Shown: positions 1 to 64,000 of the stretch, one piece after another | Position numbering within the stretch: the first letter of the stretch is position 1 | Layout of the letters: each line of letters starts with the position of its first letter | Source of the DNA: an uncultured Candidatus Woesearchaeota archaeon | GTDB lineage: Archaea > Nanobdellota > Nanobdellia > UBA10117 | Assembly: GCA_903864915.1 (NCBI GenBank) | Contig: CAIPHS010000003.1 | Coordinates: forward strand, 5,345-69,344 | Length of the DNA stretch: 64,000 nucleotides | Direction of reading: 5' to 3' | Made by a program: the position numbers and the translations under genes | The notes under the pieces: generated by a model | The model's input: the letters and a program-made list of their open reading frames with translations, nothing else | The model's database searches: none | What the model was told of the DNA's origin: nothing

Positions 1-816
1 AAATCCGGGTACGGGCGCATATTTTTTCATAAAATTTGTTTGTTTTAAAACGGCCTGATTCCACATCAGTGACTGGTAAGCATGCACATATAATTTTCTA
101 ATATGCTTTGGCAATGTCCTCAACGCGCCAGCAAAATCGCCTTTGTTCTTGGTTAACCAAAACAAGACCTGCCTTTCCAAATCAAGGCCCTTGCCGTAAG
201 GCATTTTTCCAAGAATCTTCTCCCAGTCGCCCCAATTCTCTTTTGCAAAGTTTTCAAATTCCAGTTTTTCCGTTGATTCTTTATCACCGGAGAAACAAAT
301 CATTTGTTTCACAGCGTTTTCCAGATAACCTCTCAGGATTTCCTTTCCAATCAAGTGCGTATTGCCTTTGCCAAATCGTTGCTCGCCAAAGAGATTCCTA
401 AAACCGCTCTTTTTTATCTTAGAAAAATTCTTTTTTAATATTTTAATATCATCTTTGACCAAGTCCCTGATGACAATCTCAAAGTGATTTCCCCTTAATG
501 TCCCCAAAGAGATAGGGTTCTCGCCCAAACCAATCACTTCTATCGAAATATCTTTGATTTCGACTTGCTTTAGTTTTTCAGCAGGTACTTTGAAGGCGGA
601 AACAGCCTGCTTTGTAACAGCAAACTTGTCCTTTGTACCTGCAAATTTAAAACGCCTGTAAGAAACGCCACATCTTCTTGCAACCTCATTTATTGCCCGT
701 TCAGTTGTCCAGTTCCGTTTTGTGAGCCAGAAGTAAGTCTCATTTCCAGTTTTGGCTATGTTAAGGTCAATTAGCTCTTGAACTATAAAATCCTCGGGCT
801 GTTGTTTTATCTTCAT
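1..816 (-). CDS. truD: tRNA pseudouridine synthase TruD/Pus7 family, truncated by window edge
   Basis: Not in the ORF track because it runs off the window. My translation from the ATG at 816 reads MKIKQQPEDFIVQE...FKFAGTKDKFAVTKQ...NLFGEQRFG and stays open to position 1. The GTKD (catalytic Asp) and FGxQRFG motifs are TruD hallmarks. Confidence 0.8.
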   Translation of the reverse strand, partial: MKIKQQPEDFIVQELIDLNIAKTGNETYFWLTKRNWTTERAINEVARRCGVSYRRFKFAGTKDKFAVTKQAVSAFKVPAEKLKQVEIKDISIEVIGLGENPISLGTLRGNHFEIVIRDLVKDDIKILKKNFSKIKKSGFRNLFGEQRFGKGNTHLIGKEILRGYLENAVKQMICFSGDKESTEKLEFENFAKENWGDWEKILGKMPYGKGLDLERQVLFWLTKNKGDFAGALRTLPKHIRKLYVHAYQSLMWNQAVLKQTNFMKKYAPVPGF

Positions 817-819
817 AAA

Positions 820-1350
820 TTAAGCAACAGCCATGCCTTTTTTAGACTTTCTTTGGCCTTCAAACAGCTTCAATAACTTGATGTCAAAAGAAATTAGCAG
901 TTTGTCCTGATTTAACTGGCGTTCGCATATCCTTATCAAGCCAGCAACGGGCTTTTTTATCTTCCCAGTAATATCTGCTTTGCCGATTTTTAGAAGCATT
1001 TCAAGTTCTTTAAGCTGGGCTTTCAAATTAGTTTCAATTTTTTCAGTTAAAATAATTTCTCGCTTGTCATAGTTTTCAGCGACATTAACAATGGATCTTT
1101 TTTCATCAGTAATCTCTGCTTGCAAACCAGTCATACCTGCAAGAATTTCCCTTTGCTCTTCAGTCATTAAAGTGATGAGTTCTCGTATCTCATTCCTGAC
1201 TTTCTCCACTCCCAAGCCTTTTATTCTTAATAATTCGCCATGTAATTCTTCAAGAAGAACAAACTTGCTTCTATTTTCAATTTTTATTGCCCGGAATATA
1301 CTAAGTTCCCTTTCGCTTATACCAGTTTCATAGCGCAGTATGTTAAACAT
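820..1350 (-). CDS. hypothetical coiled-coil protein (176 aa)
   Basis: ORF track. Ends 4 nt before the truD start on the same strand. K/E/L-rich heptad-like sequence with no motif I recognise. Confidence 0.5.
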   Translation of the reverse strand: MFNILRYETGISERELSIFRAIKIENRSKFVLLEELHGELLRIKGLGVEKVRNEIRELITLMTEEQREILAGMTGLQAEITDEKRSIVNVAENYDKREIILTEKIETNLKAQLKELEMLLKIGKADITGKIKKPVAGLIRICERQLNQDKLLISFDIKLLKLFEGQRKSKKGMAVA

Positions 1351-1372
1351 ACCCGACGTAAGATGTCATTAA

Positions 1373-1999
1373 TTAAATAGTTTTCCTATTAGAAATATTG
1401 CGATTTTCTCGGTATGCATTCCAGACCCACCAAATCAGGAAAACGATTATTCCGGCGATAACAACGAGCTGGAACTTGTCAAACGCGGTTATAATGCTCT
1501 GCCATGCAGCCCCGAGCTTGAATCCGATATAAATGAGCAGAATGGTCCAAGGCACGATGCCTAATGTGCTGTAAAGCAGGAATTTTTTGAAAGACATTTT
1601 AGTTATGCCTGCGGGAAATGAGATTAAGGTTCTTACAACCGGTAAAAGCCTTCCGAAGAATACCGCCAACTTGCCGTGCTTGCTGAACCATAATTCAACA
1701 TGCTCGAAATGCTTGTGGTTTAGCAAAAAGTATTTGCCATACTTGAGCACGATTGGCCTGCCCCCATAATAACCCAGGGCATAAGCTAAAACTGAACCGA
1801 AAAGCTGGCCAGTAACAGCAGCTGTTACGGCGAGCCAGAAAGATATGCTGCCTGAGAATACCAAATAGCCTGCAAAAGGCAGTATGACTTCTGAGGGAAT
1901 GGGAAGTAATGCGGATTCGCCAGCTATGAGGAGAAACAAGCCCACATAACCCGCTTCTGCCATCCAAGCAGTCAGGGTTGAAGCAAGCTGAAGCACCAT
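1373..1999 (-). CDS. DedA/SNARE-associated family membrane protein
   Basis: 208 aa, multi-TM. LPIPSEVILPFAGYL and FFGRLLPVVRTLISFPAG segments are typical of the DedA family. Confidence 0.8.
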   Translation of the reverse strand: MVLQLASTLTAWMAEAGYVGLFLLIAGESALLPIPSEVILPFAGYLVFSGSISFWLAVTAAVTGQLFGSVLAYALGYYGGRPIVLKYGKYFLLNHKHFEHVELWFSKHGKLAVFFGRLLPVVRTLISFPAGITKMSFKKFLLYSTLGIVPWTILLIYIGFKLGAAWQSIITAFDKFQLVVIAGIIVFLIWWVWNAYRENRNISNRKTI

Positions 2000-2037
2000 G
2001 ACGCAAACTTTAAAAGAGCATATTTAAATCCTTGCCT

Positions 2038-2199
2038 ATGACAACGAAATCTTGCTCATCCTGCAAAAAAGCAATAGATAACGACAGGTCTGCAGTAACA
2101 TTTGCATGCCCATCCTGCGGCACTGGAATAATCAGATGCGGAACTTGCAGGAGATCTGCGGTAAAATACAAGTGCTCTTGTGGCTTTGAAGGTCCATAA
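2038..2199 (+). CDS. small double zinc-ribbon protein (53 aa), of the type found upstream of aEF-1beta
   Basis: Below the ORF-track size cutoff. My translation is MTTKSCSSCKKAIDNDRSAVTFACPSCGTGIIRCGTCRRSAVKYKCSCGFEGP, with four CxxC-type pairs. Its stop overlaps the aEF-1beta ATG by 1 nt (TAATG). Confidence 0.6.
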   Translation: MTTKSCSSCKKAIDNDRSAVTFACPSCGTGIIRCGTCRRSAVKYKCSCGFEGP

Positions 2200-2477
2200 T
2201 GGCAGACGTTATAGTTAAGCTGAAAATTATGCCGACTGGCACGGAAGTGGATTTAAGCGCACTTCAAAAAAACATCGAAGTAAAAATCAAGAAGTTCGGC
2301 GCAAAGCTCATACATTCTGTAAGCCAGGAGCCGATAGCATTTGGCCTCAAGGCATTAATTATAGTTTTCCTGATTGACGAGAAGATATCGAACCTGGAAC
2401 AGCTCGAAACTGCAATAAAAACCGACAAAAACATAGTTTCAGCGGAAGTCATTGACGTCCGAAGGGCAATCGGTTAG
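2199..2477 (+). CDS. translation elongation factor aEF-1 beta
   Basis: 92 aa. MADVIVKLKIMPTGTEVDL...QEPIAFGLKALIIVFLIDE...VSAEVIDVRR is the typical aEF-1beta pattern and size. Confidence 0.85.
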   Translation: MADVIVKLKIMPTGTEVDLSALQKNIEVKIKKFGAKLIHSVSQEPIAFGLKALIIVFLIDEKISNLEQLETAIKTDKNIVSAEVIDVRRAIG

Positions 2478-2511
2478 AAAACCTTTTACGCCTAATCAGC
2501 TATTTTTTCAC

Positions 2512-3504
2512 ATGGGTGTTGATGTAAGGGAACTTTTGATTAAGCATCCAATAAAGCTCGAGGATTTGTCAGGCAAAAAAATCGCAGTTGATGCATTCAA
2601 CAGTTTGTACCAGTTCTTGGCAATAATAAGGCAGATAGATGGCAAACCATTGACGGATTCAAAAGGAAATGTCACGTCGCATTTGTCAGGACTGTTTTAC
2701 AGGACAATAAATTTGATAGAGGCTGACATCAAGCCAGTTTTTGTTTTTGACGGCAAGGCTCCAGAAGAGAAAGCTGCAGTGCAGGAAGCAAGGGAAGTTG
2801 TAAGGGAGGCCGCCAGGGAAAAATTTGCGAAAGCGCTTGAAAAAGGTGAAATTGAAGAAGCCAAGAAATTTGCACAGCAGACTTCACGATTGACAAAAGA
2901 TATGGTCCGAGAAGCCAAGGAACTCTTGTCTGCGATGGGCTTGCCTTGGGTGCAGGCCATGGCTGAAGGCGAGGCACAGGCAGCGTTTATGTGTGGTAGA
3001 GGTGATGTCTGGGCAGTTGCATCGCAGGATTATGATGCGTTGTCATTTGCAACCCCGCGTTTAATTAGAAATCTGACCATATCTGGAAAAAGGAAAGTCA
3101 GTTCAAAATCAGTTGATATTGATATAGAACTTATTGATATGTCTGAGTGCCTGAATTTCCTAGGAATAGACATCGAGAGGTTTGTCGAGATTGCCTTGCT
3201 CATAGGAACAGATTACAATCCTGGCGGTGTGCAGGGTATAGGCCCAAAGACTGCCTTGAAAGTCATAAGAGAAGGCAAGTTCTCAGATTATTCCGGCAAG
3301 ATTCTAAATGTCAATCGATTAAAGCAGCTTTTCCTTAAGCCCCTGACTACAACAGACTATTCTTTGGAATGGAAATCTCCAAATGCGGACAAAATAAAGC
3401 AAATAATGGTTGACAGGCACGAATTTTCAGAAGAACGCATAGATTCTGCAATAAAAAGGATAAAGGACAAGACCGGTCAGGCTGGGCTTTCAGGCTTTAT
3501 TTAA
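2512..3504 (+). CDS. fen: flap endonuclease 1 (FEN-1)
   Basis: The track ORF 2452..3504 is probably over-extended; the conserved N-terminus starts at MGVDVRELL (ATG 2512). Motifs: GKKIAVDAFNSLYQFL, VFVFDG, SQDYDALSF, and H3TH GTDYNPGGVQGIGPKTALK. Confidence 0.9.
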   Translation: MGVDVRELLIKHPIKLEDLSGKKIAVDAFNSLYQFLAIIRQIDGKPLTDSKGNVTSHLSGLFYRTINLIEADIKPVFVFDGKAPEEKAAVQEAREVVREAAREKFAKALEKGEIEEAKKFAQQTSRLTKDMVREAKELLSAMGLPWVQAMAEGEAQAAFMCGRGDVWAVASQDYDALSFATPRLIRNLTISGKRKVSSKSVDIDIELIDMSECLNFLGIDIERFVEIALLIGTDYNPGGVQGIGPKTALKVIREGKFSDYSGKILNVNRLKQLFLKPLTTTDYSLEWKSPNADKIKQIMVDRHEFSEERIDSAIKRIKDKTGQAGLSGFI

Positions 3505-4215
3505 TTCTCTAACTTGCGCTATAGTCATAACCTTTGCATTTGTCTGGTTTATTTGCTCTAAAATCCAATCTAATTCTTCAGGCGTTATGTCAACATCGCT
3601 TCTTGGGTTGCTGCTAATGCTGTGTATTGCAATTACAAGCCAGCCACCTCTCAGTTCATTAACATAAGTTGTCAGCGATTTGTATTCTTCATTCTGATGA
3701 ACTAACGTCAGCCCGCAAAGTTCCCTGTCCGAAATGTTGTTTATGCAGGGTTTTGTGCTTCTTGCGGTGTCGAAATATTTCAAAGCAATATCTTTTTTTG
3801 AATCATCGCCATAAGGGAATGCAAAATTTCTAACAGATAGGTTGTTTTCCTCAAAGAAGTTTTTGCTTTCCAGGATGTCAGATTCATAGGCTTCTGCAGA
3901 AACGTTACTTGCATTGACATGGCTTGCACCATGCCCACCAATCTCGTGCCCTCTTAATTGCAAATCTTTTATTTGCTGTAAATCCATTACTGAAATGTTT
4001 TCGTAAGTCTTGCCTACAAAATCTGTCGGTATGTAGAAAGTGCCTTGCCAGCCATAATTCTCCAACGTCTTTGCGGCATCATACTGTGACGAATAACCAT
4101 CATCAAACGTGATTGAGATGTAAGTTTCTTTTTGGTTTTGTCCCAAAACCAGCAAAAGCCCGATAGCTATAAACAACCCAGCAACCACAAGAATAATCAC
4201 TCGTGACAGTTTCAT
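3490..4215 (-). CDS. membrane-anchored polysaccharide deacetylase (NodB homology domain)
   Basis: N-terminal TM helix, then ISITFDDGYSSQY and RGHEIGGHGASH, which are NodB metal-binding/catalytic motifs. Confidence 0.75.
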   Translation of the reverse strand: MKLSRVIILVVAGLFIAIGLLLVLGQNQKETYISITFDDGYSSQYDAAKTLENYGWQGTFYIPTDFVGKTYENISVMDLQQIKDLQLRGHEIGGHGASHVNASNVSAEAYESDILESKNFFEENNLSVRNFAFPYGDDSKKDIALKYFDTARSTKPCINNISDRELCGLTLVHQNEEYKSLTTYVNELRGGWLVIAIHSISSNPRSDVDITPEELDWILEQINQTNAKVMTIAQVRELNKA

Positions 4216-4217
4216 AA

Positions 4218-5360
4218 CTATGGCTTGAAAATAAACTTATTAAGCTGTTTCTTTGCCAGTTCCCTTTTCTTCTGGTGCTCTTTTAGGAATGCATTTATCT
4301 TCTCAATCGTATATTCCTTCAGCTCAGATGTCAGCATCCTGCCTGACTTATAATCATTGTAAATCTTCAGCAATTTTTTATCATCAGGCTCGAAGAAAGC
4401 CTGCAGCCACTGGTAGCAGACATCAATGTCTGGATTTCCGCCAAGCCTTCTGTGCTCTTCCAGAGAGTTTCTTCCGCCGGAGAATGCATGCTTCCTTATC
4501 TTTTCCTCAACTTCTTTGGGCGTGTCTGTAGTGTAGATTGTAGATTGCGGGACTGATGCAGACATCTTGCCATCTGCAAGCAAGCCAGTCATGAATTTCG
4601 AGTGCAGGATTGCCGGCTTGTAGAATCCTAATTTGGGATATACATCACGAGCAACTCTGAAGTGCGGATCCTGGTCAACACCCAGCGGGATCAGGCAAGG
4701 AATATTCTTGCCAGCCAGCACCGATGGAAGAATAGCAGGGACTGCTTGTATTGCGGTTATGAAAAACTGCCCGATGCTGTATGAGTCTTCAAAGCCAAAC
4801 GAGGCCTTTACCGTTGAGGCCGTTATCCTGTCCGCAATCTTGATCGCTTCATCATGCATCAGGCCTGCATGCTCTGGCAGGCTGTTTATCAAAAAGTGTG
4901 TTTTCTTCGGATCGAATCCGACAGCTATAACATCTAGCGCGTTTTCGTAGGATATTTTTTGGTAATCTTCCAGTTGGGCGTCTTGCTTTTTCCTGAAAAG
5001 GAACTTTTCATCATCTGTGAACTGGAACCAAAGTTCGGCGTCGAACTTGTCCTGTAGCCATTTTGTAAGCATCCAGGGCAGCATGTGGCCTATGTGAACT
5101 GGCCCGCTTGGCCCTCTGCCCGTGTAAAGGAAAAACTTGTTTTTCTTTTCATATTCATCAAGCAGCCATTTTAAGTCCCTGTGCGAAAAGAAGACCTTCC
5201 TTCTTAGCATAAAATGAAGCTCCTTGGTGTGTTTTTTTATGCGATTGAGTATGTCATCAGTCAGCGGCTCTGTGCCAAACTGCTTGATTAGCTTTTGATA
5301 ATCCACATTACCCGATACTTCCCAGGGTGTTACTGTAAATTCATCAGCAGCCTTAGCCAT
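4218..5360 (-). CDS. trpS: tryptophan--tRNA ligase, archaeal/eukaryotic type
   Basis: GRGPSGPVHIGH (HIGH motif) and KMSAS (KMSKS motif). Start moved to MAKAADEF (ATG 5360) because the track extension to 5435 runs into a tRNA gene. Confidence 0.9.
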   Translation of the reverse strand: MAKAADEFTVTPWEVSGNVDYQKLIKQFGTEPLTDDILNRIKKHTKELHFMLRRKVFFSHRDLKWLLDEYEKKNKFFLYTGRGPSGPVHIGHMLPWMLTKWLQDKFDAELWFQFTDDEKFLFRKKQDAQLEDYQKISYENALDVIAVGFDPKKTHFLINSLPEHAGLMHDEAIKIADRITASTVKASFGFEDSYSIGQFFITAIQAVPAILPSVLAGKNIPCLIPLGVDQDPHFRVARDVYPKLGFYKPAILHSKFMTGLLADGKMSASVPQSTIYTTDTPKEVEEKIRKHAFSGGRNSLEEHRRLGGNPDIDVCYQWLQAFFEPDDKKLLKIYNDYKSGRMLTSELKEYTIEKINAFLKEHQKKRELAKKQLNKFIFKP

Positions 5361-5396
5361 GCTTTTTACTTTAGTTTTGTCTTTATTAAGTTTAAG

Positions 5397-5500
5397 TGGG
5401 GCGACCCGGATTTGAATTTCCCAAGCCTCAGCCATCGCTGAAGCCTTCCGAGATAAGCCGCTCTGGAGGCGGCCATACTGCCGGATTATACTATCGCCCC
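5397..5500 (-). tRNA. tRNA-Trp (anticodon CCA) with a ~31-nt intron-like insertion in the T-arm; no encoded CCA
   Basis: The reverse complement gives acceptor GGGGCGA/TCGCCCC+A and a D-loop AATCCGGCA (A14, G18G19, A21). The anticodon arm is GCCGC-CTCCAGA-GCGGC. T-stem CTCGG...CCGGG flanks T-loop TTCAAAT, but 31 nt (AAGGCTTCAGCGATGGCTGAGGCTTGGGAAA) separate CTCGG from TTCAAAT. Confidence 0.75.
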
Positions 5501-5522
5501 GTAAAAAGAACCATGTTTATGA

Positions 5523-5531
5523 CTTTTTAAA
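5523..5531 (-). promoter_or_regulatory. candidate TATA box for tRNA-Trp
   Basis: On the minus strand, TTTAAAAAG ends 23 nt upstream of the tRNA 5' end. Confidence 0.4.
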
Positions 5532-5540
5532 TCCAACTAT

Positions 5541-6584
5541 TTATTTAACGAGAACATCAAAAGTGTACCTGCTGGTTCTTGGCGCATAGCTGCCAAAAAG
5601 GCGCCAGCCAGCTATTTTGGCGTCCCTGCCAGCCTTTTTGGCGACATTCAGGATGTTTTTCTTCGCTTCCTCAATAGCACTATCCTTTACAAAAAGAACA
5701 ATATGAATTGTTGAGTTTGGTGCGGCATATTTGACGGCCAGGGGCAGGAATTCCCAAGCTTTTTCCGGGAAAGGCATTATTATCCTGTCAAACCGCTCGC
5801 CAATCTTCGGTACTTCTGTTGTTACGTCCCCTAAAATCGCAGTAACGATATGCCCTGCTCTGTTTAATCGTATATTTTCCTCAGCTAGCTTGTGTGCATC
5901 TTCGTTCAATTCAACAGTCCATACCCTGCAGTTGGGCTGGTATTTTGCAATCACCAATGCATAGGGCGCAACGCCGCCAAACATTACCAGGACTTTCTCG
6001 TTTTTCTTCACCAAGTATGCAAGCCTCAACCGTTCATGCGAGGCTCTTGGGCTGAAATACACTTTTGCCAAGTCTACGTTCATCAGAACGCCATGTTCTT
6101 TGTACACGGTGTGGAGTCTTTTTTCACCAGTTATAATTCTCAAAGGCATCACTCTGAATATATCGCCGCGCTCGCCAGCTTTCCGTGCGATAACTTTTAT
6201 GCTCGGGAAAGCCCGCTTGATTGCATGCGCAATCACCAATTCATATTTCTCCAGCTTCGGCAGAATCTCCAAGATACAGATGTCGCCGACAGTATCGTAA
6301 CTTTTTATTACATACTCGATGTCTTTCTCTGAAATCAGGCCTTGCAGCATGTGTTTCAGATTTCCAGGCATGGGTGGCAAGGGCTTGAGATTCCTGTTCT
6401 CAATTGAAGATTTTTCAAACTTTTTCTTCAGAACTTTCTCATCAAATTTATCATTTAATGGCAGAAGCACATAGCGCTGTACAGACCGCCCCATTGTCAT
6501 ACCGGTTGCTAGCCAGCCTTTCTGCAGCAAAAACTCTTTTGCAGTCTGCGCAAGTTCCTTCTTAAGTCTGAGAACTTTTACCAT
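5541..6584 (-). CDS. trm5: tRNA (guanine37-N1)-methyltransferase Trm5/Taw22 family (Met_10 domain)
   Basis: 347 aa. YDTVGDICILEI..., YFSPRASHER, VLVMFGGVAPYALVIA (SAM-binding) and RIIMPFP motifs are typical of Trm5/TYW2. Confidence 0.85.
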   Translation of the reverse strand: MVKVLRLKKELAQTAKEFLLQKGWLATGMTMGRSVQRYVLLPLNDKFDEKVLKKKFEKSSIENRNLKPLPPMPGNLKHMLQGLISEKDIEYVIKSYDTVGDICILEILPKLEKYELVIAHAIKRAFPSIKVIARKAGERGDIFRVMPLRIITGEKRLHTVYKEHGVLMNVDLAKVYFSPRASHERLRLAYLVKKNEKVLVMFGGVAPYALVIAKYQPNCRVWTVELNEDAHKLAEENIRLNRAGHIVTAILGDVTTEVPKIGERFDRIIMPFPEKAWEFLPLAVKYAAPNSTIHIVLFVKDSAIEEAKKNILNVAKKAGRDAKIAGWRLFGSYAPRTSRYTFDVLVK

Positions 6585-6587
6585 TAG

Positions 6588-7994
6588 TTATCGCGATACA
6601 TTAATAGCGGCCTTCATTTGATTAAGGAAACTCAAATATCTTTGAAGCTTTTGCAAGTATTCCGTGTCTCCTGCTCTAGTTGTTTGCTCTATGCCCATTT
6701 CCTTGTTAAGCTGTGCAAATTTTGCTATGTCTTGTTTTGTTTTTTTCGGATTGATCATTCGGTCTATGTTTGCTTTCAGAGTTTCGGATTGTTTAAGAAG
6801 CTTATCTTCACTGTCCTCAGCGAGAGTGATTCTTTCACCTTCCATAAATTCGCGGATGTCAGCAGTGGTGGATTTTATTTCAACTTCTAAGGCTTCCGCA
6901 ACGACTTTCTTGATTTGTTCATGTTGCTCGTACAGTAATTTGAAATCAGAAGCAAATTTTGCCGGCGGATATCGTTGTGCTGCCTTTACAAGTCTTTGGC
7001 CACCCGCAGCCATCGCAGTTTCTATAATTGCTAGGTTTTTCAGTATCAACCTGCTTCGCTTAAGCATCTTGTTCTGCAATGGATTAAGCTGTTCTGCTAT
7101 GCGCTTTTGAACATCTCTTAATTGCTCAATTGCCGTTTCTTCCGCAGCCTCGCGTACTTCAGCAGCAGATTCACCTTTCCCAAGAGCATCTGCTTGTTGA
7201 ATCTCAATAATTGCGGTCTGCACCTGCTGGCGCATCTGTGCAGGCAACAATCTCGCTTCAGAAATCATCTCTTGAATTTCCTTTGACTCTGCAGGCAGCA
7301 ATTTTTCTTCAGTAACCGCTTCTTCTTTCTCTTCCTTTGCTTCCTCCTTTTCAAATTTTAATTCCTGACTATCAAGCTTTGCAATATGTGCGCTTGCAAC
7401 TTCCTTTTGCCTGATGATTTGCGTAATCCTTCTCAAGTATGTGAGAATATGAGTTAGTGCAGGAATATTCTGATTACCGTAAGTTGCGTTGAAGAAATAG
7501 CTGTTTTTTGCCCTGACATTGTTTACTGTTCCTAAAAATTCAGGATTCAGTAGTAGGATTGATTCCTCGCGTTCTTCATTGACTTCTGCCTGGAAATCAG
7601 TTATGGTGTCTTTCTGTTCCTCTTTCTTTTTTGTTTTAGTCTCAGCCCTTTTCTCTTTCACTTTTTCTGCGACTTTGTATCCAAGCTTGCCCATCTTCTT
7701 TACAGCGCCGATGACGCCGGCAAAGGCAAGCAAGCTATAGATGCCAGCTATTGTGCCAAGGATTGCTACGAGCCAGACATCGTGCAGATAGAATATGTCC
7801 AGTATAAATGCAAAAGCAATGAACATGCCAATAGCCCCATCTTTCTTCTCACCAATGTCTTTGTTCGCCTTGCCGGCATAAAGCATGAATAAGAAAAGTC
7901 CAAATCCCCCTATGGCTATGAACGGTATCTGACTGATGCTTGTTATCCCGGTAAGGCCGCCAAGGTTGAACATCTGTGAGTAAATGCCAGCCAT
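6588..7994 (-). CDS. membrane protein with long cytoplasmic coiled-coil region (468 aa), unknown function
   Basis: About 4 N-terminal hydrophobic helices followed by ~350 aa of K/E/Q-rich heptad sequence. Abuts trm5 with a 3-nt gap. Confidence 0.6.
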   Translation of the reverse strand: MAGIYSQMFNLGGLTGITSISQIPFIAIGGFGLFLFMLYAGKANKDIGEKKDGAIGMFIAFAFILDIFYLHDVWLVAILGTIAGIYSLLAFAGVIGAVKKMGKLGYKVAEKVKEKRAETKTKKKEEQKDTITDFQAEVNEEREESILLLNPEFLGTVNNVRAKNSYFFNATYGNQNIPALTHILTYLRRITQIIRQKEVASAHIAKLDSQELKFEKEEAKEEKEEAVTEEKLLPAESKEIQEMISEARLLPAQMRQQVQTAIIEIQQADALGKGESAAEVREAAEETAIEQLRDVQKRIAEQLNPLQNKMLKRSRLILKNLAIIETAMAAGGQRLVKAAQRYPPAKFASDFKLLYEQHEQIKKVVAEALEVEIKSTTADIREFMEGERITLAEDSEDKLLKQSETLKANIDRMINPKKTKQDIAKFAQLNKEMGIEQTTRAGDTEYLQKLQRYLSFLNQMKAAINVSR

Positions 7995-8028
7995 AAGATT
8001 TTAGAACGCATGGGGGCTTAAAAAATCT

Positions 8029-8784
8029 ATGTTGTACCTTATAGGGCTAGGATTGAGCTGGAAGGATTTGTCCATGAAGGCGCTTGAGGCGCTCAATAAC
8101 AGCGAGGAAGTATACCTCGAAACCTTTACGTCAGTTGCTGATTTCACGCCTTTGCAGCTGCAGCGGTTACTGGGGAAACCAGTCCATTTGCTAGACAGGA
8201 AGCAGGTTGAGGAGGATATGGTCTTCCTTGATGAATCTGCGATCAAAAATGTCTCGCTGCTGATTTATGGGGACCCTTTGGCAGCCACAACGCACCAGGA
8301 AATCCTGCTGCAGGCCAAGAAGAAAAACATCGTGGCAAAAGTCATCCATGCACCATCCATCTTTACAGCAATTTCTGAAACAGGTCTGAGTTTGTACAGA
8401 TTTGGAAAGACCGCATCGGTTGTAATCCAGGAAAAAGGCTTCGCACCCGAAAGCTTCTTTGATGTTTTGGTTGAAAACCAGAAAATCGATGCCCACACAT
8501 TGTTTTTATTGGATTTGAAACCGCACGAGAATAAATTCCTGAAAATCCATGAAGCCATAGAAACCTTACTGGCAATAAATGACAAGAAAAAAGAAAAGAT
8601 TTTTACAAAAGACACGTTAGTGGTCGGCTGTGCAAGGCTCGGCTCAGAAACTTCCTTGATAAAATCCGGCAAGGCATCAGAAATCATGAAAGCAGATTTC
8701 GGCAAGCCACCTTATTGCCTGGTCGTACCTTCTAAATTAAATCACAAAGAAGAAGAGTTTATTAATTCACTCACATCTAAATAA
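8029..8784 (+). CDS. dph5: diphthine synthase
   Basis: MLYLIGLGLSWKDLSMKALEALNNSEEVYLETFTS plus IYGDPLAATTH. This is the tetrapyrrole-methylase fold N-terminus typical of Dph5/DphB. Confidence 0.9.
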   Translation: MLYLIGLGLSWKDLSMKALEALNNSEEVYLETFTSVADFTPLQLQRLLGKPVHLLDRKQVEEDMVFLDESAIKNVSLLIYGDPLAATTHQEILLQAKKKNIVAKVIHAPSIFTAISETGLSLYRFGKTASVVIQEKGFAPESFFDVLVENQKIDAHTLFLLDLKPHENKFLKIHEAIETLLAINDKKKEKIFTKDTLVVGCARLGSETSLIKSGKASEIMKADFGKPPYCLVVPSKLNHKEEEFINSLTSK

Positions 8785-8787
8785 GGC

Positions 8788-9003
8788 ATGGGTATCTTTT
8801 CTAAACCGCCAGCGGAAGAAAAACGAGAGGTACAGCATAGGCTGGATTTACTAACTGCCCAATTTAAACTTCTACAAAACCTGTTAAATAAAGTATCGAT
8901 AATCAGGCCTTCTGCTATGCCGGTGATGCTTAAGGAAGTAGAAAGACTGGAAAAGGAAGTTACTAAGTTGACAAAAAAGTTTGAAAGTCTTGCAGCTGCC
9001 TGA
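8788..9003 (+). CDS. small helical protein (71 aa)
   Basis: ORF track. Starts 4 nt after the dph5 stop. The sequence is predicted helical/coiled-coil by eye and begins MGIFSKP. Confidence 0.45.
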   Translation: MGIFSKPPAEEKREVQHRLDLLTAQFKLLQNLLNKVSIIRPSAMPVMLKEVERLEKEVTKLTKKFESLAAA

Positions 9004-9083
9004 ATTTAATTCTTGTTAAGCAATTGTTTTTAGTTAGTGGCTATAATAGCTTGGATAGCGCCACCATATTGCCATTAGAAATG

Positions 9084-9091
9084 TATTTATA
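9084..9091 (+). promoter_or_regulatory. candidate TATA box
   Basis: TATTTATA ends 24 nt upstream of the ATG at 9115, consistent with a short-leader or leaderless archaeal transcript. Confidence 0.4.
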
Positions 9092-9114
9092 GTCGGCTTT
9101 CATTATTAACGAAA

Positions 9115-10416
9115 ATGGCCATGGCTAGGCGAATTTCACTTTCATTTTTGCTAGGGTTATCTTTATTGAAAGCTGCGCTAGCAGCAACATCATTCGGGCC
9201 GAACAGCAAATTTCCTGACGCTGCAGTCAATGTTGTCAAGATATTCACATCAGAGTGGCCGCAGTACACTTTCGGTGTTTTCTACTTCCTAATCTTGATG
9301 GGCTTAATGATGGGCATCATGATATACGCTGCCCTGTCGAAAGCAAAGATTTTCGGTGATGAGATGGGTGGTGGAAAAGGCGGAATCAATGCTGCGCTTG
9401 CCATAATTTTCACATTGATTGTTGTAAAGTTCATGCCCTTTGTGTATTACTATGCTATTGCAATCTTGTTAATTTGCGTTGTCGTGATATTCAGCTTTTG
9501 GCTTTTGTTTGGGGCTATACTCAGACCAGTCAGCGATGCGGACGAAAATAAGAAAAATTATATCACCATGGCTATAATCGGGGTAATACTGATTGTTTTG
9601 GGGTGGATACTGTATAATGTTGGAGACTTTTTTGCATCTCTTGGCGTAAGGGGCTCGACATTGGCGCCAGCAATTATGATTGGCGGAGTAGTGGGATTCT
9701 TCGGTGTATTATTTGTTATCGCAGGAACAAGCGGAGTCGTTTGGAAATCTGCAGGTGCTGGCACATTTGGTGAAGGCGCAAGGCGTGTGCTTGGAATTGA
9801 AGAAGCTGGAGAGGAAGCTGTGGGAGCAAAGAAGGCTAAGTACTGGATAGATGAAGAGAAAGCATATTCTAGGGAAGTCAAAGGGCTTTTTGCAGAAGTT
9901 ATTCAATTGGTGCAGGCAGGGGATACTACAGCTGCGTTCAAGAAAGCCAAGAAGATCAGGGAAATTTTCAAGAAAAAGAAGGTAGAGTTGAAGAAAGCAA
10001 TGGCTGATACAGAGAGGGAGCTCAAGGTTATCAGGAACATGAGCAAGGAAGCCCGGAAAGACAAAGGCATCAAGAAGGAAAAAGTTGAGGAAAGCATCGA
10101 GCAATTAGAATTATTTATTGGCAAATTAGAAGGATATGCTGATGTCTTATTGCTGAAAGAAGGCCAGGGTTTGGAGCAAGTCATCACATTAATTCATAAT
10201 AAGCAAATGCAACCCGCATTGCTAGCTTTAAACGAGATAGCTGCTAATTATAATGTGCTCGAGGAAGAAGAGGTAAAGCTTAGCGGCGTTAACGAAAAAA
10301 TAATACAGTTAGATGCTTTATTGAGACAAACTGTCGGCGCCCCTGCAATACCAGCAGCAGGCGCAGTAGCAGCTGCAGGTCTCGTAGCCAATGTAGCAGG
10401 AGGATTACCACCTTAA
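9115..10416 (+). CDS. polytopic membrane protein with C-terminal coiled coil (433 aa), unknown function
   Basis: Signal-like N-terminus, about 6 TM helices, then a K/E-rich coiled coil and an A/G-rich tail. Shares the motif IYAALSKAKIFG with the ORFs at 15884 and 16548. Confidence 0.65.
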   Translation: MAMARRISLSFLLGLSLLKAALAATSFGPNSKFPDAAVNVVKIFTSEWPQYTFGVFYFLILMGLMMGIMIYAALSKAKIFGDEMGGGKGGINAALAIIFTLIVVKFMPFVYYYAIAILLICVVVIFSFWLLFGAILRPVSDADENKKNYITMAIIGVILIVLGWILYNVGDFFASLGVRGSTLAPAIMIGGVVGFFGVLFVIAGTSGVVWKSAGAGTFGEGARRVLGIEEAGEEAVGAKKAKYWIDEEKAYSREVKGLFAEVIQLVQAGDTTAAFKKAKKIREIFKKKKVELKKAMADTERELKVIRNMSKEARKDKGIKKEKVEESIEQLELFIGKLEGYADVLLLKEGQGLEQVITLIHNKQMQPALLALNEIAANYNVLEEEEVKLSGVNEKIIQLDALLRQTVGAPAIPAAGAVAAAGLVANVAGGLPP

Positions 10417-11405
10417 TGGCAGTTACAGATATAATTGGGGCTTTACCAAGAGTCATTCAAGTTATGCAGCAACTGGAACAAACTATGGCTGCCCAAGGTG
10501 TAAATATACCTGCCGAGATTCAAAAAGAAGAAGCGGGCATTGACATGATAGTTAAGAAATTTCAAAAATATGTTGCAGACATCCGTGCAGGGCATAGAAC
10601 AATTGAACCTAACGAAAAGGCGCCCTTCATAACGGAGCTTAATAATTTGCAAGCAGTCCTTTTGCGCTTGGATTCTGTAGCTCACAATGCAGGAGTCAAT
10701 GCTGTAGACCATCCAATAAGGTTGCTGATAAAAGAGCTTATCGCATTGCGCAATTTAGCCATCGCAGGGGCTAATGCCGCAGCAGGGGTACAGCAAGTAG
10801 TACAACAGACGTCGTACATAGAGACAAAACTTCTGAAATTCGACCAGCAGCTGAACACCTTTGTGACCGATTTAGGCAAGGAAGTCAAAATTGCTGAAGG
10901 GGACTTATACTCAGAATTAACGAAAGAACAGCAAACCATGGCAGAGACGCAAACCGCGCTGAAAGATTTGTCGGTTGCGGCAAACGAGTTACGAGCTATG
11001 AACTTTCTGGCAGCCTCTTTCGCAACAGAGTTGAAACAGGCAGGACAACTTTTACTAAATCTTAGAAGAGAAACAAGACCACAAGAGAAGTTTAAATCTG
11101 GTAATGCATTAAAAACAATGGATAACCGTCTCATCGCCTTAGAAGGTCCGTTGGTACTAAAAGTAACGGATGTGGAAACTAAAATTAACACAGCGATAAC
11201 CAATGCAAAGACCACGCTTGGTAACCAAGTAGTGGGTGAGAAGCTTGGACAAGCTGCACTAAAAAACGTAAGCAAGGCTCTTGCAGACACCAAAAAGATG
11301 GTGACGGACTTGGGTGCTCTAAAAACTGCCCTATTGCAAGAAAGGACTGACGCTCTGACAGAGTTAAATATCTTACACCAAGGACAATACGGTATTCCAT
11401 TATAA
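10416..11405 (+). CDS. all-alpha protein (329 aa), unknown function; paralog of 11474..12103
   Basis: Start overlaps the upstream stop (TAATG). The C-terminal ~200 aa align with the next ORF, e.g. ETKLLKFDQQL.TFV.DLGKEVKIAE and TNAKTTLGNQVVGEKLGQAALKNVSKALADTKKMV. Confidence 0.65.
   Translation: MAVTDIIGALPRVIQVMQQLEQTMAAQGVNIPAEIQKEEAGIDMIVKKFQKYVADIRAGHRTIEPNEKAPFITELNNLQAVLLRLDSVAHNAGVNAVDHPIRLLIKELIALRNLAIAGANAAAGVQQVVQQTSYIETKLLKFDQQLNTFVTDLGKEVKIAEGDLYSELTKEQQTMAETQTALKDLSVAANELRAMNFLAASFATELKQAGQLLLNLRRETRPQEKFKSGNALKTMDNRLIALEGPLVLKVTDVETKINTAITNAKTTLGNQVVGEKLGQAALKNVSKALADTKKMVTDLGALKTALLQERTDALTELNILHQGQYGIPL
11199..11304 (+). repeat. 106-nt block repeated at 11897..12002 with a single mismatch
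   Basis: Direct nucleotide comparison of the two paralogs shows one mismatch (gtagtGggtg versus gtagtAggtg). Flanking coding sequence is much more diverged. Confidence 0.9.
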
Positions 11406-11473
11406 TTTTTAGCAATTTCCGATAAGTTTATTAATAAAATTACACTACGAATACGTAATAGGAGGACTATGAT

Positions 11474-12103
11474 ATGTCAGTACAACCCCAACAAGTAGTG
11501 CAACAAGCAAGTGTAGTCGAAACAAAGCTTTTGAAATTTGATCAACAGCTAACTACGTTTGTGAATGATTTAGGCAAGGAAGTTAAAATTGCTGAAGAGG
11601 ATTTATACTCAGAATTAACAAAAGAACAGCAAACTATGGTGGAGACTAAAACCGTGCTTCAGGAGCTGTCAGCTGCAGGCCAGCAATTGCGGGCTCTTAT
11701 GTCAGCAGCAGGATACTTTGCTCAAGAATTAAGATTGGCTGCGCAAGTCATATTAGATATTAAACGAGCAACAAGCCCAGGGCAGAAGCTAAGTTTCGCT
11801 AATAGGTTGAAGACAATGGAACAGGCTTTAATCACCATGGAACAGCCTTTGCAACAAAATATAATAAATGTGGAACTCAAAATTAGTACTGCGATGACCA
11901 ATGCAAAGACCACGCTTGGTAACCAAGTAGTAGGTGAGAAGCTTGGACAAGCTGCACTAAAAAACGTAAGCAAGGCTCTTGCAGACACCAAAAAGATGGT
12001 GAGCGACTTAGGCGTAATTAAAGGCGAATTGATGCAGGAAAGGAATGATGCCTTGACAGAGTTAAATGTGTTGCACAAAGGTCAATTCGGTATACCAATA
12101 TAA
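11474..12103 (+). CDS. all-alpha protein (209 aa), shorter paralog of 10416..11405
   Basis: Aligns with the C-terminal two thirds of the upstream ORF. The C-terminus ELNVLHKGQFGIPI matches ELNILHQGQYGIPL. Confidence 0.65.
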   Translation: MSVQPQQVVQQASVVETKLLKFDQQLTTFVNDLGKEVKIAEEDLYSELTKEQQTMVETKTVLQELSAAGQQLRALMSAAGYFAQELRLAAQVILDIKRATSPGQKLSFANRLKTMEQALITMEQPLQQNIINVELKISTAMTNAKTTLGNQVVGEKLGQAALKNVSKALADTKKMVSDLGVIKGELMQERNDALTELNVLHKGQFGIPI

Positions 12104-12142
12104 CTAAGCAACCCTTTTATTTTTATCTCTTTCAATTTTTTA

Positions 12143-12994
12143 ATGAATGACATAGCAGACTTGTTTATCGCGCTCGAGAAGAGTTCTAAGGAAGTCTTGC
12201 TGCCTTTGCTGTATAAGATTGACCCTCACTCAGGCATCGATTACTCTGCTGACAATGGAGCAAGCCTTAGCACAAACCTCTCACTTAAGCTAACAGAACA
12301 AGGCATGCTTACTCTTTTGTTTAGCGGTTCTAACTATGGTGATGTCAAAAAAGCCAGAGAGGAAGACTGGCAGCGACTAGATCCGAAAATAAGCGAGCTT
12401 CCTAAAGATAAAAAGGACATAATTGAGCAACTTTTCGGTTTGGGTAATATTTGTGAAACGAGCTTTTCTCTGTATAATGAAGGTGAGTTAGGGGTTCACA
12501 TGTTCGAAGCATTTTTTGGCTCATCGATCAGAGAGGCATATAACCTGAAAGCAAAGTCTAAGGTGGATAAATTTGATAGTATGGATTTCTCGAAATGTTT
12601 TTCCATATCAGCCACATCATTCTTCCCAGGCACGCTCATTTGGTTGAGACCAGAACATATCGAATTTTCACATAACGGATTTTATAAAATAGAGAAAGGT
12701 GAACTAATTTTACCAGCTGGCAAAAAGAAAAGCGATTTGAAAGGCAGCTTTGCACCTAGCATACAGAAATATTTGGTGCCAATTGCAGAAAAACTGCAAA
12801 AACCAGTATCTGAGATATTCATTTTGCATTGTAAGGGTTCCATTGATTTTAAAATTTCCTGTGATGATATAAAAATAGGTTCGCAGGAATCCAAAATGCC
12901 TATGAAGGACTTAACCGATATGTTAACTAACTTAGAAACCGATTTAAGAAATACCTACGTTGATGCATGTAACGCAACTTGGCTAACTAAGTAA
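12143..12994 (+). CDS. hypothetical protein (283 aa)
   Basis: ORF track. Same strand and close spacing with its neighbours. No TM segment or motif recognised. Confidence 0.55.
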   Translation: MNDIADLFIALEKSSKEVLLPLLYKIDPHSGIDYSADNGASLSTNLSLKLTEQGMLTLLFSGSNYGDVKKAREEDWQRLDPKISELPKDKKDIIEQLFGLGNICETSFSLYNEGELGVHMFEAFFGSSIREAYNLKAKSKVDKFDSMDFSKCFSISATSFFPGTLIWLRPEHIEFSHNGFYKIEKGELILPAGKKKSDLKGSFAPSIQKYLVPIAEKLQKPVSEIFILHCKGSIDFKISCDDIKIGSQESKMPMKDLTDMLTNLETDLRNTYVDACNATWLTK

Positions 12995-13039
12995 ATAGCT
13001 ATTCGAAACAGTTTTATTCTCCCGTTTTGCTAAGATAGC

Positions 13040-13552
13040 ATGCCACAGACGTCTATGCAGGAGCTAAATGGGATTGCTGGCAGCTCTAAGGAATTTCTCA
13101 GCGAGCATCTTATGGATTTTCTTGAGACAACACAGACAAAGGATGTCGGTGCCAAGCTGAAGAATGATGCAGCCACAACATCATTGAAGCCTGTTGAGGC
13201 ATTTGAGCTTGAAGTAAAGGACAAGATGTCTAATGCTGCGCATGAAATCCTGCAATGCATCGAGAGGATTGAGGATGCCATGAAACAAAACACTGAGATG
13301 GATATCAAGAATTACCTAAGATATGCAAGGACTAATCTGGAGGAAGCTAACAGGGACATAGAGGCTGCAGAACAGGCCTACAAGGCCCTTGAAATATATC
13401 AAAGAAGGATAGAGAAGGCATCAGTGGTTTTGGGAAAAGAATTAGAGGTTATAATGACTGAGCTTTTCAACAAGATGGAGCAGCTGAAAAGCTACCAGAA
13501 AGTGCTGATGGAAAAATGCAGCATGGCGATCAACAATTCAGGAGTTGAATGA
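13040..13552 (+). CDS. hypothetical helical protein (170 aa)
   Basis: ORF track. Coiled-coil-like sequence. Its stop overlaps the next start (ATGA). Confidence 0.5.
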   Translation: MPQTSMQELNGIAGSSKEFLSEHLMDFLETTQTKDVGAKLKNDAATTSLKPVEAFELEVKDKMSNAAHEILQCIERIEDAMKQNTEMDIKNYLRYARTNLEEANRDIEAAEQAYKALEIYQRRIEKASVVLGKELEVIMTELFNKMEQLKSYQKVLMEKCSMAINNSGVE

Positions 13553-13854
13553 TGGGACTATTTACGCCTAAAGTTATTGATTATGCAGGCGAATTAACGC
13601 AAGAGCTAAGGAAGTTTGTAGCCTCAAGGAAAAAAGGCCAGGCGTCAAGAGCCATCGAACTGGAGATGAAGATGCGCAAGTACAGGGTGATGGCTGAAAA
13701 AATTCAGAATCCAGCTCATAAGAAAGAGGCTGATAACGCCATAAAGCACATTGAGAAATTATATAATGATGTTCTTGAAGCGCAGAGGCAGGGCGCAATA
13801 TCCAGGGAAAAAATAAAGGACCTGATGCACAGGATAGACCGGGAACTTACATAA
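13549..13854 (+). CDS. hypothetical helical protein (101 aa)
   Basis: ORF track. Translationally coupled to 13040..13552. Starts MMGLFTPK. Confidence 0.5.
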   Translation: MMGLFTPKVIDYAGELTQELRKFVASRKKGQASRAIELEMKMRKYRVMAEKIQNPAHKKEADNAIKHIEKLYNDVLEAQRQGAISREKIKDLMHRIDRELT

Positions 13855-13862
13855 CCGAGTGC

Positions 13863-15068
13863 TTATGCAACAGCCACATCTACTTCATCTTTACCCATTC
13901 TAGCTTTGACAACTTCTGGCGTGACTAGCATATACACGTTGTTAGGGTCTGCTTTCATGTTTGGTTCATCTATGCTTGAAAAATCATACATGTATTGTGT
14001 GCCAAGTTTGCGAGTTCCTTCGCTATGGGTGTGGAATGTTATCATGGTCTTGTCTGGATGCAGGCGCAGATATTCTGTAACTTCGTTTATTCCTGCGTCA
14101 CTGTCTTTTACCGTGCCTGCTGTACCTTCGCCAGTCATGATATAATCATCAATTACTAGGTTGTTGCCTTGCCTTCTGGCAAAAGCGCGTCCGCAGACTT
14201 CATTGTCCCGCTGCGTGTAAGACCTTAATTCATCCTCAAGGTTTCTAGGAAGAACTACTTTTACTTTGTCGTCTTTTTTCTCTTCTTTCTGTTCAGACCG
14301 TACGATGTCTTTAGGGTTTTCAGCCCTGTCTACTTTGGTTGCCTGCGCTTCAGCAGCTGCCTTTTGGGCTTCTGCCGCCTTTATAGCGCCTTCATATTGT
14401 GGCATGAATAGTTTCTCGTAAAATGTTTTTTTATCTTTTATTTGACTAAGTTGATCATACTGTGTCTTTATTTTTGGGAAGTTAGCTTGGAAATTTTGGT
14501 ATTCCTGTTCTACTTCAGGGCTGTCTTCTGCTGGCATTCCTTTCTTGTCGCCACCAACCTTGTCTTCTAGAGTTTCATCTTTCTTGGCTTCTTTCTTTTT
14601 CTCTTCCTTTGGCGTCTCTTTCTTTTCAGCTTTGTAGCTTACGAAGTAGGAATGGTAATTGCGCATTGCACCCAGAGCGTCTTCTGCAGCTCTTTTTGCA
14701 TAGTCTCCATGGCCTTCATTTGTGAAAGTCACGTTAACGGTGCCGTCAGCTTCGTTAACAGCTATTGTATAGGTAGTTTTCTCTGCAGGCCTTAGTATGC
14801 CGTCTATGAAGCTGTTGTATTTTATCTGGCCTGTCTGTACGATGCCTTTTCCAGGCTCGCTCTTTACTTCATGAGTGTTATATTCGTTACCAAGCAACCA
14901 GTCACAGATGCCTGTAGAAGTGCTGTTATCGTAAATATCATTAACTAAGTGAGTTGCAACATAGTGGATGCTCTTGCCAGCCTTTTCAACCTCTTTAGGG
15001 TCGATAGTGGCAGTTAGGGTTACGCTATCTTTCCCTTCGTTTACCGTTACGTAATCTTCAATTGACAT
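13863..15068 (-). CDS. protein with C-terminal JAB/MPN-like metalloprotease motif (401 aa)
   Basis: The C-terminus reads NEVCGRAF...ITFHTHSEG...FSSID, which resembles the JAMM E...HxH...SxxD pattern with a longer spacer. The track uses a TTG start at 15080; I prefer the ATG at 15068, preceded by GGAGG. The middle region is K/E-rich. Confidence 0.55.
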   Translation of the reverse strand: MSIEDYVTVNEGKDSVTLTATIDPKEVEKAGKSIHYVATHLVNDIYDNSTSTGICDWLLGNEYNTHEVKSEPGKGIVQTGQIKYNSFIDGILRPAEKTTYTIAVNEADGTVNVTFTNEGHGDYAKRAAEDALGAMRNYHSYFVSYKAEKKETPKEEKKKEAKKDETLEDKVGGDKKGMPAEDSPEVEQEYQNFQANFPKIKTQYDQLSQIKDKKTFYEKLFMPQYEGAIKAAEAQKAAAEAQATKVDRAENPKDIVRSEQKEEKKDDKVKVVLPRNLEDELRSYTQRDNEVCGRAFARRQGNNLVIDDYIMTGEGTAGTVKDSDAGINEVTEYLRLHPDKTMITFHTHSEGTRKLGTQYMYDFSSIDEPNMKADPNNVYMLVTPEVVKARMGKDEVDVAVA

Positions 15069-15069
15069 T

Positions 15070-15219
15070 TTAGCCTCCAATAATATCTAAAGTTACCTTG
15101 ACTATTGTGCCTGGTTTCAAAGCCTCTTGAAGCAATTTAGGTATAACTAGAATTGCTTGCTTGCCTTGTTTGGCTATCCTTTTTGTCAATGTATAACTTT
15201 TTTGTGTCATTGTTTCCAT
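15070..15219 (-). CDS. small AbrB/SpoVT-like (swapped-hairpin) DNA-binding protein, 49 aa
   Basis: Below the track cutoff. My translation is METMTQKSYTLTKRIAKQGKQAILVIPKLLQEALKPGTIVKVTLDIIGG. The 'G.Q..LVIPK.L...L..G..V' pattern is typical of AbrB/VapB-type domains. Its stop lies 1 nt before the downstream ATG. Confidence 0.5.
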   Translation of the reverse strand: METMTQKSYTLTKRIAKQGKQAILVIPKLLQEALKPGTIVKVTLDIIGG

Positions 15220-15258
15220 ATTGTTAACCTCTTATAGTCTTTCTATATGGAAAATATG

Positions 15259-15266
15259 TATATAAA
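15259..15266 (+). promoter_or_regulatory. candidate TATA box
   Basis: TATATAAA ends about 30 nt upstream of the ATG at 15296, in a divergent intergenic region. Confidence 0.4.
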
Positions 15267-15295
15267 GCTTTCGGTGTCTCAGGAACCCTTAAAAG

Positions 15296-15832
15296 ATGTC
15301 AAAATTGTGCTTAAAAAGCATGGGCAAACCGGCAAAAGAGGGCTACTTCTCGTTTGTTAGCGGCTTTAACCTCACCTTGGCTGAACTAAAAGCCATTAAA
15401 ATCTCCAACGAGCATCTAAGTTTCATATGGCTTAAGGTTTATGAAAAGCCAATTGTTTATGGCATAAGCCACTATAGGTCTGCGCCGGAAGGCACAACTT
15501 TGCGCATAAATGCGGACTATGGGAAATTTTTAAGCCTCAATAAGCCAGAATTACAAGATTTCAAATCTAGGGTAGAAGGCCTGATGGGGAAGATTGGTGG
15601 CAATCTGAGGGAGCTGGATGTGGTTTATAAGGGCAAGCACATCCGTTCAACTGTAGATATACAAAAGCCGTTAACTATGGACTTGGTTGCACTCTTGATT
15701 GCAGATGTTTATGATAAGCAACCATACGTGGTGAAAGACATACAGGCGAGTTTCAAAGACGTGCCCTTTAATATGGCTCTTGGAATTCCGTCAAAAAAGT
15801 TGGAAGCCAGCCATCCCATGGGCATAGGGTGA
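15296..15832 (+). CDS. hypothetical protein (178 aa)
   Basis: ORF track. No motif recognised. Confidence 0.5.
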   Translation: MSKLCLKSMGKPAKEGYFSFVSGFNLTLAELKAIKISNEHLSFIWLKVYEKPIVYGISHYRSAPEGTTLRINADYGKFLSLNKPELQDFKSRVEGLMGKIGGNLRELDVVYKGKHIRSTVDIQKPLTMDLVALLIADVYDKQPYVVKDIQASFKDVPFNMALGIPSKKLEASHPMGIG

Positions 15833-15883
15833 TTTTGCTTTTTAGATGAGAACAGCAAGGTTTATATTCAACGTTTCTTTAAA

Positions 15884-16501
15884 ATGAGTATGGCCCTGAA
15901 TTTCTTGTTTCAGAATGCATTCCAAGGCATGGCTGTCCAGACAACTGTACAGGCGCCTTTTGAGAAGATTTTCAGTTTATTAGCAGATTTCGGTCTCTTC
16001 AGAGTTATACTGCCCTTCCTGCTGATATTTGTCATATTTTACGCGATAATAACAAAGACAAAAGTTTTGGGAGGCCCGGATGACAGCTGGGTAAGACCTT
16101 CAGCCGCGGTAATCGGCCTGGTTGCCGGATTTTTTGTAGTGGCCTATACGCCAGTTGTAAGCGCATTGTATAGCATAATTCCGCAGGCTGGTTTCATACT
16201 TGTTGTCTTGGTTTTGATGCTGATGGTTTTGGGGATGGTTGGCGTCAATATTACGGATAAATTCTCAGACAAGATAACACCTATCGCTGGAATAATTGTA
16301 ATTGTTGTTGTTATAATCTTCATGACAATGGTAGGAATGGCGGTGGGGCCGTCAATACCTTCGCTGTACGCGTTCTCGCAGTTCATGATGGGTGCGCTCG
16401 CTTTGGATTTGCCAGCAGACACCATGGCAATGTTAATTGCCACGATAGTTTTGCTATCCATCATTGGCGGCGTGCTCTATTTTGTGACAAAGAAAACATA
16501 A
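15884..16501 (+). CDS. polytopic membrane protein (205 aa), paralog of 16548..17147
   Basis: The N-terminal motif FGLFRVILPFLLIFVIFYAIITKTKVLG is shared with the next ORF. About 5 TM helices. Confidence 0.65.
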   Translation: MSMALNFLFQNAFQGMAVQTTVQAPFEKIFSLLADFGLFRVILPFLLIFVIFYAIITKTKVLGGPDDSWVRPSAAVIGLVAGFFVVAYTPVVSALYSIIPQAGFILVVLVLMLMVLGMVGVNITDKFSDKITPIAGIIVIVVVIIFMTMVGMAVGPSIPSLYAFSQFMMGALALDLPADTMAMLIATIVLLSIIGGVLYFVTKKT

Positions 16502-16547
16502 CTCCGAGTCCAATATGTTTTTATAGCTCCTTTTTCATAATAAGACT

Positions 16548-17147
16548 ATGGCTACATTAGTGGATGCGGTGGGCTTGTTAGTGAAATTAGGCTTCTACGA
16601 CACTGTATTTCCATTCATCCTGATATTCGCAGGCACTTATGCGATGCTGACAAAATTCAAGCCGTTCGGCGAAATGAAAGCCATGAACGGCATGATAGCC
16701 TTTGTCATAGCGATGTTTTTCATATCAATGGCCAGGGCGGTTGCATTTGTCAGGGCATTGATGCCAACCATAACGATATTTATGGTAATGATAGTTGTTG
16801 CCCTGTTGATATTTACATTCATGGGCATCAAGGGTGAAACCATCTCAAAAGTTCTGACTGAAGAGACTGCAGGCTGGGCAACCATACTTTTGATTTTCAT
16901 AATAATTATACTTTCAGTTGTCGCGCAGGTTGTCCCCGAAGTTTCCATATCTTTGCAGAATCCTGTTTTGTCACAGCAGCTCAATTTGTCAGCATCCGGG
17001 ACACCGAGTGAGCAGGCAAGCTCGTTCCTTCTTACACAGACGATGTCTATACTATTCTCGCCAATGGTTTTGGGAATGATCATTATGCTGCTGGTGTTCG
17101 GAATCGCAATTTATTTCATAACCAGATCGCCCGATAAGAGCGGTTAG
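16548..17147 (+). CDS. polytopic membrane protein (199 aa), paralog of 15884..16501
   Basis: LGFYDTVFPFILIFAGTYAMLTKFKPFG matches the previous ORF, with a similar TM layout. Confidence 0.65.
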   Translation: MATLVDAVGLLVKLGFYDTVFPFILIFAGTYAMLTKFKPFGEMKAMNGMIAFVIAMFFISMARAVAFVRALMPTITIFMVMIVVALLIFTFMGIKGETISKVLTEETAGWATILLIFIIIILSVVAQVVPEVSISLQNPVLSQQLNLSASGTPSEQASSFLLTQTMSILFSPMVLGMIIMLLVFGIAIYFITRSPDKSG

Positions 17148-17200
17148 CATTTTAGGATTTTTGCAAAACCTATTTATGTCCAGCTTCCTTAGAAAAGACT

Positions 17201-17593
17201 ATGGCGAAAGGTGTTGTTCAGGTTGAAATAAATATAGAGGCAGAGATAATTCACGAACTTACAAACGCGATAGCTTTGATAAGGCAAATGTATGTTGGAG
17301 TGAAACAACCTTATGTTGTAAAAGCAATAGAACTTAGTATGCAGCGCGCAAGCGATAATAATCATAAATTAAAAAATCTGGAATATTATGAAAAGGCTTC
17401 CCAAAAATGGAAGAGATGGGAAATGGAAGAAATTAAAGATGCGCAAGAAATTATGATGGAGATTTCAGAAAAATTGGTGGATGTAAATTTCTTTGCTAGT
17501 GCTGCGTGGAAGAAATCAGCAATAGCAAAACTTGAACGAGCAATAGACATGTTCCACCAAATGCAAAAATATGAACTAAGAATCGGCGGATAA
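17201..17593 (+). CDS. hypothetical helical protein (130 aa)
   Basis: ORF track. No motif recognised. Confidence 0.5.
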   Translation: MAKGVVQVEINIEAEIIHELTNAIALIRQMYVGVKQPYVVKAIELSMQRASDNNHKLKNLEYYEKASQKWKRWEMEEIKDAQEIMMEISEKLVDVNFFASAAWKKSAIAKLERAIDMFHQMQKYELRIGG

Positions 17594-17595
17594 AT

Positions 17596-18198
17596 TTACT
17601 TTCTTCTTCGTTTTGGCTTGATGCCCCGCTCTTTTGCCTTGCCCACCACTTCCTGAAGGTCCTTTATGTTCTCAGTGAAGGTTGGCATTACAGTCCCGAA
17701 GACTTTTTGCATTGCTTTTAATTCAGTCCCGACATCTGCTATTCCCTTGCCATATTCATCCACTTTGCCAAGAATTTCCTGTATGACCATGTCCATTTTC
17801 TTTTCAAGGTTTGACATTCGTTCCTGCATGCCACCAAGGGATGCAGAGATGTCGTCCTGAGTTTTCTTCATCTCATCGATTTCCTTGCCGACCTTTTGCC
17901 ATTTCTCGGAAATTATGGCTTCTGCAATTTCCTCTATCTCTTCAGTTGTTGGTCTTGAAGGTGCAGGCATCGGCCTGAAAACAGGAGCGGGCGGCATGCT
18001 TTGCGGTAAAGTTTCAGAATATTGGGAAGTTGCTGGCCTCATTCCAAAAGCTTCAGCCCTGGATAAATCATTAGTTGCTGATTGCACTGGGCCAAAGCCG
18101 GTGAGATCGCGAGTTTCAGAAGGCATAGGTGGCAAAGTTGGTATTGGAGGCATAGCCATGCCAAAATCTTCTTCTTGTTTTTTCTTGAAGAATGCCAT
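17596..18198 (-). CDS. Pro-rich N-terminus + coiled-coil protein (200 aa)
   Basis: Starts MAFFKKKQEEDFG, followed by a P-rich ~90 aa, a coiled coil and a basic tail KPKRRRK. Start-stop overlap with the upstream gene at 18198. Confidence 0.55.
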   Translation of the reverse strand: MAFFKKKQEEDFGMAMPPIPTLPPMPSETRDLTGFGPVQSATNDLSRAEAFGMRPATSQYSETLPQSMPPAPVFRPMPAPSRPTTEEIEEIAEAIISEKWQKVGKEIDEMKKTQDDISASLGGMQERMSNLEKKMDMVIQEILGKVDEYGKGIADVGTELKAMQKVFGTVMPTFTENIKDLQEVVGKAKERGIKPKRRRK

Positions 18199-18734
18199 TA
18201 ATCCTCCTCTACAATCTTAATCCCTTGCTCTTTTAAAGCATTTTGCACAATGGTTTTTACTTCTGACCTTGTGACAAATTGCAATGGCTGCCAGAGCTCT
18301 ACATACCTCTGCAGCACCTTGACTTCTTCCCTTGAAGCAAGGGCTTCCATCCTTTTCGATATTCTTTCAGTCATGTCTTTCAGCATGTCGATGTCTGCAC
18401 GAAGGGAGCGCATACCATCTTCTACGTCTCGCATCTCAGAAATAACTTCCTTGTGCTTGTCAACAACGCTGTTGTCAATAAGTTCAAGGTGGCTCCTTAA
18501 ATTGTCAATCCTTTGCTCGACAAGCTTCAGTCTTTGCGATATGTTTGAAACCTGCTCGCCAGCCTTGGATTCGAATTCCTCCATCTGCGGCGACAGCCTC
18601 TTTACAGGCTGTGCTTGCTGTCCTTGCGGAGAAATAGAAGGGAACAGCGCTGACGCTGGCCTTTGTGGTACCGATGCAGGAAACTGGCCATCAGGCATTT
18701 TAATTAAAATAAACAGAGGCAGTATAAAAGCCAA
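18198..18734 (-). CDS. Pro/Gln-rich N-terminus + coiled-coil protein (178 aa)
   Basis: Same architecture as 17596..18198. Divergent from the pilus ATPase gene. The true start may be the internal MPDGQ. Confidence 0.55.
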   Translation of the reverse strand: MAFILPLFILIKMPDGQFPASVPQRPASALFPSISPQGQQAQPVKRLSPQMEEFESKAGEQVSNISQRLKLVEQRIDNLRSHLELIDNSVVDKHKEVISEMRDVEDGMRSLRADIDMLKDMTERISKRMEALASREEVKVLQRYVELWQPLQFVTRSEVKTIVQNALKEQGIKIVEED

Positions 18735-18764
18735 TCGGACTACGATATGGTAAAAGTGATAGGC

Positions 18765-18772
18765 TTATAAAA
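18765..18772 (+). promoter_or_regulatory. candidate TATA box of the pilus-like operon
   Basis: TTATAAAA within GGCTTATAAAAAAC ends 26 nt upstream of the ATG at 18798. Confidence 0.45.
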
Positions 18773-18797
18773 AACGAATTACAGATTAAAGCGGTCA

Positions 18798-21074
18798 ATG
18801 GCAGAGCCAGGCGAATATCAAATTACAAGGGAAGGCGGGGAGAAGGTCTTAAGGATAAATTATGAAGGCGCCATCTACACCCCATCCATAGAAGACGACC
18901 GCAACATAATGTCCCGCATATTTGACATAATTCTGGACGTGGGCAAGGTTTCTAAAATAGTTTTCCTCCAGAGAGAGGAATACGAGTATGATTGGCCCCA
19001 GGTCAGGTTGCTTTTGGAGATAGTTGATGCTTACAAGAAACTGGTCAAGGAGGAAAATATCCTTGATTTCGGAAAATTAGGTTTGGCGCCCGAATGCCAG
19101 CGCTTCCTGCCGGCATGGAGCGATTTCCTGAGGGATACAATAATGCACCAGCTGAAGGAAGACCCTGTCGGGGCTTTCGTTTCTTTAGTCAGAAGGCACC
19201 GGGAGGAGATGATTAAGCAGCAAAGCCCTCCGACTCCAGAATATGCCTCTTGTGGAGGCCAGTTCGTTGGCATTTTACAGCATGCGATTGATGTCATCGG
19301 CGATACCACGTTGATGAAACTGGCTGCATCAAAACTGCCAGGCTTCAAGCCGGATGACAGGACTGTTTATCGGGAACATTTCAGGCCGTCCATAAGGCCT
19401 TATTTCATGTACACAAAACTTGTTACAGCATTTCCCGCAGGAGCGGAAGAACTTGCATCATACAAGATTGCCGAGAACACCGAAGTCCTCGTGTTAAAAG
19501 TGCCAACTGACATCCGGCCCTTGTACCACATAATTCCGCCAGAATTCAAGCTTACGGAAGACAGGTATGCGCTTTTGACTGAAGCAAGGGAAGTCATGGC
19601 TGAGCACAGGCCCCAGAAAGCGGAATTCATAGACCCAGGAAGGACCCGGGAAATATTTTTTGCAGTCGAGCGGGATTTGCTTGCAGATCTGGCAAGAGCT
19701 AAGGGCCTAAAGCTGACATACAGGGAACTCGAAGAACTTGCCAGGATTTTGCTGAGGTACACGATCGGCTTCGGCCTTATCGAAATACTAATTTCAGACC
19801 CGAATGTGCAGGATATAGTTGTAAATTCTCCATTAGGAAGTACGCCAGTCTCCATAATACATGGGGATTATGGCGAGTGCAGGACAAACATCACACCACT
19901 GCCCAAGGAAGGGGATTCATGGGCAACAAAACTCAGGCTGTTGAGCGGCAGGCCTTTCGACGAAGCAAACCCCGTTCTCGATTCTGATTTGGCGTTGCCT
20001 TATGCAAGGGCGAGAGTTGCGGCATTGCAATATCCACTTTCGCCATTGGGATATGCGTTCGCGTTTAGAAGGCACAGGGACCAGCCATGGACATTGCCGC
20101 TTTTCATAAAGTCAAACATGCTGACACCAATGGCTGCAGGTCTGATATCATTTTTGGTTGATGGTGCAAGAACTATCTTGATTGCAGGTACCCGTAGCGC
20201 AGGCAAGACATCGTTGCTGGGGGCTATGATGGTTGAGATTGCAAGGACCAGCAGAATACTTACAGTTGAAGATACTCTGGAACTGCCCACTGCGCAATTG
20301 CGCGGCCTGAATTATGATATCTTATCACTGAAAACAAGGTCGGTCATAACAGGGTCAGAGGCGGAAGTCCCGGCAGAGCAGGCCATCAGAGCAGCCCTGC
20401 GACTTGGCGACTCCGCATTGATAATAGGCGAAGTAAGAAGTCTGGAAGCCCGCGCACTTTATGAGGCAATGCGTGTCGGCGCCTTGGCAAAAGTCGTTGC
20501 AGGAACAATACATGGAGCAAGCCCGTATGCCGTTTACGACAGAGTCGTAAATGACTTGGGAGTGCCAAAGACAAGCTTCAAAGCCACAGATATAATAATG
20601 GTCGCAAACGTCGTCACATCACCATCCGGTTTTGAAAGATGGCGACGGTTGACGCAGATTTCCGAAGTGCGAAAACTCTGGACAGATGATCCTATTTTGG
20701 AAAAAGGCTTCGCGGATTTGATGACCTACAATGCGGCAAAAGACATTATAGAGACTACGGATGTATTAGTTGAAGGAGAATCCGAGATACTGAAGGCCAT
20801 AGGAGGCAGGGTCAGGGAATGGTCTGGCAACTGGGATGCCATCTGGCAAAACATCGAATTAAGGGCCAAAATCAAGCAGGCCATAGTTGAAGCATCGGAC
20901 AAGGCAAAGATGCCTAATCTGCTAGAAGCCACATTCAGTGTTGCATCAAATGACGAATTCCACAGGCTATGCGACATAGTCGCAAAAGAGGTTGGAGTTA
21001 CAGATCCGAAACGCGTCTTCAATGAGTGGCAGAACTGGCTGAAGCAGCGAATCAAGAAATTGAAAGGAGTGTAA
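18798..21074 (+). CDS. type II/IV secretion-family ATPase (archaeal PilB/FlaI-like), 758 aa with extended N-terminal region
   Basis: Walker A AGTRSAGKTS, Asp box ILTVEDTLEL, Walker B SALIIGEVRS, His box AGTIHGASP. QDIVVNSPLG... resembles the T2SSE N-domain. Confidence 0.85.
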   Translation: MAEPGEYQITREGGEKVLRINYEGAIYTPSIEDDRNIMSRIFDIILDVGKVSKIVFLQREEYEYDWPQVRLLLEIVDAYKKLVKEENILDFGKLGLAPECQRFLPAWSDFLRDTIMHQLKEDPVGAFVSLVRRHREEMIKQQSPPTPEYASCGGQFVGILQHAIDVIGDTTLMKLAASKLPGFKPDDRTVYREHFRPSIRPYFMYTKLVTAFPAGAEELASYKIAENTEVLVLKVPTDIRPLYHIIPPEFKLTEDRYALLTEAREVMAEHRPQKAEFIDPGRTREIFFAVERDLLADLARAKGLKLTYRELEELARILLRYTIGFGLIEILISDPNVQDIVVNSPLGSTPVSIIHGDYGECRTNITPLPKEGDSWATKLRLLSGRPFDEANPVLDSDLALPYARARVAALQYPLSPLGYAFAFRRHRDQPWTLPLFIKSNMLTPMAAGLISFLVDGARTILIAGTRSAGKTSLLGAMMVEIARTSRILTVEDTLELPTAQLRGLNYDILSLKTRSVITGSEAEVPAEQAIRAALRLGDSALIIGEVRSLEARALYEAMRVGALAKVVAGTIHGASPYAVYDRVVNDLGVPKTSFKATDIIMVANVVTSPSGFERWRRLTQISEVRKLWTDDPILEKGFADLMTYNAAKDIIETTDVLVEGESEILKAIGGRVREWSGNWDAIWQNIELRAKIKQAIVEASDKAKMPNLLEATFSVASNDEFHRLCDIVAKEVGVTDPKRVFNEWQNWLKQRIKKLKGV

Positions 21075-23128
21075 TGGCAGAAATCGATGAGCAAGCAAGG
21101 AAAGAACTGTTCATGCGTTACAGAAAGAAGATAGAGGAACAGGTGGGCCAGTCAACGGACATAAGGGAAGAGCCGGAAGTCAGCTATTCGCAGGCCTATG
21201 ATGTATTTAGGAAAGAGCAGCTCGGCCTTTCTCATACGTTGTTCGAAAAGTTATGCAATGGTTCTGAGAGAATTCTGAAATTCAAGCTTAACGAAAAGGA
21301 TGTTGAGAAAATTCAGCCTGCTTTGGACATGACACATATTCGCGCAACTCCTCAAAGTGTATATTCATTTGCACTGCTCTCAACAGTGATTACAGTAATT
21401 GCTTTTTTTGTCATCGGGATTCTGTTAGGTAATATTATTGTAATAGTCACCGGGCTGATGGTTGCCATGGGATTGTTCTTTGCAATCCCTGCGATCCCGA
21501 AGAGACTTTTCATGATTTGGAGGGCAAAGGCGGGCGACCAAATCATACTCGCGGTTTTGTATATGATAATTTACATGGAGCACACACCGAATCTTGAACT
21601 CGCAACATGGTTTGCAGCCAAGCATCTGCCTCCGCCATTGTCACTAGATTTTATCAAAGTCTTATGGGATGTTGAAACAAAAAAGTACAGTAATGTAATA
21701 GCCGCTCTCGAAGATTATATCGAAACGTGGAGAGGCTGGGATGATGCCTTCATCGAATCTGTGCATGTAATGGAGACGAGCCTTGTCGCGGAGACGAAGG
21801 AGGAGAGGCTGAAGACTCTCGAAAAAGCCGAGGAGATAATTCTTGACGGCACATTTGACAAAATGATGACTTATGCGCATAATCTTCAAAGTCCGATAGA
21901 AACTGTGCATATGCTGGGCACAGTATTGCCTGTAATGGGCCTCGTCATGCTGCCGATGGTTTCTGCCTTTATGGGAGATTCCGTAAAATGGTGGGAAATT
22001 GCAATCATGTATGACATAATTTTGCCGTTTGCAGTTTATGCGCTATCGAGGTCGGTTTTGTCTGTAAGGCCTGCGGGAGCAAATCCTGCAGATGTCTATA
22101 TACATTTGACTGAAAAATATGCAAAGCCAAAGATAGCGCCAAGAATTGTAGGTTTCATGCTCGCGGCAGCAATTGCAACGCCTGCATTCCTTTATTTCAT
22201 ATCGCGGTTCCCTACAGGTGATGCAGCCTTTACAAATACGCCACTTTTGTTTTCAGTCTCAATTATTATCGCCATTGGTGTCGGGATAGCTGCTTACTAT
22301 TGGTATCGTGTTCATACTGTCATAAAAATAAAGAAAAAGATAACGCAGATAGAGGATGAATTTGCATCAGCAATCTTCCAGCTCGGAAGCAAGATAGGAG
22401 AAGGAGTCCCCGTTGAGGCAGCATTTTCATCTGTGATTGAAACCATGCCAAAAGCTGAAGTCACAGATTTCTTCAGAATAGTTGACAGGAACATCAGGGA
22501 AGAGGGCATGTCACTGAAAGACGCCATATTCGATGAAAAGAACGGCGCCCTCGCATTTTATCCTTCAGCTATCATAAAATCAGTGATGCAGACACTTGTT
22601 GAAGCTTCAAAGAAATCTCCAGAGATTGCAGCATCTTCTTTGACAACAATCTCGCGCTATCTCATAAATGCTCATCGTGTCAATGAAAGGCTGAAAGACC
22701 TGCTTTCAGATACCACATCTAGCATGTCTATGCAGATTAAGATGTTCGCACCGGTTATTTCTGGAATTGTAGTCGGTCTCAGCGCCCTGACAACCTCAAT
22801 TCTATCAAGCTTAGGTACAAAACTTTCAGGCTTCGAAGCCGGTGGTATGGAAAGTGCAGGTTTCGGCACAGGACTTCTGCAGGTTTTCCAAATATCGCAC
22901 ATGATGCCTGCATGGCAGTTTCAGCTTATTGTCGGCATCTACCTGATACAAATTGTATTTATAATGACATACCTGCTTAATGGAATCGTCAACGGCCCCG
23001 ACCAGCTGGAGGAGCAGGATATGCTTTACAAAAACATGTTCTATGCGGTGGCATTTTATGCTCTTGTCACGGTTATTTCAGTTTTGCTGTTTTCAAATCT
23101 CGTGGGAGGAATAACACAAACGATCTAA
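21074..23128 (+). CDS. FlaJ/TadC/PilC-like polytopic platform protein (684 aa)
   Basis: Start chosen at MAEIDEQ (TAATG overlap with the ATPase stop, GGAG upstream); the track starts at 21026. Two blocks of TM helices are separated by cytoplasmic helical domains, and the gene directly follows the ATPase. Confidence 0.7.
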   Translation: MAEIDEQARKELFMRYRKKIEEQVGQSTDIREEPEVSYSQAYDVFRKEQLGLSHTLFEKLCNGSERILKFKLNEKDVEKIQPALDMTHIRATPQSVYSFALLSTVITVIAFFVIGILLGNIIVIVTGLMVAMGLFFAIPAIPKRLFMIWRAKAGDQIILAVLYMIIYMEHTPNLELATWFAAKHLPPPLSLDFIKVLWDVETKKYSNVIAALEDYIETWRGWDDAFIESVHVMETSLVAETKEERLKTLEKAEEIILDGTFDKMMTYAHNLQSPIETVHMLGTVLPVMGLVMLPMVSAFMGDSVKWWEIAIMYDIILPFAVYALSRSVLSVRPAGANPADVYIHLTEKYAKPKIAPRIVGFMLAAAIATPAFLYFISRFPTGDAAFTNTPLLFSVSIIIAIGVGIAAYYWYRVHTVIKIKKKITQIEDEFASAIFQLGSKIGEGVPVEAAFSSVIETMPKAEVTDFFRIVDRNIREEGMSLKDAIFDEKNGALAFYPSAIIKSVMQTLVEASKKSPEIAASSLTTISRYLINAHRVNERLKDLLSDTTSSMSMQIKMFAPVISGIVVGLSALTTSILSSLGTKLSGFEAGGMESAGFGTGLLQVFQISHMMPAWQFQLIVGIYLIQIVFIMTYLLNGIVNGPDQLEEQDMLYKNMFYAVAFYALVTVISVLLFSNLVGGITQTI

Positions 23129-23129
23129 A

Positions 23130-23234
23130 ATGGAATGGGAACAGATAGTCCTGGTTGCAGCATCTGTCCTTGCTATAATCATCATGATTTACATACTATA
23201 CACAGGTTTAGGGACAGTGAACTTGCCACAATAA
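23130..23234 (+). CDS. small single-TM peptide (34 aa)
   Basis: Below the track cutoff. My translation is MEWEQIVLVAASVLAIIIMIYILYTGLGTVNLPQ. It fills the gap between neighbouring genes exactly. Confidence 0.4.
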   Translation: MEWEQIVLVAASVLAIIIMIYILYTGLGTVNLPQ

Positions 23235-23235
23235 C

Positions 23236-23814
23236 ATGCCAGAATACACGCTTGAAAAGCTGGTGATAATCGTCTTGGTTGTAGTTGCATTTATCATCCT
23301 TGCACTGATTCTTACAGCATTAAAAGTTGGAGGTGGGTTTTTCTATGCGGGCTGCGAGGGTCAGATAGAAGGTACCAGATGCACAGGCCATATCGACTCA
23401 GGATGCTTTGGTGGTGAAGTTAATGGCGTCTGCATAGAAGGTATAATAGACCAAAACATAACAACAGTTACTTGCAAGGAAAATGTCAAGCCGATAGCGG
23501 CAATAGCAAATCCGAGATGTGAATCCTTTAAGAATTTTTCACAGTGCGTCGGGACAAGTTATCCAAGAGTTGCAAGGCCTGATGAGAACCTGTCTGTCTG
23601 CCTTTATGTTACAAATGGGCTAAAGGTAGCTGGCGAGGATGTAAGTTGCCTGATGAACGCACAAGTAGTTTGTGATGATTTCAGCCAGAGCACCTCGCCG
23701 AAATGCCAGGATGTTCCCGGTTGTACACCTGTTAACGTAATTAAGAAAGCCATACAAGGCTTAAATCCACAGAAACAAAAATGCAGTATTGAAGTGGGTG
23801 CAATATGTTTGTGA
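23236..23814 (+). CDS. N-terminally anchored Cys-rich extracellular protein (192 aa)
   Basis: Hydrophobic N-terminus KLVIIVLVVVAFIILALILTAL, with many Cys residues spread through the remainder. Confidence 0.6.
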   Translation: MPEYTLEKLVIIVLVVVAFIILALILTALKVGGGFFYAGCEGQIEGTRCTGHIDSGCFGGEVNGVCIEGIIDQNITTVTCKENVKPIAAIANPRCESFKNFSQCVGTSYPRVARPDENLSVCLYVTNGLKVAGEDVSCLMNAQVVCDDFSQSTSPKCQDVPGCTPVNVIKKAIQGLNPQKQKCSIEVGAICL

Positions 23815-24947
23815 TAAAAGGAAAAAGAGGCAGCGCCAAAAGCGAAGCTTTTGGCTGGTCTCGCCAAGCTGAACAAAGTTCAGCTGGATCCAGAAAATTG
23901 TCTAGCAATTTTCTTGGTTTTCCAAAAGGAAAACGAGGTATAGCTGCTGAAACAATCGGAGAGCTAATAATAGTCCTGGCAGCTTGCATCATAATTTTAT
24001 GGATAGTTCTTGGAATTTCCGGCTATCTGTCCCCAACAACTGCAAGCGTTGGCTGCGGCCTGAATCTCAGGGTGGCAGCGGCAACATTATCTCACTCGAC
24101 AGTCACAGGTCCTGCTGGCCTAAACAGTGTCACTTTCCTAGGCGCCCCAGTCCTCATGTGTAACCAGTATCAGCAGCCTGTTGATATCAATGCCGCAAAC
24201 TTTGGTGCGTGTCCCGGCATCGCAGACTTTTGCAAAGGGGCTAAAGGTGATTTATTGGAAGAATGCTGGCAGCAGTGTGCAAGGATACAGATAGACAAGC
24301 TGACAGATGTCTGCTGGACCATGGCGGGAAGCGGCAAGCTTGATTTCAAAGACACGATTTTCGCACAGGCAAAAGAACTGTTTACCAAAACTATTCCATC
24401 GGTTGGCAAGGTTGTTGCAGGAACCACCACGTTTTTTATTCTTGGGCCCATAGCTGCAGAAGCAATAAACGATGGTGTAACAGAGCTGACTGCGGAAGTG
24501 TTAACCAAGGCAAAGGTATTGCGTTGTTTCAGGTACAGGGTTGTAAATCCAGTAATCGGGCCTGACAGGAAAAATGTAAATTATGCAGATTATAGTTTTG
24601 GTCGCAGCTGGGCCTATAATCTTAGTGGAAGCAGCGCCGATAAAATTTGCACGCCTTCAACCAGCAATCTCAACTGTTCGTTCGGCGGAGAGGGCGTACC
24701 ATACATAACAGACAAGTACAATTTCACAAGCATGCCTCAGGATGCTGTTAAAATAGTTAAGCTACCTCCACTTAATCAAAAATTTGTGTTCGTGACTGAC
24801 GTGGGGGGCTATATGAATTATAACATAACTGACCCAAGGAACCAGGTTTGTTACATAGCATACTATCAGTCAAGCTCAGGGGATTTCGTGATAAGAAGCT
24901 GCAAAGCTTGGAATGAATACGCAGGGAATGCTATATACATAAATTGA
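23805..24947 (+). CDS. pilin-like protein with long leader and class III-type signal (380 aa)
   Basis: Leader KGKRGSAKSEAFGWS...FPKGKRGIAAETIGELIIVLAACIIILWIVLG, with a leader motif shared with the ORF at 29629. Confidence 0.6.
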   Translation: MFVIKGKRGSAKSEAFGWSRQAEQSSAGSRKLSSNFLGFPKGKRGIAAETIGELIIVLAACIIILWIVLGISGYLSPTTASVGCGLNLRVAAATLSHSTVTGPAGLNSVTFLGAPVLMCNQYQQPVDINAANFGACPGIADFCKGAKGDLLEECWQQCARIQIDKLTDVCWTMAGSGKLDFKDTIFAQAKELFTKTIPSVGKVVAGTTTFFILGPIAAEAINDGVTELTAEVLTKAKVLRCFRYRVVNPVIGPDRKNVNYADYSFGRSWAYNLSGSSADKICTPSTSNLNCSFGGEGVPYITDKYNFTSMPQDAVKIVKLPPLNQKFVFVTDVGGYMNYNITDPRNQVCYIAYYQSSSGDFVIRSCKAWNEYAGNAIYIN

Positions 24948-24999
24948 TTTGAAGTCTCCTTTGGCAAGGTTTTTAATTGTTTTGTTAAGCATATAATTC

Positions 25000-27900
25000 A
25001 TGCAAGCTGAGACCTTAGCTAGAACAATGATGCCTTTGGTGCCAAAGGTTATCCACTCAAAGTGCTTTAATAAAAATTCGAGGGAATTGTTCTCAGAGCT
25101 TTGTCCGGTAACAGAATGCGAGCAGGGCAAGCCCACAAATGAGTATGTCTTGCAAAAAGTTAATTCTGCGTATCAAAATCTGGTTTTGCGATGGGAAGAG
25201 TTCAAGCCATTTATTGAAGCGATAAATGAAGGCAAGGCCGTCTGGCAGCGCAATTTTTCAATAAATAAGCACGAGTACAAAACAGTGACTCTGGACGATA
25301 TGCTTGTCGCACACGAATTTGTAAATAAAAATAACACAAAGCAGGGAGTTTGCTTTCTGCCCCCCGGCTATGCCGGCATTTTGACGCAAGAGGATGGTGC
25401 AGAGCTCAGGTTTGATGAAGTTTACAAGGCCTTGGGATACGGGGATGAATTTCTTCCGATTTTAGATGCAGACATAAAAGACAGGGAGAAGCATTTTGAA
25501 GAATTCGGGCAGAAGTTTGATGCAGCCCCTGCCTTAAGTATAACAAGGGAATTCTATTCAGATATGTGTGCATTACTTGCACAGACCCTGCAGCCCTTTC
25601 ATGCAGCAGCAAGAAACAAAAAAGCATTCGAGCAGATGCTTGATGTAATAGGAGAAGAGCGTCCCGAAGTTTATAATTTTCTTATCCAGAATTATGGCTC
25701 TGCAGAAGGACTTTCAAAAATCATAGAGCACGAAGCCAATAAGCAACTGGCAATAGGCGTTCAGCGTGAAGATGCTAAAGATAATGAAGGAATCAGCCTG
25801 CCGACAAAGCTGGCATCAATAATTTTCCCAAGCCTTATTGCGCTTGCAGGCTGGGCGGGCGCGGCTGCAGGCGAAGGCCCTGATGCGCATAAGGATTCTG
25901 GCGCGCATTCAAGGGCTTCGGATAGTGACTGGTCTGAGAAAAATATGGCAGTTCATCCGCCTGCAAGATACGGCCAGGCAATGGCTGGCGTTTATGGCGA
26001 CAGCAAGGTCGTCCTGTTTGGCGGCTTCGGAAATAAAACTTTTTTTAGCGATACATGGGTTTACGACGCTGGTAAAGGTGTTTGGGAGAACAAAACACCT
26101 GCGCTATCACCTTCTGCAAGAACAGCGGCGGCTATGGCTGGTGTTTTTGGCACAAGCAAGGTCGTCCTGTTTGGCGGGGTCGATGGTTACACAGGTCTTT
26201 CAGATACATGGGTGTATGATGTCAAGACAAATACATGGACAAATCTTTCTCCGCAGGAATCCCCAGCAGGAAGGACAACTGAAATAGCCAGCATCTCAGG
26301 AGATGACAAAATAGTTCTGTTCGGCGGGTCTGACTATGATAAGACTTACGGAGATACTTGGGTTTATGATTTAAGTGATAATAAATGGATACCTGCCGCA
26401 TCCGGCCCTTCGGAAAGAACAGCCCAAGCCATGGCCAATATTGATAGCACTGATAAAGTTGTTATGTTTGGCGGATTTTATTATGGCGCGCGCCTTGCAG
26501 ACACCTGGGTTTACTCTCAAAATACCAATCAGTGGGAGCAGAAAAATATATCCAGCCCGTCAGCCCGCGATGGGCATTCGATGGCAACCATGTTTGGGGA
26601 TGATAAAGTTGTTATGTTTGGCGGCCAGGGCTATGATCCGGCATCAGGTACGTGGGTTTATAGTTTGAGTGATAATAAATGGTCAGAAAAAAGCACAGCA
26701 TCCTCGCCTGTTGTACGAAGCAGTTTGACAATGGCTGGAATTTATGGCACGAAAGATGTGCTCATGTTCGGCGGAACCAATCACCAAAATACTCCTAGCG
26801 GAGACAATGTTTATGGAGACACCTGGGTGTATGGTGCTGCAGGTGTTCAGCCTCCTCCAGATTCGCAATTAATTGTCCAGCTTTCAGATACGCACATCGG
26901 AGCACAGGGCGCTGATGTCGAGATGCAAAAGATGGTTGATAAGATTCTGCATTTCGGCACAAAGCCAAAATATGTTGTAGTAACAGGGGATATTGTTGAT
27001 TTCGGCTATGGTGATGATGGCGCCGTAAACTATCACCGGTTTGTGGAGCTGATTCAGCCGCTTGAAAATGCAGGCATCAAGGTCTATACGGTGCCTGGAA
27101 ATCATGACTGGAGAGCAAGCGATGATAAGGTTGGCTCACAGGCCTATGTTGGCGGCTTGGATGATATCTTGAATACGCGGCTGCAAAATTACCGAACAAT
27201 CATGGGTGACAGGGACATCTCAGGCAAGGCCATAGATGATGGCAATTATGTCATAATAGGGTTGGATAGCGGTCATGATATTTTTCTGGACCCTAATTAT
27301 CCTATTATTGCGCCGAGAGGGAGCGGTCTGAAGGATGTCCAGGTTTCCTGGCTGGATAACACGCTTGATAATCTTGATGGCAAGCTTGATGGCAAGGATG
27401 CAAGCGGCAAGGAAAAAATAATAATCATGCACCATCAGGGCTATAACCAGGTTTTACTGGGCCAGGCAGGCGTGATAAACAATAACCAGGACCAGTTCTT
27501 GAAAATAAATAAGAATTATGATGTCAATGTCGTGCTTGGAGGCCACACGCACAAAAATTCTGTACAGACAAAAGACAGCACAAGATATGTGCAGACTGCG
27601 TCTGCAACATACGATTTGACTTGGAGAAATGTTTCTATTATGAATTTCAATGGGCAGTGGAGAGTTGTGGTTTCGAATCCACAAATAATTCAGAAGACTG
27701 TAACTGCAAGGACTGGCTGCCCCGTTGATGTTGCAGCATATGACAGCTCAGGCAATAAGATTGAGCCAAGAGTGAAAAGTGTTTTTGCAGTTGATGATAA
27801 GGGTTCAAAACAGACAGAGCTTTCAGTCTATTATGAGCCAAACTTGAGATTTAGAGTCGTAGGAACCGCAGATGCGGGCAGTAATTCATCCTATAGCATT

Positions 27901-28272
27901 GAAATAAGGCAGAACTCGGAGACAAATGAAACACCAGCTATGGCTGGGGAAAAGATTCCGATAGAAAAAGGTGCGGTTCATGATTATGAATGGACCCCAA
28001 AAGACTCAGTAACTGTTAGGATTGATGATAATGGCGACGGCAAGTTTGAAAGGACCATAAACGCAAATTCCAATCTTACAGCAAACGATTTCAAGAAAAA
28101 TGTCGTTAAGCCCAAAAATAATATACTTCTTTATGAAGGCACCGGAACAGGCATCGGGATAGGGGCTGCAGCAGCTGCCGGCAGCTATTTGTTTTACAGG
28201 CGCAGAAAGGGCGAAGGCAATGCCAGCTTGGCCTATAACGTAGCGCCAAGCAATTCTAACAACGCAAAATAA
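25000..28272 (+). CDS. 1090-aa surface protein: N-terminal domain, TM, six Kelch-like blades, calcineurin-like metallophosphoesterase, C-terminal TM anchor
   Basis: Six ~50-aa repeats of the form (A/G)R..h.MA.h.G..KVVLFGG......DTWVY. Phosphoesterase motifs are LSDTHIG, VTGDIVDFG, VPGNHD, IIMHHQ and LGGHTHKN. The C-terminus reads GIGIGAAAAAGSYLFYRRRKG. Confidence 0.75.
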   Translation: MQAETLARTMMPLVPKVIHSKCFNKNSRELFSELCPVTECEQGKPTNEYVLQKVNSAYQNLVLRWEEFKPFIEAINEGKAVWQRNFSINKHEYKTVTLDDMLVAHEFVNKNNTKQGVCFLPPGYAGILTQEDGAELRFDEVYKALGYGDEFLPILDADIKDREKHFEEFGQKFDAAPALSITREFYSDMCALLAQTLQPFHAAARNKKAFEQMLDVIGEERPEVYNFLIQNYGSAEGLSKIIEHEANKQLAIGVQREDAKDNEGISLPTKLASIIFPSLIALAGWAGAAAGEGPDAHKDSGAHSRASDSDWSEKNMAVHPPARYGQAMAGVYGDSKVVLFGGFGNKTFFSDTWVYDAGKGVWENKTPALSPSARTAAAMAGVFGTSKVVLFGGVDGYTGLSDTWVYDVKTNTWTNLSPQESPAGRTTEIASISGDDKIVLFGGSDYDKTYGDTWVYDLSDNKWIPAASGPSERTAQAMANIDSTDKVVMFGGFYYGARLADTWVYSQNTNQWEQKNISSPSARDGHSMATMFGDDKVVMFGGQGYDPASGTWVYSLSDNKWSEKSTASSPVVRSSLTMAGIYGTKDVLMFGGTNHQNTPSGDNVYGDTWVYGAAGVQPPPDSQLIVQLSDTHIGAQGADVEMQKMVDKILHFGTKPKYVVVTGDIVDFGYGDDGAVNYHRFVELIQPLENAGIKVYTVPGNHDWRASDDKVGSQAYVGGLDDILNTRLQNYRTIMGDRDISGKAIDDGNYVIIGLDSGHDIFLDPNYPIIAPRGSGLKDVQVSWLDNTLDNLDGKLDGKDASGKEKIIIMHHQGYNQVLLGQAGVINNNQDQFLKINKNYDVNVVLGGHTHKNSVQTKDSTRYVQTASATYDLTWRNVSIMNFNGQWRVVVSNPQIIQKTVTARTGCPVDVAAYDSSGNKIEPRVKSVFAVDDKGSKQTELSVYYEPNLRFRVVGTADAGSNSSYSIEIRQNSETNETPAMAGEKIPIEKGAVHDYEWTPKDSVTVRIDDNGDGKFERTINANSNLTANDFKKNVVKPKNNILLYEGTGTGIGIGAAAAAGSYLFYRRRKGEGNASLAYNVAPSNSNNAK
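25951..26835 (+). repeat. intragenic tandem repeat (~150-nt period) encoding the Kelch-like blades
   Basis: The exact string agcaaggtcgtcctgtttggcgg occurs at 26002 and 26155. The string tgataaagttgttatgtttggcgg occurs at 26451 and 26601. Confidence 0.85.
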
Positions 28273-28298
28273 TTAAATCCCTATATTTATGAAAATGC

Positions 28299-28469
28299 AT
28301 GGTCATGGCTGGTAAAAAAGGAACAGAAGCCTGGTGGGGCTTTCTTGCAGGCGCATTAATCATAATCGCTGTTGTCATAATTTTGCTCGTATATTTTGTA
28401 AAAGTCAAGGGTGTGGGCCTCAGCTCTGTAAGCTCCATAGGAAACTCGCTTAACAATCTGTTCAGGTAA
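28299..28469 (+). CDS. mini pilin-like peptide (56 aa)
   Basis: Below the track cutoff. My translation is MVMAGKKGTEAWWGFLAGALIIIAVVIILLVYFVKVKGVGLSSVSSIGNSLNNLFR. Paralog of 40055..40234. Confidence 0.5.
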   Translation: MVMAGKKGTEAWWGFLAGALIIIAVVIILLVYFVKVKGVGLSSVSSIGNSLNNLFR

Positions 28470-28470
28470 A

Positions 28471-28647
28471 ATGTTAAACCTACTGCAATTTCTGAAAAAC
28501 AAGAAAGGCGACATAGCCTATTCTTATATCATAATGATAGTTCTTGGAATCATTGGCATAATTTTCATCCTCTGGATAGCAAGGGGGAGCATAAGCTCTC
28601 TGTTTGATAAGACACTTACGATAGGGAATCAAACAACACCCCCGTAA
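28471..28647 (+). CDS. mini pilin-like peptide (58 aa)
   Basis: Below the track cutoff. My translation is MLNLLQFLKNKKGDIAYSYIIMIVLGIIGIIFILWIARGSISSLFDKTLTIGNQTTPP. Starts 2 nt after the previous stop. Confidence 0.5.
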   Translation: MLNLLQFLKNKKGDIAYSYIIMIVLGIIGIIFILWIARGSISSLFDKTLTIGNQTTPP

Positions 28648-28654
28648 CAGCCTT

Positions 28655-28667
28655 AAAATTTATATAC
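28655..28667 (+). promoter_or_regulatory. candidate TATA box
   Basis: AAAATTTATATAC lies about 25 nt upstream of the ATG at 28687. Confidence 0.45.
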
Positions 28668-28686
28668 TTGCAAATCTGTAAAAAAG

Positions 28687-29205
28687 ATGAGGAACATGGC
28701 CAAAGCGCAAGGTTTACCGTTAAGTTTCATCGTTATAGCTGCAATATCTGTATTGATACTTGTTCTGATTGTTGCATTCACTGTTGGAGGTCTAGGGAGC
28801 TCCTTCAAGCAGCTGACAATAACAGGCCAGCAGGGCGACTTGGGCACAGTTCAATCAGCCTGCACTGCAAACTGCAATAAGCTTCAGGCAGTTAGCCCGA
28901 CAGCCACGCAATTTCAGAGTTCAGATTACTGCAGAACAACTTATGCGATTGATTTGAACAAAAATAGCAAAATAGAATCTAATCTTGGTGAAACTAATTT
29001 GAATTGCTGGAACCAGTCAATAGGTGGCGATTGCACTGCGGCATTAGCAAATGGCGTAGCAGTCACCGGCAGCCATGATTGCAAATTAGTTGGTCTTTCG
29101 TGCACAATAGAGCAAAATGGCATATGTAATGCAACCTGTACAACTGGCACAGCTCTTACACGACTTGACTGCAAATCTGGCCAATTGTGCTGCGCGAGTG
29201 CATAA
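28687..29205 (+). CDS. pilin-like protein with class III signal, Cys-rich (172 aa)
   Basis: MRNMAKAQGLPLSFIVIAAISVLILVLIV. Paralog of 29246 (SSDYCRTTY versus ASDYCKRTI). The alternative start is 28696. Confidence 0.7.
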   Translation: MRNMAKAQGLPLSFIVIAAISVLILVLIVAFTVGGLGSSFKQLTITGQQGDLGTVQSACTANCNKLQAVSPTATQFQSSDYCRTTYAIDLNKNSKIESNLGETNLNCWNQSIGGDCTAALANGVAVTGSHDCKLVGLSCTIEQNGICNATCTTGTALTRLDCKSGQLCCASA

Positions 29206-29212
29206 GCCAAAG

Positions 29213-29221
29213 CTATAAAAA
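29213..29221 (+). promoter_or_regulatory. candidate TATA box
   Basis: CTATAAAAA lies about 25-30 nt upstream of the ATG at 29246. Confidence 0.45.
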
Positions 29222-29245
29222 CATCTTTCTTCTTTATTTCTTATT

Positions 29246-29635
29246 ATGGCTAAAAGGGGGCAGGGCTTGCCATTGGAAACCATTGTCATCCTTGCAGTAG
29301 CTATTATGGTTCTTGTCCTAATTGTCCTTTTTGCAACAGGCGCATTTTCACGATTGTTTGGCAGCCAGAGAACCCTTGAGCAATCCGTAACTCCAGACCA
29401 GGTCGCATCATTTAGGATTGGCTGCGAGCAGGCCTGCTTCCAGGCTCAGCAGCTTTCCAAAAATCAGGATGGCTTTCTGGCATCAGATTACTGCAAGCGG
29501 ACAATTCCAGCCATTAATGGTGTGCATTGCTGGGACACTAATGTAAGTGTCAGTTGCAGTAAATCATTTGTATTGCCAGCAGGCAACACAGTTGAATGCG
29601 GGGACGATGTTACATCTGACAGCTGTAAGTGTTAA
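29246..29635 (+). CDS. pilin-like protein with class III signal, Cys-rich (129 aa)
   Basis: MAKRGQGLPLETIVILAVAIMVLVLIVLF: a short basic leader, RG-Q, then a ~20-residue hydrophobic helix. Confidence 0.7.
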   Translation: MAKRGQGLPLETIVILAVAIMVLVLIVLFATGAFSRLFGSQRTLEQSVTPDQVASFRIGCEQACFQAQQLSKNQDGFLASDYCKRTIPAINGVHCWDTNVSVSCSKSFVLPAGNTVECGDDVTSDSCKC

Positions 29636-29865
29636 ATAAAATGGAAAAAATGAACAAGAAAGGCAGCGCCAAGGCAAAGCTTGGCTGGTCTCTTTTCCCA
29701 CGCGGGAAAAAAGGAATAGAGTTGACAATGCAGGTCATTGTAGTTGTTATCATTTTGCTGGTTTTGCTTGTATTCTTGTTGGTATTCCTGACAGGCCAGG
29801 GTGGCAAGGTGACAAGCCTCTGGGAATCCACAACCGTAACTGCAATCAACCAGTCAATGCAATAA
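29629..29865 (+). CDS. small pilin-like protein with extended leader (about 70-78 aa)
   Basis: MNKKGSAKAKLGWSLFPRGKKGIELTMQVIVVVIILLVLLVFL. The start is ambiguous (29629, 29641 or 29650). Confidence 0.55.
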   Translation: MLNKMEKMNKKGSAKAKLGWSLFPRGKKGIELTMQVIVVVIILLVLLVFLLVFLTGQGGKVTSLWESTTVTAINQSMQ

Positions 29866-30911
29866 TGGCAAACTCGAAAGGGCTTTCGTGGTTAATTTGG
29901 ATAATAATTATTGTAATAATACTTCTTTTAACGGCAGGCATTGTTTTATCTATGCAGGTAGCAGCACAAAAACTTTCTCAGAAGTATGAACAGACTAGGG
30001 AACAGCTTGCTATCAAGGCAAATATCATACCAAAGGAGTGGTATAAGGTCATGTTACCTCAAGCATTTTCTACAAAGGGTAATCTTTACATGACTGTTAT
30101 GGATACAAATGGGACTAATGATACAACAAGCGACGATAGATACGTCACTGATTTTGATCCTTATGCAGATTATGTCGTAAAAGAAGATGGGATACCGGCA
30201 ACAGTTGACAATGTCGCAGCTTTTCCAGTAGCCTACATCGTGATTATAGTTGACCCGAATAGTCCTTATTACGATTCGGTCATCGGGAATGCTTCAGCTT
30301 TCAAATTCGTAAATGCGGAGTTTGCTCCAATTGATGTTACAGCACCAAATCCAAAAACAAAATTTACTAGTCCCGAGAAACTTGCCAAGCCCACGCCCGG
30401 AACTGCGTCTATTGCAGATTACTGGGGAGCACTTGTAATAGCAAATTCAATACTGCCTACCGTTCCTGCAGAAAAGATTGTCGGACCAAATTTCCTTGGC
30501 GTAATTGTGGCTTCAGAAGGCCGCTGTGATGTTGATTGCAATACTAATATGACAAAGATAAAGGCAGCAGAAAGCTTTCCTTCAGACACGCACTTTTACA
30601 TGCTGCGCTCGGACTGCAAGCCTGCTGTCGGCGAGGCAACAACGCCAGATTCGATGTCCGAGGCTGTTTTGTTATATGCCAAGAGTAATCTGGCGCCGGT
30701 AAGTGAGTATTGCTATACAGATACCCAACAGTTATTCAAGGATTTGTTGGAGAATGATTTGGCTCCGATAAGAGTGGTTTATACTCCAAAATTTGAATCA
30801 CCAGAGCTGCCTGTAGAGCATAACATAACTGTAACGGTTACAAAAAGAACTGGGGTGCTTGGTGTCCAATCAGCATACTCGGGCACAGGCAACACAATAA
30901 TCGCTTATTAA
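29865..30911 (+). CDS. pilin-like/N-anchored extracellular protein (348 aa)
   Basis: MANSKGLSWLIWIIIIVIILLLTAG. The start overlaps the upstream stop. Confidence 0.6.
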   Translation: MANSKGLSWLIWIIIIVIILLLTAGIVLSMQVAAQKLSQKYEQTREQLAIKANIIPKEWYKVMLPQAFSTKGNLYMTVMDTNGTNDTTSDDRYVTDFDPYADYVVKEDGIPATVDNVAAFPVAYIVIIVDPNSPYYDSVIGNASAFKFVNAEFAPIDVTAPNPKTKFTSPEKLAKPTPGTASIADYWGALVIANSILPTVPAEKIVGPNFLGVIVASEGRCDVDCNTNMTKIKAAESFPSDTHFYMLRSDCKPAVGEATTPDSMSEAVLLYAKSNLAPVSEYCYTDTQQLFKDLLENDLAPIRVVYTPKFESPELPVEHNITVTVTKRTGVLGVQSAYSGTGNTIIAY

Positions 30912-30916
30912 ATAAA

Positions 30917-31393
30917 ATGATTGCAATAAAAGGACAGGCTGAGATAATTTTCGTGCTGATATTTACAATTATAATACTAATAGTGGCCAGTACTTATTTA
31001 TCCAGTTTTATGCAGGCAACGCCGGAGTTGCGTGCACAGAACGATTTGAAGGATACCATTGAGCTTGTGTGTGCAGTTGATGGCCCGAGCGTAAGCGGCT
31101 TGACAATTTTCCTGCCGCAGGCAGACCAAGTGACGGGAAATCCCAAGTTTTACAAGCTTCACCTTACAACTGACGGCTCTCTTGAGTTGTATAAATGTTC
31201 AAATACCGGCCCATTATGCTCCGGAAGCAAGCAAAAGTCTATTGTCCTTAACTGTCCACAAGGAATAACTTTTGCCGATTGCTGGGTTGCACCTTCAGCA
31301 GAATCAGTTTCTGTTGAGGTGGACAAGAACGTAAAGAGAATCAGCTTTGACCAGTCTGCTGAATCTTTGAAAGAAGGGGTGACCTGCTCGTGA
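30917..31393 (+). CDS. pilin-like protein with class III signal (158 aa)
   Basis: MIAIKGQAEIIFVLIFTIIILIVAST. Confidence 0.65.
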   Translation: MIAIKGQAEIIFVLIFTIIILIVASTYLSSFMQATPELRAQNDLKDTIELVCAVDGPSVSGLTIFLPQADQVTGNPKFYKLHLTTDGSLELYKCSNTGPLCSGSKQKSIVLNCPQGITFADCWVAPSAESVSVEVDKNVKRISFDQSAESLKEGVTCS

Positions 31394-32061
31394 GCATAAA
31401 GATACCGCCAAAAACCATAATTTCCCTGATAATAACAATCATCATGATAGTTGTTGTCTATGCTATTATTGCTCCGATACTTACGGGCCAGCAGGTGAGG
31501 GCTTTTAATCAGCTTGGCGATGCCCTAGAGCAGGCCTGCGCTTCAAATACGAACGATGTGAGGCAGCTGACAATTTTCATGCCAGACTCTTCAGGCAATA
31601 CCGAATTGAATACTGTTTTCTATTACCTTGCTGTCGACCAGAGCAAGCGCTCGCTCGTCCTTGCAAGCAGGACATATGGTGTGGAAAAGAATGATTACCT
31701 CGTGCAGTTTGTAGATTATGTCAGGGGAAAGCCCGGAAACAAAATAATAAGCGAGAGGGTTTTGAAAAACTGCCTGAATGCTGGTATTCGCGTGTGCGGG
31801 CAATTTGACCCAACCAAAGACCCGAATTGCGGGGATTATCAGTTTGAACCTGAGGAAGGCGCGGAATCCTTGTCATTCACTTTAAACAAGACTACTGAGT
31901 CCAAGGTTTTAATGAGCTACACAAGAACAACTGTTTGCGGAGATGGTGAGTGCTGCAACAAAGGAAGTGGCTGTCCAGACTGCACGCCACAGGAAAATTC
32001 GGACAACTGCCCGCAGGATTGCGAAGAGTCAAAGCCCTGCAAGGTTTCTACTAAGCAATAA
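31390..32061 (+). CDS. N-anchored extracellular protein with Cys-rich C-terminus (223 aa)
   Basis: KTIISLIITIIMIVVVYAIIAPIL, with C-terminus VCGDGECCNKGSGCPDCTPQENSDNCPQDCEESKPC. The start overlaps the upstream stop (GTGA context). Confidence 0.6.
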   Translation: MSIKIPPKTIISLIITIIMIVVVYAIIAPILTGQQVRAFNQLGDALEQACASNTNDVRQLTIFMPDSSGNTELNTVFYYLAVDQSKRSLVLASRTYGVEKNDYLVQFVDYVRGKPGNKIISERVLKNCLNAGIRVCGQFDPTKDPNCGDYQFEPEEGAESLSFTLNKTTESKVLMSYTRTTVCGDGECCNKGSGCPDCTPQENSDNCPQDCEESKPCKVSTKQ

Positions 32062-32109
32062 TTCTGAAAGATATAGAAAAATTAGCCTAGTGATTTTCTA
32101 TTCCTTAAA

Positions 32110-32127
32110 CTCGCCTTTTGTGGCGAG
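32110..32127 (+). other. perfect 6-bp hairpin (CTCGCC-TTTTGT-GGCGAG) in the intergenic gap
   Basis: Read directly from the sequence. It lies between the 31390..32061 stop and the next TATA-like box. Function unknown (terminator or processing site?). Confidence 0.3.
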
Positions 32128-32133
32128 TGTAAG

Positions 32134-32143
32134 TTATTTAAAT
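32134..32143 (+). promoter_or_regulatory. candidate TATA box
   Basis: TTATTTAAAT lies about 30 nt upstream of the ATG at 32172. The start context GGCCACTATG is shared with the gene at 35235. Confidence 0.45.
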
Positions 32144-32171
32144 CAGGAAAGGCGAATTTTAATAGGCCACT

Positions 32172-34193
32172 ATGTATCCTAAAGGCAAGCGAGCGGTTAC
32201 AGACATAGTTTTAATGATGGGCGTAGCCATTGCCATGGCTGTGCTTCTCGTCGGTGGCTTTTCACTTGTGACAAAATTTGTGCAGGTTCAGGCACAGACA
32301 AGCCCGAAATTCACGGCGACCGAGCTTGTTGCTTTGATGAATACAGTTCAGGCTGCACCTGAAACTGTAACTTTTGATTATTACACTCCAACAGACCAGA
32401 ATGGCTATCCCATAATAGGCAGCCTGGAGATTGATGCCAGCAAGAACACATTGTGTATAGGCCCAAAGACGGAAGGTGAGATGTTCGGGGAAATTGCTGA
32501 CCAGGCAGCCATCGGTGCAGGGTTTGGTGCTATTGGTTTTGCCTCAAACAGAATCAGGAGTGCGGTTTCTGCCCGTTCAGCCAGGACTGCTGCCATCAAT
32601 AATGCGCTTTTCGGGAATTTCAAAAAAACACTGAGTGACACGATGCTTACCACAGCTCTTACTGACCCTGATGAGAAAGGGAAGATTGCAAGAAAAATTC
32701 TTACCGGTAAAGGTCTGAATGATAAGGAAGTTGCAGAGTTTCTCGATAATGGACCAAATGCAATGTTTAAAGGTGCGGAGAGGAAAAATCTCGGAGAAGC
32801 CGCGGATAAACTGACTCAAGTAGATATAGATTCTTTGGATGCTGTTGACAAGACTCTTGAAATCCAATCAGCGGGATTATTAACGCGAATAAGAGCAAAA
32901 ATCCCATTTACCGAAGAGTATGAAATTAGCAAGTTTGGCCAGAAGGTAGAGGCCTATGGCGCGGCAAACGGCGAGAGGACGTTATACCAAAAGGCGAAAG
33001 GTGTTGTTGGGGTAGTAGGAAAGGGCAAGGGTTTTATTTTCGCAGGAATTGCTGCAGCAGGGACTTATTGGCTGACGGGTGGCGACTGGACAGCAACTTT
33101 AATTACATTTGTGCAAATGTCCGTAATGCATTATCTGCCTCAATTGATAGAGTACATAATTAAAAATATGGGTACGAAGTTTGCCACGCGTCTCGCGGGA
33201 GCTGTTCCTAAGAGCGTAGCAACGGCTACAGCTTACAAACTTGGAATGGATTGTGCGACTAAAGCCCCACTGCCAATTGGCCCAGCTTGTCTGGCAGCCG
33301 CCAGTATAGCGAAGGCAGCAGAGGTTATTACAAATGTTATCTTTGCAACATACAATGCAATATCAATGGATTTGACACTGACGCAGATACATAATGCCGC
33401 AACCAAGCAGGTTGCTGCAGAGAGAAATTCCATTTCCTGTGAAAAGTTTGTTGCCCCTAAGAAAGTTCTTCTCACACCCCCTAATTGCAAGCCTCAGGTT
33501 GATTTTGGCAAAACATTCAAGGCTAACCAGAAAATTCTCGTAGGCGAATTCTTGCCGACAGCAGTTGGATTATGGGCAGCAACCGGCTGGGCAGCCGCCA
33601 CATCATACATTCCTAATGCAAAATTGATACAAACACAAATAATACCCTACGGAGAACTTGCTTTGGGTTTGGTGCCGGCTTATGGCTCTTTGGCGTACAC
33701 ACTCTATAAAGATCCAACAGGCATGGTTCCAATGCCAAGCTGCGGTTCGAGCTGCGACACCACTTACATGCGGCAGGATTGCCCCAACTGGTTTTTATCA
33801 TCACCAAGCCTATCCGGTGCAGGCGCAGAGTCAAAAGTTGCGGGCTATAGTTTCGAAATCCTGCTGAATGGTGGGCCTCTCTGTGCAGGGCTCGCATTGA
33901 CAGGAATGGCTGGAACGCTATGCGATGCCGCACGATATACAACTGCAATCACAATTTTCCTTGCAGCCCCAGAGTATGTTTTCAACTTCTTCATGCACGG
34001 GGATGAAGTTGGCGTGACAAAAACCGTTGGTAAAAAGACAGCTCCAGAGTTCCCTGCCTTGACAAATGAATTCGCGGACAACACAGGCTATTGGTATGCA
34101 GAATTGCCATATGTGATTGAGCTTACTAAAGTCTATACAGACGACCCTTCGTCTGCAAACAGGAATCCTCCGCTCATAGTAAGAAAAGTTTGA
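32172..34193 (+). CDS. large protein with class III-like signal and several internal hydrophobic segments (673 aa)
   Basis: MYPKGKRAVTDIVLMMGVAIAMAVLLVGG. No catalytic motif recognised. Confidence 0.6.
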   Translation: MYPKGKRAVTDIVLMMGVAIAMAVLLVGGFSLVTKFVQVQAQTSPKFTATELVALMNTVQAAPETVTFDYYTPTDQNGYPIIGSLEIDASKNTLCIGPKTEGEMFGEIADQAAIGAGFGAIGFASNRIRSAVSARSARTAAINNALFGNFKKTLSDTMLTTALTDPDEKGKIARKILTGKGLNDKEVAEFLDNGPNAMFKGAERKNLGEAADKLTQVDIDSLDAVDKTLEIQSAGLLTRIRAKIPFTEEYEISKFGQKVEAYGAANGERTLYQKAKGVVGVVGKGKGFIFAGIAAAGTYWLTGGDWTATLITFVQMSVMHYLPQLIEYIIKNMGTKFATRLAGAVPKSVATATAYKLGMDCATKAPLPIGPACLAAASIAKAAEVITNVIFATYNAISMDLTLTQIHNAATKQVAAERNSISCEKFVAPKKVLLTPPNCKPQVDFGKTFKANQKILVGEFLPTAVGLWAATGWAAATSYIPNAKLIQTQIIPYGELALGLVPAYGSLAYTLYKDPTGMVPMPSCGSSCDTTYMRQDCPNWFLSSPSLSGAGAESKVAGYSFEILLNGGPLCAGLALTGMAGTLCDAARYTTAITIFLAAPEYVFNFFMHGDEVGVTKTVGKKTAPEFPALTNEFADNTGYWYAELPYVIELTKVYTDDPSSANRNPPLIVRKV

Positions 34194-34201
34194 TTATGTT
34201 A

Positions 34202-35149
34202 TTAGATAACCAGGCTGACACTCTTTTTCCCGCTTATTATTGTCTGTGACGCCTCTAAAAATCCATAAGCAGAAGCGTATTGCCACATTGCCAAGATGTC
34301 TTCAAGGTTTACTGGTTTCAGGCTTTCGATTTCCTGGTTTAGCGCTTCAGAGAGCGCATAAATTTGCTGTGAATTTTGCGGGATTTTGCTTCCATCAGGA
34401 CCTTTTAGCACGCTGTTGACATTCGTATGGAACCTTTCGGTGCCTGGTATTCCTATTTTTACTGCACCACCTAAAAAGCCAATAGCTTCTTGCCAAGACA
34501 CCCTATCAATCTCGGTTTCGAGCCCGATAGCATTAAAGGGTTCGTATTTTGGCTTCCCACCTTTATATTTGACAAATTTTTTTAGCGTAAGATAAGGAAG
34601 ATTACAAGCCTGGGCGAAGCTTTGGAAGTCTATTTTGCCAAAAAGTTGCATCGTGGCAAATTCAATGTTTGATTCAGTATAGGTGGCATCTATTATGATG
34701 CGCTTTCCTGTAGAGTATAATTTCCCTGCCGCAAGTATTGATTTGGAGTCTGACCAGTGTTGGAATACCCACAAACCACCAGCCTTTTGCGATCGTTCAT
34801 CATTCGGTGCGGGCAGCTCTTTCCAGTACTCATCTTTGAATAAGAGAAAACACCTTAGCGGTTCTGGCACTTGGTATGTAGAGGAAAAGACTTTTCGTAC
34901 TTTCGTGGTGATTGGGCCTTCTAAAAACATCGCCTGAGCCACCGGAGGCGTTTTAGTATCAGCTACGGTTCTCCCTTCTTTTTGGTACAGAACGTCTTCG
35001 GCAAGGGCATTCGGGTCAAAGTACTTCTTCTGGTTCTGCTGGCAGTACTGTGCTATGAACTGCTGAAGCGAGAAATTAACAGGGATTTCGTGGGTTCCTA
35101 TCTTGAATTCCACAAGTCGCGTATCTTGATACTGGGGTGCGGTTGACAT
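34202..35149 (-). CDS. hypothetical soluble protein (315 aa) on the opposite strand inside the pilus-like locus
   Basis: ORF track. No TM segment or signal. No motif recognised. Confidence 0.55.
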   Translation of the reverse strand: MSTAPQYQDTRLVEFKIGTHEIPVNFSLQQFIAQYCQQNQKKYFDPNALAEDVLYQKEGRTVADTKTPPVAQAMFLEGPITTKVRKVFSSTYQVPEPLRCFLLFKDEYWKELPAPNDERSQKAGGLWVFQHWSDSKSILAAGKLYSTGKRIIIDATYTESNIEFATMQLFGKIDFQSFAQACNLPYLTLKKFVKYKGGKPKYEPFNAIGLETEIDRVSWQEAIGFLGGAVKIGIPGTERFHTNVNSVLKGPDGSKIPQNSQQIYALSEALNQEIESLKPVNLEDILAMWQYASAYGFLEASQTIISGKKSVSLVI

Positions 35150-35198
35150 GCCTTCAAAGCAGTTGTTAATTTTTTAAAGCCTTTCGAGCTAAAAAACC

Positions 35199-35205
35199 TT
35201 TAAAA
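35199..35205 (+). promoter_or_regulatory. candidate TATA box
   Basis: TTTAAAA ends 30 nt upstream of the ATG at 35235. Confidence 0.4.
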
Positions 35206-35234
35206 CACCCATTTGCTTCTCTAATTCGGCCACT

Positions 35235-35882
35235 ATGCACTTAGATAGCAAACGGGGGGTAGAGCAGCCGCAACTTATTGTATATGTCTTATTTACTATA
35301 ATCCTTACCTTGTCAGGAATTTATGTCGCATTTGTTTACCTGGGCGGCATAAATATCACGTTTGATTTCCATGATTATGCGTCTCGGCTAAATGTTGTCA
35401 CATCAAAGATGATTTATTCCACAGATTGTTTCGGCATCGAAAGCTCTTATATTGCAGACGATGGCACGCATTATCAAAAAGAGATTGGCGTTATCAACTG
35501 GACTAAATTCAACAGCACGAAGACTATTCCGGAGGGGTGCGTATCAGCTGGTGACAGCCCTGTTTGGGTGGAACTGACATTCCGCGATTCGAAGATAAGC
35601 GATACCGCATGGAGCTGCTATGGGTGTCCAGCCATATGCGAAAAAGCAAAGACTGACTGTTATTCATCTTGCCAAATTGGCAGCAACCTTATGTGCATCC
35701 CAGCTTGTGATAAGGAGTTCAACAATTGTGTAAATTCTTGCATGGGCACATGCAAAGAACCTATAGACCAAGAGCTGAGCGATCCAGACAAATGGCAGCA
35801 GTCTGAAAGGAAAATACTTGTTTTCATACAAAATGGCACATCAATTGGCCTGGGTCAATTAAGAGTGAGGTTGCAGAACTGA
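35235..35882 (+). CDS. pilin-like protein, Cys-rich (215 aa)
   Basis: MHLDSKRGVEQPQLIVYVLFTIILTLSGIYVAF, with the Cys cluster CYGCPAICEKAKTDCYSSCQIGSNLMCIPACDKEFNNCVNSCMGTC. Confidence 0.6.
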   Translation: MHLDSKRGVEQPQLIVYVLFTIILTLSGIYVAFVYLGGINITFDFHDYASRLNVVTSKMIYSTDCFGIESSYIADDGTHYQKEIGVINWTKFNSTKTIPEGCVSAGDSPVWVELTFRDSKISDTAWSCYGCPAICEKAKTDCYSSCQIGSNLMCIPACDKEFNNCVNSCMGTCKEPIDQELSDPDKWQQSERKILVFIQNGTSIGLGQLRVRLQN

Positions 35883-35883
35883 T

Positions 35884-36774
35884 ATGATTAAAGGCAAAAA
35901 AGCGGGTGCAGACATGCTTATGGAGCTGGCATTGTCGGCAATAATATTTTTTGTCATCATATTTTTCCTTTTCGGCATAAACATACCAAAACAGAAACTT
36001 AACGCCTGTGCCGCGGTTGTTTCTGCAGATGCAACATTGGCCTGTGAAACCTCTTTGATGAATCTGATGAAAGCCACATCCTCTGACGGGACCCCTTATT
36101 CGGATTTCCTGATGAACAGCTGGGTAAAAAACCAGGACCCTAATGACCTTACAGCCTGGCAGGATGAGGTAACATCTATTCTTGATTTTGCTTTGGGTGC
36201 GACTGATTGGGAGATGAACATAACTTTGCCAAACGGAACTGATGTCGCATCACTCGGAGGTATAGAAACCCAGCAGCTGGGCTGCAATTATACTATGCCT
36301 TTCCCCGCTGTTCTGATAAAAAAAGACTGTGGCTATTCAGAATCCAAAACTCCTACAGTCACATCTGTAGTTTTTGACACGCCAGATGGTTCTATGAATT
36401 TCACAGTGACTGATGATAATACGTGGCTGGGTGTGGATTGCATAAGCGGTTGCACTGCGCTGCTTACGACAACATCCGTTTATGAGGCGCCGCCTCTAAA
36501 GAAAATTCCAAATGACCAGTCAGTTGTTGATTCCCTGACGCTTCCAGTAAAAAGCACCTCTGGCTACAGATATGATGTTAGTGTCGAGGAGCTTTCAGAC
36601 AGGACGGATAAATATGGCAATCCACTACCTAAATCCGGATTTGCAGTAAATGTAACATTAAGTCGCAGCTCAACGCTGCAGGATTGTGGCCTTACTGTAA
36701 CATTAAAGACCACAAATATAACTGATATGGTACAGACTTGCGCTGGCAAGCAAATCACAAGCTTAGCTACGTAA
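35884..36774 (+). CDS. pilin-like protein (296 aa)
   Basis: MIKGKKAGADMLMELALSAIIFFVIIFFLFG. Starts 2 nt after the upstream stop. Confidence 0.6.
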   Translation: MIKGKKAGADMLMELALSAIIFFVIIFFLFGINIPKQKLNACAAVVSADATLACETSLMNLMKATSSDGTPYSDFLMNSWVKNQDPNDLTAWQDEVTSILDFALGATDWEMNITLPNGTDVASLGGIETQQLGCNYTMPFPAVLIKKDCGYSESKTPTVTSVVFDTPDGSMNFTVTDDNTWLGVDCISGCTALLTTTSVYEAPPLKKIPNDQSVVDSLTLPVKSTSGYRYDVSVEELSDRTDKYGNPLPKSGFAVNVTLSRSSTLQDCGLTVTLKTTNITDMVQTCAGKQITSLAT

Positions 36775-36775
36775 A

Positions 36776-37918
36776 ATGATGTCAAAAAAAGGTCAGGGTC
36801 TGGCATTGATTTCGATACTTGTGCTAGTCGCGATTCTTTATTTCGTTTTCAAGTACAATACAGACACCTATTCATTCATAATGACCGCCGGCGATGAGCA
36901 GGCGCACCTCGTTACCGCTTATACGGAAGGGGCAAAGGCACAGTCATTTGTGCAGATAGCTGCGAGGCAGGCAGCCTTCGAGACAATTTGGAATCTTAGC
37001 GGCAAATCACAGGAAGCGAGCGCATTAGGTACGTGCGAAAAAAACCTAGCTTTTCCATCTGACTTTAAAGCACGGTTTAACAAATATCTTAGTTTATACG
37101 CGCCCGCAACAGACCTCGTAAGTACAAGCATTCCTGATTATGACTTGTCATTTGATTGTTCTTCCGGAAATAATTTGAAAATTGAGGGCAGGGGCTATTC
37201 TCAAAAGTGCGTTTTGAGCAGAACTTTCCCATTTCCCAAATATCCCTGCGAAGACCAGGATAACAGAACAAACTGTACGAACATGAACTTTGCACAAAGC
37301 GCCACTTACAACAATGGAAAGGCATGTACCTGGACTACAGACTTGAATTGCGCTGAGTCACTTCCGCAGCCAGCCTGCAGCGCTGCAAATGACAAGGACA
37401 CTTGCAACGCGATAAAAGCCAAAGACGGCAACCCCTATTGCCAATGGCAGGTTTCATACGCTGAGCCCGTTAGCGTTGTTTCGGCCCCGTTGATAAACTA
37501 CCAGTTTTCAGTGGACACAAATGCACATTTTATAGAGAACATAAGTGGCACGGAGTATGTACAGTTCACAAATGCAAGAATAAAGGCTTTCAAGCCGGGC
37601 TGCATAATCTCAGTTCCTGCGAATCTGCTGAACAATACTGCATTTGACATTTCGATATTGTATACAGGCGAAACAGAGCCTAGTGATATAAGACTCCAAG
37701 TGTCACATAGCTTTGCCCAGTTTGCTGATAGAAACCTTTCAACAGGCATAAACGGGCTTGATGCGAATGACAAATCATATGAAGATGGCAAATCATATTA
37801 CTACACAATTACTCTTACAAATAATACTTATTACGCATACGTGAGTTGCAAGGACAGCAACAGTAATAGTGTAACAGCAACAAAAGACTTTACTGTCCTG
37901 CCACCACCACAAACATGA
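36776..37918 (+). CDS. pilin-like protein with class III signal (380 aa)
   Basis: MMSKKGQGLALISILVLVAILYFVF, with a Cys-containing extracellular region. Confidence 0.65.
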   Translation: MMSKKGQGLALISILVLVAILYFVFKYNTDTYSFIMTAGDEQAHLVTAYTEGAKAQSFVQIAARQAAFETIWNLSGKSQEASALGTCEKNLAFPSDFKARFNKYLSLYAPATDLVSTSIPDYDLSFDCSSGNNLKIEGRGYSQKCVLSRTFPFPKYPCEDQDNRTNCTNMNFAQSATYNNGKACTWTTDLNCAESLPQPACSAANDKDTCNAIKAKDGNPYCQWQVSYAEPVSVVSAPLINYQFSVDTNAHFIENISGTEYVQFTNARIKAFKPGCIISVPANLLNNTAFDISILYTGETEPSDIRLQVSHSFAQFADRNLSTGINGLDANDKSYEDGKSYYYTITLTNNTYYAYVSCKDSNSNSVTATKDFTVLPPPQT

Positions 37919-37928
37919 AGGTTTCAAA

Positions 37929-40067
37929 ATGAAAAAAGGAATATCTCCAGTGGTGGCAACACTATTGACGATGATAATCATACTTGTGGCATTTGTAATC
38001 TTTGCATCCTTTTCAAAAGGCTCTTTCCTGCAGGAAAAAGTTCTGTTGTCAAAACAATCTGAGGCGATTGGAGAGATTCCATGCTCAGCGTCTCCATCAG
38101 TTCAGTTTGTGAATACGATTGCCGGAGTCTATTTCATAAACTCGAAACCTGGACTAGCGTCGAACATGATTCAATTCGTAAACTTGCCGCTAACTGCAAA
38201 GATAAGCTCATCCTGCCTTGAAGATATTGCAGTGACTTGGATTTATGGCGATGGCCAGCAGGAGGATAGGAATTGCACGTATGTTGCTGGAAAATATGTT
38301 CAACGAAACATAACGACAGGTGATGCCACAGACCTTGATTGTGGTTTCATGAATCACACTTACCTTGTAGAGCAGGGAGGCTTATGGACAATTAAGGACA
38401 TCAGGCTGCAGGTCTTTGGCTTGAGGTCAGCGTACTATACGGAAGCGGAAGCTGTGGGATTTGTAACAGATCCGAATTTCATAGTGTCATTTACAAAGGC
38501 TCCAGACACCAGCGATTACAGCTGTGTTTTGCTTAATGTAAACTCTACAAATACAATAGGCGAAAATATCAATAGTTCAAGGTTTAACATATTAGACAAC
38601 AGCAGGTTGCAGTCTGCAGAGTTTGTTAATTACTCATCAGACACAGACGCAATCGCTTCTTACAGGGCTACGGCAGGCAAGCTCCCTATCCATACCATAC
38701 AGGTGTTTGCGACACATGGGTACCAGACGACGAATTCGACAGAGGTTAAATTCAATGTGCCTGCCAAAATATTGCCCAGAAAAGAGATTTTGGTCTATGG
38801 CAGCAATGGCGACCTTGAGGTTCTTCAAAATTCAACAATGCTAAACGGTCCGGCTTGCACTTACCCAGGTAATCCTGGTTTGGGAATACCATCTTTTTTC
38901 ATTCCGCTTTGCCCATGGAATTGCGTGAAAGACGATAAAAACGCTGCAAAATGCGGTGGGCCTGATTTCCCAAGGCTAGACAATTCAAAAGATGATTTGA
39001 CTCCAGTCGCAGTCACATCCGGCGATGTCAATCTGGATGGAGGGGATGAGATAATCGTGCTGCTAAAGTCCACCGGCAAGAACAAGCACGGCGAGATACT
39101 TGCTTTCAAGAACAGCGATTTCCCAAGGGATGCAGACTTCAGCACCATATCTCTTGATTCTCTAAAGGACAAGTTCATGTATGCTGACACCTCGAATGAG
39201 AAATGGGTAGACATCGCAGTAGGGCATAATATTTCAGTTGGTGATGGCAGAGTGATTGAGAAAGCTATAATTGCATTGTCACAAGATTCCTTGGCGCTTT
39301 ACGAAGTCCAGGGAAACAGCATCGTTCTTGTAGACGAAACAGACCTGCCAACCAAAGATTATTTGGGAATAGACAGTTGGAAAAGACTCGCTACAGCGGA
39401 CTTTGACGGTGATGGGGAGGATGAGATATTGGCTTTGGGCGGAAATAGCCTTTATGGATTTAAGCGTGCAAACCTTGCTAACATGGGCCGGTATGGTATA
39501 GCACTTGATAAGAAAAATTGGGTGGGGCTTGCAGCAGGCAATCTTGATGGCGGAGGAAAAAAAGACGATGCTGTTGTGATAGCTGATAATGGTGGGATTG
39601 AGTGGATGCGAGATATTTTCTTCTGGTCCGACACATCCAAGAAAGGATCACTGATAGGTGTACCTGTAGGTAACCAGCAGTTTGAATCGAAATTCCCTAA
39701 ATGGATCGCCGTCGACCCCCCCGAATTCTCTGTCGTGTGGCGTGATATGACTGCCGCAGATGTAAACAAGGATGGGACTGATGAGCTGGTAACAATTGAT
39801 GAAAATGCCAATAACGATGAGGTCTGCATGTTCAGGTTATCTACATTGATTTCGCTGACCGCTGATGATTGGAAAACAATTGACTATAATATGACTGCAT
39901 TTAAGGAAAAAGTAACTCCTATTTGTCTCACCAGCAATGAGAAATTAACCCGCAGCGATAGTATTTATTTCGTGCCGCCCTCATCTCAAGGTGCGTCTGG
40001 CAATCCTCTTCCTCTTAATTGGGATTGGATTTCCATTGCGGCGGGAGATGTGGCATGCTTCCTGTGA
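37929..40067 (+). CDS. 712-aa pilin-signal protein with PKD-like domain and FG-GAP-like repeats (adhesin candidate)
   Basis: MKKGISPVVATLLTMIIILVAF is a canonical archaeal pilin/flagellin-type N-terminus. VTWIYGDGQ...HTY is a PKD-like motif. There are four DxDxDG-type repeats (SGDVNLDGGDEIIVL, ATADFDGDGEDEILAL, AAGNLDGGGKKDDAVVIA, TAADVNKDGTDELVTI) plus a weaker fifth segment (aa 428-452) in a propeller-like spacing. Confidence 0.7.
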   Translation: MKKGISPVVATLLTMIIILVAFVIFASFSKGSFLQEKVLLSKQSEAIGEIPCSASPSVQFVNTIAGVYFINSKPGLASNMIQFVNLPLTAKISSSCLEDIAVTWIYGDGQQEDRNCTYVAGKYVQRNITTGDATDLDCGFMNHTYLVEQGGLWTIKDIRLQVFGLRSAYYTEAEAVGFVTDPNFIVSFTKAPDTSDYSCVLLNVNSTNTIGENINSSRFNILDNSRLQSAEFVNYSSDTDAIASYRATAGKLPIHTIQVFATHGYQTTNSTEVKFNVPAKILPRKEILVYGSNGDLEVLQNSTMLNGPACTYPGNPGLGIPSFFIPLCPWNCVKDDKNAAKCGGPDFPRLDNSKDDLTPVAVTSGDVNLDGGDEIIVLLKSTGKNKHGEILAFKNSDFPRDADFSTISLDSLKDKFMYADTSNEKWVDIAVGHNISVGDGRVIEKAIIALSQDSLALYEVQGNSIVLVDETDLPTKDYLGIDSWKRLATADFDGDGEDEILALGGNSLYGFKRANLANMGRYGIALDKKNWVGLAAGNLDGGGKKDDAVVIADNGGIEWMRDIFFWSDTSKKGSLIGVPVGNQQFESKFPKWIAVDPPEFSVVWRDMTAADVNKDGTDELVTIDENANNDEVCMFRLSTLISLTADDWKTIDYNMTAFKEKVTPICLTSNEKLTRSDSIYFVPPSSQGASGNPLPLNWDWISIAAGDVACFL

Positions 40068-40234
40068 TTGGCAAAAAGGGAATGGAGACTGTTTGGTGGG
40101 TCCTTCTCGTTTTAGTGATTATGATAGTCTCCCTGCTGATATTTTTTGTATTCATAAGAAGCGGGCTAATCAAGCTTAACACGCCTCTTGGAGGAATATT
40201 CGGTAGCCTCCAGAGCATAGGGAATTCAACATGA
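40055..40234 (+). CDS. mini pilin-like peptide (59 aa)
   Basis: MLPVIGKKGMETVWWVLLVLVIMIVSLLIFFVFIRSGLIKLNTPLGGIFGSLQSIGNST. Paralog of 28299..28469. The track ORF starts earlier (40019), inside the upstream gene. Confidence 0.5.
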   Translation: MLPVIGKKGMETVWWVLLVLVIMIVSLLIFFVFIRSGLIKLNTPLGGIFGSLQSIGNST

Positions 40235-41199
40235 AAAAAGGAAAAAAAGGAGTTATAGAGCCGGCAGCAGCATTTCTGATCACCATGATTTTGATAATTG
40301 CTTTTTTCATAATGGCCTACCTGTTTTTATTTACAAGCACAGGCCCGAAAGCTTTAGACGCTTTCAATTATTATGTTGGTTCCAAGGTTGGAATAGTTGT
40401 GACACCCCAGACACTTGAGAAGCTCAAAGGCCCCACTTCATTAAGCGCGCAAATAATGGCTGTGCCGAAATCTCCAGTTTGTGCAAGTGAGCCCATTTAT
40501 TTTTCCGCATATAGCTCAACCCTGCCAGAGGGTGTTAATTTCAGCGATGCGAACTGCTATTGGGATTTTGACACCGCTACAGAACCTTGTTCGGGCATGA
40601 TAGCTCCTCCTGAGGAAATTCCATGCGCGCCTGGATCCCCTTATAATAATTCCAATACGAAGGATGACTATCAGAAGGCCATGTGCTTCGCAGTCTGGAA
40701 GGAATGGCTGAGTACGCAAGACGTGCAGCTTATTGTTGTAGCCGGGGGCAAAACAGATGCAAAAACTTTGACCGTCACAAGCGCCCTTAGCTGTGCCTGT
40801 GCCGTCAGCAGCGGAGCCAACCCTTCAGGCTGTAATGAAGAAGTTGCTACGCAGCCATGGTTGTCATCACCAGCAATAATTGAAAATTACGGAACTTTGA
40901 ATGTGAGTTTCAAAGACAGCTGGAACTTGGCAGCAGTCCATTTGATTATAGTGCCTAATGGCCAGCTGTCAAACCTGAGAGTTGGCAGTGGACCTGACAA
41001 TGGATTTATACTCAAAGGAAATCTTACAAATCCGACAATTGTTTCAGGGTCAGGGCGGGACTCATTTTTGCGTTTTATTGAAGATAAAAGGGGCGATTGC
41101 AGGCTGAACGGACTTGACCCTTGCACAATTCCGCTGGCATTTGCTTTTGATGGTTCTGGCACAATTACAGTAAAAGAAATCTGGATACCACTTTCTTAG
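40231..41199 (+). CDS. pilin-like protein with class III signal (322 aa)
   Basis: MKKGKKGVIEPAAAFLITMILIIAFFIMAYLF. The start overlaps the upstream stop (ATGA). Confidence 0.65.
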   Translation: MKKGKKGVIEPAAAFLITMILIIAFFIMAYLFLFTSTGPKALDAFNYYVGSKVGIVVTPQTLEKLKGPTSLSAQIMAVPKSPVCASEPIYFSAYSSTLPEGVNFSDANCYWDFDTATEPCSGMIAPPEEIPCAPGSPYNNSNTKDDYQKAMCFAVWKEWLSTQDVQLIVVAGGKTDAKTLTVTSALSCACAVSSGANPSGCNEEVATQPWLSSPAIIENYGTLNVSFKDSWNLAAVHLIIVPNGQLSNLRVGSGPDNGFILKGNLTNPTIVSGSGRDSFLRFIEDKRGDCRLNGLDPCTIPLAFAFDGSGTITVKEIWIPLS

Positions 41200-41387
41200 A
41201 CTAGTCCGGAGCTTATCAGAGCAAAGCCGACAAAGAAGCCGAACACCAACCCGAAAATTGTTCCCTCGACAAACCAAAGCACATCTTTCTGCAGGTTTAT
41301 TCTCGGAAAGAAAGTTGGAATATTTACATTCGCAGATTCTTTCTTTGCCCAGTGCCTAAACCTCCAATAAAGCTGGCCCATAGACAA
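41196..41387 (-). CDS. small membrane protein (63 aa)
   Basis: ORF track. C-terminal TM segment TIFGLVFGFFVGFALISSGLV. Convergent with the end of the pilus-like locus. Confidence 0.4.
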   Translation of the reverse strand: MSMGQLYWRFRHWAKKESANVNIPTFFPRINLQKDVLWFVEGTIFGLVFGFFVGFALISSGLV

Positions 41388-41417
41388 GTTTATATTAGCG
41401 CAAATTAAAAGCTTGCT

Positions 41418-42068
41418 ATGAGCCTGGCCGCTTTCAAAAGACCTTTCGGCGCAAGAGCCTTGCCCGGAATTCTGCTGTCAATGATACCAATCATAGGCTT
41501 TTTCGCTTTTGGTTACAAGCTTCTTTGTGCAAGGACCGCCATGACTGGCGATTACAGACTGCCTGGTTGGAAAGAGTGGAAAGCCATTTTTATATTTGGT
41601 TTGGGCGGAAGGATTCTGCAGGCCATTTACCTGCTTCCATGTGCAATTTCATTTTATCTTTTATGGAGAATAAATCAGAATCCAGTAACCACTTTGCTGG
41701 CATACATAAAATCTATCGAGGGCCTTCTGATAGCATTTTTCATATTAGGGCTAATTGCTGCAATCTTCTGCCCGGCATCAATCCTAAATTTTGTTGCAGA
41801 AGGCAGTTTCAAGCAAGCGTTCTCATTTCAAGTGCTGAAGCGAATGGCAACATGGAGCTATGTTGCTGGGTGGTTTTGGGCATTCTTCTATAATTTGCTG
41901 ATAATTGGAATTCTCTATACACTCCTATACTTCGTTGGAGTAGCCGCTAGTATGTTTTGGATGTATTTGTTTGTGCCTGTGATGTATATTCTGCTTTTCC
42001 TGCCAGGCATAACAACATGGACCTTACTTGGAGAGCACTGGGGAGAAGCCATCCAGAAAAGACAATAA
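41418..42068 (+). CDS. DUF4013-like polytopic membrane protein (216 aa)
   Basis: The pattern IIGFFAFGYKLLCARTAMTGDYRLPGWKEWKAIFIFGLGGRILQAIYLLP resembles the archaeal DUF4013 family as I remember it. Confidence 0.5.
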   Translation: MSLAAFKRPFGARALPGILLSMIPIIGFFAFGYKLLCARTAMTGDYRLPGWKEWKAIFIFGLGGRILQAIYLLPCAISFYLLWRINQNPVTTLLAYIKSIEGLLIAFFILGLIAAIFCPASILNFVAEGSFKQAFSFQVLKRMATWSYVAGWFWAFFYNLLIIGILYTLLYFVGVAASMFWMYLFVPVMYILLFLPGITTWTLLGEHWGEAIQKRQ

Positions 42069-42070
42069 AA

Positions 42071-42298
42071 TCAAACCACAATTAAAGTTGAGGTTTTCTT
42101 GACGCCGCCTATTCCCCTTATGTTCTTGAGGATGAAATCGCCGAGCATGGAAACATCAGGCACTTTTAATTTTGTTATTATGTCCCATTCGCCATAGATC
42201 AATTCCGCTTCTTCAACCTCGTCGAGTTCCTGGAGGTCTTCTATAACGTCCTTTTCCATACCAGAATCAGCCATAACCAACAAATACGCTGTAACCAT
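42071..42298 (-). CDS. stand-alone Lrp/AsnC-type ligand-binding (RAM) domain protein (75 aa)
   Basis: AYLLVMADSGMEKDVIEDLQELDEVEEAELIYGEWDIITKLKVPD...IRGIGGVKKTSTLIVV is the typical AsnC_trans_reg pattern. Confidence 0.65.
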   Translation of the reverse strand: MVTAYLLVMADSGMEKDVIEDLQELDEVEEAELIYGEWDIITKLKVPDVSMLGDFILKNIRGIGGVKKTSTLIVV

Positions 42299-42362
42299 AA
42301 TTATTGAGTGGGCATTTAATTATTTAAAGGTTTTCAGTTATAGGATTATAAGACTAACTAAT

Positions 42363-43232
42363 ATGCCGATAAACGCAGGTCCGGAATACGCGAAAGCTCA
42401 GGAAGAATATTTCAAAGCTAGCACAACTGAAGAGAAAATCGCAGGCTTGAAGAAGATGATCACGACTGCGCCAAAGCACAAAGGTTCTGAGAAGCTTTTG
42501 CAGCAGCTCAAGAGAAGCCTGTCCGATTTGAAGAAGGATCAGATAAAAGAAAAGAAAGCAGGCAAAGGCAAAAGATTTGCAATAAAGAAGGGGGGTGCTG
42601 CAACAGTAGTTTTCATCAGCGTTCCCGATTCCGGTAAGTCAAAACTTTTCTCGAACCTCACAGAGATGAAATACGAAGGAGAGAATAATTACACGACAAA
42701 GATGAGGATGATTCCCTATGAGAATGTCTGGCTGCAGGGAATAGATTTGCCCGCATTCTATGCAAATTTTTCAGAATCATCAGATGCCGCCCAGATTTTC
42801 GGGCTGGTTAGGACTTCAGACGTCATAGTTATAATTGCAAATGATGAGGCTGAGCTGGAACTTTTAGAACGTGCGCTGAAGAAGGCAAACATAACATTTG
42901 GTGCTGTGAAAAGGCAGGATATGAATATGGTAACTTTGCCAGTGGTAGCAGTATCTTCTGACGCAAACGTGGGTGAATTGAAGGAAAGCATCTGGCAGAA
43001 GTCAGGCAAAATTCGCGTGCAGACAAAGACAAAAGCAGGAGTTGCCCCAAAGCCAGTTGTTCTCAAAAAGGGTGCCACTATAAAGGAACTTGCACAGACC
43101 ATACATCATGATTTCGTCAGGAATTTCAAATATGCGAAAGTCTGGGGCCCGTCAGCGAAATTCCGGGGCCAGAGTGTCGGCTTCGAGCACAAGCTGGCAG
43201 ACAAGGACATCGTCGAAGTATTTACAAAGTAG
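42363..43232 (+). CDS. DRG-family GTPase-like protein with C-terminal TGS domain; G motifs degenerate
   Basis: N-terminal helical region, a G1-like ISVPDSGKSKL, a G3-like IDLPA, and TGS-like KPVVLKKGATIKELAQTIHHDF...VGFEHKLADKDIVEVFTK. Confidence 0.6.
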   Translation: MPINAGPEYAKAQEEYFKASTTEEKIAGLKKMITTAPKHKGSEKLLQQLKRSLSDLKKDQIKEKKAGKGKRFAIKKGGAATVVFISVPDSGKSKLFSNLTEMKYEGENNYTTKMRMIPYENVWLQGIDLPAFYANFSESSDAAQIFGLVRTSDVIVIIANDEAELELLERALKKANITFGAVKRQDMNMVTLPVVAVSSDANVGELKESIWQKSGKIRVQTKTKAGVAPKPVVLKKGATIKELAQTIHHDFVRNFKYAKVWGPSAKFRGQSVGFEHKLADKDIVEVFTK

Positions 43233-43304
43233 TTTCGACGGACTTGCTATGGCAAGTATAATCGAAATCTTTACAAAGTAGAAATAGTTTTCTAAATGTA
43301 GGAT

Positions 43305-44093
43305 ATGGCTAAATATAAGAATCCTTGGACTAGGCCTGATTTAATAGATGAGGCTCAGAGAAGATTAAAACTCTTTATCAAGAAAATTAAAACACTTGTT
43401 AAAGAAAGTGATTTTGATTTAATTCTGGCCCCAGGTAATTCCGGGGTGTTCATGGCAAAAATAACTTCTATGACCTACAATTATATTGGCAAGAGCTCAC
43501 CATTAATTATCAAAATTCCACTTTACTTAAAAGACAGAATGGGTAGAAGAATAAAGTTTGATAATTCAGTTCTTATTCCAGATGTCAAAAGGCAAATTGA
43601 AAGGGTCAAGAAGATAAGGAAAATTCTGATTGTTGATGACGACCTTACAGAAAAAAATCCTGCAACTGTAAGGGCTAGTATTGAGTTGCTTACAGCAGCT
43701 GGTAAAATTAAAATGCCAGACTTGACTGTTTTTGTAATTGCTGAAGGTCAAACAGGAAGTCTAAAACTTGCAAAAAGCTTTGGTAAAATATGCTATTTGC
43801 CTTTTGCTAAGGCGTCCAAAGAATGGATGGGTGTTTGTAATTTCGTTTCGTATAGTATACCTTGGGAAATTCAAAGTAAAATAAGAGGGTTTTATTCAGA
43901 TAGTGTTCTGAATTCTGGAGAAATTTTCTGTCTTTTGCTTGGCGAGCCGATAAGGAGTAAAGGTAAATTAAGAAGAGGTAAACCTTACTTTTCGTACATG
44001 TGGAATAACACTGTGAAAAATAAAATCAGAGATTTTGGTGAACTGCAAAAAGAATTTAAAAGTTATATTATGAATTTAATTAAGGATGCTTAG
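43305..44093 (+). CDS. hypothetical protein with phosphoribosyltransferase-like motif (262 aa)
   Basis: ILIVDDDLTEKNPATV resembles a PRPP-binding loop. The gene is visibly more AT-rich than its neighbours. Confidence 0.4.
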   Translation: MAKYKNPWTRPDLIDEAQRRLKLFIKKIKTLVKESDFDLILAPGNSGVFMAKITSMTYNYIGKSSPLIIKIPLYLKDRMGRRIKFDNSVLIPDVKRQIERVKKIRKILIVDDDLTEKNPATVRASIELLTAAGKIKMPDLTVFVIAEGQTGSLKLAKSFGKICYLPFAKASKEWMGVCNFVSYSIPWEIQSKIRGFYSDSVLNSGEIFCLLLGEPIRSKGKLRRGKPYFSYMWNNTVKNKIRDFGELQKEFKSYIMNLIKDA

Positions 44094-44100
44094 AATGGGT

Positions 44101-44469
44101 ATGAAGGCAAAAGGATCGGCTGCTGAACGCGAAATTGTTACGATGCTGTGGGGTGCAAACTTCGCGGCAATCAGAGCTGCAGGCTCCGGCGTTAGCAAAT
44201 TCTACTGCCCGGATGTTCTAGCATCAAACGGAATCAAAGCTGTAGCTGTGGAGTGTAAGTCAACTAAATTCAAGTATCAGTACTTTGATGTTGAACAGGT
44301 AAGACAGTTGCTGGAATTTGCAAGGATTTTCAAGGCAGAGCCCTGGCTGGCTGTGAAATTTTCAACAGACTGGAAATTCTTCAAGCCAGAAGACCTGAAG
44401 CAGACAAACAAGGCATTTGTCATAACAAACGAACATCCAAGCAAGACATTCTCGGATATGTGCCGTTAA
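44101..44469 (+). CDS. hjc: Holliday junction resolvase Hjc
   Basis: MKAKGSAAEREIVTMLWGANFAAIRAAGSG...DVLASNG..AVAVECKSTK shows the Hjc catalytic E/D/EcK pattern. Start moved from the track value 44086 to 44101. Confidence 0.8.
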   Translation: MKAKGSAAEREIVTMLWGANFAAIRAAGSGVSKFYCPDVLASNGIKAVAVECKSTKFKYQYFDVEQVRQLLEFARIFKAEPWLAVKFSTDWKFFKPEDLKQTNKAFVITNEHPSKTFSDMCR

Positions 44470-44792
44470 TTGTGTTTGAAACTGTGCTCGTATTTTAGGG
44501 CGTGTTTTCTTTTCAATTCCTTGAGATCACGCCTGAAAGTTGATTTGTAATATATGAGAAAGCCAAACAATACTATGCCAACTTTAAGCGGCAAAAGAAC
44601 TGTTAGCAACAATCCCAGCGAAGCTCCTTTCAGCGTGGTGTATGCATCGTACATCAGCCAAGCGAGAACACCCATAGTTGCTATGGAGAAAGCTATGGAT
44701 ATGTTCTGTATTACCCCGGCTATCGGCGGGTAACTGTGCAGTGAGATTGGTCTGGCTATGTGATGGTGCAGTGTGAAATCCTTGAAGGCCAT
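44466..44792 (-). CDS. small membrane protein (108 aa)
   Basis: ORF track. Two or three hydrophobic helices. Confidence 0.5.
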   Translation of the reverse strand: MAFKDFTLHHHIARPISLHSYPPIAGVIQNISIAFSIATMGVLAWLMYDAYTTLKGASLGLLLTVLLPLKVGIVLFGFLIYYKSTFRRDLKELKRKHALKYEHSFKHN

Positions 44793-44803
44793 GACTATGA
44801 AAC

Positions 44804-46009
44804 TTAATCGAACAATAAAAGCTTTTGCAGCACATTGAACAAACGATTACTGCTGAACTTTCCTAAACTTCCTTTTGCTGCAAACGTCTCACCAAAGCGC
44901 ATGCAATCGCCAAGCTCGCCAGGCACGTAGAGCAATACTGGAATTAAATCAGATGAATGTGCCCTAAGTTCACAAGGTGTGGAATGGTCGCCAGTGATGC
45001 ATAATGCTATGTCTTTGAAAGCTGGCGAATGTATCAAGCTTGCCAAAAATTCCCTGTCAAACTTCTCAATAACTGCTTTTTTGCCTTCATAATCGCCCTT
45101 GTGCGAAAGTATATCAGTATCTTTTATGTGGATGTAAATCGCGCCTGATTTTTTCAAAAGCTTCAATGCCTGCTTTGCCAGATTGCCAAAACCTTTGGCT
45201 TTCTTTTCAAGTTTCATACCCATTAGCTTGGCTAAAGCCTTCTCTGCAGGCATGTCGACAAGTGCAGTCCATCGCCCTTCCAATTTCCCGAGTTTTGGCA
45301 GCTCAGAGCCTGCTCCCCTTGTTAAGATGGTGTTTACCTTGTGTTTGAAAGCAGATTTAATCAGCAAAATTCTTGCTTTCTCCAGGAATTTATTCACGAT
45401 TTCCGCAGTAAATGCAGATTCTTTGGAATTATCGAGCGGCTTGCATTTTCCAGCAGCAGTATTATTCCTGACTGGCAGGGCTTCAGATACGAAATCCTTG
45501 TATATTTTGTAGGATGGGTGTGTGTTTGAAATCCTTGGCGACAGGTTTTTCCCGCGCAATATCAAAACAGCCCGGTAACCAACAGTATGCTTGAAAATTA
45601 TTCTGACACCGTCTATGGAATGTATTTTCTTGCTAATAATCTTTCCAAGTTCTTTGCCTTCCTCGTTTGTTATATCCGCTTCGACATCCTCAATAAGATT
45701 GTTTCTATCAAGGGCAAAATTACATCTAATTGCAACATCATTTTTTCTTAAGTTGATACCTGCGCCTTGGGCTTCCAATGGACCCCTGCCTTTGTAGCAT
45801 TCAAATGGGTTATAGCCGAAGAGAGCGATAGTTGCTGCATCTGATTCCGGTGCAATTTCTCTTCCAACAGTCCAGATAAGGCCGAGTTTTGATTTTGCAG
45901 CAAGCTCGTCAAAGTGGTTCTTCTTTGCAGCTTCCAAAGGAGTCCTTTTGCCAAGAGCCTTTATCGGCCGATCCCCAATTCCATCCAGAATGACATAAAT
46001 TAATTTCAT
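44804..46009 (-). CDS. apgM: cofactor-independent phosphoglycerate mutase, archaeal type
   Basis: MKLIYVILDGIGDRP...TPLEAAKKNHFDELA and ITGDHSTP are motifs of archaeal ApgM (alkaline phosphatase superfamily). Confidence 0.8.
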   Translation of the reverse strand: MKLIYVILDGIGDRPIKALGKRTPLEAAKKNHFDELAAKSKLGLIWTVGREIAPESDAATIALFGYNPFECYKGRGPLEAQGAGINLRKNDVAIRCNFALDRNNLIEDVEADITNEEGKELGKIISKKIHSIDGVRIIFKHTVGYRAVLILRGKNLSPRISNTHPSYKIYKDFVSEALPVRNNTAAGKCKPLDNSKESAFTAEIVNKFLEKARILLIKSAFKHKVNTILTRGAGSELPKLGKLEGRWTALVDMPAEKALAKLMGMKLEKKAKGFGNLAKQALKLLKKSGAIYIHIKDTDILSHKGDYEGKKAVIEKFDREFLASLIHSPAFKDIALCITGDHSTPCELRAHSSDLIPVLLYVPGELGDCMRFGETFAAKGSLGKFSSNRLFNVLQKLLLFD

Positions 46010-47493
46010 GTTTTTATCCTGAAAGGATTGTTTGTTTCTGCAAACGCCAGGCCTTCAGACAGTTTTCTGCCAGACTCTGCGTAAATCGTGAAAAGTTTCT
46101 CCCCTTCTTTTACCTTGTCCCCAACCTTATTCCACAGGTAAATGCCTGCTCCTTTGTTGTACGGCGCGCCCAGATGCCTGCCTATTTTCTTTATGCTGTC
46201 ATCATCAATGCCTTGTATGGTGCCGCTCTTTTCCGCATAAATCGTTTCATCATATTTGCCAGGATGCAGGTCTATTGAATTTAGCTCAGGGTCCCCACCC
46301 TGCGCCTTTATTATTTCCTTGAATTTTGTCAAAGCCTTGCCAGATTTCAGAATTTCAGTGGCCATCTTTAACCCAGAACCCTGCTTGGCTTTTTTCCCAA
46401 TTTCAAGCAGGAGGCCTGCGAAGTAAAGCGAGCGTGCCCGCAAATCTGCAGGAGCATCTTTTGAATTCTCAAGCACCTGAAGAACATCTCTCGCTTCAAG
46501 GATGGGGCCTACGCCTTTTCCAACAGGCTGCGAACCATCAGTCTTTACAACTTCAACATTTATGCCAAGCCTGCCACCAAGAGCAACAAATTTTTTCTCT
46601 AATTCATTAGCCCTGGCCTTCGTAGCTTTTGTCCCGGGGCCAAACGGTATTTCCAATAGCAAGTCTGTTGCGCCAACAGCATATTTTTTTGCAAGTATTG
46701 ACGCCAGAAGCATTGCAGTCGGGTCCAGTTGCAACGGGTGTTCAATTTCAATTATTAAGTCATCAGCAGGCGCAATATTTAGCGAGCCACCCCATACTAT
46801 GCAGCCATGATGCTGCAGGACAATTTCCTTTATGTCATCCAGGCCCAAAGAAACTGGTGCCAAGACCTCCATGGTGTCTGCAGTCCCGGCAGGGTCTGTA
46901 ATCGCCCTGGAAGCAGTTTTGGGTATGTAAAGGCCGGCAGATGCAATTATTGGTATGACAATCATGGTTGTCCTGTTGTTCGGGACACCACCTATGCTAT
47001 GCAAGTCTACCACAGGCTTCACGCCAAGCTTTAGCATCTGGCCAGTCTCAGCCATAGCTCTCGTAAGATGCTCAGTCTCGTCAAGTTCCATACCTCTTAT
47101 GTAAACCGCAGTTACGAAAGATGCAATCTCTGCTTTTGTCAGCCTGTTGTCAACTATGTCAGTTACCAGCTCGAAAAGCTCGTCCTCGCTTAATTTAATG
47201 CCGTCGAGCTTTTTCTTTATACTAGTAATCGTAACCGGCTGCTCTTCGGGGATTATTGTTATGGGCTGGCCAGTCTCTACATCCAGCAAAGCCTTAACCT
47301 CATCAAAAATGCCAATTTCGGTCTCATCAACAGCTGATGAAACATCTGTGATGGCGACCGCGTATTTCTTCTCAGACATGACTCTGACACGGTCAGCTGG
47401 CTCCAAGTCCAGCTCCTTCATGACTTTTGGGTTTAGTACAATTATTAGCGTCCCGCCAGACTCAATGTTTAGTAGTTTTGCTTTTAGTCTCAT
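46006..47493 (-). CDS. deoA: AMP phosphorylase / thymidine phosphorylase family
   Basis: 495 aa. The N-terminal extra domain MRLKAKLLNIESGGTLIIVLN... is typical of archaeal AMP phosphorylase. Also has HSIGGVPNNRTT and a glycosyl-transferase family 3 core. Confidence 0.8.
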   Translation of the reverse strand: MRLKAKLLNIESGGTLIIVLNPKVMKELDLEPADRVRVMSEKKYAVAITDVSSAVDETEIGIFDEVKALLDVETGQPITIIPEEQPVTITSIKKKLDGIKLSEDELFELVTDIVDNRLTKAEIASFVTAVYIRGMELDETEHLTRAMAETGQMLKLGVKPVVDLHSIGGVPNNRTTMIVIPIIASAGLYIPKTASRAITDPAGTADTMEVLAPVSLGLDDIKEIVLQHHGCIVWGGSLNIAPADDLIIEIEHPLQLDPTAMLLASILAKKYAVGATDLLLEIPFGPGTKATKARANELEKKFVALGGRLGINVEVVKTDGSQPVGKGVGPILEARDVLQVLENSKDAPADLRARSLYFAGLLLEIGKKAKQGSGLKMATEILKSGKALTKFKEIIKAQGGDPELNSIDLHPGKYDETIYAEKSGTIQGIDDDSIKKIGRHLGAPYNKGAGIYLWNKVGDKVKEGEKLFTIYAESGRKLSEGLAFAETNNPFRIKT

Positions 47494-47497
47494 AGTG

Positions 47498-48484
47498 TTA
47501 CTTCTCTTTTTTGTCGTTGTTTCCGAACTCTAAGCCAGCACCATGAAGAATTGAAATTATTACGACGAGTGCAGCAGGCCCGACTATTATTCCTGCAGGT
47601 CCTATAACCAACATGCCGCCAAGCATGCCAACCAGCATTACTAAAGGATGAATAGCAGACCATTTGCCTGCATAGTAAGGCCTGACTACATAGTCAAGGA
47701 AACTGCCTATGGCCAAGCCATAAACAGCTATGCCTAATGCGATATTTGTATCTCCTCGTAAAAATAAGATTGCAGCAAGCGGTACATATAGAGCGTAAGG
47801 GCCTATGACTGGCAGGATTGACAGGACTGCAGCAGCAACACCTGCAAGCAGCGCACCTGGCAGCCCAAACAGCATGAAACCTATCACGGCAACGAGACCT
47901 TGCAGGATGCCAATCATGAACCACACTGTTATGAACGAGTTTGCATACCTTTTCAAATCCCTGAACATGTGCTCTTTTCTTTCAGGCGGCAGTGGAAATA
48001 TTTTTTCCAGCCACTTGTATAATTTCTCGCCGTCCCGCAGGAAGAAGAAAACAGAAATTGTGAATATGAATAATGAAAGGAGAACTCTCGGTATTTCTGA
48101 AACAAATGATGTCAGGCTTGTTATGCTTTTTTGAATAACTAAACGTGTGAGGTTTTGAAGTGCATTTGCCAGCTCCGGTGATTGCGGTATTAACGCTTCG
48201 AATTTTACATTACTAAGCAACAAGTATATCTTGCCGAATTCATTCAGCAATACATTGACTCCCAGAATTACAAACGCAACAATGATGCTAAGCACAGTAA
48301 GTGTTAGCAGCCATGCAGCCGGCGCTTCAGGTATTCTTTTACTGAGCCACTTGTATGGCTTTGAAAGCATGAAGGCTACGACTGCTGCAAAAGCCAGCGC
48401 AGTGAAAAAAGGCCATATCAGTACAAGTGCAAAGGCTATGGCTGCGATAATTAGAATTACATTAGTCCAACCCTTGACGGCCAT
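47498..48484 (-). CDS. AI-2E/PerM (UPF0118) family transporter-like membrane protein
   Basis: 328 aa, about 8 TM helices, with the family-like layout including FFFLRDGEKL and GLPGALLAGV segments. Confidence 0.65.
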   Translation of the reverse strand: MAVKGWTNVILIIAAIAFALVLIWPFFTALAFAAVVAFMLSKPYKWLSKRIPEAPAAWLLTLTVLSIIVAFVILGVNVLLNEFGKIYLLLSNVKFEALIPQSPELANALQNLTRLVIQKSITSLTSFVSEIPRVLLSLFIFTISVFFFLRDGEKLYKWLEKIFPLPPERKEHMFRDLKRYANSFITVWFMIGILQGLVAVIGFMLFGLPGALLAGVAAAVLSILPVIGPYALYVPLAAILFLRGDTNIALGIAVYGLAIGSFLDYVVRPYYAGKWSAIHPLVMLVGMLGGMLVIGPAGIIVGPAALVVIISILHGAGLEFGNNDKKEK

Positions 48485-48530
48485 CCTCAGCTAATTAACA
48501 AATCCAGCTATTAAAAACCTTTACTCTACA

Positions 48531-49187
48531 CTACAGTTCGTTTTCAAAGTATTCGGGCAGCATTGCCACTGACTGCAAAATTATGGTTGGCTTCTCTTTT
48601 TGCAAAATTTCTGCAGAATGAACGCCAGTCAGCACCGCTATTGTCTGCACGTCGCCATTATTTCCTGTCTCGATATCATAAGTGGTATCGCCGACAATCC
48701 ATTCGACTTTGCCATTAGCTTTTTCTTCTACAGCATCGATTATGTCTGGGTCCGGCTTCTTGTGTATATCACTCGAATCCAAAATCTTGAAGAATAATTT
48801 CTTGTCAAGCTTTGCAGCCCGCATCATCATAGTTATTTCATCCATAGTTGAGTGCGTATATATGACCAGCTTGAATTTTTTGCTTAACTTCTTGACAGCT
48901 TCAGCAACCCCTGGCAGCGGCTTGGTCAGTTTCCAGGTTCGTTCAACCAGGAATTTCCTCTTGTCTTCAACAACCTGGTGCAGCTTTCTTTCGGAAAGCT
49001 GCGGAAATAAAATCCTGACAATCTCTTCAGCAGGCGGGCCAAACTCCGAGATTATTTTTTCAGGCCTTTGCTGGGTAAGGTTGTTCTTCTCAAAAGCCAG
49101 GTTAAATGAAACCGCATGCGCCTCAGTCGAGTCAATCAAAGTCCCATCAAGGTCAAAACAAATTATTCTATTTCGTTCGTTTGACAT
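48531..49187 (-). CDS. HAD-superfamily hydrolase (phosphatase)
   Basis: IICFDLDGTLIDS (motif I), a YTHS region (motif II) and VGDTTYDIETG (motif IV). Confidence 0.8.
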   Translation of the reverse strand: MSNERNRIICFDLDGTLIDSTEAHAVSFNLAFEKNNLTQQRPEKIISEFGPPAEEIVRILFPQLSERKLHQVVEDKRKFLVERTWKLTKPLPGVAEAVKKLSKKFKLVIYTHSTMDEITMMMRAAKLDKKLFFKILDSSDIHKKPDPDIIDAVEEKANGKVEWIVGDTTYDIETGNNGDVQTIAVLTGVHSAEILQKEKPTIILQSVAMLPEYFENEL

Positions 49188-49668
49188 GCGTCAAAAACCT
49201 CCGCGTTTTTGAGGCCCGTAAATTTCTCCTTAATATGCGATGTTTGTTTTTCCTGCCGGTTGCTATTGCGTAAATTGTCTCAAATAAGATAGCAATTATT
49301 AGTATTATGCTGAGCACGAAAAAAATTGTGCTGTGAATCCACCAGGAATAAATTGTGAGCAAGAGGTTGCCGGTTATGTACAGAAGTGAAAAGTGCATGT
49401 GCACGGAAATCTTGTGCTGCTCGTAATTCTCCCAAGTCTCCCAAACCCATGCAATTATGAGCAAAATGGATCCAAGGATTCCAACAATGACTTCCGGTGT
49501 GGCCATACCAAGGTTTTTATGATTTTGGCATTTAAAAATGCTAGCGATGAGCATCCCCGAAAAAATCCACATGTTTGCAACAAAGGATTGTAATCTTAAG
49601 TGCGCATACTGCTTCCGGGAAAAGCACGTCTCAAGAAACGGCGGCTGACTAAACTTTGCATTAGCCAA
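49168..49668 (-). CDS. small membrane protein (start uncertain)
   Basis: ORF track. Three hydrophobic helices in the C-terminal two thirds. The ATG at 49668 overlaps the upstream stop; the internal ATG at 49506 is an alternative. Confidence 0.45.
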   Translation of the reverse strand: MANAKFSQPPFLETCFSRKQYAHLRLQSFVANMWIFSGMLIASIFKCQNHKNLGMATPEVIVGILGSILLIIAWVWETWENYEQHKISVHMHFSLLYITGNLLLTIYSWWIHSTIFFVLSIILIIAILFETIYAIATGRKNKHRILRRNLRASKTRRFLTHVKRTK

Positions 49669-50455
49669 TTTTTTGCTGAAATTCTTGCAAATATGCTGCC
49701 AGATTTGCTCTTAGCAAATGGCCAATCTGGCCGGGCGGGGTTTTTGCAAATTTTTCAAAGAAGTATTTGGCCCATCCCATGTAGTGATGGCTACCAGAGA
49801 AAATCCCATACATTTCTCCAATCATGCCTTCTCCTCGGGATTTGATGTGCAAGAAAGTGCATAAGCCTTCGTCAAACGGATTATGGGAGGTGTATATCTT
49901 GTTTTCAAATAAAATGTAGTGTATTGCTTCATGAATGTACTTTTCCGTGTCTTTTTTATCCGTGGAAAGCAAAGGCATCTCTCCCTTTACCGCAGCATTG
50001 TACGCTCTTACATACAAGTTACGAATCTCAGGTATAACCCTGCTCGAGTGAAGCTTGCGCATCCTGTTCGCTATGTCGTTTGCATAGTCTAATTGTTCCT
50101 TATTCAAAGCCACAGCTGGTGCCCTGCCCTCAACGATGTCTATTGCGGCCCTAAAAGCACGCATATCTTCAAGTTCGAAGTGCGAAACGAATGCACCTAA
50201 TTTTTGGTTGGTAACAATCTTTTTCCAGAGGAGGTCTTTTGCAGCATCATATCTTTCCTCTTCAATAAGTTTTACTAACTTTTTTTCATTTTTTATTAAT
50301 GGTTTAACATCTGGAGATTGTTTTTGCGGACAGAGCAGCATGGAATAAAGCCTTATGTCTTCCATGCTAAATTCTAATGTGAATTTTATCTGAACGGGTA
50401 CTAATCCAAATTCTGCACAAAAACCATTTGCAAATTGCTGCAGTATGTCTTGCAT
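49661..50455 (-). CDS. hypothetical protein with HExxH motif (possible zinc metallopeptidase)
   Basis: 264 aa containing KYIHEAIHYILF. No other motif recognised. Confidence 0.4.
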   Translation of the reverse strand: MQDILQQFANGFCAEFGLVPVQIKFTLEFSMEDIRLYSMLLCPQKQSPDVKPLIKNEKKLVKLIEEERYDAAKDLLWKKIVTNQKLGAFVSHFELEDMRAFRAAIDIVEGRAPAVALNKEQLDYANDIANRMRKLHSSRVIPEIRNLYVRAYNAAVKGEMPLLSTDKKDTEKYIHEAIHYILFENKIYTSHNPFDEGLCTFLHIKSRGEGMIGEMYGIFSGSHHYMGWAKYFFEKFAKTPPGQIGHLLRANLAAYLQEFQQKIG

Positions 50456-50456
50456 T

Positions 50457-51500
50457 TTAGACCTTATATCTTAGTATCGCTCCAATGCCACCCAGGCCGT
50501 CAAGCTTTTCTCCAGCTTCATACTTGCTGCTGACGATGTGAATCTCGCCCTTTGTGGCTTCTGTGGCATCAAAAATTTCATTCAGTTCCTGGTATTTTTT
50601 CTGCTCTCTGAGCTTTTCAATCAGTTTTTCAGTAACGAGCAGAATCTTTACTGCGCCTGCAGCTGCTGCCTCTTTGATTTTGTCAATCTTGTAAACTGCC
50701 AGGCCGGTTTCCTTGGCTATGCCGACCATGAGAGTTTCAACCATTTCAAATTCCATTTGCAGCGCAGAGCCTTTTACAATCCTGTCCAACGCACCTCTTT
50801 TCAAAAGCTCAACAATACCTCTCTTGCCGCCGGTTGACACGTCTTCAAGTTTTATTTTTTCAACAATATCAGAATGTTTATCCTTTATTCGCTTGAGGAC
50901 TTCATCCTTCCAGAAAAGTGGGGATGCTATGACTAGGATTTCATGAGACTTGCCCATGTTTGCGAGCTCCGCAATAAGTTTGCCTAATTTTTCCTCAACT
51001 TTCTCTGCAAACATCTTTTTTGCAAGCCCTAATTGTAGTTGTGCAAGGTATTTTATCCCGGTTGGTGTGAACTCCGCAAGGTTTGCCATCTCGTCATCGA
51101 GGACACAGACCGCAACAGTGGGCATTTTTGTTGCAGCTTCGGCATCTTTCAATCGTTTTACCTGGAAAGGCTTCCATGCCTTGTAGATTTTGATAGTATC
51201 ACCAGGCCGGACATCAAGAGTGTGGTGAGACCCTAATGCCAATTCATCAGGCCCTTCTGTAATCAGGCCTGTTACTCGGACTGCAGAAGGCTCAAACACT
51301 ATCTTTTCAGCCCTTATGTTGACAAAATAAATCTCTCTTTTTGCCCGTGCCTTCTCATCTTCCTTGCTAATCTTGACCTTCCTTACAATTGCTCCAGCAA
51401 CAGTATCTTCAGGCTCTATTAATCTGGAAAGGTGCCACAGGTCGTCAAGGGTATCTACCTTGATTTTTGCTTCATCCTTGCTTAGGAACAGGATTTTCAT
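50457..51500 (-). CDS. pelA: Pelota (mRNA surveillance / ribosome rescue factor)
   Basis: MKILFLSKDEAKIKVDTLDDLWHLSRLIEPEDTVAG is the typical Pelota N-terminus. The C-terminal eRF1-like domain contains GGIGAILRY. Start moved from the track value 51524 to 51500. Confidence 0.85.
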   Translation of the reverse strand: MKILFLSKDEAKIKVDTLDDLWHLSRLIEPEDTVAGAIVRKVKISKEDEKARAKREIYFVNIRAEKIVFEPSAVRVTGLITEGPDELALGSHHTLDVRPGDTIKIYKAWKPFQVKRLKDAEAATKMPTVAVCVLDDEMANLAEFTPTGIKYLAQLQLGLAKKMFAEKVEEKLGKLIAELANMGKSHEILVIASPLFWKDEVLKRIKDKHSDIVEKIKLEDVSTGGKRGIVELLKRGALDRIVKGSALQMEFEMVETLMVGIAKETGLAVYKIDKIKEAAAAGAVKILLVTEKLIEKLREQKKYQELNEIFDATEATKGEIHIVSSKYEAGEKLDGLGGIGAILRYKV

Positions 51501-51625
51501 GGGTAAGCTCTCAGAGCAATTCATATTCAGTGCCGCTATTTTAAAGCTATGTTTGCTTTATCACAAACAGGATGAAGGCGGGCATAACAGAATCTTTTTA
51601 TAGCAACTTCCGCTCTAATTAGGAT

Positions 51626-52888
51626 ATGGCCAAGACAGAAATGAGCGGGCAGATAGGCCCATTTATAATTTTGCTGGCGATACTAGGCGGTATTGTTTTC
51701 TACGTTATATCTGTGAGCCCTGCAGAACGCGAACGAATGATAGGGCCAATCACTTATGAAAGATATGCGCTAAATGTCGAGCCGGGGCTTGTAACTGGCA
51801 TGCCAGCATCTCCATTAAAGATGAGCCACGAGCTGGGCGTCGTCGATCTTGATTTCAGCCCAATATCAAACCCCAAATCTTTGTCGCAGCAACTAATAGT
51901 TAGTCGTTCCATACTTATCGACAAGCCAGCAATATTTTCCATATCTATCGCGAAGACAGAGTTATCTTCTGCCAGCCTTGATTTCACAGTTCTGAACAGG
52001 CATGGCACTTCAGAAATAATCGTAATGCTGAATGATACGGTGATATTTACAGGCCTGCTTGATGCGGGCACACAGTCAATAGACTTGCCTTCAGACCAGC
52101 TGCGAGACGGAGCAAACCAGCTCGTAATTTCAGTTGGTTCGCCAGGAGCCGCATTCTGGCGCACAACAGATTATACTTTGGGCGACATAAGTTTCGTGGC
52201 CAAGAATTACAACCCGGCAAAAGCGACCATGCAACAAGTACTTACATTAAACCAGCAGGAAGTCTTGGGATTAGTGTCGGCAAGTTTTGACGGTTACGTA
52301 AAGCAGTTGGGCAGCAAGCCATCAACATTGTCGCTAAGTTTGAATGGCAAACCAATATACGCAGCAGCTCTTTCAAATACAAGCATAACATTGGATTTAC
52401 CACCATCTTTGATGCAGACAACCAATAATCTGGGCTGGTCTGTTGACAGGGGCGGCAAATACGAGATTGTTTTTGGCAGGGTTACAACAAGTTATGTCAA
52501 GAATTCCTTTTCAGTCAAGAGCTATTCTTTCGTGTTAACGAGTTCCGAAATGCAGAGCATCAAAGGCGGCCAGCTGAATTGCGTAATGGATGTGTTGTCA
52601 AGCTCCACGACTTCTGCAGCACAACCGCAGCAACCATCAAATTTCATAGTGGACTTGCATATTGGCGAGGATATCTTAGGATCCGCGCAACAGGCAAACA
52701 CGACAGGCCCTACACAAGTGCTTACATTCCAGCTAAACTCACAGAAGATAGATGTGCAGATGACAAATGGCGTTGCACAGCAGGATGTCTGCAAATACCT
52801 GATGACTGGCGACAATTATCTGGCAGTTTATTCTCCTTCAGACATTCAGTTGGGGCAAGTGAGTGTCTTGATTAAGGGTAAAACATAA
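51626..52888 (+). CDS. N-anchored extracellular protein (420 aa)
   Basis: MAKTEMSGQIGPFIILLAILGGIVFYVISV followed by a Ser/Thr/Gln-rich beta-type sequence. First gene of a co-directional cluster. Confidence 0.55.
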   Translation: MAKTEMSGQIGPFIILLAILGGIVFYVISVSPAERERMIGPITYERYALNVEPGLVTGMPASPLKMSHELGVVDLDFSPISNPKSLSQQLIVSRSILIDKPAIFSISIAKTELSSASLDFTVLNRHGTSEIIVMLNDTVIFTGLLDAGTQSIDLPSDQLRDGANQLVISVGSPGAAFWRTTDYTLGDISFVAKNYNPAKATMQQVLTLNQQEVLGLVSASFDGYVKQLGSKPSTLSLSLNGKPIYAAALSNTSITLDLPPSLMQTTNNLGWSVDRGGKYEIVFGRVTTSYVKNSFSVKSYSFVLTSSEMQSIKGGQLNCVMDVLSSSTTSAAQPQQPSNFIVDLHIGEDILGSAQQANTTGPTQVLTFQLNSQKIDVQMTNGVAQQDVCKYLMTGDNYLAVYSPSDIQLGQVSVLIKGKT

Positions 52889-54378
52889 TGGCTTGGCCTT
52901 TTAAGAAGAAATCTGCAGCACCTGCACCAGCCGCAGCACCGGCACAGGCGCCACCAGAGGTTGGAGCACTTCAAAGATTGGGTGGCGGTGCAAAATCAAC
53001 GTTATTCTCAGGTCTTTCAAAAGCCAAGGGCAAGAGTGGCTGGGCACTTGTCATTGCCATACTTGTTGCGGTTGGCTACTTTTTGTATGGCATGGCGACC
53101 GGATTTGTAGGGTTCTTTTCGACAGTTCCTTTTTACTTTCAAATATTGATAATTGGAATAATTCTCACGATTTTGGTTGGCGCCGCCACAAAATCCGGGA
53201 GCGCCGCAGTAGGAATATTTTTCTTTTTCTTAATAATGACTTTCGCAGTGTGGTATCTTACTGCAACACCTTATGGCCAGCACATAATGGGCAAGGCAGA
53301 AATCGGCGGCGTTGGCGTTGCAGGCAGTTTGAAGACTGTAACAGGACCTTTGAATGTTGTAAGCCAGGTTTTTGCAGGAACATATAATCCTGAAAACCTC
53401 TGGCGTTCAGATACTGTTGAATCGCAGTATGAAACTGTAACGGATGTCGGCGTAACAATGCTTAATGTGGCACCTGTGCGCGATACGTTTTATTCAGACC
53501 AGGATCTTGTGATACAAGGCAGGCTTAATGCTGTCAGCTTCCCAGGCTCGACTATTAATGCAACATTGGACGCTTGCCATTTGCTGGATCCTTTGGATCC
53601 AGAAAGTAAATGCGAGTCTGAAAACTGGACTTGCACACCAAACAACTTGAAAGTGAGTGTTGCCAGAAACAGGCTATTCACCTGCAACCACAGCAGCGTT
53701 CCGTTTTTCCCAGAACAGCCAGTTTATACTGTCAAATTAACAGCAACCGCTGTAGGCACACAGACTGTTGCAGGAAAGCAGTTTGTATTTGCAGATGTTG
53801 ACGCCTTGCTCGCATTAGACCCTAATGCAGACCAGTTGGATGCCTTGGGAATATCAAGAGACAGCTTGAACAGCTGGCAGAAGGGCGACCAATCATTGAA
53901 TTTAGGAATTGGAGCATCAGGTGACCCTGAAGTGCTCGAGGCAGACACCGCAGATAAGGCAATTGATTATTATATTGGTGTCAATGTTGAGAATCCAACT
54001 TCACACACCGGTGTCGCAAAGTTGTACAGCATGCCAGATTATGAATTAGTCTTGTACATCCCGTCTGATTTCGTGCAAGCCCAATCTGGAAAACAGGGAG
54101 TTTTCAATTGTATTCCTATTGTTGATAACAAAACACTGAAATCTGAATTTGACAGCATGAGTTTGCAAGCCCCGCAAACAACTAATATTTCAAAATGCAC
54201 TGCGACAATACAGTCTAAATTGGCTTCAGGCGATAGACAGACTGCTTTGGTAAAGATCAAAGTGACAAAAGAAGAATTGAATAACCAGACATTCAGCACG
54301 TTCTTCGTGCTGGCAAAGCTCAAATATGACTATTCAAATGAACAGCTTGTCCCATTAACCATACAAGCCGCGCCATGA
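52888..54378 (+). CDS. membrane protein with A/P-rich N-terminus, about 4 TM helices and a large extracellular domain (496 aa)
   Basis: Start overlaps the upstream stop (TAATG). Sequence reads KAKGKSGWALVIAILVAVGYF... Confidence 0.55.
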   Translation: MAWPFKKKSAAPAPAAAPAQAPPEVGALQRLGGGAKSTLFSGLSKAKGKSGWALVIAILVAVGYFLYGMATGFVGFFSTVPFYFQILIIGIILTILVGAATKSGSAAVGIFFFFLIMTFAVWYLTATPYGQHIMGKAEIGGVGVAGSLKTVTGPLNVVSQVFAGTYNPENLWRSDTVESQYETVTDVGVTMLNVAPVRDTFYSDQDLVIQGRLNAVSFPGSTINATLDACHLLDPLDPESKCESENWTCTPNNLKVSVARNRLFTCNHSSVPFFPEQPVYTVKLTATAVGTQTVAGKQFVFADVDALLALDPNADQLDALGISRDSLNSWQKGDQSLNLGIGASGDPEVLEADTADKAIDYYIGVNVENPTSHTGVAKLYSMPDYELVLYIPSDFVQAQSGKQGVFNCIPIVDNKTLKSEFDSMSLQAPQTTNISKCTATIQSKLASGDRQTALVKIKVTKEELNNQTFSTFFVLAKLKYDYSNEQLVPLTIQAAP

Positions 54379-54385
54379 GATTGAT

Positions 54386-55291
54386 ATGAAAAAAGAAATA
54401 ATGTTGGTAGCAGCAGTAATTGCGCTAGTTGCATTTAGCGGATGCTTAAGCAAGCAGGAAACTACGACAGCTTTTGTCGGCGGAACAAACGGGCTGACGA
54501 TGCAATTCCAAAACCTGCCAGCCACAGTATTCTCTAACACACCTTTCAACATTATGGTTTTGGTTAATAATGAAGGCGAGTCGAATATCCTGGCTAACAA
54601 CGCTACTTTTCTGCTTAACAATGCGCAGGTTTTGGGAATTACGAGTGATGTGATCCAAAAAAACAGCAAAGCCCTGGCTGGCAGCAAGAAAATCGGGACC
54701 TCTATCATCCCTGGCAGCCCGCAGCTCATAAACTGGACGGGAGCAAAATTCTCAGGCACAGTTCTGACGGAGCAGCAAAAGGTTACCGTTTCAGTTGAGG
54801 CTTGCTATCCTTATAACAGCCTGGGCATAGCATCTGTTTGCGTTGCAAGGACAGACAAGATTTGTAATCCAATAGGTGATAAGTCCGTACAAAGTTCCGG
54901 CGCACCAGTCAAATTTACAAGTTTCAAGCAGCTTGCGCAGTCCAATGACGCAGAAACAGTGCATCTGGAGATAACTGCGGGAATAGAAAACCAGGGAGAC
55001 GGGAAAGTTTACAGCAATTCTGTTGACTCCCAGTGCCCATCACCTAAGGTAGACTACCTTGACATGGTTTATGTGCTTGGAATAAAACTCGGCAATAAAG
55101 CAATAACATCTTTGAAATGCGACGAGAATCCTATAACACTATACGAAAATAAAGGCGAAATAAACTGTGGCTTTGATGTAAGCACAACAGCCGATTTCGA
55201 AGAGCAGCTTTCCATAGAGCTGGCCTACAAATACAAGAACAAGATTTCTTCTGAAATAGCAGTGATACCTAAGAGCGGAAATCTGAAGTAA
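54386..55291 (+). CDS. putative lipoprotein (lipobox AFSGC), paralog of 55365..56435
   Basis: LVAFSGCLSKQETTTAFVGGTNGLTMQF and VQSSGAPVKFTS align with the next ORF. Confidence 0.6.
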   Translation: MKKEIMLVAAVIALVAFSGCLSKQETTTAFVGGTNGLTMQFQNLPATVFSNTPFNIMVLVNNEGESNILANNATFLLNNAQVLGITSDVIQKNSKALAGSKKIGTSIIPGSPQLINWTGAKFSGTVLTEQQKVTVSVEACYPYNSLGIASVCVARTDKICNPIGDKSVQSSGAPVKFTSFKQLAQSNDAETVHLEITAGIENQGDGKVYSNSVDSQCPSPKVDYLDMVYVLGIKLGNKAITSLKCDENPITLYENKGEINCGFDVSTTADFEEQLSIELAYKYKNKISSEIAVIPKSGNLK

Positions 55292-55364
55292 GCCTCTGCA
55301 GAGGTTGTTTTCACGCAGTTTTAACAAAACCTTTTAAATGGCAAATTTCTGATAGGGATAGGCC

Positions 55365-56435
55365 ATGGACAAAAAAATAAGTTTCCTAATTGTAGTACTA
55401 TTTGCGGTTCTAGTCGCATTCAGCGGTTGCTCAAGCAAGACAAAAACGCAGACCACAACTGCACAAGCTGCTTTTGTCGGAGGCTCACAAGGTTTAGCAC
55501 TTTCCTTCTTGCCCGGCGAGCCACCAGCACAGCTGGTTGACTGCCAGCATTTCACTGCAGGCATTCAAGTTGAAAACAAAGGTGAAGCTAATGCAAGCAT
55601 GGTTTTGTACCTGTCCGGCATAGATTTGGACGGATTCAACATGAAGGGAGACAGAGCTGCAACTCTAAACCTCAACCCGGCAAAAAAGATAGGGCAAAGT
55701 GTTGTTCCAGGCCAGCAAAAAGTTCAATCCTTCGAATTCGATGGCCGAGATGTTTTTGCAACAGGCTCATTCACTCTTTACGCAAATGCACTTTATAATT
55801 ATCAAACGCAAGCAGTTTCTTCAGTTTGTTTGAACGAGAATGTTTACCAGCAAACCACTGGCGGACCTGAAACTTGCAAGGTCTCTGGCACAAAGACTGT
55901 AGAAAATTCCGGTGCGCCAATCAAAGTCACCTCAGTTGAGGAAAACCCTGGCGGATTCATAGTTAAAGTAAGCAATTCAGGCAAAGGTTACTCTTTCCTA
56001 GGCCCAAACGACATTTTGCCAGTTATAAACTCTGTAACAAGGGACACAGATATACTTTCAAATCCCGACCAAAAAGATAAAGTCAAGATACAGGCCAAAA
56101 TCGGGGCTAATACACTAACGTGCTCTCCAGACGCCATCACACTGGTAAACGGCGCAGGGCAGACTTTCTGCGATATGCCAACCAACATAAAAGGTACGTT
56201 TGTAGACTTGCTTGAAATGACTGTGTCCTACGGTTATGCCGACAGGACTTCAACAGCATTCACAATAGAGAATATTCCTGGAAAGACTTGCACTGCTGGA
56301 ACTGGAACCAGCGCAAACAAGGGAAAATGTCCTGACACCACTTCACAAGCGACGCTTGATGCAGTGGGCGGTTGCGCAGCAATAACTCAGGCACAATATC
56401 CAAATATATGGACTCAATGTAACTGCGGAGCATGA
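55365..56435 (+). CDS. putative lipoprotein (lipobox AFSGC), paralog of 54386..55291
   Basis: LVAFSGCSSKTKTQTTTAQAAFVGGSQGLALSF and VENSGAPIKVTS. Confidence 0.6.
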   Translation: MDKKISFLIVVLFAVLVAFSGCSSKTKTQTTTAQAAFVGGSQGLALSFLPGEPPAQLVDCQHFTAGIQVENKGEANASMVLYLSGIDLDGFNMKGDRAATLNLNPAKKIGQSVVPGQQKVQSFEFDGRDVFATGSFTLYANALYNYQTQAVSSVCLNENVYQQTTGGPETCKVSGTKTVENSGAPIKVTSVEENPGGFIVKVSNSGKGYSFLGPNDILPVINSVTRDTDILSNPDQKDKVKIQAKIGANTLTCSPDAITLVNGAGQTFCDMPTNIKGTFVDLLEMTVSYGYADRTSTAFTIENIPGKTCTAGTGTSANKGKCPDTTSQATLDAVGGCAAITQAQYPNIWTQCNCGA

Positions 56436-57013
56436 AAACGTATGCAATTATTTTGATTTTCGCTTTGTCGTTCTTAGTTGTAATAGGCTGCGCTGCGGCC
56501 GTAACAAAAGATGACTTGCTCAAGGCGCTGGACTCTGCGCTTGCAGATGGCCAGATTGATGCATCTGAAAAAACACATTTGCTTGGTCTTTTAGACAGCT
56601 ATCTTGGAGGAGAGCAGCCAAAATTTGCATTACCTGATCTTGTAATAACTGATATTCAAATCGAACCGGTTAATCCTGAAATGGCACTGCCGACAAAAGG
56701 ATATAACCTTACGGCAAAAGTAACTATAACAAACATAGGGAATGAGTCTGCAGGTCTCGGCCAAGATGAGATGTGCACAATTATCAACAAAGTAAATGCG
56801 GATGGTACTGTTGGTGATAAAATTGACCAGATTTGCACGGGCGATACAATAGCTCCGGGTAAAACTTTCTTGTTTGATTTTAGCCTATCTCCATTTAAAT
56901 ACGATGCAGGTGGAACGTATGAGGTATATGCCAATGTTGATTCAACACATACGCAAGTAGAATCTAATGAGACCAACAACGAGGCAACAAAAGCTTTCCA
57001 GGTTTATACATAA
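56432..57013 (+). CDS. putative lipoprotein with CARDB-like domain (193 aa)
   Basis: The lipobox-like VVIGC, then LPDLVITDIQIEPVNP...YNLTAKVTITNIGNESAG...YEVYANVDSTHTQVESNETNNEATKAF, match the CARDB pattern. The start overlaps the upstream stop. Confidence 0.6.
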   Translation: MKTYAIILIFALSFLVVIGCAAAVTKDDLLKALDSALADGQIDASEKTHLLGLLDSYLGGEQPKFALPDLVITDIQIEPVNPEMALPTKGYNLTAKVTITNIGNESAGLGQDEMCTIINKVNADGTVGDKIDQICTGDTIAPGKTFLFDFSLSPFKYDAGGTYEVYANVDSTHTQVESNETNNEATKAFQVYT

Positions 57014-57028
57014 TTTTATATATTTTAT
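57014..57028 (+). promoter_or_regulatory. candidate TATA region
   Basis: TTTTATATATTTTA is centred about 26 nt upstream of the ATG at 57046. Confidence 0.35.
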
Positions 57029-57045
57029 AGCTCTTCTAATTTTAT

Positions 57046-58290
57046 ATGAGAATAATTTCTGACTTGCACATACATTCCAGATTCTCAAGAGCATGTTCCC
57101 CTGATCTGAACCTGCAGAATCTTGAGAAGTGGGCTCTGCTTAAAGGCCTTAACCTGCTTGGAACAGGAGATTTTACGCATCCCCTCTGGCTAAATGAGCT
57201 GAAGCAGCAGCTGCAGCCAAAGGAAAAGGGAATTTTCTCTTTTGGCAACATGAATTTCCTACTCACGACAGAGATATCAAATGTTTACACTGTAAACGAG
57301 AAGACGAAGAAGGTGCACCATGTTGTAATCTCGCCGAGTTTCGAGGTTGCAGAGCAAATCAATGAGTATCTGTCAAAATTCTGCAATATGTCATCAGATG
57401 GAAGGCCAACAGTGAAGATACCCTGTCCAGATTTTGTTGAAAAATTAAAATCCATATCTGCCGATGTAGAAATCATACCTGCGCACGCGTGGACACCGCA
57501 CTTTTCGCTGTTCGGAAGCAAGTCCGGCTTCAATTCCATAGAGGAGTGCTATCAGGATGCGAAGAAACATATTCACGCGATAGAAACGGGCATGTCATCA
57601 GACCCTGCAATGAACTGGCGCTTGTCGCAATTAGATAACATACAACTGGTCTCATTCTCAGACAGCCACAGCTTCTGGCCGTGGCGCATTGGCAGGGAAG
57701 CTACAATCTTCAGCACTGGGTTTGATTACGACAAGATAATCGGCGCTATAAGGACTGGGGAAGGGCTGGCAGGAACTGTTGAGACCGACCCTGGCTATGG
57801 CAAGTACCATTATGATGGGCACAGGAACTGCAACGTGTGGATGGAACCCGAGCAGTCAAGGAAATACAACAACAGGTGCCCAAAATGCGGGAAAAGCCTG
57901 ACGATTGGCGTTCTTAACAGGGTTGAGGAGCTTGCAGACAGGCCCGTAGATTACAAGCCGAAAGGCAGGCCGCCATTCTACACTTTGTTGCCGTTAGCAG
58001 AGCTGTTGGCTGCAGTCTTGGGTGCAAAGAATGTAACGGCGAAGCCAGTGCTGCAATTGTATAATGAAATGCTGAAAAAATTCAGCTCCGAATACTCCAT
58101 CCTGCTGGAAACGCCGCAGGAAAAGCTTGCAGAAGCTGTCGGCGACAAAACTGCAGAATTGATAATGCAAAACAAGCAAGGAAAACTGACAATACAGCCA
58201 GGCTATGATGGTGTGTATGGAAAATTGCTTTTGGAAAAAAACGAAAAGGCTGAACAATTTGCAGGCCAAAAATCAATTTTTGATTACTAG
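57046..58290 (+). CDS. endonuclease Q-like PHP-domain nuclease (EndoQ / TIGR00375 family)
   Basis: MRIISDLHIHSRFSRACS...LKGLNLLGTGDFTHPLW is an EndoQ-type PHP N-terminus. It also has the zinc finger CPKCGKSLTIGVLNRVEELADR. Confidence 0.7.
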   Translation: MRIISDLHIHSRFSRACSPDLNLQNLEKWALLKGLNLLGTGDFTHPLWLNELKQQLQPKEKGIFSFGNMNFLLTTEISNVYTVNEKTKKVHHVVISPSFEVAEQINEYLSKFCNMSSDGRPTVKIPCPDFVEKLKSISADVEIIPAHAWTPHFSLFGSKSGFNSIEECYQDAKKHIHAIETGMSSDPAMNWRLSQLDNIQLVSFSDSHSFWPWRIGREATIFSTGFDYDKIIGAIRTGEGLAGTVETDPGYGKYHYDGHRNCNVWMEPEQSRKYNNRCPKCGKSLTIGVLNRVEELADRPVDYKPKGRPPFYTLLPLAELLAAVLGAKNVTAKPVLQLYNEMLKKFSSEYSILLETPQEKLAEAVGDKTAELIMQNKQGKLTIQPGYDGVYGKLLLEKNEKAEQFAGQKSIFDY

Positions 58291-58302
58291 AACATTTTTT
58301 CT

Positions 58303-59085
58303 TTACTGAGTCAGGAAAGTTCCGGAATTTGCTGTCATGTGCTTGGTTAATTCCGCTTGTATGGACTTCAGAGTCTCATCAAGAGCCTTCTTGTTAGTGC
58401 TTTCCAACTTGAATTTGTATTTCGGTGCAGAAATGTATTTTATTTCCAGGTCTGCCTTTGCATTTTCAGCAAGTTCCTGTGCTTTTGCAACAGCACTTTT
58501 TATCACTTCAACGCCATTTGCAGCTGAAGATTGCAGTAAGAAGTAGCCTTCTATCTCCGCCTTTGGCGGAGTTATTCTTTTCTGTATCAGTGTTGCGAGC
58601 TGCTCGGCAAGCTTGCTTTCAACCTCTATTTTATTTAAGACCGAAACACCTTTCTGTGAAATTTCTATGAAACCAGGGTATAATGCGCCGTAAGCTTCAA
58701 TGATTTTGTTGCCAACCTTTTCATACGCAGCCTTGCTAGCCAGGCCAACCTGTTTTGCAAAGACTTCCAGTATGTCGTTCGCAATCTTTTCATTGCCCCA
58801 TTGCTGCAGCTTTGTCCTTCTCTGTCCCTCTCCCACCCGTCTCAGGGAAAGTTCCGCATATCTTTTTTGCAAGTCCATGGACATGACCTTGCAGACTAAT
58901 TTGGTGCCGGGTTTCAGGTAAACTTTCATAGCCCTTACCTGCTTTCTGGCAATTTCAGAAACATGAATCATGCCTTCCACTTTCTCATATTCGTCAAGGA
59001 TTGCAAAAACTGAACTTGGGTTGGCGTCCCTGATGGTGCAAATGACCATTTCATCTTTTTCAGGCAGGTTCTTCTTAGTATACAT
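58303..59085 (-). CDS. translation initiation factor aIF2 alpha
   Basis: N-terminal S1 domain (EMVICTIRDANPSSVFAILDEY..VEGMIHVSEIA) and aIF2-alpha size (260 aa). The conserved neighbourhood with S27e/L44e supports the call. Confidence 0.85.
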   Translation of the reverse strand: MYTKKNLPEKDEMVICTIRDANPSSVFAILDEYEKVEGMIHVSEIARKQVRAMKVYLKPGTKLVCKVMSMDLQKRYAELSLRRVGEGQRRTKLQQWGNEKIANDILEVFAKQVGLASKAAYEKVGNKIIEAYGALYPGFIEISQKGVSVLNKIEVESKLAEQLATLIQKRITPPKAEIEGYFLLQSSAANGVEVIKSAVAKAQELAENAKADLEIKYISAPKYKFKLESTNKKALDETLKSIQAELTKHMTANSGTFLTQ

Positions 59086-59124
59086 GAAAATTACTTCTCG
59101 AAAGTTGACTTATAACTCTTGCGT

Positions 59125-59307
59125 TTAAGAAAGCACTTCAAGTATGTGGCCTATGATTTTTGCAGCGCCACCAGTCGGTTCTGCAAGTATCTCGCTGCAT
59201 ACGAGGCATTTTACCGGTGTCGCTGATTTGCTGAAAATTATCTGCTCGTTCTTGCATTTCTCGCATCTAACTTTTATAAATTTTGATTTCAACTCTTGTG
59301 TTTTCAT
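59125..59307 (-). CDS. rps27e: ribosomal protein S27e (eS27)
   Basis: 60 aa with the zinc ribbon FIKVRCEKCKNEQIIFSKSATPVKCLVCSEIL. Confidence 0.85.
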   Translation of the reverse strand: MKTQELKSKFIKVRCEKCKNEQIIFSKSATPVKCLVCSEILAEPTGGAAKIIGHILEVLS

Positions 59308-59597
59308 GTTAGCTCCACTTTTCTAACCCTTCTTGGGTGTTGCTTAAAGTGTGATTTGCCACATTTTGTGCACTGGAATCTCAAGTTTGCCTTCTTTGTA
59401 GTCTTGGATTTTTCATGGATTATTGGCCTTGGAGATCCGCCATAGCCGGATGATATGAAAGCATAATGCCTGACTCCCCACTTCAAGGCGCGTTTCCTTG
59501 TGGTTGGTTTCGCTTTTGTTTTTTCCGCGATAACTTTGTGTAACTGGTGCTTTTTGCACGAAGGGCAGTACTTACGGATTTGCTTTGGTATTTTCAT
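59304..59597 (-). CDS. rpl44e: ribosomal protein L44e (eL42)
   Basis: MKIPKQIRKYCPSCKKHQLHKV...GYGGSPRPI...LRFQCTKCGKSH. Confidence 0.85.
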   Translation of the reverse strand: MKIPKQIRKYCPSCKKHQLHKVIAEKTKAKPTTRKRALKWGVRHYAFISSGYGGSPRPIIHEKSKTTKKANLRFQCTKCGKSHFKQHPRRVRKVELT

Positions 59598-60204
59598 CTC
59601 TTATTTCCACATGGATTATTTCGGCCGCCTTGCCTTGTTTCAGCAGGAGTTCCGCTAATTCTGAGGGCAATTCTACCTCTGCAGTTGCGGCAAACGGCCC
59701 GTACCTGTTCAATTGAGTATCCATCAGTTCAGGTATGGCTTCAACTAACTTTACACGTTTGAAGTTCTCTTTTAAAGTCTTCGGTTTTTCTTCCAAGTAG
59801 TCTTGGTTGAGGAAACTGTAGAACTCCTCTCCGCTCTGCCTCAACATCTCCAAAAGCGCAAAATATAGTTTTTCTTCGGACAAAAGCATGTTTGTAGTGT
59901 CTTTTAATTTGAAATTGCTGCGTGCGCAGAACACTGCCCTGCTTATGACTTTCCTTTCCCGCTTGTCATACAAGTCTTTCACTGCGCGCTTGGCATTTTC
60001 CAGCTCGATTTTCGTCTTTTCGGCAGCCTCATCAAATGCGACTTCCTTCTGCCTGACTAGAAACTCCTCTTTGGACTTGAAGTAAGCATTAGTTTTTCTT
60101 AATTGCTCCTTGTCTATTTGCTGTAAATCTGTTGAGTACTTTTCAGCTCTCAGAATTTCATACAAATCTTCATAAGTGAATTCTCCCATTACAGCCTCCA
60201 ACAT
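59572..60204 (-). CDS. GINS subunit (Gins51/Gins15-like)
   Basis: 210 aa helical protein, FTYEDLYEILRAEKYSTDLQQI..., lying between priS and L44e. That is the conserved archaeal position of the GINS gene. Confidence 0.6.
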   Translation of the reverse strand: MLEAVMGEFTYEDLYEILRAEKYSTDLQQIDKEQLRKTNAYFKSKEEFLVRQKEVAFDEAAEKTKIELENAKRAVKDLYDKRERKVISRAVFCARSNFKLKDTTNMLLSEEKLYFALLEMLRQSGEEFYSFLNQDYLEEKPKTLKENFKRVKLVEAIPELMDTQLNRYGPFAATAEVELPSELAELLLKQGKAAEIIHVEIRDENTKANP

Positions 60205-60214
60205 TCTAACTTAG

Positions 60215-61477
60215 CTATTGTTTAATAACTTTTTTGCCGATTTTGTGTTTTGGGTAGCTTATCGGGTTTTTTACTCTATTGCATGTGAAATCTGGCTTGC
60301 ATATGCCAATATCCTGGTAAAATGCCCTGCAGTTTGGCGGAGGAACAGATTCTCTGTGCCTTGAATGCCAACTTAGCTGTGACTTTACGTAGCCAGTCTT
60401 CAGTGGCGGGTTGTTTTTGTTGTTGCAGTCATATACGAACTGTTCTATTTCCAGCCACGGCCATTTCACGCTCTTCAGGAAATTGATTAATGAGAACAAG
60501 CTTCTTTTTCTTCCATCCGGCAAGCCCTCCATGATGCATTTGATGCACGGCGGGAAAGCTTCAACAGGCACCTTGTCAGCATACTCAACCTTGATTACTT
60601 CCCTTGTCTGCTGTTTTTCTTTACTCCTAATGTTCCAATCCAAAGCCTGCATCAATAATTGTGAAGCCTCTCCGCTCCCGACATGTTCAGGGTCTAGAAA
60701 TTTCATGCTGACTGTTTTGATATTTTCGGGTTTGGCCATTTCTGGCTGAAATTTGTTAACATCTCTGGGTTTCATGGGCAAAGAAACAAGGCCTTTCTTC
60801 TCATTGAGTGAGTAGGGCATCCTGAAAAGATGCCTCGGTGATATCAAAATAGTGTCTATTTCCAGCAATTTATATGGGTTCAACGTGCCATTTTGCATGA
60901 ACTCTGAAGGCTTTTTGCCGCTTTTTTCGCTGATTTTCTTCACATCGCCCTCCAATTCAGCGATGTCTCTTGCCAAAGGCTGTCGAATATATTCGCGAAG
61001 ATATTTTGCAACAATCTGTGCCACATCAGGGAATGCCCATCTCTCGTCAGCAGCAAAGGCTTCCCAAGGAATACCTATGTGAAAGCCAGTCCCGCCTGAG
61101 AACTTTATGCTGTAATGCTCGACGCTATGCGTTTCCAAGGCCCACATCAGCAGCTTTGCGCAAACTTTCGCCCACTCAAAGATTTTGCAGTCTATGTCCA
61201 AAACCAGGTCAAAGCCTATTCTCAACGCATCAAGGTCTTTCTTCTCAGAATTGCTCGTCAAGTTTAGCGGATTGCTCCACCTTTCTTCAGAGCAATGGAA
61301 TGAAGTTGCGCCCGACCTGACTTGTTTTATGACATCAGAAGGTAATTCCAGGACATCAGGCCGCTTGCCAAAAGCCTGGCCAAATTGCGTAGCGACTTCC
61401 CTGTCTTTTGCGAATCTAACTAGTTCTTGCTGTATGGGTAAACTAGAATAATATCTTATCAGTTCGCTGAGCCTCAT
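60215..61477 (-). CDS. priS: DNA primase: PriS catalytic domain fused to a PriL C-terminal-like module
   Basis: The PriS motifs are FGKRPDVLELPSD, SFHCSEERW, DLVLDIDCK (DxD) and FSGGTGFHI. The C-terminal FPPCIKCIMEGLPDGRKRSLFSLINFLKS plus further Cys residues resemble the PriL-CTD 'PPC...FL' Fe-S region. Confidence 0.8.
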   Translation of the reverse strand: MRLSELIRYYSSLPIQQELVRFAKDREVATQFGQAFGKRPDVLELPSDVIKQVRSGATSFHCSEERWSNPLNLTSNSEKKDLDALRIGFDLVLDIDCKIFEWAKVCAKLLMWALETHSVEHYSIKFSGGTGFHIGIPWEAFAADERWAFPDVAQIVAKYLREYIRQPLARDIAELEGDVKKISEKSGKKPSEFMQNGTLNPYKLLEIDTILISPRHLFRMPYSLNEKKGLVSLPMKPRDVNKFQPEMAKPENIKTVSMKFLDPEHVGSGEASQLLMQALDWNIRSKEKQQTREVIKVEYADKVPVEAFPPCIKCIMEGLPDGRKRSLFSLINFLKSVKWPWLEIEQFVYDCNNKNNPPLKTGYVKSQLSWHSRHRESVPPPNCRAFYQDIGICKPDFTCNRVKNPISYPKHKIGKKVIKQ

Positions 61478-61506
61478 ACGTTTTTGTGGGAACTAAAGAT
61501 TAAAAA

Positions 61507-63252
61507 CTAATCGCGGAGTTTGTGGAAGAATCTTTTCAATTCATTTGCAGGTTTTGTATTTATTATGTTCTTTGCTTCTGCCCAGCCCTTCCTGGCTGTT
61601 GCAACCCCAAACCACATGTAACTGAGCTGGTTTAGGTCGTGCGCATCAGTATCTATCACAAGATTACATCCAGCGTCTATGGCTTCCTTAACATCGGCAT
61701 AATTCAAATCCAACCTTGTTGGGTTCGCGTCAACTTCCAAAGCAATTCCCTTATTTGCGCAGAACTTGAAGACTTGTCTCTTGTCAAAATCTATCGGCTC
61801 CCTCTGGTTTATCTTCCTGGTTGTCGGGTGCGCATATATGTTAACATATTTGTTGCCGAGAGCTTTGATTATGCGTTTAGTCATTTGCTCTTTTGGCATC
61901 TTGAAATTCCTGTGTATTGATGCAATCACAATATCTAGTTTTTTCAGAATATTATCTGAATAATCCAGTCTGCCATCTGCATGTATGTAAACTTCCGCGC
62001 CAGCAAGAACTTCGATACTTTTGTATTTTTTTGCAGCCAAACGAACCGCAGAAATATATTTTTCAAGCCGCTTTTCATCCATACCATTGGCTATGATGTC
62101 TGATTTTGAGTGGTCTGTAATTGCGATGTACTGATAACCAAGTTTCAAAGCAGCTTCAATCATCTGCTCTATAGTATTAGAGCCGTCTGACCATCTGGTA
62201 TGCAGATGCAAGTCGCCCTTGATGTCCTTTAATTGGACGAGATTTGGAAGTTTGCCTTTTTGCGCAGCCTCTATTTCCCCAAGATTTTCTCTTAATTCGG
62301 GCTCGATATATTTTAATCCAAGCTTCTTGTACACCTCTTCTTCTGTTCTTCCGGCAACCAGCTTGTTCGTCTTCCTGTCAAACAATCCATATTCGGATAA
62401 TTTGTAACCTTTCTTTATCGCAATGCCCCGTAGTTTTACATTATGGTCTATGTTGCCTGTGAAATACTGCAGCGCAGATCCATAACTTTTTTCAGGCAAT
62501 ACCCGGACATCAGCTCGTATTCCATCCCTGAGCACGATAGATGATTTTGTGTTTCCTTTTGCAAGGACCTGCCCGATTTCCGGTAGAGATGTGAAGTAAT
62601 TCATTATTTTGCTGCTTGTTGCAGCCTTGTTATCTTTTGGCACGACTAAAATATCAATATCGCCTATGGTTTCCTTCATTCTTCTCAGAGAGCCACCAGC
62701 AACTGCTGTCTTGATGTCCTTTAACTTCTTCAGCTGGCTGACAAGCGCTTGTGCAGTCGGGAAAGCTTCGCCCAAAAGCATTCTTTCTTTCCCTTTTTTG
62801 TGCAATTCTATGCCTGCGAGAATATTTTCCTCTGATTTTGCGCCAAAACCTTTGAGTTTTGCAAGCTTGTGCAGCCTAATCGCCTTTTCCAAGTTAGCAA
62901 CGGACTTTATATTCAGTTTTTGATACAGTAGTTTTGCTTTTTTCGGGCCTAAACTCTGGATTTCCATCATCTCTGCAAAACCTGATGGCAGTTTCTTCTT
63001 CTCCTTTTCGTACGCAGAAATTTTCCCGGTTTTAACATACTCAACAATCTTTTCAGCAATCCTTTCGCCAATGCCGGGCATCTCCTCAAGCGCCTTGATG
63101 CCTTTTTCCCCCAAGATGTCTTCAATCGGTTCCTGCAAGCTCTCTATAGAACGGGCTGCTTTCCTGTAGGCAGCAGGTTTCCATTGCACACCCCTGGCCT
63201 CAAGAATGTCAGCAAGATCATAGAATATTTTAGCAACCTCGAAGTTCAGCAT
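61507..63252 (-). CDS. polX: family X DNA polymerase with C-terminal PHP domain
   Basis: HhH motifs (LEEMPGIGERIAEKI, IQSLGPKKAKLL), the nucleotidyltransferase motif GGSLRRMKETIGDIDILV, and the PHP motif DLHLHTRWSDG...ITDHS. Confidence 0.9.
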   Translation of the reverse strand: MLNFEVAKIFYDLADILEARGVQWKPAAYRKAARSIESLQEPIEDILGEKGIKALEEMPGIGERIAEKIVEYVKTGKISAYEKEKKKLPSGFAEMMEIQSLGPKKAKLLYQKLNIKSVANLEKAIRLHKLAKLKGFGAKSEENILAGIELHKKGKERMLLGEAFPTAQALVSQLKKLKDIKTAVAGGSLRRMKETIGDIDILVVPKDNKAATSSKIMNYFTSLPEIGQVLAKGNTKSSIVLRDGIRADVRVLPEKSYGSALQYFTGNIDHNVKLRGIAIKKGYKLSEYGLFDRKTNKLVAGRTEEEVYKKLGLKYIEPELRENLGEIEAAQKGKLPNLVQLKDIKGDLHLHTRWSDGSNTIEQMIEAALKLGYQYIAITDHSKSDIIANGMDEKRLEKYISAVRLAAKKYKSIEVLAGAEVYIHADGRLDYSDNILKKLDIVIASIHRNFKMPKEQMTKRIIKALGNKYVNIYAHPTTRKINQREPIDFDKRQVFKFCANKGIALEVDANPTRLDLNYADVKEAIDAGCNLVIDTDAHDLNQLSYMWFGVATARKGWAEAKNIINTKPANELKRFFHKLRD

Positions 63253-63344
63253 TTTAATTTTCCCGAACTTTGATTAGCGAAAAGCGTTTCACTTTATCGA
63301 AGTTCAACATGGCCGTTTAAACTAGCTTAAGGAGAAATAAAAGC

Positions 63345-64000
63345 TTATTTCTTTCCATGTTTGCCATTTACGAATCGATACACACCAAGGCTTTTCAATA
63401 GCCTTCGTATGGCTGGTCTGTTAAGGAAATCATCAAGTTTGTGCATCTGCTCTATGAGTCCAAGCAATCCAAGCGCAAGCATGCCATACGCCATAGGAAT
63501 TAGCAGTGTGAAATTGTACGAGTAGCTATAACCGCCCGCCTTAATGATAATGGTTTCAAAAATCAAGTCGAATGCCATTACAAGTAGCGCTATTGCAAAA
63601 GCAGCAGTCCTGTTTTTTTCCTTGATGTTAAGGATTCCCCAAATGCCAATCGGCACAGCAAAAACCAGTTGATATGTATCCAACCCAAGGTATAATTCTC
63701 GGACATATATTGCCAGAGCAAAGATTGTTGTGAGATAAAGAAGCGTGTTCAGCTTGATTGGCGCTTTTATTTTGGATACGTTCATGAACACATATCTTAG
63801 CAAGACTCCACAAGAGAAGAAGAGGAAAATTAGTTCTATCGGAACTAAGCCTTTTATGAAGTAAATTGAATCAACATAGTGCCATTGCCCCCAATAAGTG
63901 CCAGAATATTCTGCGATAAAATCAATTGCTGCCAGCAGGAGCCCCACAAATATGTATTTTGAGGTATCGCGGAAATTTAATTTTGTAGCAGAATAAATGA
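63345..64000 (-). CDS. polytopic membrane protein, N-terminus beyond window
   Basis: The track starts at a GTG (63947), but the frame stays open to the window end (...IYSATKLNFRDTSKYIFVGLLLAAIDF). Five or six TM helices; no family recognised. Confidence 0.5.
   Translation of the reverse strand, partial: IYSATKLNFRDTSKYIFVGLLLAAIDFIAEYSGTYWGQWHYVDSIYFIKGLVPIELIFLFFSCGVLLRYVFMNVSKIKAPIKLNTLLYLTTIFALAIYVRELYLGLDTYQLVFAVPIGIWGILNIKEKNRTAAFAIALLVMAFDLIFETIIIKAGGYSYSYNFTLLIPMAYGMLALGLLGLIEQMHKLDDFLNRPAIRRLLKSLGVYRFVNGKHGKK

Follow-up and report, generated by a model that had tools for sequence, protein, structure and literature searches.

Gene order points to a probable accessory module for a type IV filament machine in a 12-kb cluster of unassigned genes of a DPANN archaeon

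INTRODUCTION

Are the unassigned genes that lie beside a pilus-like locus of a DPANN archaeon (Woesearchaeota/Nanoarchaeia-type) part of its filament machine? The window analysed here, 64 kb of DNA in all, contains 16 open reading frames between trm5 and a secretion ATPase gene, where a sequence-only reading had put roughly 18. That reading suggested that the genes of this 12-kb cluster may have an accessory, anchoring or regulatory role in the filament system, or else belong to an independent envelope or cytoskeletal module. Conserved synteny, seen in dozens of relatives, supports the former role for five of the 16 genes, and not for the cluster as a unit. On the basis of gene order, we think it reasonably likely that the cluster includes a conserved module of accessory genes for a pilus-like type IV filament machine of DPANN archaea, and the five core genes are probably undescribed parts of that machine.

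RESULTS

The adjoining pilus-like locus

The ATPase gene (18798..21074, + strand) encodes a 758-residue protein of the FlaI/TadA/GspE type with an N-terminal extension of about 200 residues. It matches Pfam T2SSE with 52.5 bits (cut-off 24.9) and, in the PDB, afGspE (4e-27), CpaF and FlaI, while its NCBIfam matches to FlaI and TadA fall under their cut-offs. Directly after it, as at every locus compared, comes a large polytopic membrane protein (21074..23128, + strand; 8-9 TM helices; 684 aa, or 700 aa from a GTG at 21026), which from its position and topology is presumed to be the platform. None of the T2SSF, TadC and FlaJ models matches it. Further downstream (23236..34193, + strand) are genes with pilin-like N-termini, in which K/R-G is followed by a hydrophobic segment (for example MAKAQG|LPLSFIVI and MIAIKG|QAEIIFVLIF), and one 1090-residue protein assigned as Kelch/metallophosphatase from the Pfam families of its ortholog. 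As the platform protein matches no model, it is the T2SSE-type ATPase and these pilin-like N-termini that give the context its pilus-type label.

Within the cluster, dph5 (diphthine synthase; 8029..8784, + strand; Pfam TP_methylase, 61.5 bits) is the sole open reading frame of the 16 to pass a Pfam or NCBIfam threshold, so that the claim of no other housekeeping motif holds. It runs in the same direction as the cluster, and also precedes the module in L001, L004, L009, L010, L019 and L020. The statement that no known family fits was also correct: comparisons with Pfam, NCBIfam and the PDB give no assignment for the other cluster proteins.

A family of membrane proteins with five TM helices

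The reading had noticed a membrane motif shared by three proteins, and the peptides it quoted are present in the genes to which it ascribed them. Two of these, g15884 (15884..16501, + strand, 205 aa) and its paralog g16548 (16548..17147, + strand, 199 aa), are 5-TM proteins of the core module. The other, g9115 (9115..10416, + strand, 433 aa), has a signal-peptide-like N-terminus, the 5-TM family domain at residues 53-212 and a charged helical tail predicted to be cytoplasmic; in this lineage, g9115 thus adds a signal peptide and a tail to the 5-TM domain. BLASTP, the family profile and the alignment all indicate true homology and not a chance resemblance. The two short proteins match each other with E 3e-5 (BLASTP), residues 53-212 of g9115 are matched at E 1.2e-10 by a family profile built without g9115, and Y53, K58 and G63 are invariant in an alignment of the three paralog lines with the orthologs of one distant genome. 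Orthologs of g9115 occur in L001 (89% identity) and in L004, L016 and L019 (34% over the membrane part).

The family, whose members are 5-TM proteins of about 190 residues, is large, with 2393 representative clusters at E≤1e-3, of which 755 pass E≤1e-10. Neither Pfam nor NCBIfam has a model for it, and the PDB contains no relative by sequence or fold. The AlphaFold model of g15884 has a pLDDT of 85.5, and no fold match was found for it among PDB structures. Exactly three members are present in the 64-kb window, all inside the cluster. Positive charges after TM1 and at the C-terminus give a hint of topology, as do the leader ahead of the 5-TM domain and the charged tail behind it in g9115.

A weak similarity to the motif had been proposed for g6588 (6588..7994, - strand; 468 aa), which has about three N-terminal TM helices and a long charged helical tail according to TM prediction and composition. 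This does not stand, as the hhalign probability is 2% and the family profile misses g6588. The long coiled coils ascribed to g6588 and g9115 are suggested by composition and by weak coiled-coil Pfam matches.

The coiled-coil pair and the spacer shared with the ATPase

As had been described, g17596 (17596..18198, - strand, 200 aa) and g18198 (18198..18698, - strand) have Pro-rich N-termini followed by charged helical regions poor in Pro and Gly, and are divergent from the ATPase, across a 99-bp intergenic spacer (18699..18797) read from the sequence. Both belong to the core module. In g17596 the Pro-rich N-terminus leads into a conserved helical domain (GKVEEYxKGISDVxxELKAMQKVF...) and a basic tail, and orthologs are present at all module loci, including the remote L026 (profile E 3e-33) and L030 (E 3.5e-31). 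The start of g18198 is most likely the ATG at 18698, giving 166 residues as in all orthologs, rather than the TTG at 18734. AlphaFold predicts that its Pro-rich residues 1-36 are disordered and that residues 37-136 form a single helix of about 100 residues; the C-terminal motif ASxEEVKVLxRYVxxWQPLxFVTRxEV is invariant, and L026 has a homolog (E 6e-22). Similarity between g17596 and g18198 is marginal (BLASTP E 0.018; hhalign probability 27.5%).

An AT-rich TATA-like box lies about 25-30 bp upstream of each start codon, back-to-back in the spacer. These boxes are putative promoters, from which g17596 and g18198 would be expressed back-to-back with the operon of the ATPase and the large membrane protein.

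A small UBA-like motif is present at the N-terminus of many g17596 orthologs (UBA_3 at E 8e-4 in L026). In 9 of 21 g18198 and 6 of 16 g17596 family members there are sub-threshold matches to DUF7310, a coiled-coil region with no known function. No known accessory family was detected: none of the matches to ArlX, FlaC_arch and DUF7310 reaches threshold, and they resemble the noise that coiled coils generally produce. Neither protein has a Zn ribbon or other regulatory domain.

Conservation of gene order

The conserved core consists of g15884, g16548, g17596 and g18198, which are strongly syntenic with the ATPase, and g9115, which is so more loosely. Co-conservation of cluster and ATPase applies to these five genes, while ten of the others are absent from most related loci. 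For the close clade the search yielded 19 genome loci, each with a Woesearchaeota, Nanoarchaeia or Nanobdellati label. Among the 14 species-level loci with enough flank (drawn from these 19 plus L004), 13 have the same order: two membrane genes, then g17596-like and g18198-like genes facing away from the ATPase, then the ATPase and the large membrane protein.

The association spans ATPase identities from 96% down to 49%. At the lower end, the remote locus L026 has in order a PRC barrel, three tandem paralogs, homologs of g17596 and g18198, the ATPase and the large membrane protein. In the remote subfamily, 30 metagenome loci extend 4 kb or more downstream; they contain three tandem paralogs in every case, the ATPase in 29 and both coiled-coil proteins in 28. 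Loci were gathered by family-derived patterns, and these tallies count family genes near an ATPase, not the frequency of the family in this ATPase clade.

In 46 of 64 metagenome loci, and also in L024-L026, L028 and L031, the gene immediately upstream of the paralogs encodes a PRC barrel (Pfam 26.2 bits, cut-off 21.2); no such gene was found in the window or its subclade. At a minority of loci the membrane paralogs stand apart from any ATPase gene. In L057 there is no ATPase within 6.9 kb of them, L015 has no adjacent one, L028 and L031 have the PRC barrel and a single paralog apart from the ATPase, and in L030 three paralogs and a g17596-like gene are followed by a CCA enzyme, with no adjoining ATPase.

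The variable remainder

Apart from dph5, the other genes are lineage-specific, fast-changing filler. These ten (g6588, g8788, g10416, g11474, g12143, g13040, g13549, g13863, g15296 and g17201) are missing from most related loci, and one strain, despite an ATPase of 96% identity, has alleles only 24-30% identical in place of several of them. Compared with L001, the DNA of the window consists of blocks of 85-91% identity, interrupted at 10347-13012, 13677-14354 and 17138-17565 where no similarity is detectable. Proteins from these dissimilar blocks are 24-53% identical, against 87-97% for their neighbours.

The homolog of g6588 is confined to L001 (72%), and the helical, variable g8788 (8788..9003, + strand, 71 aa) has 47% identity over 49 residues there and nothing elsewhere. 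The pair g10416 and g11474 (10416..12103, + strand; 329 and 209 aa) was rightly called paralogous (68% identity over 194 aa, E 2e-90, BLASTP). They are tandem, all-helical proteins without TM helix or signal peptide, 25-27% identical to their positional counterparts in L001, and ORFans in that only they themselves were recovered among 5.8e9 proteins. The soluble g12143 (12143..12994, + strand, 283 aa) occurs at a few Woesearchaeota loci (24-28% identity). Of the small helical proteins g13040 and g13549 (13040..13854, + strand; 170 and 101 aa), the former is conserved in a subclade (50-94%) and the latter is 53% identical in L001. g13863 (13863..15080, - strand, 405 aa) has a KE-rich linker, no Pfam match even at E≤10 and no PDB relative, and its counterpart in L001 is split into fragments of 260 and 67 residues. 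By eye, its C-terminal 'EVCG...HTH...SSID' pattern is JAMM-like; no model backs this. The soluble g15296 (15296..15832, + strand, 178 aa) is confined to one strain group (91% in L001, nothing elsewhere), and g17201 (17201..17593, + strand, 130 aa), a helical, hypervariable insert, is 30% identical in L001 despite flanking genes of 90-94% identity, and absent elsewhere.

DISCUSSION

The module comprises three paralogous 5-TM proteins and two soluble proteins in which a disordered Pro-rich N-terminus precedes a long helix. Our best reading of the genomic evidence is that they form a dedicated membrane and cytoplasmic scaffold of the type IV filament machine. We infer that the core proteins associate physically, with the three paralogs lying N-out/C-in in the membrane, where they may form a hetero-oligomeric collar or anchor beside the large polytopic membrane protein. 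Their conserved cytoplasmic loop (KTKxFG), the basic tails and the tail of g9115 would dock g17596 and g18198, and the coiled-coil proteins could then make an elongated stalk or ring of about 15 nm, keeping the ATPase hexamer aligned with the components in the membrane. Such a role would parallel that of ArlX or ArlCDE in archaella, and of PilM/N/O or GspL/M in bacterial systems. g6588, g8788, g10416-g15296 and g17201 would be a rapidly replaced insertion between the third paralog and the other two, outside the conserved machine.

The paralogs that stand without a nearby ATPase, and the PRC-barrel gene upstream of so many of them, suggest another possibility: that the membrane paralogs with the PRC-barrel protein of other lineages, and perhaps the coiled-coil pair, are an independent envelope, cytoskeletal or cell-division-type module, merely kept beside the ATPase operon in small, gene-dense DPANN genomes. 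In archaea, the PRC-barrel proteins CdpB1-3 have a role in division (bioRxiv 10.1101/2023.03.28.534520), and the housekeeping genes dph5, trm5 and trpS are likewise syntenic with the core. However, the ATPase is adjacent in nearly all remote-clade and close-clade loci tallied above, the coiled-coil pair remains divergent from it, with a putative shared promoter region, even where the ATPase is only 49% identical, the PRC-barrel gene is missing from the window and its subclade, and the PRC-barrel neighbourhood survey in the same preprint does not list such a context. We consider an independent module unlikely. It is distinctly unlikely that g17596 and g18198 are assembly regulators or chaperones rather than a scaffold, with the membrane paralogs being unrelated transport or lipid-handling proteins. 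There are precedents for a regulator or chaperone of assembly in HP0958 of Helicobacter flagella and in arCOG07564, predicted for haloarchaeal clade-4F pilus loci. The DUF7310 matches and the UBA-like motif fit such a role, as does the description of a coiled-coil protein specific to clade-4F loci, an ATPase clade that has been noted in nanoarchaea (PMC4858521). Against this, the DUF7310 matches are below gathering thresholds amid dozens of generic coiled-coil matches, regulatory domains are lacking, and the gene order with the membrane paralogs is strictly one-to-one, which argues for a stoichiometric complex.

A further proposal concerns the variable block (g10416, g11474, g12143, g13549, g13863, g17201 and others) and is compatible with a scaffold role for the core. 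The abrupt loss of similarity to L001 in three stretches, the divergence of the encoded proteins beside well-conserved neighbours, the lack of relatives of g10416/g11474 and the fragmentation of g13863 could all mark a cassette for conflict or host interaction. Its products would be effectors, immunity or surface-contact factors subject to diversifying selection, and recombination within the pilus locus would exchange them. Such a cassette is doubtful, since no block protein has a signal peptide or TM helix, PADLOC, PHROG, Pfam and NCBIfam give no matches above noise, no toxin or immunity signature was found, and fast drift of non-essential structural proteins would leave the same pattern.

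Among known systems, the likeness to CdpB1-3 lies in the small PRC-barrel gene ahead of three paralogs in remote lineages, a gene absent from the window, and no link of CdpB to pilus ATPases is reported (bioRxiv 10.1101/2023.03.28.534520). Haloarchaeal clade-4F pilus loci encode an intracellular coiled-coil protein, arCOG07564, predicted to be regulatory, and their ATPase clade also occurs in nanoarchaea (Makarova, Koonin & Albers, 2016; PMC4858521). Those loci and the present one thus both combine a pilus ATPase with a cytoplasmic coiled-coil protein, a likeness by description, with DUF7310 matches only sub-threshold; the 5-TM paralog family is not described there.

In the archaellum, as here, genes for coiled-coil proteins (ArlX in Crenarchaeota, ArlC/D/E in Euryarchaeota) adjoin those for a FlaI-type ATPase and a polytopic membrane protein. 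These archaellum proteins probably surround the motor as a ring or scaffold. An N-terminal TM anchor is present in ArlX and absent from g17596 and g18198; the Pfam ArlX and FlaC_arch models reach 12.6 and 14.5 bits, below threshold. No ArlH/KaiC-like, ArlF or ArlG gene was seen in the cluster, and to our knowledge archaella have no trio of 5-TM paralogs. PilM/N/O of type IVa pili and GspL/M of type II secretion are likewise small accessory proteins whose genes accompany those of the ATPase and platform, and they link the cytoplasmic ATPase to membrane components. PilN and PilO are related to each other, as are GspL and GspM, and both pairs have coiled-coil segments. No similarity in sequence or fold was detected. 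In the bacterial systems these proteins are bitopic and have periplasmic domains of ferredoxin-like fold, whereas here the membrane parts have five TM helices with hardly any extracytoplasmic portion, and the coiled-coil proteins are soluble. FliH and FliJ matches to cluster proteins are far below cut-offs, and no C-terminal globular head domain is predicted here, unlike in peripheral stalks (A/V-type E/G, flagellar FliH). The analogy with these stalks is one of shape only: in them, paired long single-helix proteins tether a hexameric ATPase to the membrane.

Genes between trm5 and the secretion ATPase

The interval from trm5 (5541-6584, minus strand) to the secretion ATPase (18798-21074) contains 16 ORFs, named here by window coordinate (g6588, g9115 and so on). 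All 16 proteins were run against Pfam and NCBIfam. dph5 (8029-8784) was the only one above the Pfam threshold, and the others had no significant match in either collection. This agrees with the sequence-only reading, in which dph5 was the sole recognizable housekeeping gene and none of the remaining proteins could be placed in a known family.

The dph5 gene, often together with trm5 and trpS, is syntenic with the pilus module in the window and in the related loci L001, L004, L009, L010, L019, and L020. A diphthamide-synthase-family PP-loop ATPase is co-transcribed with clade 1 pilus loci (Makarova et al. 2016, PMC4858521). The synteny of dph5 and trm5 with the pilus module may be a coincidence, or may reflect a shared regulon. 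In a scan for promoters and terminators, neither feature was clearly above shuffled controls, the consensus patterns being bacterial and the host an archaeon.

A family of membrane proteins with five transmembrane helices

Exactly three proteins in the 64-kb window belong to an unnamed membrane-protein family with five transmembrane (TM) helices, namely g15884, g16548, and the membrane domain of g9115. g15884 (205 aa) and g16548 (199 aa) are both predicted to be 5-TM proteins, and match each other in BLASTP with E 3e-5. Membership was defined as a significant profile match over approximately 180 residues, including the Y...K....G motif that follows TM1. The scores against the family profile were E 4e-53 for g15884 and E 1e-42 for g16548, while residues 53-212 of g9115 matched a profile of 62 members, with g9115 left out, at E 1.2e-10. 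An alignment was made of g15884, g16548, the membrane part of g9115, and orthologs from a genome in which the ATPase is 60% identical. Y53, K58, and G63 are invariant in this alignment of three paralogs and distant orthologs, and the consensus of the family is FGFFxVxLPFLLxFAIVYAILxKTKIFG. The BLASTP match, the profile search and the invariant residues indicate that the motif originally noticed in these three proteins reflects homology. The weak similarity proposed for g6588 was not borne out: it had no profile match at E<=1 and an hhalign probability of 2%, and was rejected as a member.

When 1.84 billion representative proteins were searched with the profile, 2393 clusters matched at E<=1e-3, of which 755 also passed E<=1e-10, and nearly all members are 170-230 aa long. 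The nearest relatives of g15884 carry the labels "DPANN group archaeon" and "Nanoarchaeota archaeon". An exact look-up of g15884 gave no match, no Pfam model was consistently matched by family members, and the family profile found nothing meaningful among PDB sequences. The AlphaFold model of g15884 is all helical and confident (pLDDT 85.5, pTM 0.60), and a Foldseek search of the PDB with this model gave no match (best E 2.9).

Proteins of the family have lysines after TM1 and a basic C-terminus, and g9115 has a leader peptide before the 5-TM domain and a charged tail after it. These features suggest an N-out/C-in topology that places the conserved KTKxFG loop on the cytoplasmic side.

The divergent coiled-coil proteins

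The two coiled-coil genes, g17596 and g18198, are on the minus strand, divergent from the ATPase. The g18198 family is confined to these archaea. Its N-terminus is Pro-rich and variable, and its C-terminal motif, ASxEEVKVLxRYVxxWQPLxFVTRxEV, is invariant. In the AlphaFold model of g18198 (pLDDT 76) the N-terminus is disordered to residue 36, and is followed by one helix (37-136) and a short terminal helix. The TTG at 18734 is probably the wrong start for this gene, because the orthologs are all approximately 150-167 aa long and a TATA-like box is located about 25-30 bp upstream of the ATG at 18698. The g17596 family has a variable N-terminus, often consisting of a small UBA-like motif and a Pro-rich linker, then a conserved helical domain and a basic tail. 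When the two families were tested for paralogy, the hhalign probability was 27.5%.

The Pfam matches of both families are generic coiled-coil noise. g17596 was rejected as ArlX (PF24151), since it scored 12.6 bits against a cut-off of 28.7, the match did not recur among 16 family members, and the TM helix is absent. Similarly, g18198 was rejected as ArlC/D/E (FlaC_arch, PF05377), with 14.5 bits against 27.8 and any match at E<=0.1 in only 3 of 21 members. FliH and IcmG/DotF were far under their cut-offs, among dozens of coiled-coil families. DUF7310, a haloarchaeal coiled-coil family that may correspond to arCOG07564, recurs below threshold, in 9 of the 21 g18198 members (best 6.7e-5) and 6 of the 16 g17596 members.

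The ATPase and the genes downstream

A single ATPase gene is present in the window, and a single gene for a large membrane protein follows it. The ATPase matches Pfam T2SSE (52.5 bits, cut-off 24.9) and the PDB sequences of afGspE (4e-27), CpaF (6e-22), and FlaI (5e-19), which identifies it as a hexameric ATPase of the PilB/FlaI/TadA type. It is 758 aa long and the alignment to afGspE begins at about residue 215, implying an N-terminal extension of approximately 200 aa. The length of this extension is kept even in the 49% identical ortholog (752 aa) from the remote-subfamily genome L026. In one Woesearchaeota MAG (CAYGVN010000012.1; L020:10354-14151) the ATPase ortholog is encoded as an uninterrupted ORF of 1265 aa, with an insertion of approximately 505 aa inside a Walker-B-like segment, between VED and TLELP. 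The first residue of the insert is Ser, it ends in His-Asn before Thr, and it contains the LAGLIDADG-like motifs LWLADGCYD and IFSGDGCA. It is likely to be an intein with a homing endonuclease.

The protein that always directly follows the ATPase (21074-23128) has 684 aa (about 690) and 8-9 TM helices. Neither this protein nor its L026 ortholog matched a T2SSF, TadC, or FlaJ model in Pfam or NCBIfam, or any PDB sequence, and it is designated the platform by position only. At least six genes further downstream have N-termini that were judged by eye to be pilin-like, with K/R-G followed by a hydrophobic stretch as in class III signal peptides (for example MAKAQG/LPLSFIVI, MAKRGQG/LPLETIVI, and MIAIKG/QAEIIFVL). 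Located between these genes is a 1090-aa protein (25000-28272), whose ortholog in the close strain L001 matches Kelch/β-propeller and metallophosphatase Pfam families; this is unusual for a pilus operon.

Conservation of gene order

In L001, where the ATPase is 96% identical, the entire cluster is collinear with the window. In the more distant genome L004 (ATPase 60% identical) the order is reduced to dph5, two small ORFs, and a g9115-like gene (34% identical over the membrane part), followed by g15884-like and g16548-like genes, reversed g17596-like and g18198-like genes, the ATPase, and the large membrane protein. There are 19 related genome loci, all from Woesearchaeota, Nanoarchaeia, or Nanobdellati MAGs, which, together with the labels on the g15884 relatives, places the window in a DPANN archaeon. 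The species-representative genomes and L004 together provided 14 loci with enough flanking sequence, and in 13 of these the ATPase and large membrane protein are directly beside two membrane and two reversed coiled-coil genes, with the gene order of the window kept in 11 of the 13. The variants seen were an inversion (L012), a 3-kb insertion (L018), and the absence of the ATPase within 5 kb (L015).

Nearly every related locus has an upstream protein that is built like g9115, with a signal peptide, 4-6 TM helices and a long charged helical tail. Proteins of this build are found at L009:3056-4249, L010:1621-2706, L014:918-2573, L015:1165-2460 and 2500-3333, L020:4352-5512, and L023:1197-2459. 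For the upstream proteins of L009, L010, L015, and L017, hhalign aligns the right region of g9115 with a probability of 4.3% and E 0.0095, at which homology is not demonstrable, and the upstream proteins have no demonstrable sequence similarity to the 5-TM family.

In L026 a PRC-barrel gene comes first and is followed by three tandem paralogs, homologs of g17596 (profile E 3e-33) and g18198 (E 6e-22, with the C-terminal LEKYINLWHPLSFTTEEDV motif retained), the ATPase, and the large membrane protein. A metagenome scan with this subfamily found 80 loci, 30 of them with at least 4 kb of downstream sequence. Among these 30, the three tandem paralogs are present in all, the ATPase in 29, and both coiled-coil proteins in 28. 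Co-conservation of the cluster with the ATPase, named as a test in the sequence-only reading, therefore holds for the core genes in most near and remote loci, and fails for the variable genes.

The variable block

Throughout the cluster and the ATPase gene, the window and L001 share blocks of DNA with 81-91% identity. There is no DNA similarity to L001 at 6584-6916, 10347-13012 (g10416, g11474, and g12143), 13677-14354, and 17138-17565 (g17201). Proteins from these regions are 24-53% identical to those of L001, compared to 87-97% for their neighbors. The last three regions are sharp-edged, a pattern that resembles the recombinational exchange of cassettes. Since the three paralogs directly adjoin one another in remote lineages, the 5.5 kb that separate g9115 from g15884 here look like an insertion into the module that is specific to this lineage.

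The suspected paralogy of g10416 and g11474 was confirmed (E 2e-90), and neither has a further relative among 5.8 billion proteins. g12143 and g13040 are found in a few Woesearchaeota loci; g6588, g15296, g13549, and g17201 are limited to this strain group, within which g8788 has a partial match only; and g13863 is split into fragments in L001. The variable-block proteins have no TM helices or signal peptides. Ten of them were compared with PADLOC, giving matches at noise level (E 5e-4 to 7e-3, 13-17 bits), and with PHROGs, giving no match.

The C-terminus of g13863 (13863-15080, minus strand) contains the sequences NEVCG... and HTHSEGT...SSID, which resemble the JAMM metalloprotease motif. 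Assignment as JAMM/MPN was rejected: the H-to-S spacing is 15 residues rather than the 7 of E...HxHx7Sx2D, and there is no Pfam match for the whole protein at E<=1 or for the C-terminal 145 aa at E<=10. g13863 has no relative among PDB sequences.

Interpretation

Gene order defines a conserved unit that comprises three 5-TM paralogs, two predicted cytoplasmic coiled-coil proteins, the ATPase, and the large polytopic membrane protein, and that retains a predicted divergent shared promoter region. Genes that stay linked across deep divergence usually encode subunits of a single machine. Because the linkage here persists in this way, the five proteins are probably dedicated accessory parts of the type IV filament motor, and the comparative-genomic evidence for this is strong. 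The sequence-only reading was largely correct in its observations, and its suggestion that the cluster encodes accessory filament components stands for 5 of the 16 genes, where linkage with the ATPase is conserved, and is not supported for the variable remainder. By analogy with ArlX/ArlCDE and PilMNO/GspLM, the five proteins may act as a scaffold or stalk; tests for membership of those families were negative.

The main alternative, which we consider less likely, is an independent envelope or division-type module, as hinted by two observations. One is the PRC-barrel neighbor of the paralogs, a protein of 88-94 aa (Pfam PRC 26.2 bits, cut-off 21.2) that in L026 is encoded at 7693-7977, directly upstream of the three tandem paralogs. 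It is upstream in 46 of the 64 metagenome loci with enough upstream sequence (L034-L113) and is also present in L024, L025, L028, and L031; the window and its subclade lack it. PRC-barrel proteins are archaeal division factors (bioRxiv 10.1101/2023.03.28.534520). The other is that 5-TM family genes occur without an adjacent ATPase in a few loci (L057, L028, L031, and L030). On the other side is the linkage to the ATPase, on which we base our preference for accessory motor parts.

In a more elaborate proposal, which we consider improbable, the module would be no ordinary adhesion pilus but an envelope apparatus that evolved from a type IV filament and is specific to DPANN. The three 5-TM paralogs would make up a channel or collar in the membrane, next to a highly divergent platform. 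Stalks of the coiled-coil proteins, together with the N-terminally extended ATPase, would power host-cell contact or uptake, and the neighboring hypervariable soluble proteins would serve as exchangeable cargo or adaptors specific to the host.

Earlier papers noted dark-matter genes in DPANN pilus islands (PMC6393860) and, for the clade-4F loci of haloarchaea, a coiled-coil protein (PMC4858521). No description of the accessory set was found in the searchable literature, the coverage of which is incomplete. To our knowledge, every DPANN archaeon in culture lives attached to a host cell, and pilus-like filaments are leading candidates for mediating this attachment and the exchange of material. 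The most conserved pilus-type motor of Woesearchaeota/Nanoarchaeia-like genomes is accompanied by five proteins that are nameless in databases, some of which belong to a family of membrane proteins that exceeds 2000 sequence clusters and has no solved structural relative. Telling the stable core apart from the fast-turnover insertion avoids over-annotating the whole 12 kb as pilus genes. If the five proteins are indeed motor subunits, they would be concrete targets in the few cultivable DPANN, and the architecture of the DPANN machine would differ from that of archaella, Aap/Ups pili, and bacterial systems.

Follow-up and report, generated by a model that had tools for sequence, protein, structure and literature searches.

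A putative type IV filament locus with fast-evolving pilin-like proteins in a DPANN archaeon

A 22-kb gene cluster (18798-41199, + strand), found within the 64,000-nucleotide stretch of archaeal DNA that was analysed (the window), most probably codes for a machine by which a DPANN archaeon builds a type IV filament resembling a type IV pilus, known here from its genes. The cluster consists of a conserved motor, i.e., a secretion-family ATPase followed by a platform protein, and then ~17 fast-evolving pilin-like and adhesin-like proteins. In all, ~19 co-directional, densely packed ORFs follow the platform gene. A first-pass annotation had proposed a dedicated surface filament or adhesion machine, type IV pilus-like, of a small-genome archaeon, and the ATPase, the platform fold and the enrichment of an N-terminal motif support a dedicated locus of this kind. 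The ORF layout, sizes and junctions that it described were also rechecked and hold: genes overlap by TAATG at positions 21074 and 29865 and by ATGA at 40231, and the remaining gaps are mostly 1-52 nt. The sole gene on the - strand within the cluster is at 34202-35149. On both sides the locus is flanked by housekeeping genes of archaeal type that bear DPANN hallmarks; 3′ of the last cluster gene, a gene for a DUF4013 membrane protein is followed by one for a TGS-domain GTPase. Relatives of the source organism are named 'Candidatus Nanoarchaeia' at NCBI, and the organism belongs to the DPANN, Nanoarchaeota in the broad sense.

Motor genes and the upstream module

The first gene (18798..21074, +) codes for a T2SSE/VirB11-type secretion-family assembly ATPase of 758 aa that matches Pfam T2SSE (PF00437, E=3.9e-14). 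The four catalytic boxes reported in the first-pass annotation (Walker A, Asp box, Walker B and His box) are present and their residues are invariant across 16 homologs. The Walker A of secretion type is the single such occurrence in the window. The N-terminal region, previously described as unusually long, extends ~190-210 residues beyond that of afGspE (query 213-652 aligns by profile with 2OAP chain 23-440), and this ~200-aa extension is lineage-specific. In a PDB profile search it matched afGspE (2e-35), CpaF (1e-29) and FlaI (3e-21). The first two outscore FlaI by 30-50 bits, and by this comparison the ATPase core appears to resemble afGspE and CpaF more than it does FlaI.

The second gene (21074..23128, +, from ATG 21074) encodes a single polytopic protein of 684 aa with ~9 hydrophobic segments, a diverged platform of the T2SSF/GspF/PilC/TadC type. 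Its own sequence has no match in Pfam; PF00482 is weakly matched in 10 of 30 homologs, and full-length homologs at ~30% identity bear PF00482 and are annotated TadB or T2SS F. The AF2 model (pLDDT 79.6) matches the cytoplasmic domains of EpsF and OutF (prob 1.00, TM-target 0.70-0.72) and also a PilC model. A GspF/PilC-type cytoplasmic fold is thus predicted by the model, in agreement with the earlier description as a FlaJ/TadC-like polytopic protein. The platform gene adjoins the ATPase gene in 65 of 80 related loci. The pair is present in at least 580 GTDB species representatives (Woesearchaeota, Pacearchaeota, Nanoarchaeia) and the family comprises at least 4915 protein clusters, usually annotated FlaI or TadB; the rarity implied at first reading is not supported.

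A new conserved module of two membrane genes and two coiled-coil genes (15884-18734) was found upstream, outside the coordinates first noted. Its conservation was counted in 66 loci having at least 1.5 kb of sequence upstream of the ATPase gene. Two ~200-aa polytopic membrane proteins, paralogs A (15884..16501, +) and B (16548..17147, +), have the motif LPFLLIF...K.K.LG in common. Homologs of A are situated 1.6-3.8 kb upstream of the ATPase gene in 41 loci, and homologs of B are upstream in 44. Paralog A has no Pfam match; it was considered as an A24-type peptidase and ruled out, as it is without the conserved Asp. The coiled-coil genes are divergent from the ATPase gene. One codes for a 200-aa candidate cytoplasmic accessory (17596..18198, -), with homologs that are likewise placed and oriented in 48 of the 66 loci and generic coiled-coil matches only in Pfam and PDB. 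The other, directly upstream of the ATPase gene, codes for 178 aa (18198..18734, -), likewise with generic coiled-coil matches only; in most of 47 loci its homologs are ~50-350 nt from the ATPase start. The four proteins, whose genes accompany that of the ATPase throughout the family, may serve as cytoplasmic or membrane accessories.

Pilin-like and other surface proteins

The class III-like architecture is a basic leader, then [KR][GA], then a hydrophobic helix of ~20 residues. Fifteen N-termini downstream of the motor display it (g4, g6-g12, g15, g17-g21 and ORF 40055-40234), compared with the at least 14 of the first-pass annotation, from which ORF 40055-40234 was absent; of the three plain N-terminal anchors claimed there, two were counted (g3 and g13), the 1090-aa protein g5 being listed separately. 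The motif is present in 12 of 15 locus ORFs of at least 60 aa vs 1 of 50 in the remainder of the window (Fisher p=1.4e-9), where other secreted proteins have lipobox-type signals instead. The 22 related loci without the cluster, taken as a second control, have 0-1 such ORFs within 8 kb 3′ of the platform gene. A re-implementation of the strict FlaFind pattern matches 0 of 21 locus ORFs, and in this respect class III signal prediction went against the earlier assignment. Even Cys counts together with N-glycosylation sequons are found in the downstream proteins only; since they bear sequons, their Cys-rich bodies are probably extracellular. By their N-terminal architecture and genomic context, the downstream proteins are putative pilins.

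Four short pilin-like ORFs of 56-78 aa are new. These are g6 (28299..28469, +; 56 aa, without globular domain; KKG/TEAWWGFLAG...), its paralog ORF 40055-40234 (+; 59 aa; KKG/METVWWVLLV...), g7 (28471..28647, +; 58 aa; KKG/DIAYSYIIM...) and g10 (29629..29865, +; 78 aa or less, given an internal ATG; ...PRGKKG/IELTMQVIVVV). Among the related loci designated L001, L002 and L082, g6 is kept in L082 (72% identity) and L002, g7 is 72-76% identical in L001 and L082 with a recognisable copy in L002, and g10 has copies of 92% identity in L082 and of 68% in L002.

A second type of pilin-like protein is represented by g8 (28687..29205, +; 172 aa, 12 Cys) and its paralog g9 (29246..29635, +; 129 aa, 8 Cys; 29% identity, E=1.5e-10), which aligns within family A3. 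In 32 aligned sequences of this QGLP family the N-terminus [KR][GA]-QGLPLSFIVIAAI and six Cys are conserved; the leaders vary in length, and [KR][GA]-Q-G is invariant in all 32. The AF2 model of g8 shows an N-terminal helix and a small Cys-rich domain, and a fold search against PDB gave no match, including to any solved pilin. None of PF04021, PF07790 and TIGR02537 recognises members of the family. It constitutes a new putative pilin family of 1170 cluster representatives ([KR][GA]-QGLP, six Cys, EF-hand-like loop), with neither a curated model nor a PDB match. Thus curated class III models, which had been suggested as a check, miss the QGLP subunits, and the single sub-threshold match to TIGR02537 is that of g20 described below.

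The larger class III-like proteins begin with g4 (23805..24947, +), which is Cys-rich and has orthologs in L001, L082 and L002; its true start is probably TTG 23898, yielding a 13-aa leader, ...KGKRG/IAAETIGELII. They continue with g11 (29865..30911, +; 348 aa; SKG/LSWLIWII), a surface protein whose L082 copy is only 42% identical; g12 (30917..31393, +; 158 aa; IKG/QAEIIFV), a paralog of g13; g15 (32172..34193, +; 673 aa; KGKRA/VTDIVLMMG), with several moderately hydrophobic Gly/Ala-rich segments and identities of 56% in L082 and 31% in L002; the Cys-rich g17 (35235..35882, +; 215 aa; SKRG/VEQPQLIVYV), with orthologs in L082 (61%) and L002 (33%); g18 (35884..36774, +; 296 aa; KKAG/ADMLMELALS); and g19 (36776..37918, +; 380 aa, 12 Cys), with a QGL N-terminus, KKG/QGLALISIL. 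Candidate adhesin g20 (37929..40067, +; 712 aa) has FG-GAP-type repeats (FG-GAP_3, 1.5e-4), and its residues 1-28 score 15.9 bits with the TIGR02537 archaellin/pilin N-terminal model, below the cutoff of 20. The final cluster gene is the Cys-rich g21 (40231..41199, +; 322 aa; KKG/VIEPAAAFLI).

The two N-anchored Cys-rich proteins are g3 (23236..23814, +; 14 Cys; N-terminus MPEYTLEKLVIIVLVVV...), which is without [KR][GA], shares its N-terminus with the L002 ortholog and is 76% identical to the L082 copy, and g13 (31390..32061, +; 223 aa, 12 Cys; 67% identical in L082). A 79-aa ORF overlapping g13 (31943-32182) looks spurious, with no TM segment and no homolog. The surface enzyme-like g5 (25000..28272, +; 1090 aa) combines a Kelch beta-propeller (Pfam Kelch families, 1e-24 to 6e-45) with a calcineurin-like metallophosphoesterase (Metallophos, 9e-16) and ends in a hydrophobic tail plus RRRK. 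It is 91% identical in L082, 38% in L001 and missing in L002, and is variable cargo rather than core. The soluble 315-aa protein g16 (34202..35149, -) has no match in Pfam, NCBIfam or PDB by which a function could be assigned; it is at the same position in L082 and in a further locus, L083, has 23% identity to the L082 copy and is missing in L002. As g16 is on the opposite strand, the locus is split into at least two transcription units.

Divergence, proposed assembly and alternative readings

The full gene order is kept in L001 and L082, and that of g3-g17 in L002, at 69% ATPase identity; the series of pilin-like genes first described is unusually long, and its order is shared with these relatives. 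Compared with L082, the ATPase is 96% and the platform 83% identical, while the surface genes are 23-76% identical with the exception of g5 and g10. At the nucleotide level, the flanks are ~90% identical to L001 and the pilin region is 67-72% identical or undetectable. This strong divergence of the surface genes relative to the ATPase is a new observation. Its extreme degree between near-identical strains suggests that these genes determine to which surface or host cell attachment takes place.

In the proposed mechanism, the proteins would be cleaved behind [KR][GA], in many cases with Gln as residue +1, by a prepilin (class III signal) peptidase whose gene lies elsewhere. The hexameric ATPase would dock on the platform, and ATP would drive the lifting of N-terminal helices from the membrane and their stacking into a filament. 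The shaft may consist of the short subunits (g6, g7, g10 and ORF 40055-40234) and/or the QGLP pilins g8 and g9, while the larger class III proteins (g4, g11, g12, g15, g17-g21) would be minor or modular pilins with a part in priming assembly or in decorating the filament; g20 would be the best candidate for an adhesin. The system may have a function in host contact. Pili-like appendages are borne by ultrasmall groundwater cells (PMC7906910). The absence of archaellin, FlaF/G/H and prepilin peptidase first noted for the window was rechecked: Pfam searches of 60 window ORFs found no archaellin (PF01917), FlaF/G/H, FlaC/D/E/X or A24 peptidase, a six-frame scan for GxGD motifs was also empty, and no prepilin peptidase was found in 81 related loci scanned. 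For Woesearchaeota, flaK is reported in the majority of MAGs (PMC11606122).

With an ATPase, a platform and a peptidase acting on the same principle, the locus could instead serve a bindosome- or pseudopilus-like display, in which a short membrane-proximal class III scaffold, and not a long adhesive pilus, shows enzymes or binding proteins for scavenging. DPANN archaea depend on scavenging, and the many large class III-like proteins (296-712 aa) in place of one dominant small pilin, as well as the metallophosphoesterase with Kelch propeller inside the cluster, would suit such a display. It is also in keeping with the argument that type IV filament machines of archaea gain functions through binding proteins with class III signals (Sivabalasarma and Albers 2026, preprint). 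However, the NCBIfam BasE model gives just 50.6 bits against a cutoff of 1000, no substrate-binding-protein domain was found by Pfam in any ORF, and g5 has no class III N-terminus and is missing in L002. Four subunits of Flp/EpdE size and an abundant small pilin family suit a true filament better, and the display is considered unlikely.

Very improbable is a reading of the downstream ORFs as ordinary Sec-inserted, N-anchored surface proteins, in which the basic residue reflects the positive-inside rule alone and the motor pair is a mere neighbour serving subunits encoded elsewhere. It would account for N-termini that are not called by predictors or curated models and for the lack of a fold match to pilins. 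Moreover, within 8 kb 3′ of the platform gene, 7 of 29 related loci have at least 5 class III-like ORFs and 22 have 0-1; in these 22 the ATPase-platform pair is without a downstream pilin-like gene cluster, and the link of motor to pilin-like subunits is therefore not universal. Against this reading, K/R is always followed by a small residue and leaders of different lengths precede a constant [KR][GA]-Q-G, the motif is nearly absent from other membrane-anchored ORFs of the window and of control loci, the genes are tightly packed in operon-like fashion directly behind the motor, and their order is conserved across 69-96% ATPase identity. Subunits of 56-59 aa are little but helix and make no sense as stand-alone anchored proteins. 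That the pair is the FlaI/FlaJ motor of a swimming filament, i.e., an archaellum locus, is hardly credible. Several family members are named 'archaeal flagellar protein FlaI' at JGI, flaI, flaJ, flaB and flaK are given as motility genes in Woesearchaeota papers, and FlaI is the top NCBIfam match by E-value; but with the FlaI equivalog model the ATPase reaches 121.5 bits where 550 are required, the PDB profiles favour afGspE and CpaF, the other archaellum components are absent from the 60 ORFs scanned, and archaellum ATPases are described as a minimal form, unlike the extended ATPase here. A filament machine other than the archaellum, as first supposed, accordingly remains the preferred reading.

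Comparison with known systems

The archaellum has a homologous ATPase and platform (ArlI/FlaI, ArlJ/FlaJ), and pipelines give archaellum names to the genes here. The locus differs in a FlaI score below the equivalog threshold, in the N-terminally extended ATPase, and in that no archaellins or ArlF/G/H/CDE/X were found. The bacterial Tad/Flp pilus (CpaF/TadA, TadB/TadC, Flp) is similar in its ATPase core, by the CpaF match (E=1e-29), in platform homologs annotated TadB and in very short, Flp-sized subunits; several TadE/F-like minor pilins are expected. In contrast, this locus, being archaeal, lacks a secretin and outer-membrane parts, its platform is one fused protein, the G/XXXXEY motif of Flp is missing, and the QGLP pilins are Cys-rich and have a globular domain.

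The Epd pilus of Methanococcus maripaludis (epd), or TFF 'System 1' (Makarova 2016, clade 1; Sivabalasarma and Albers 2026), is likewise encoded by a large multi-gene locus, of 11 genes in Epd. It shares many different pilin-like proteins and adhesin-like accessory proteins, and its short major pilin without globular domain would have a counterpart here. In several subunits of both, [KR]G is followed by Gln as residue +1, as in EppA substrates. However, System 1 is defined by two platform genes and here there is one; Epd has the dedicated peptidase EpdA, with none at this locus; and the ATPase here has the additional N-domain and the pilins are unmatched by PF04021-type models. System 1 has been reported in some DPANN.

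Complete novelty of the locus, as first claimed, is not supported: Makarova, Wolf and Koonin (2019) had pointed out DPANN 'dark matter' islands beside FlaI/TadC-type genes and predicted that these encode diverse pilins (PMC6393860). Their treatment of the islands is a one-paragraph example, which does not define a family, list the subunits, identify conserved accessory genes or analyse divergence; in that account, this type of locus was noticed in general terms and not characterised. The islands of their Fig. 2A likewise have an ATPase and TadC-like genes followed by unannotatable signal-peptide proteins, and are probably the same kind of locus as the one described here.

Gene organization and the motor module

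The ORF map of the window reproduced the gene set that the first-pass annotation had assigned to the locus at 18798-41199. The ATPase ORF (758 aa) occupies 18798-21074 on the plus strand and is followed on that strand by the platform ORF, which ends at 23128 and encodes 684 aa from the ATG at 21074, or 700 aa from an upstream GTG. Further plus-strand ORFs, which belong to the downstream genes g3 to g21, start at 23236, 23805, 25000, 28299, 28471, 28687, 29246, 29629, 29865, 30917, 31390, 32172, 35235, 35884, 36776, 37929 and 40231. The overlapping or abutting junctions described earlier are seen as TAATG at 21074 and 29865 and as ATGA at 40231, and gaps of 1 nt are present at 28469/28471, 35882/35884 and 36774/36776. 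The one minus-strand gene that had been reported lies at 34202-35149; apart from its surroundings, intergenic gaps are 110 nt or less throughout the locus. A 59-aa ORF at 40055-40234, beginning MLPVIGKKGMETVWWVLLV, was missing from the original gene list and is a paralog of g6 (56 aa). A 79-aa ORF at 31943-32182 has neither a hydrophobic segment nor a homolog and overlaps g13, thus it is probably not a gene. The start of g4 is probably the TTG at 23898 instead of the ATG at 23805, and g4 and g10 have in common an extended leader motif, GWS...FP[KR]GK[KR]G|I.

The genes on the flanks encode FEN1, a class I aminoacyl-tRNA synthetase, Trm5/Tyw2, a diphthine-synthase-type methylase, Hjc, phosphoglycerate mutase, an AMP-phosphorylase-like enzyme, Pelota and a fused PriS-PriL primase, and the setting is that of an archaeal chromosome typical of DPANN. 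The primase fusion, a feature known from Nanoarchaeota, is a single 420-aa ORF at 60215-61477 (minus strand) that unites the domains of both DNA primase subunits, small and large. An origin of the locus as a mobile element or provirus is rejected on the basis of its uniform GC, the housekeeping flanks and the conservation of its position in relatives. Scanned for tRNAs and against Rfam, the window gave no matches. A separate block at about 9115-13854 consists of unannotated, mostly helical proteins with no Pfam matches, and houses the tandem paralogs 10416-11405 and 11474-12103, which are 68% identical over 194 aa.

The ATPase matches the Pfam T2SSE model (PF00437) with an E value of 3.9e-14 (52.5 bits, cutoff 24.9). 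In an alignment of 16 homologs with identities of 53-84%, the Walker A residues G464, R466, S467, G469 and K470, the Asp box E491, D492, T493, E495 and L496, the Walker B residues G544, E545, R547 and S548 and the His box G569-G573 are all invariant. A PDB profile search ranked Archaeoglobus GspE (2OAP, 2e-35) ahead of the Tad-pilus CpaF (1e-29) and FlaI (3e-21), and the NCBIfam FlaI equivalog NF058587 gave 121.5 bits, under its cutoff of 550. The protein is thus an archaeal type IV filament ATPase and not an ortholog of the archaellum FlaI. The GspE profile match begins at residue 213; thus the N-terminus, which had been described as longer than that of FlaI or PilB, carries a real extension of about 200 residues, and this extension is conserved throughout the ATPase family. 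A profile of the N-terminal 215 residues returned from the PDB a weak match to a subtilisin prosegment alone (3e-4), which is regarded as uninformative. No second ATPase of this type was found in a search of the window. Inteins (PF14890 and PF14528, intein/LAGLIDADG) are found inside four of the ATPase homologs, P0022, P0032, P0048 and P0049, which are 1164-1267 aa in length.

The platform protein displays about nine hydrophobic segments, and a Pfam scan of the window's own copy gave no match. Three lines of evidence, one of them a structure model, tie it to the GspF/PilC/TadC/FlaJ family. Weak PF00482 matches are found in its homologs (10 of 30), and full-length relatives with about 30% identity bear PF00482 and are named TadB or T2SS F protein in the databases. 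The third line is the fold: an AlphaFold2 model built on a 46-sequence alignment (mean pLDDT 79.6) aligned to the crystallized cytoplasmic domains of EpsF and OutF at a Foldseek probability of 1.00, a TM-target of 0.70-0.72 and an rmsd of about 3.2 Å, the top-ranked match being a PilC model. The platform gene directly follows that of the ATPase in 65 of 80 related loci, with one platform gene in each of the 65. Two features of the TFF superfamily are thus present, namely a PF00437 ATPase with all four boxes and an adjacent platform of the PF00482 family.

Four upstream genes that accompany the ATPase lie beyond the extent of the locus as originally delimited. Two of them, transcribed divergently from the ATPase, encode coiled-coil proteins (17596-18198 and 18198-18734), which recur in 48 and 47, respectively, of the 66 related loci that have enough upstream sequence. 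Farther out are two paralogous polytopic membrane proteins of about 200 aa (15884-16501 and 16548-17147), which recur in 41 and 44 of these loci. Apart from generic coiled coils, none of the four has a relative in Pfam or the PDB. If the machine has accessory parts specific to this lineage, these genes are the best candidates. The two membrane proteins were also considered as a cryptic prepilin peptidase, but this is rejected since they have no conserved Asp. As had been claimed, the window appears to have no prepilin peptidase: Pfam detected no A24 family member among the 60 window ORFs scanned and a six-frame scan for the GxGD motif was empty. The ORFs of 81 related loci were likewise scanned and yielded no GxGD polytopic protein. 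A flaK gene is reported for most Woesearchaeota MAGs (PMC11606122).

Subunits with class III-like N-termini

A short basic leader, [KR][GA] and a hydrophobic helix of about 20 residues are found in 15 ORFs (g4, g6-g12, g15, g17-g21 and the ORF at 40055-40234), in line with the at least 14 originally counted; in g3 and g13 the N-terminus is a plain anchor. When ORFs of at least 60 aa are considered, the architecture is present in 12 of the 15 behind the platform gene and in 1 of 50 elsewhere in the window (Fisher p=1.4e-9). The motif detector is not triggered by DPANN ORFs generally, as, of the 29 related loci in which 6 kb or more could be read downstream of the platform, 22 have none or one such ORF and the other 7 have five or more. 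An Asp or Glu is found within 6 residues past the presumed cut site in 11 of the 15 ORFs. Four of the subunits are of 56-78 aa (g6, g7, g10 and ORF 40055-40234), and the 11 other class III-like proteins are larger. Most of the downstream protein bodies display high, even Cys counts together with N-glycosylation sequons, and differ in this from the ATPase and platform.

Two of the subunits, g8 and g9, belong to a family that can be named after its N-terminal motif. In these two proteins and 30 homologs, [KR][GA]-Q-G-L-P, the helix and six cysteines are almost invariant, and [KR][GA]-Q-G is wholly so, whereas leaders differ from one member to another in both length and sequence; a variable leader before a fixed motif is the pattern that would be expected of a processing site. 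Among 1.84 billion proteins, 1170 cluster representatives match the QGLP family at E≤1e-3, of which 251 do so at ≤1e-10, and two further Woesearchaeota loci have members close to the ATPase gene. The g8 protein, modelled with AlphaFold2 (pLDDT 73.7), has a helix at residues 13-33, a break at GGLG and a confident small Cys-rich domain. The family has a DxNxDGxI...E loop that probably binds Ca2+; in 12 of 32 members it is matched by the EF-hand_5 or Dockerin models. The window's own g8 (28687-29205) displays a degenerate loop, DLNKNSKIE, at about residues 100-115.

A strict FlaFind-like pattern, [KRDE][GA][ALIFQMVED][ILMVTAS]x3, re-implemented for this analysis, matched none of 21 locus ORFs, which counts against a class III signal. 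It should be noted that G, P, E or Q follow the presumed cut site in these proteins, and that the FlaFind training set differs in this respect. The Pfam and NCBIfam pilin and class III models (PF04021, PF07790 and TIGR02537) gave nothing above threshold in the locus ORFs and 77 pilin-family members, the sole hint among curated models being a sub-threshold TIGR02537 score for g20, and a fold search with the g8 model against the PDB found no match. Thus the assignment of these proteins as pilins is based on architecture and context, and not on homology.

Two further observations concern other N-termini. That of g3, MPEYTLEKLVIIVLVVV, has no basic leader; its YTLE.L and the hydrophobic run resemble the N-terminus of mature type IV pilins from bacteria (FTLIEL...), and the related locus L002 keeps this N-terminus as MPEWTLEQL. 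At 54386-57013 of the window, three consecutive proteins, one or two of which have CARDB domains, carry lipobox-like signals (..FSGC, ..IGC), which shows a second, different type of export signal in the same organism.

Distribution and divergence of the surface genes

Members of the ATPase family, which come from MAGs of Nanoarchaeia, Woesearchaeota and DPANN, form over 4900 clusters in the databases, and almost all are 750-770 aa long. The family is present in at least 580 GTDB species representatives. Typical Woesearchaeota have the ATPase-platform pair without an adjacent pilin cluster; the clade of the window, L077 and a few other loci (L001, L082, L002 and L004-L007) are the only ones with the cluster beside the pair. 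Many GTDB representatives with the DPANN-type ATPase (L010, L012, L017, L018, L052 and others) have the record title "uncultured Methanosarcinales archaeon", and that of one is "Armatimonadota bacterium"; mislabelling or contamination of the bins is the probable cause. In L002, whose ATPase is 69% identical to that of the window, the order g3-g4-g6-g7-g8-g9-g10-g11-g12-g13-g15-g17 is retained. Both g5 and the minus-strand g16 are missing from L002, and thus are variable insertions.

Comparison with the closer locus L082 gave amino acid identities of 96% for the ATPase, 83% for the platform, 76% for g3, 55% for g4, 68% for g8, 60% for g9, 42% for g11, 53% for g12, 56% for g15 and 55-63% for g17-g20. 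The product of g16 (34202-35149, minus strand), a soluble protein with no match in Pfam, NCBIfam or the PDB, is 23% identical to that of L082:15533-16492, and the gene keeps the same position in close relatives. The g5 gene (25000-28272), with Kelch and metallophosphoesterase domains, is 91% identical to L082:6300-9572 and 38% identical to L001:16189-19011 (940 aa), although the ATPases of L001 and L082 are both 96% identical to that of the window. This suggests cassette replacement or recombination at the g5 slot. At the nucleotide level the flanks are about 90% identical to L001 and the ATPase-platform block 85%, and the pilin region shows 67-72% identity or is unalignable. Judged by these identities, the surface cassette is a hotspot of divergence and replacement.

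Interpretation and comparison with known filament systems

The locus probably encodes a type IV filament machine, and in this the original interpretation was largely right. The filament is most likely a pilus for adhesion or host contact, in which QGLP pilins would be combined with short, Flp/Epd-like subunits and with minor pilins that are variable and adhesin-like. For the adhesive, host-contact role by itself the odds are about even.

The Woesearchaeota, Pacearchaeota and other Nanoarchaeota-type DPANN are abundant, almost wholly uncultured and thought to be attached to hosts. We know of no genes linked to the pili-like appendages of DPANN that have been seen in images. For the study of how these organisms attach and choose their hosts the locus gives a concrete parts list: a motor module conserved in species by the hundred, a pilin family that is sizeable and unannotated, and a set of candidate adhesin genes whose divergence far outpaces that of the remaining genome. 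The routine annotation of FlaI/FlaJ as motility genes is probably wrong in these lineages.

The novelty of the locus had been overstated, as DPANN pilin islands were in print in 2019 (PMC6393860). That paper (Makarova, Wolf and Koonin, 2019) describes DPANN dark-matter islands beside FlaI/TadC-type genes, in which proteins with signal peptides were predicted to be pilins. Makarova, Koonin and Albers (2016) had defined archaeal ATPase clades and pointed to nanoarchaeal ATPases whose pilins escaped detection. Sivabalasarma and Albers (2026 preprint) classify the archaeal systems, assign some DPANN to System 1 or 4A, each with two platform genes, and stress subsystem-specific ATPase N-domains; Woesearchaeota and Pacearchaeota are unmentioned there. 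Ecology papers name such genes flaI/flaJ (PMC11606122), and pili-like appendages have been imaged on ultrasmall groundwater cells (PMC7906910). Thus this kind of locus is known and expected; its particular architecture, accessory genes, pilin family and divergence pattern are undescribed in the literature found.

The archaellum can be compared part by part. Among 60 window ORFs scanned with Pfam there is no archaellin and no FlaF/G/H, as had been stated, nor any ArlCDE or ArlX, so that the archaellins, ArlF/G/H and ArlCDE/X, like the FlaI/ArlI ortholog, were not found at this locus. The bindosome (Bas) differs as well: the BasE model NF053672 gives 50.6 bits with the ATPase, against a cutoff of 1000, and no solute-binding domain, as in bindosome substrate-binding proteins, was found in the locus ORFs scanned. 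Epd/System 1 is similar in its short major pilin without a globular domain and its many accessory pilins, to which the four subunits of 56-78 aa and the 11 larger class III-like proteins would correspond here. It has two separate platform genes that flank or follow that of the ATPase, whereas the locus has a single 684-aa platform, and a dedicated EpdA/EppA-type peptidase in the locus, of which the GxGD scans found none in the window or the scanned related loci.

A further reading, which is tentative and rather doubtful, should also be considered. The locus may typify a filament subtype that is specific to DPANN and defined by an ATPase of about 760 aa with a private N-domain of about 200 aa, one diverged, fused platform protein, two coiled-coil partners transcribed divergently, together with two small polytopic membrane proteins, and a new [KR][GA]-QGLP pilin family with three disulfides, a Ca-binding loop and no known pilin fold. 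If so, the pili that have been seen on ultrasmall archaea, and that attach to or penetrate the host, would have their molecular basis in the hypervariable adhesin cassette, which would also set host range. Such a subtype, when compared with the archaellum, Aap, Ups, System 1/Epd, System 2, 4A-4I and the bindosome, would fall outside all of them.
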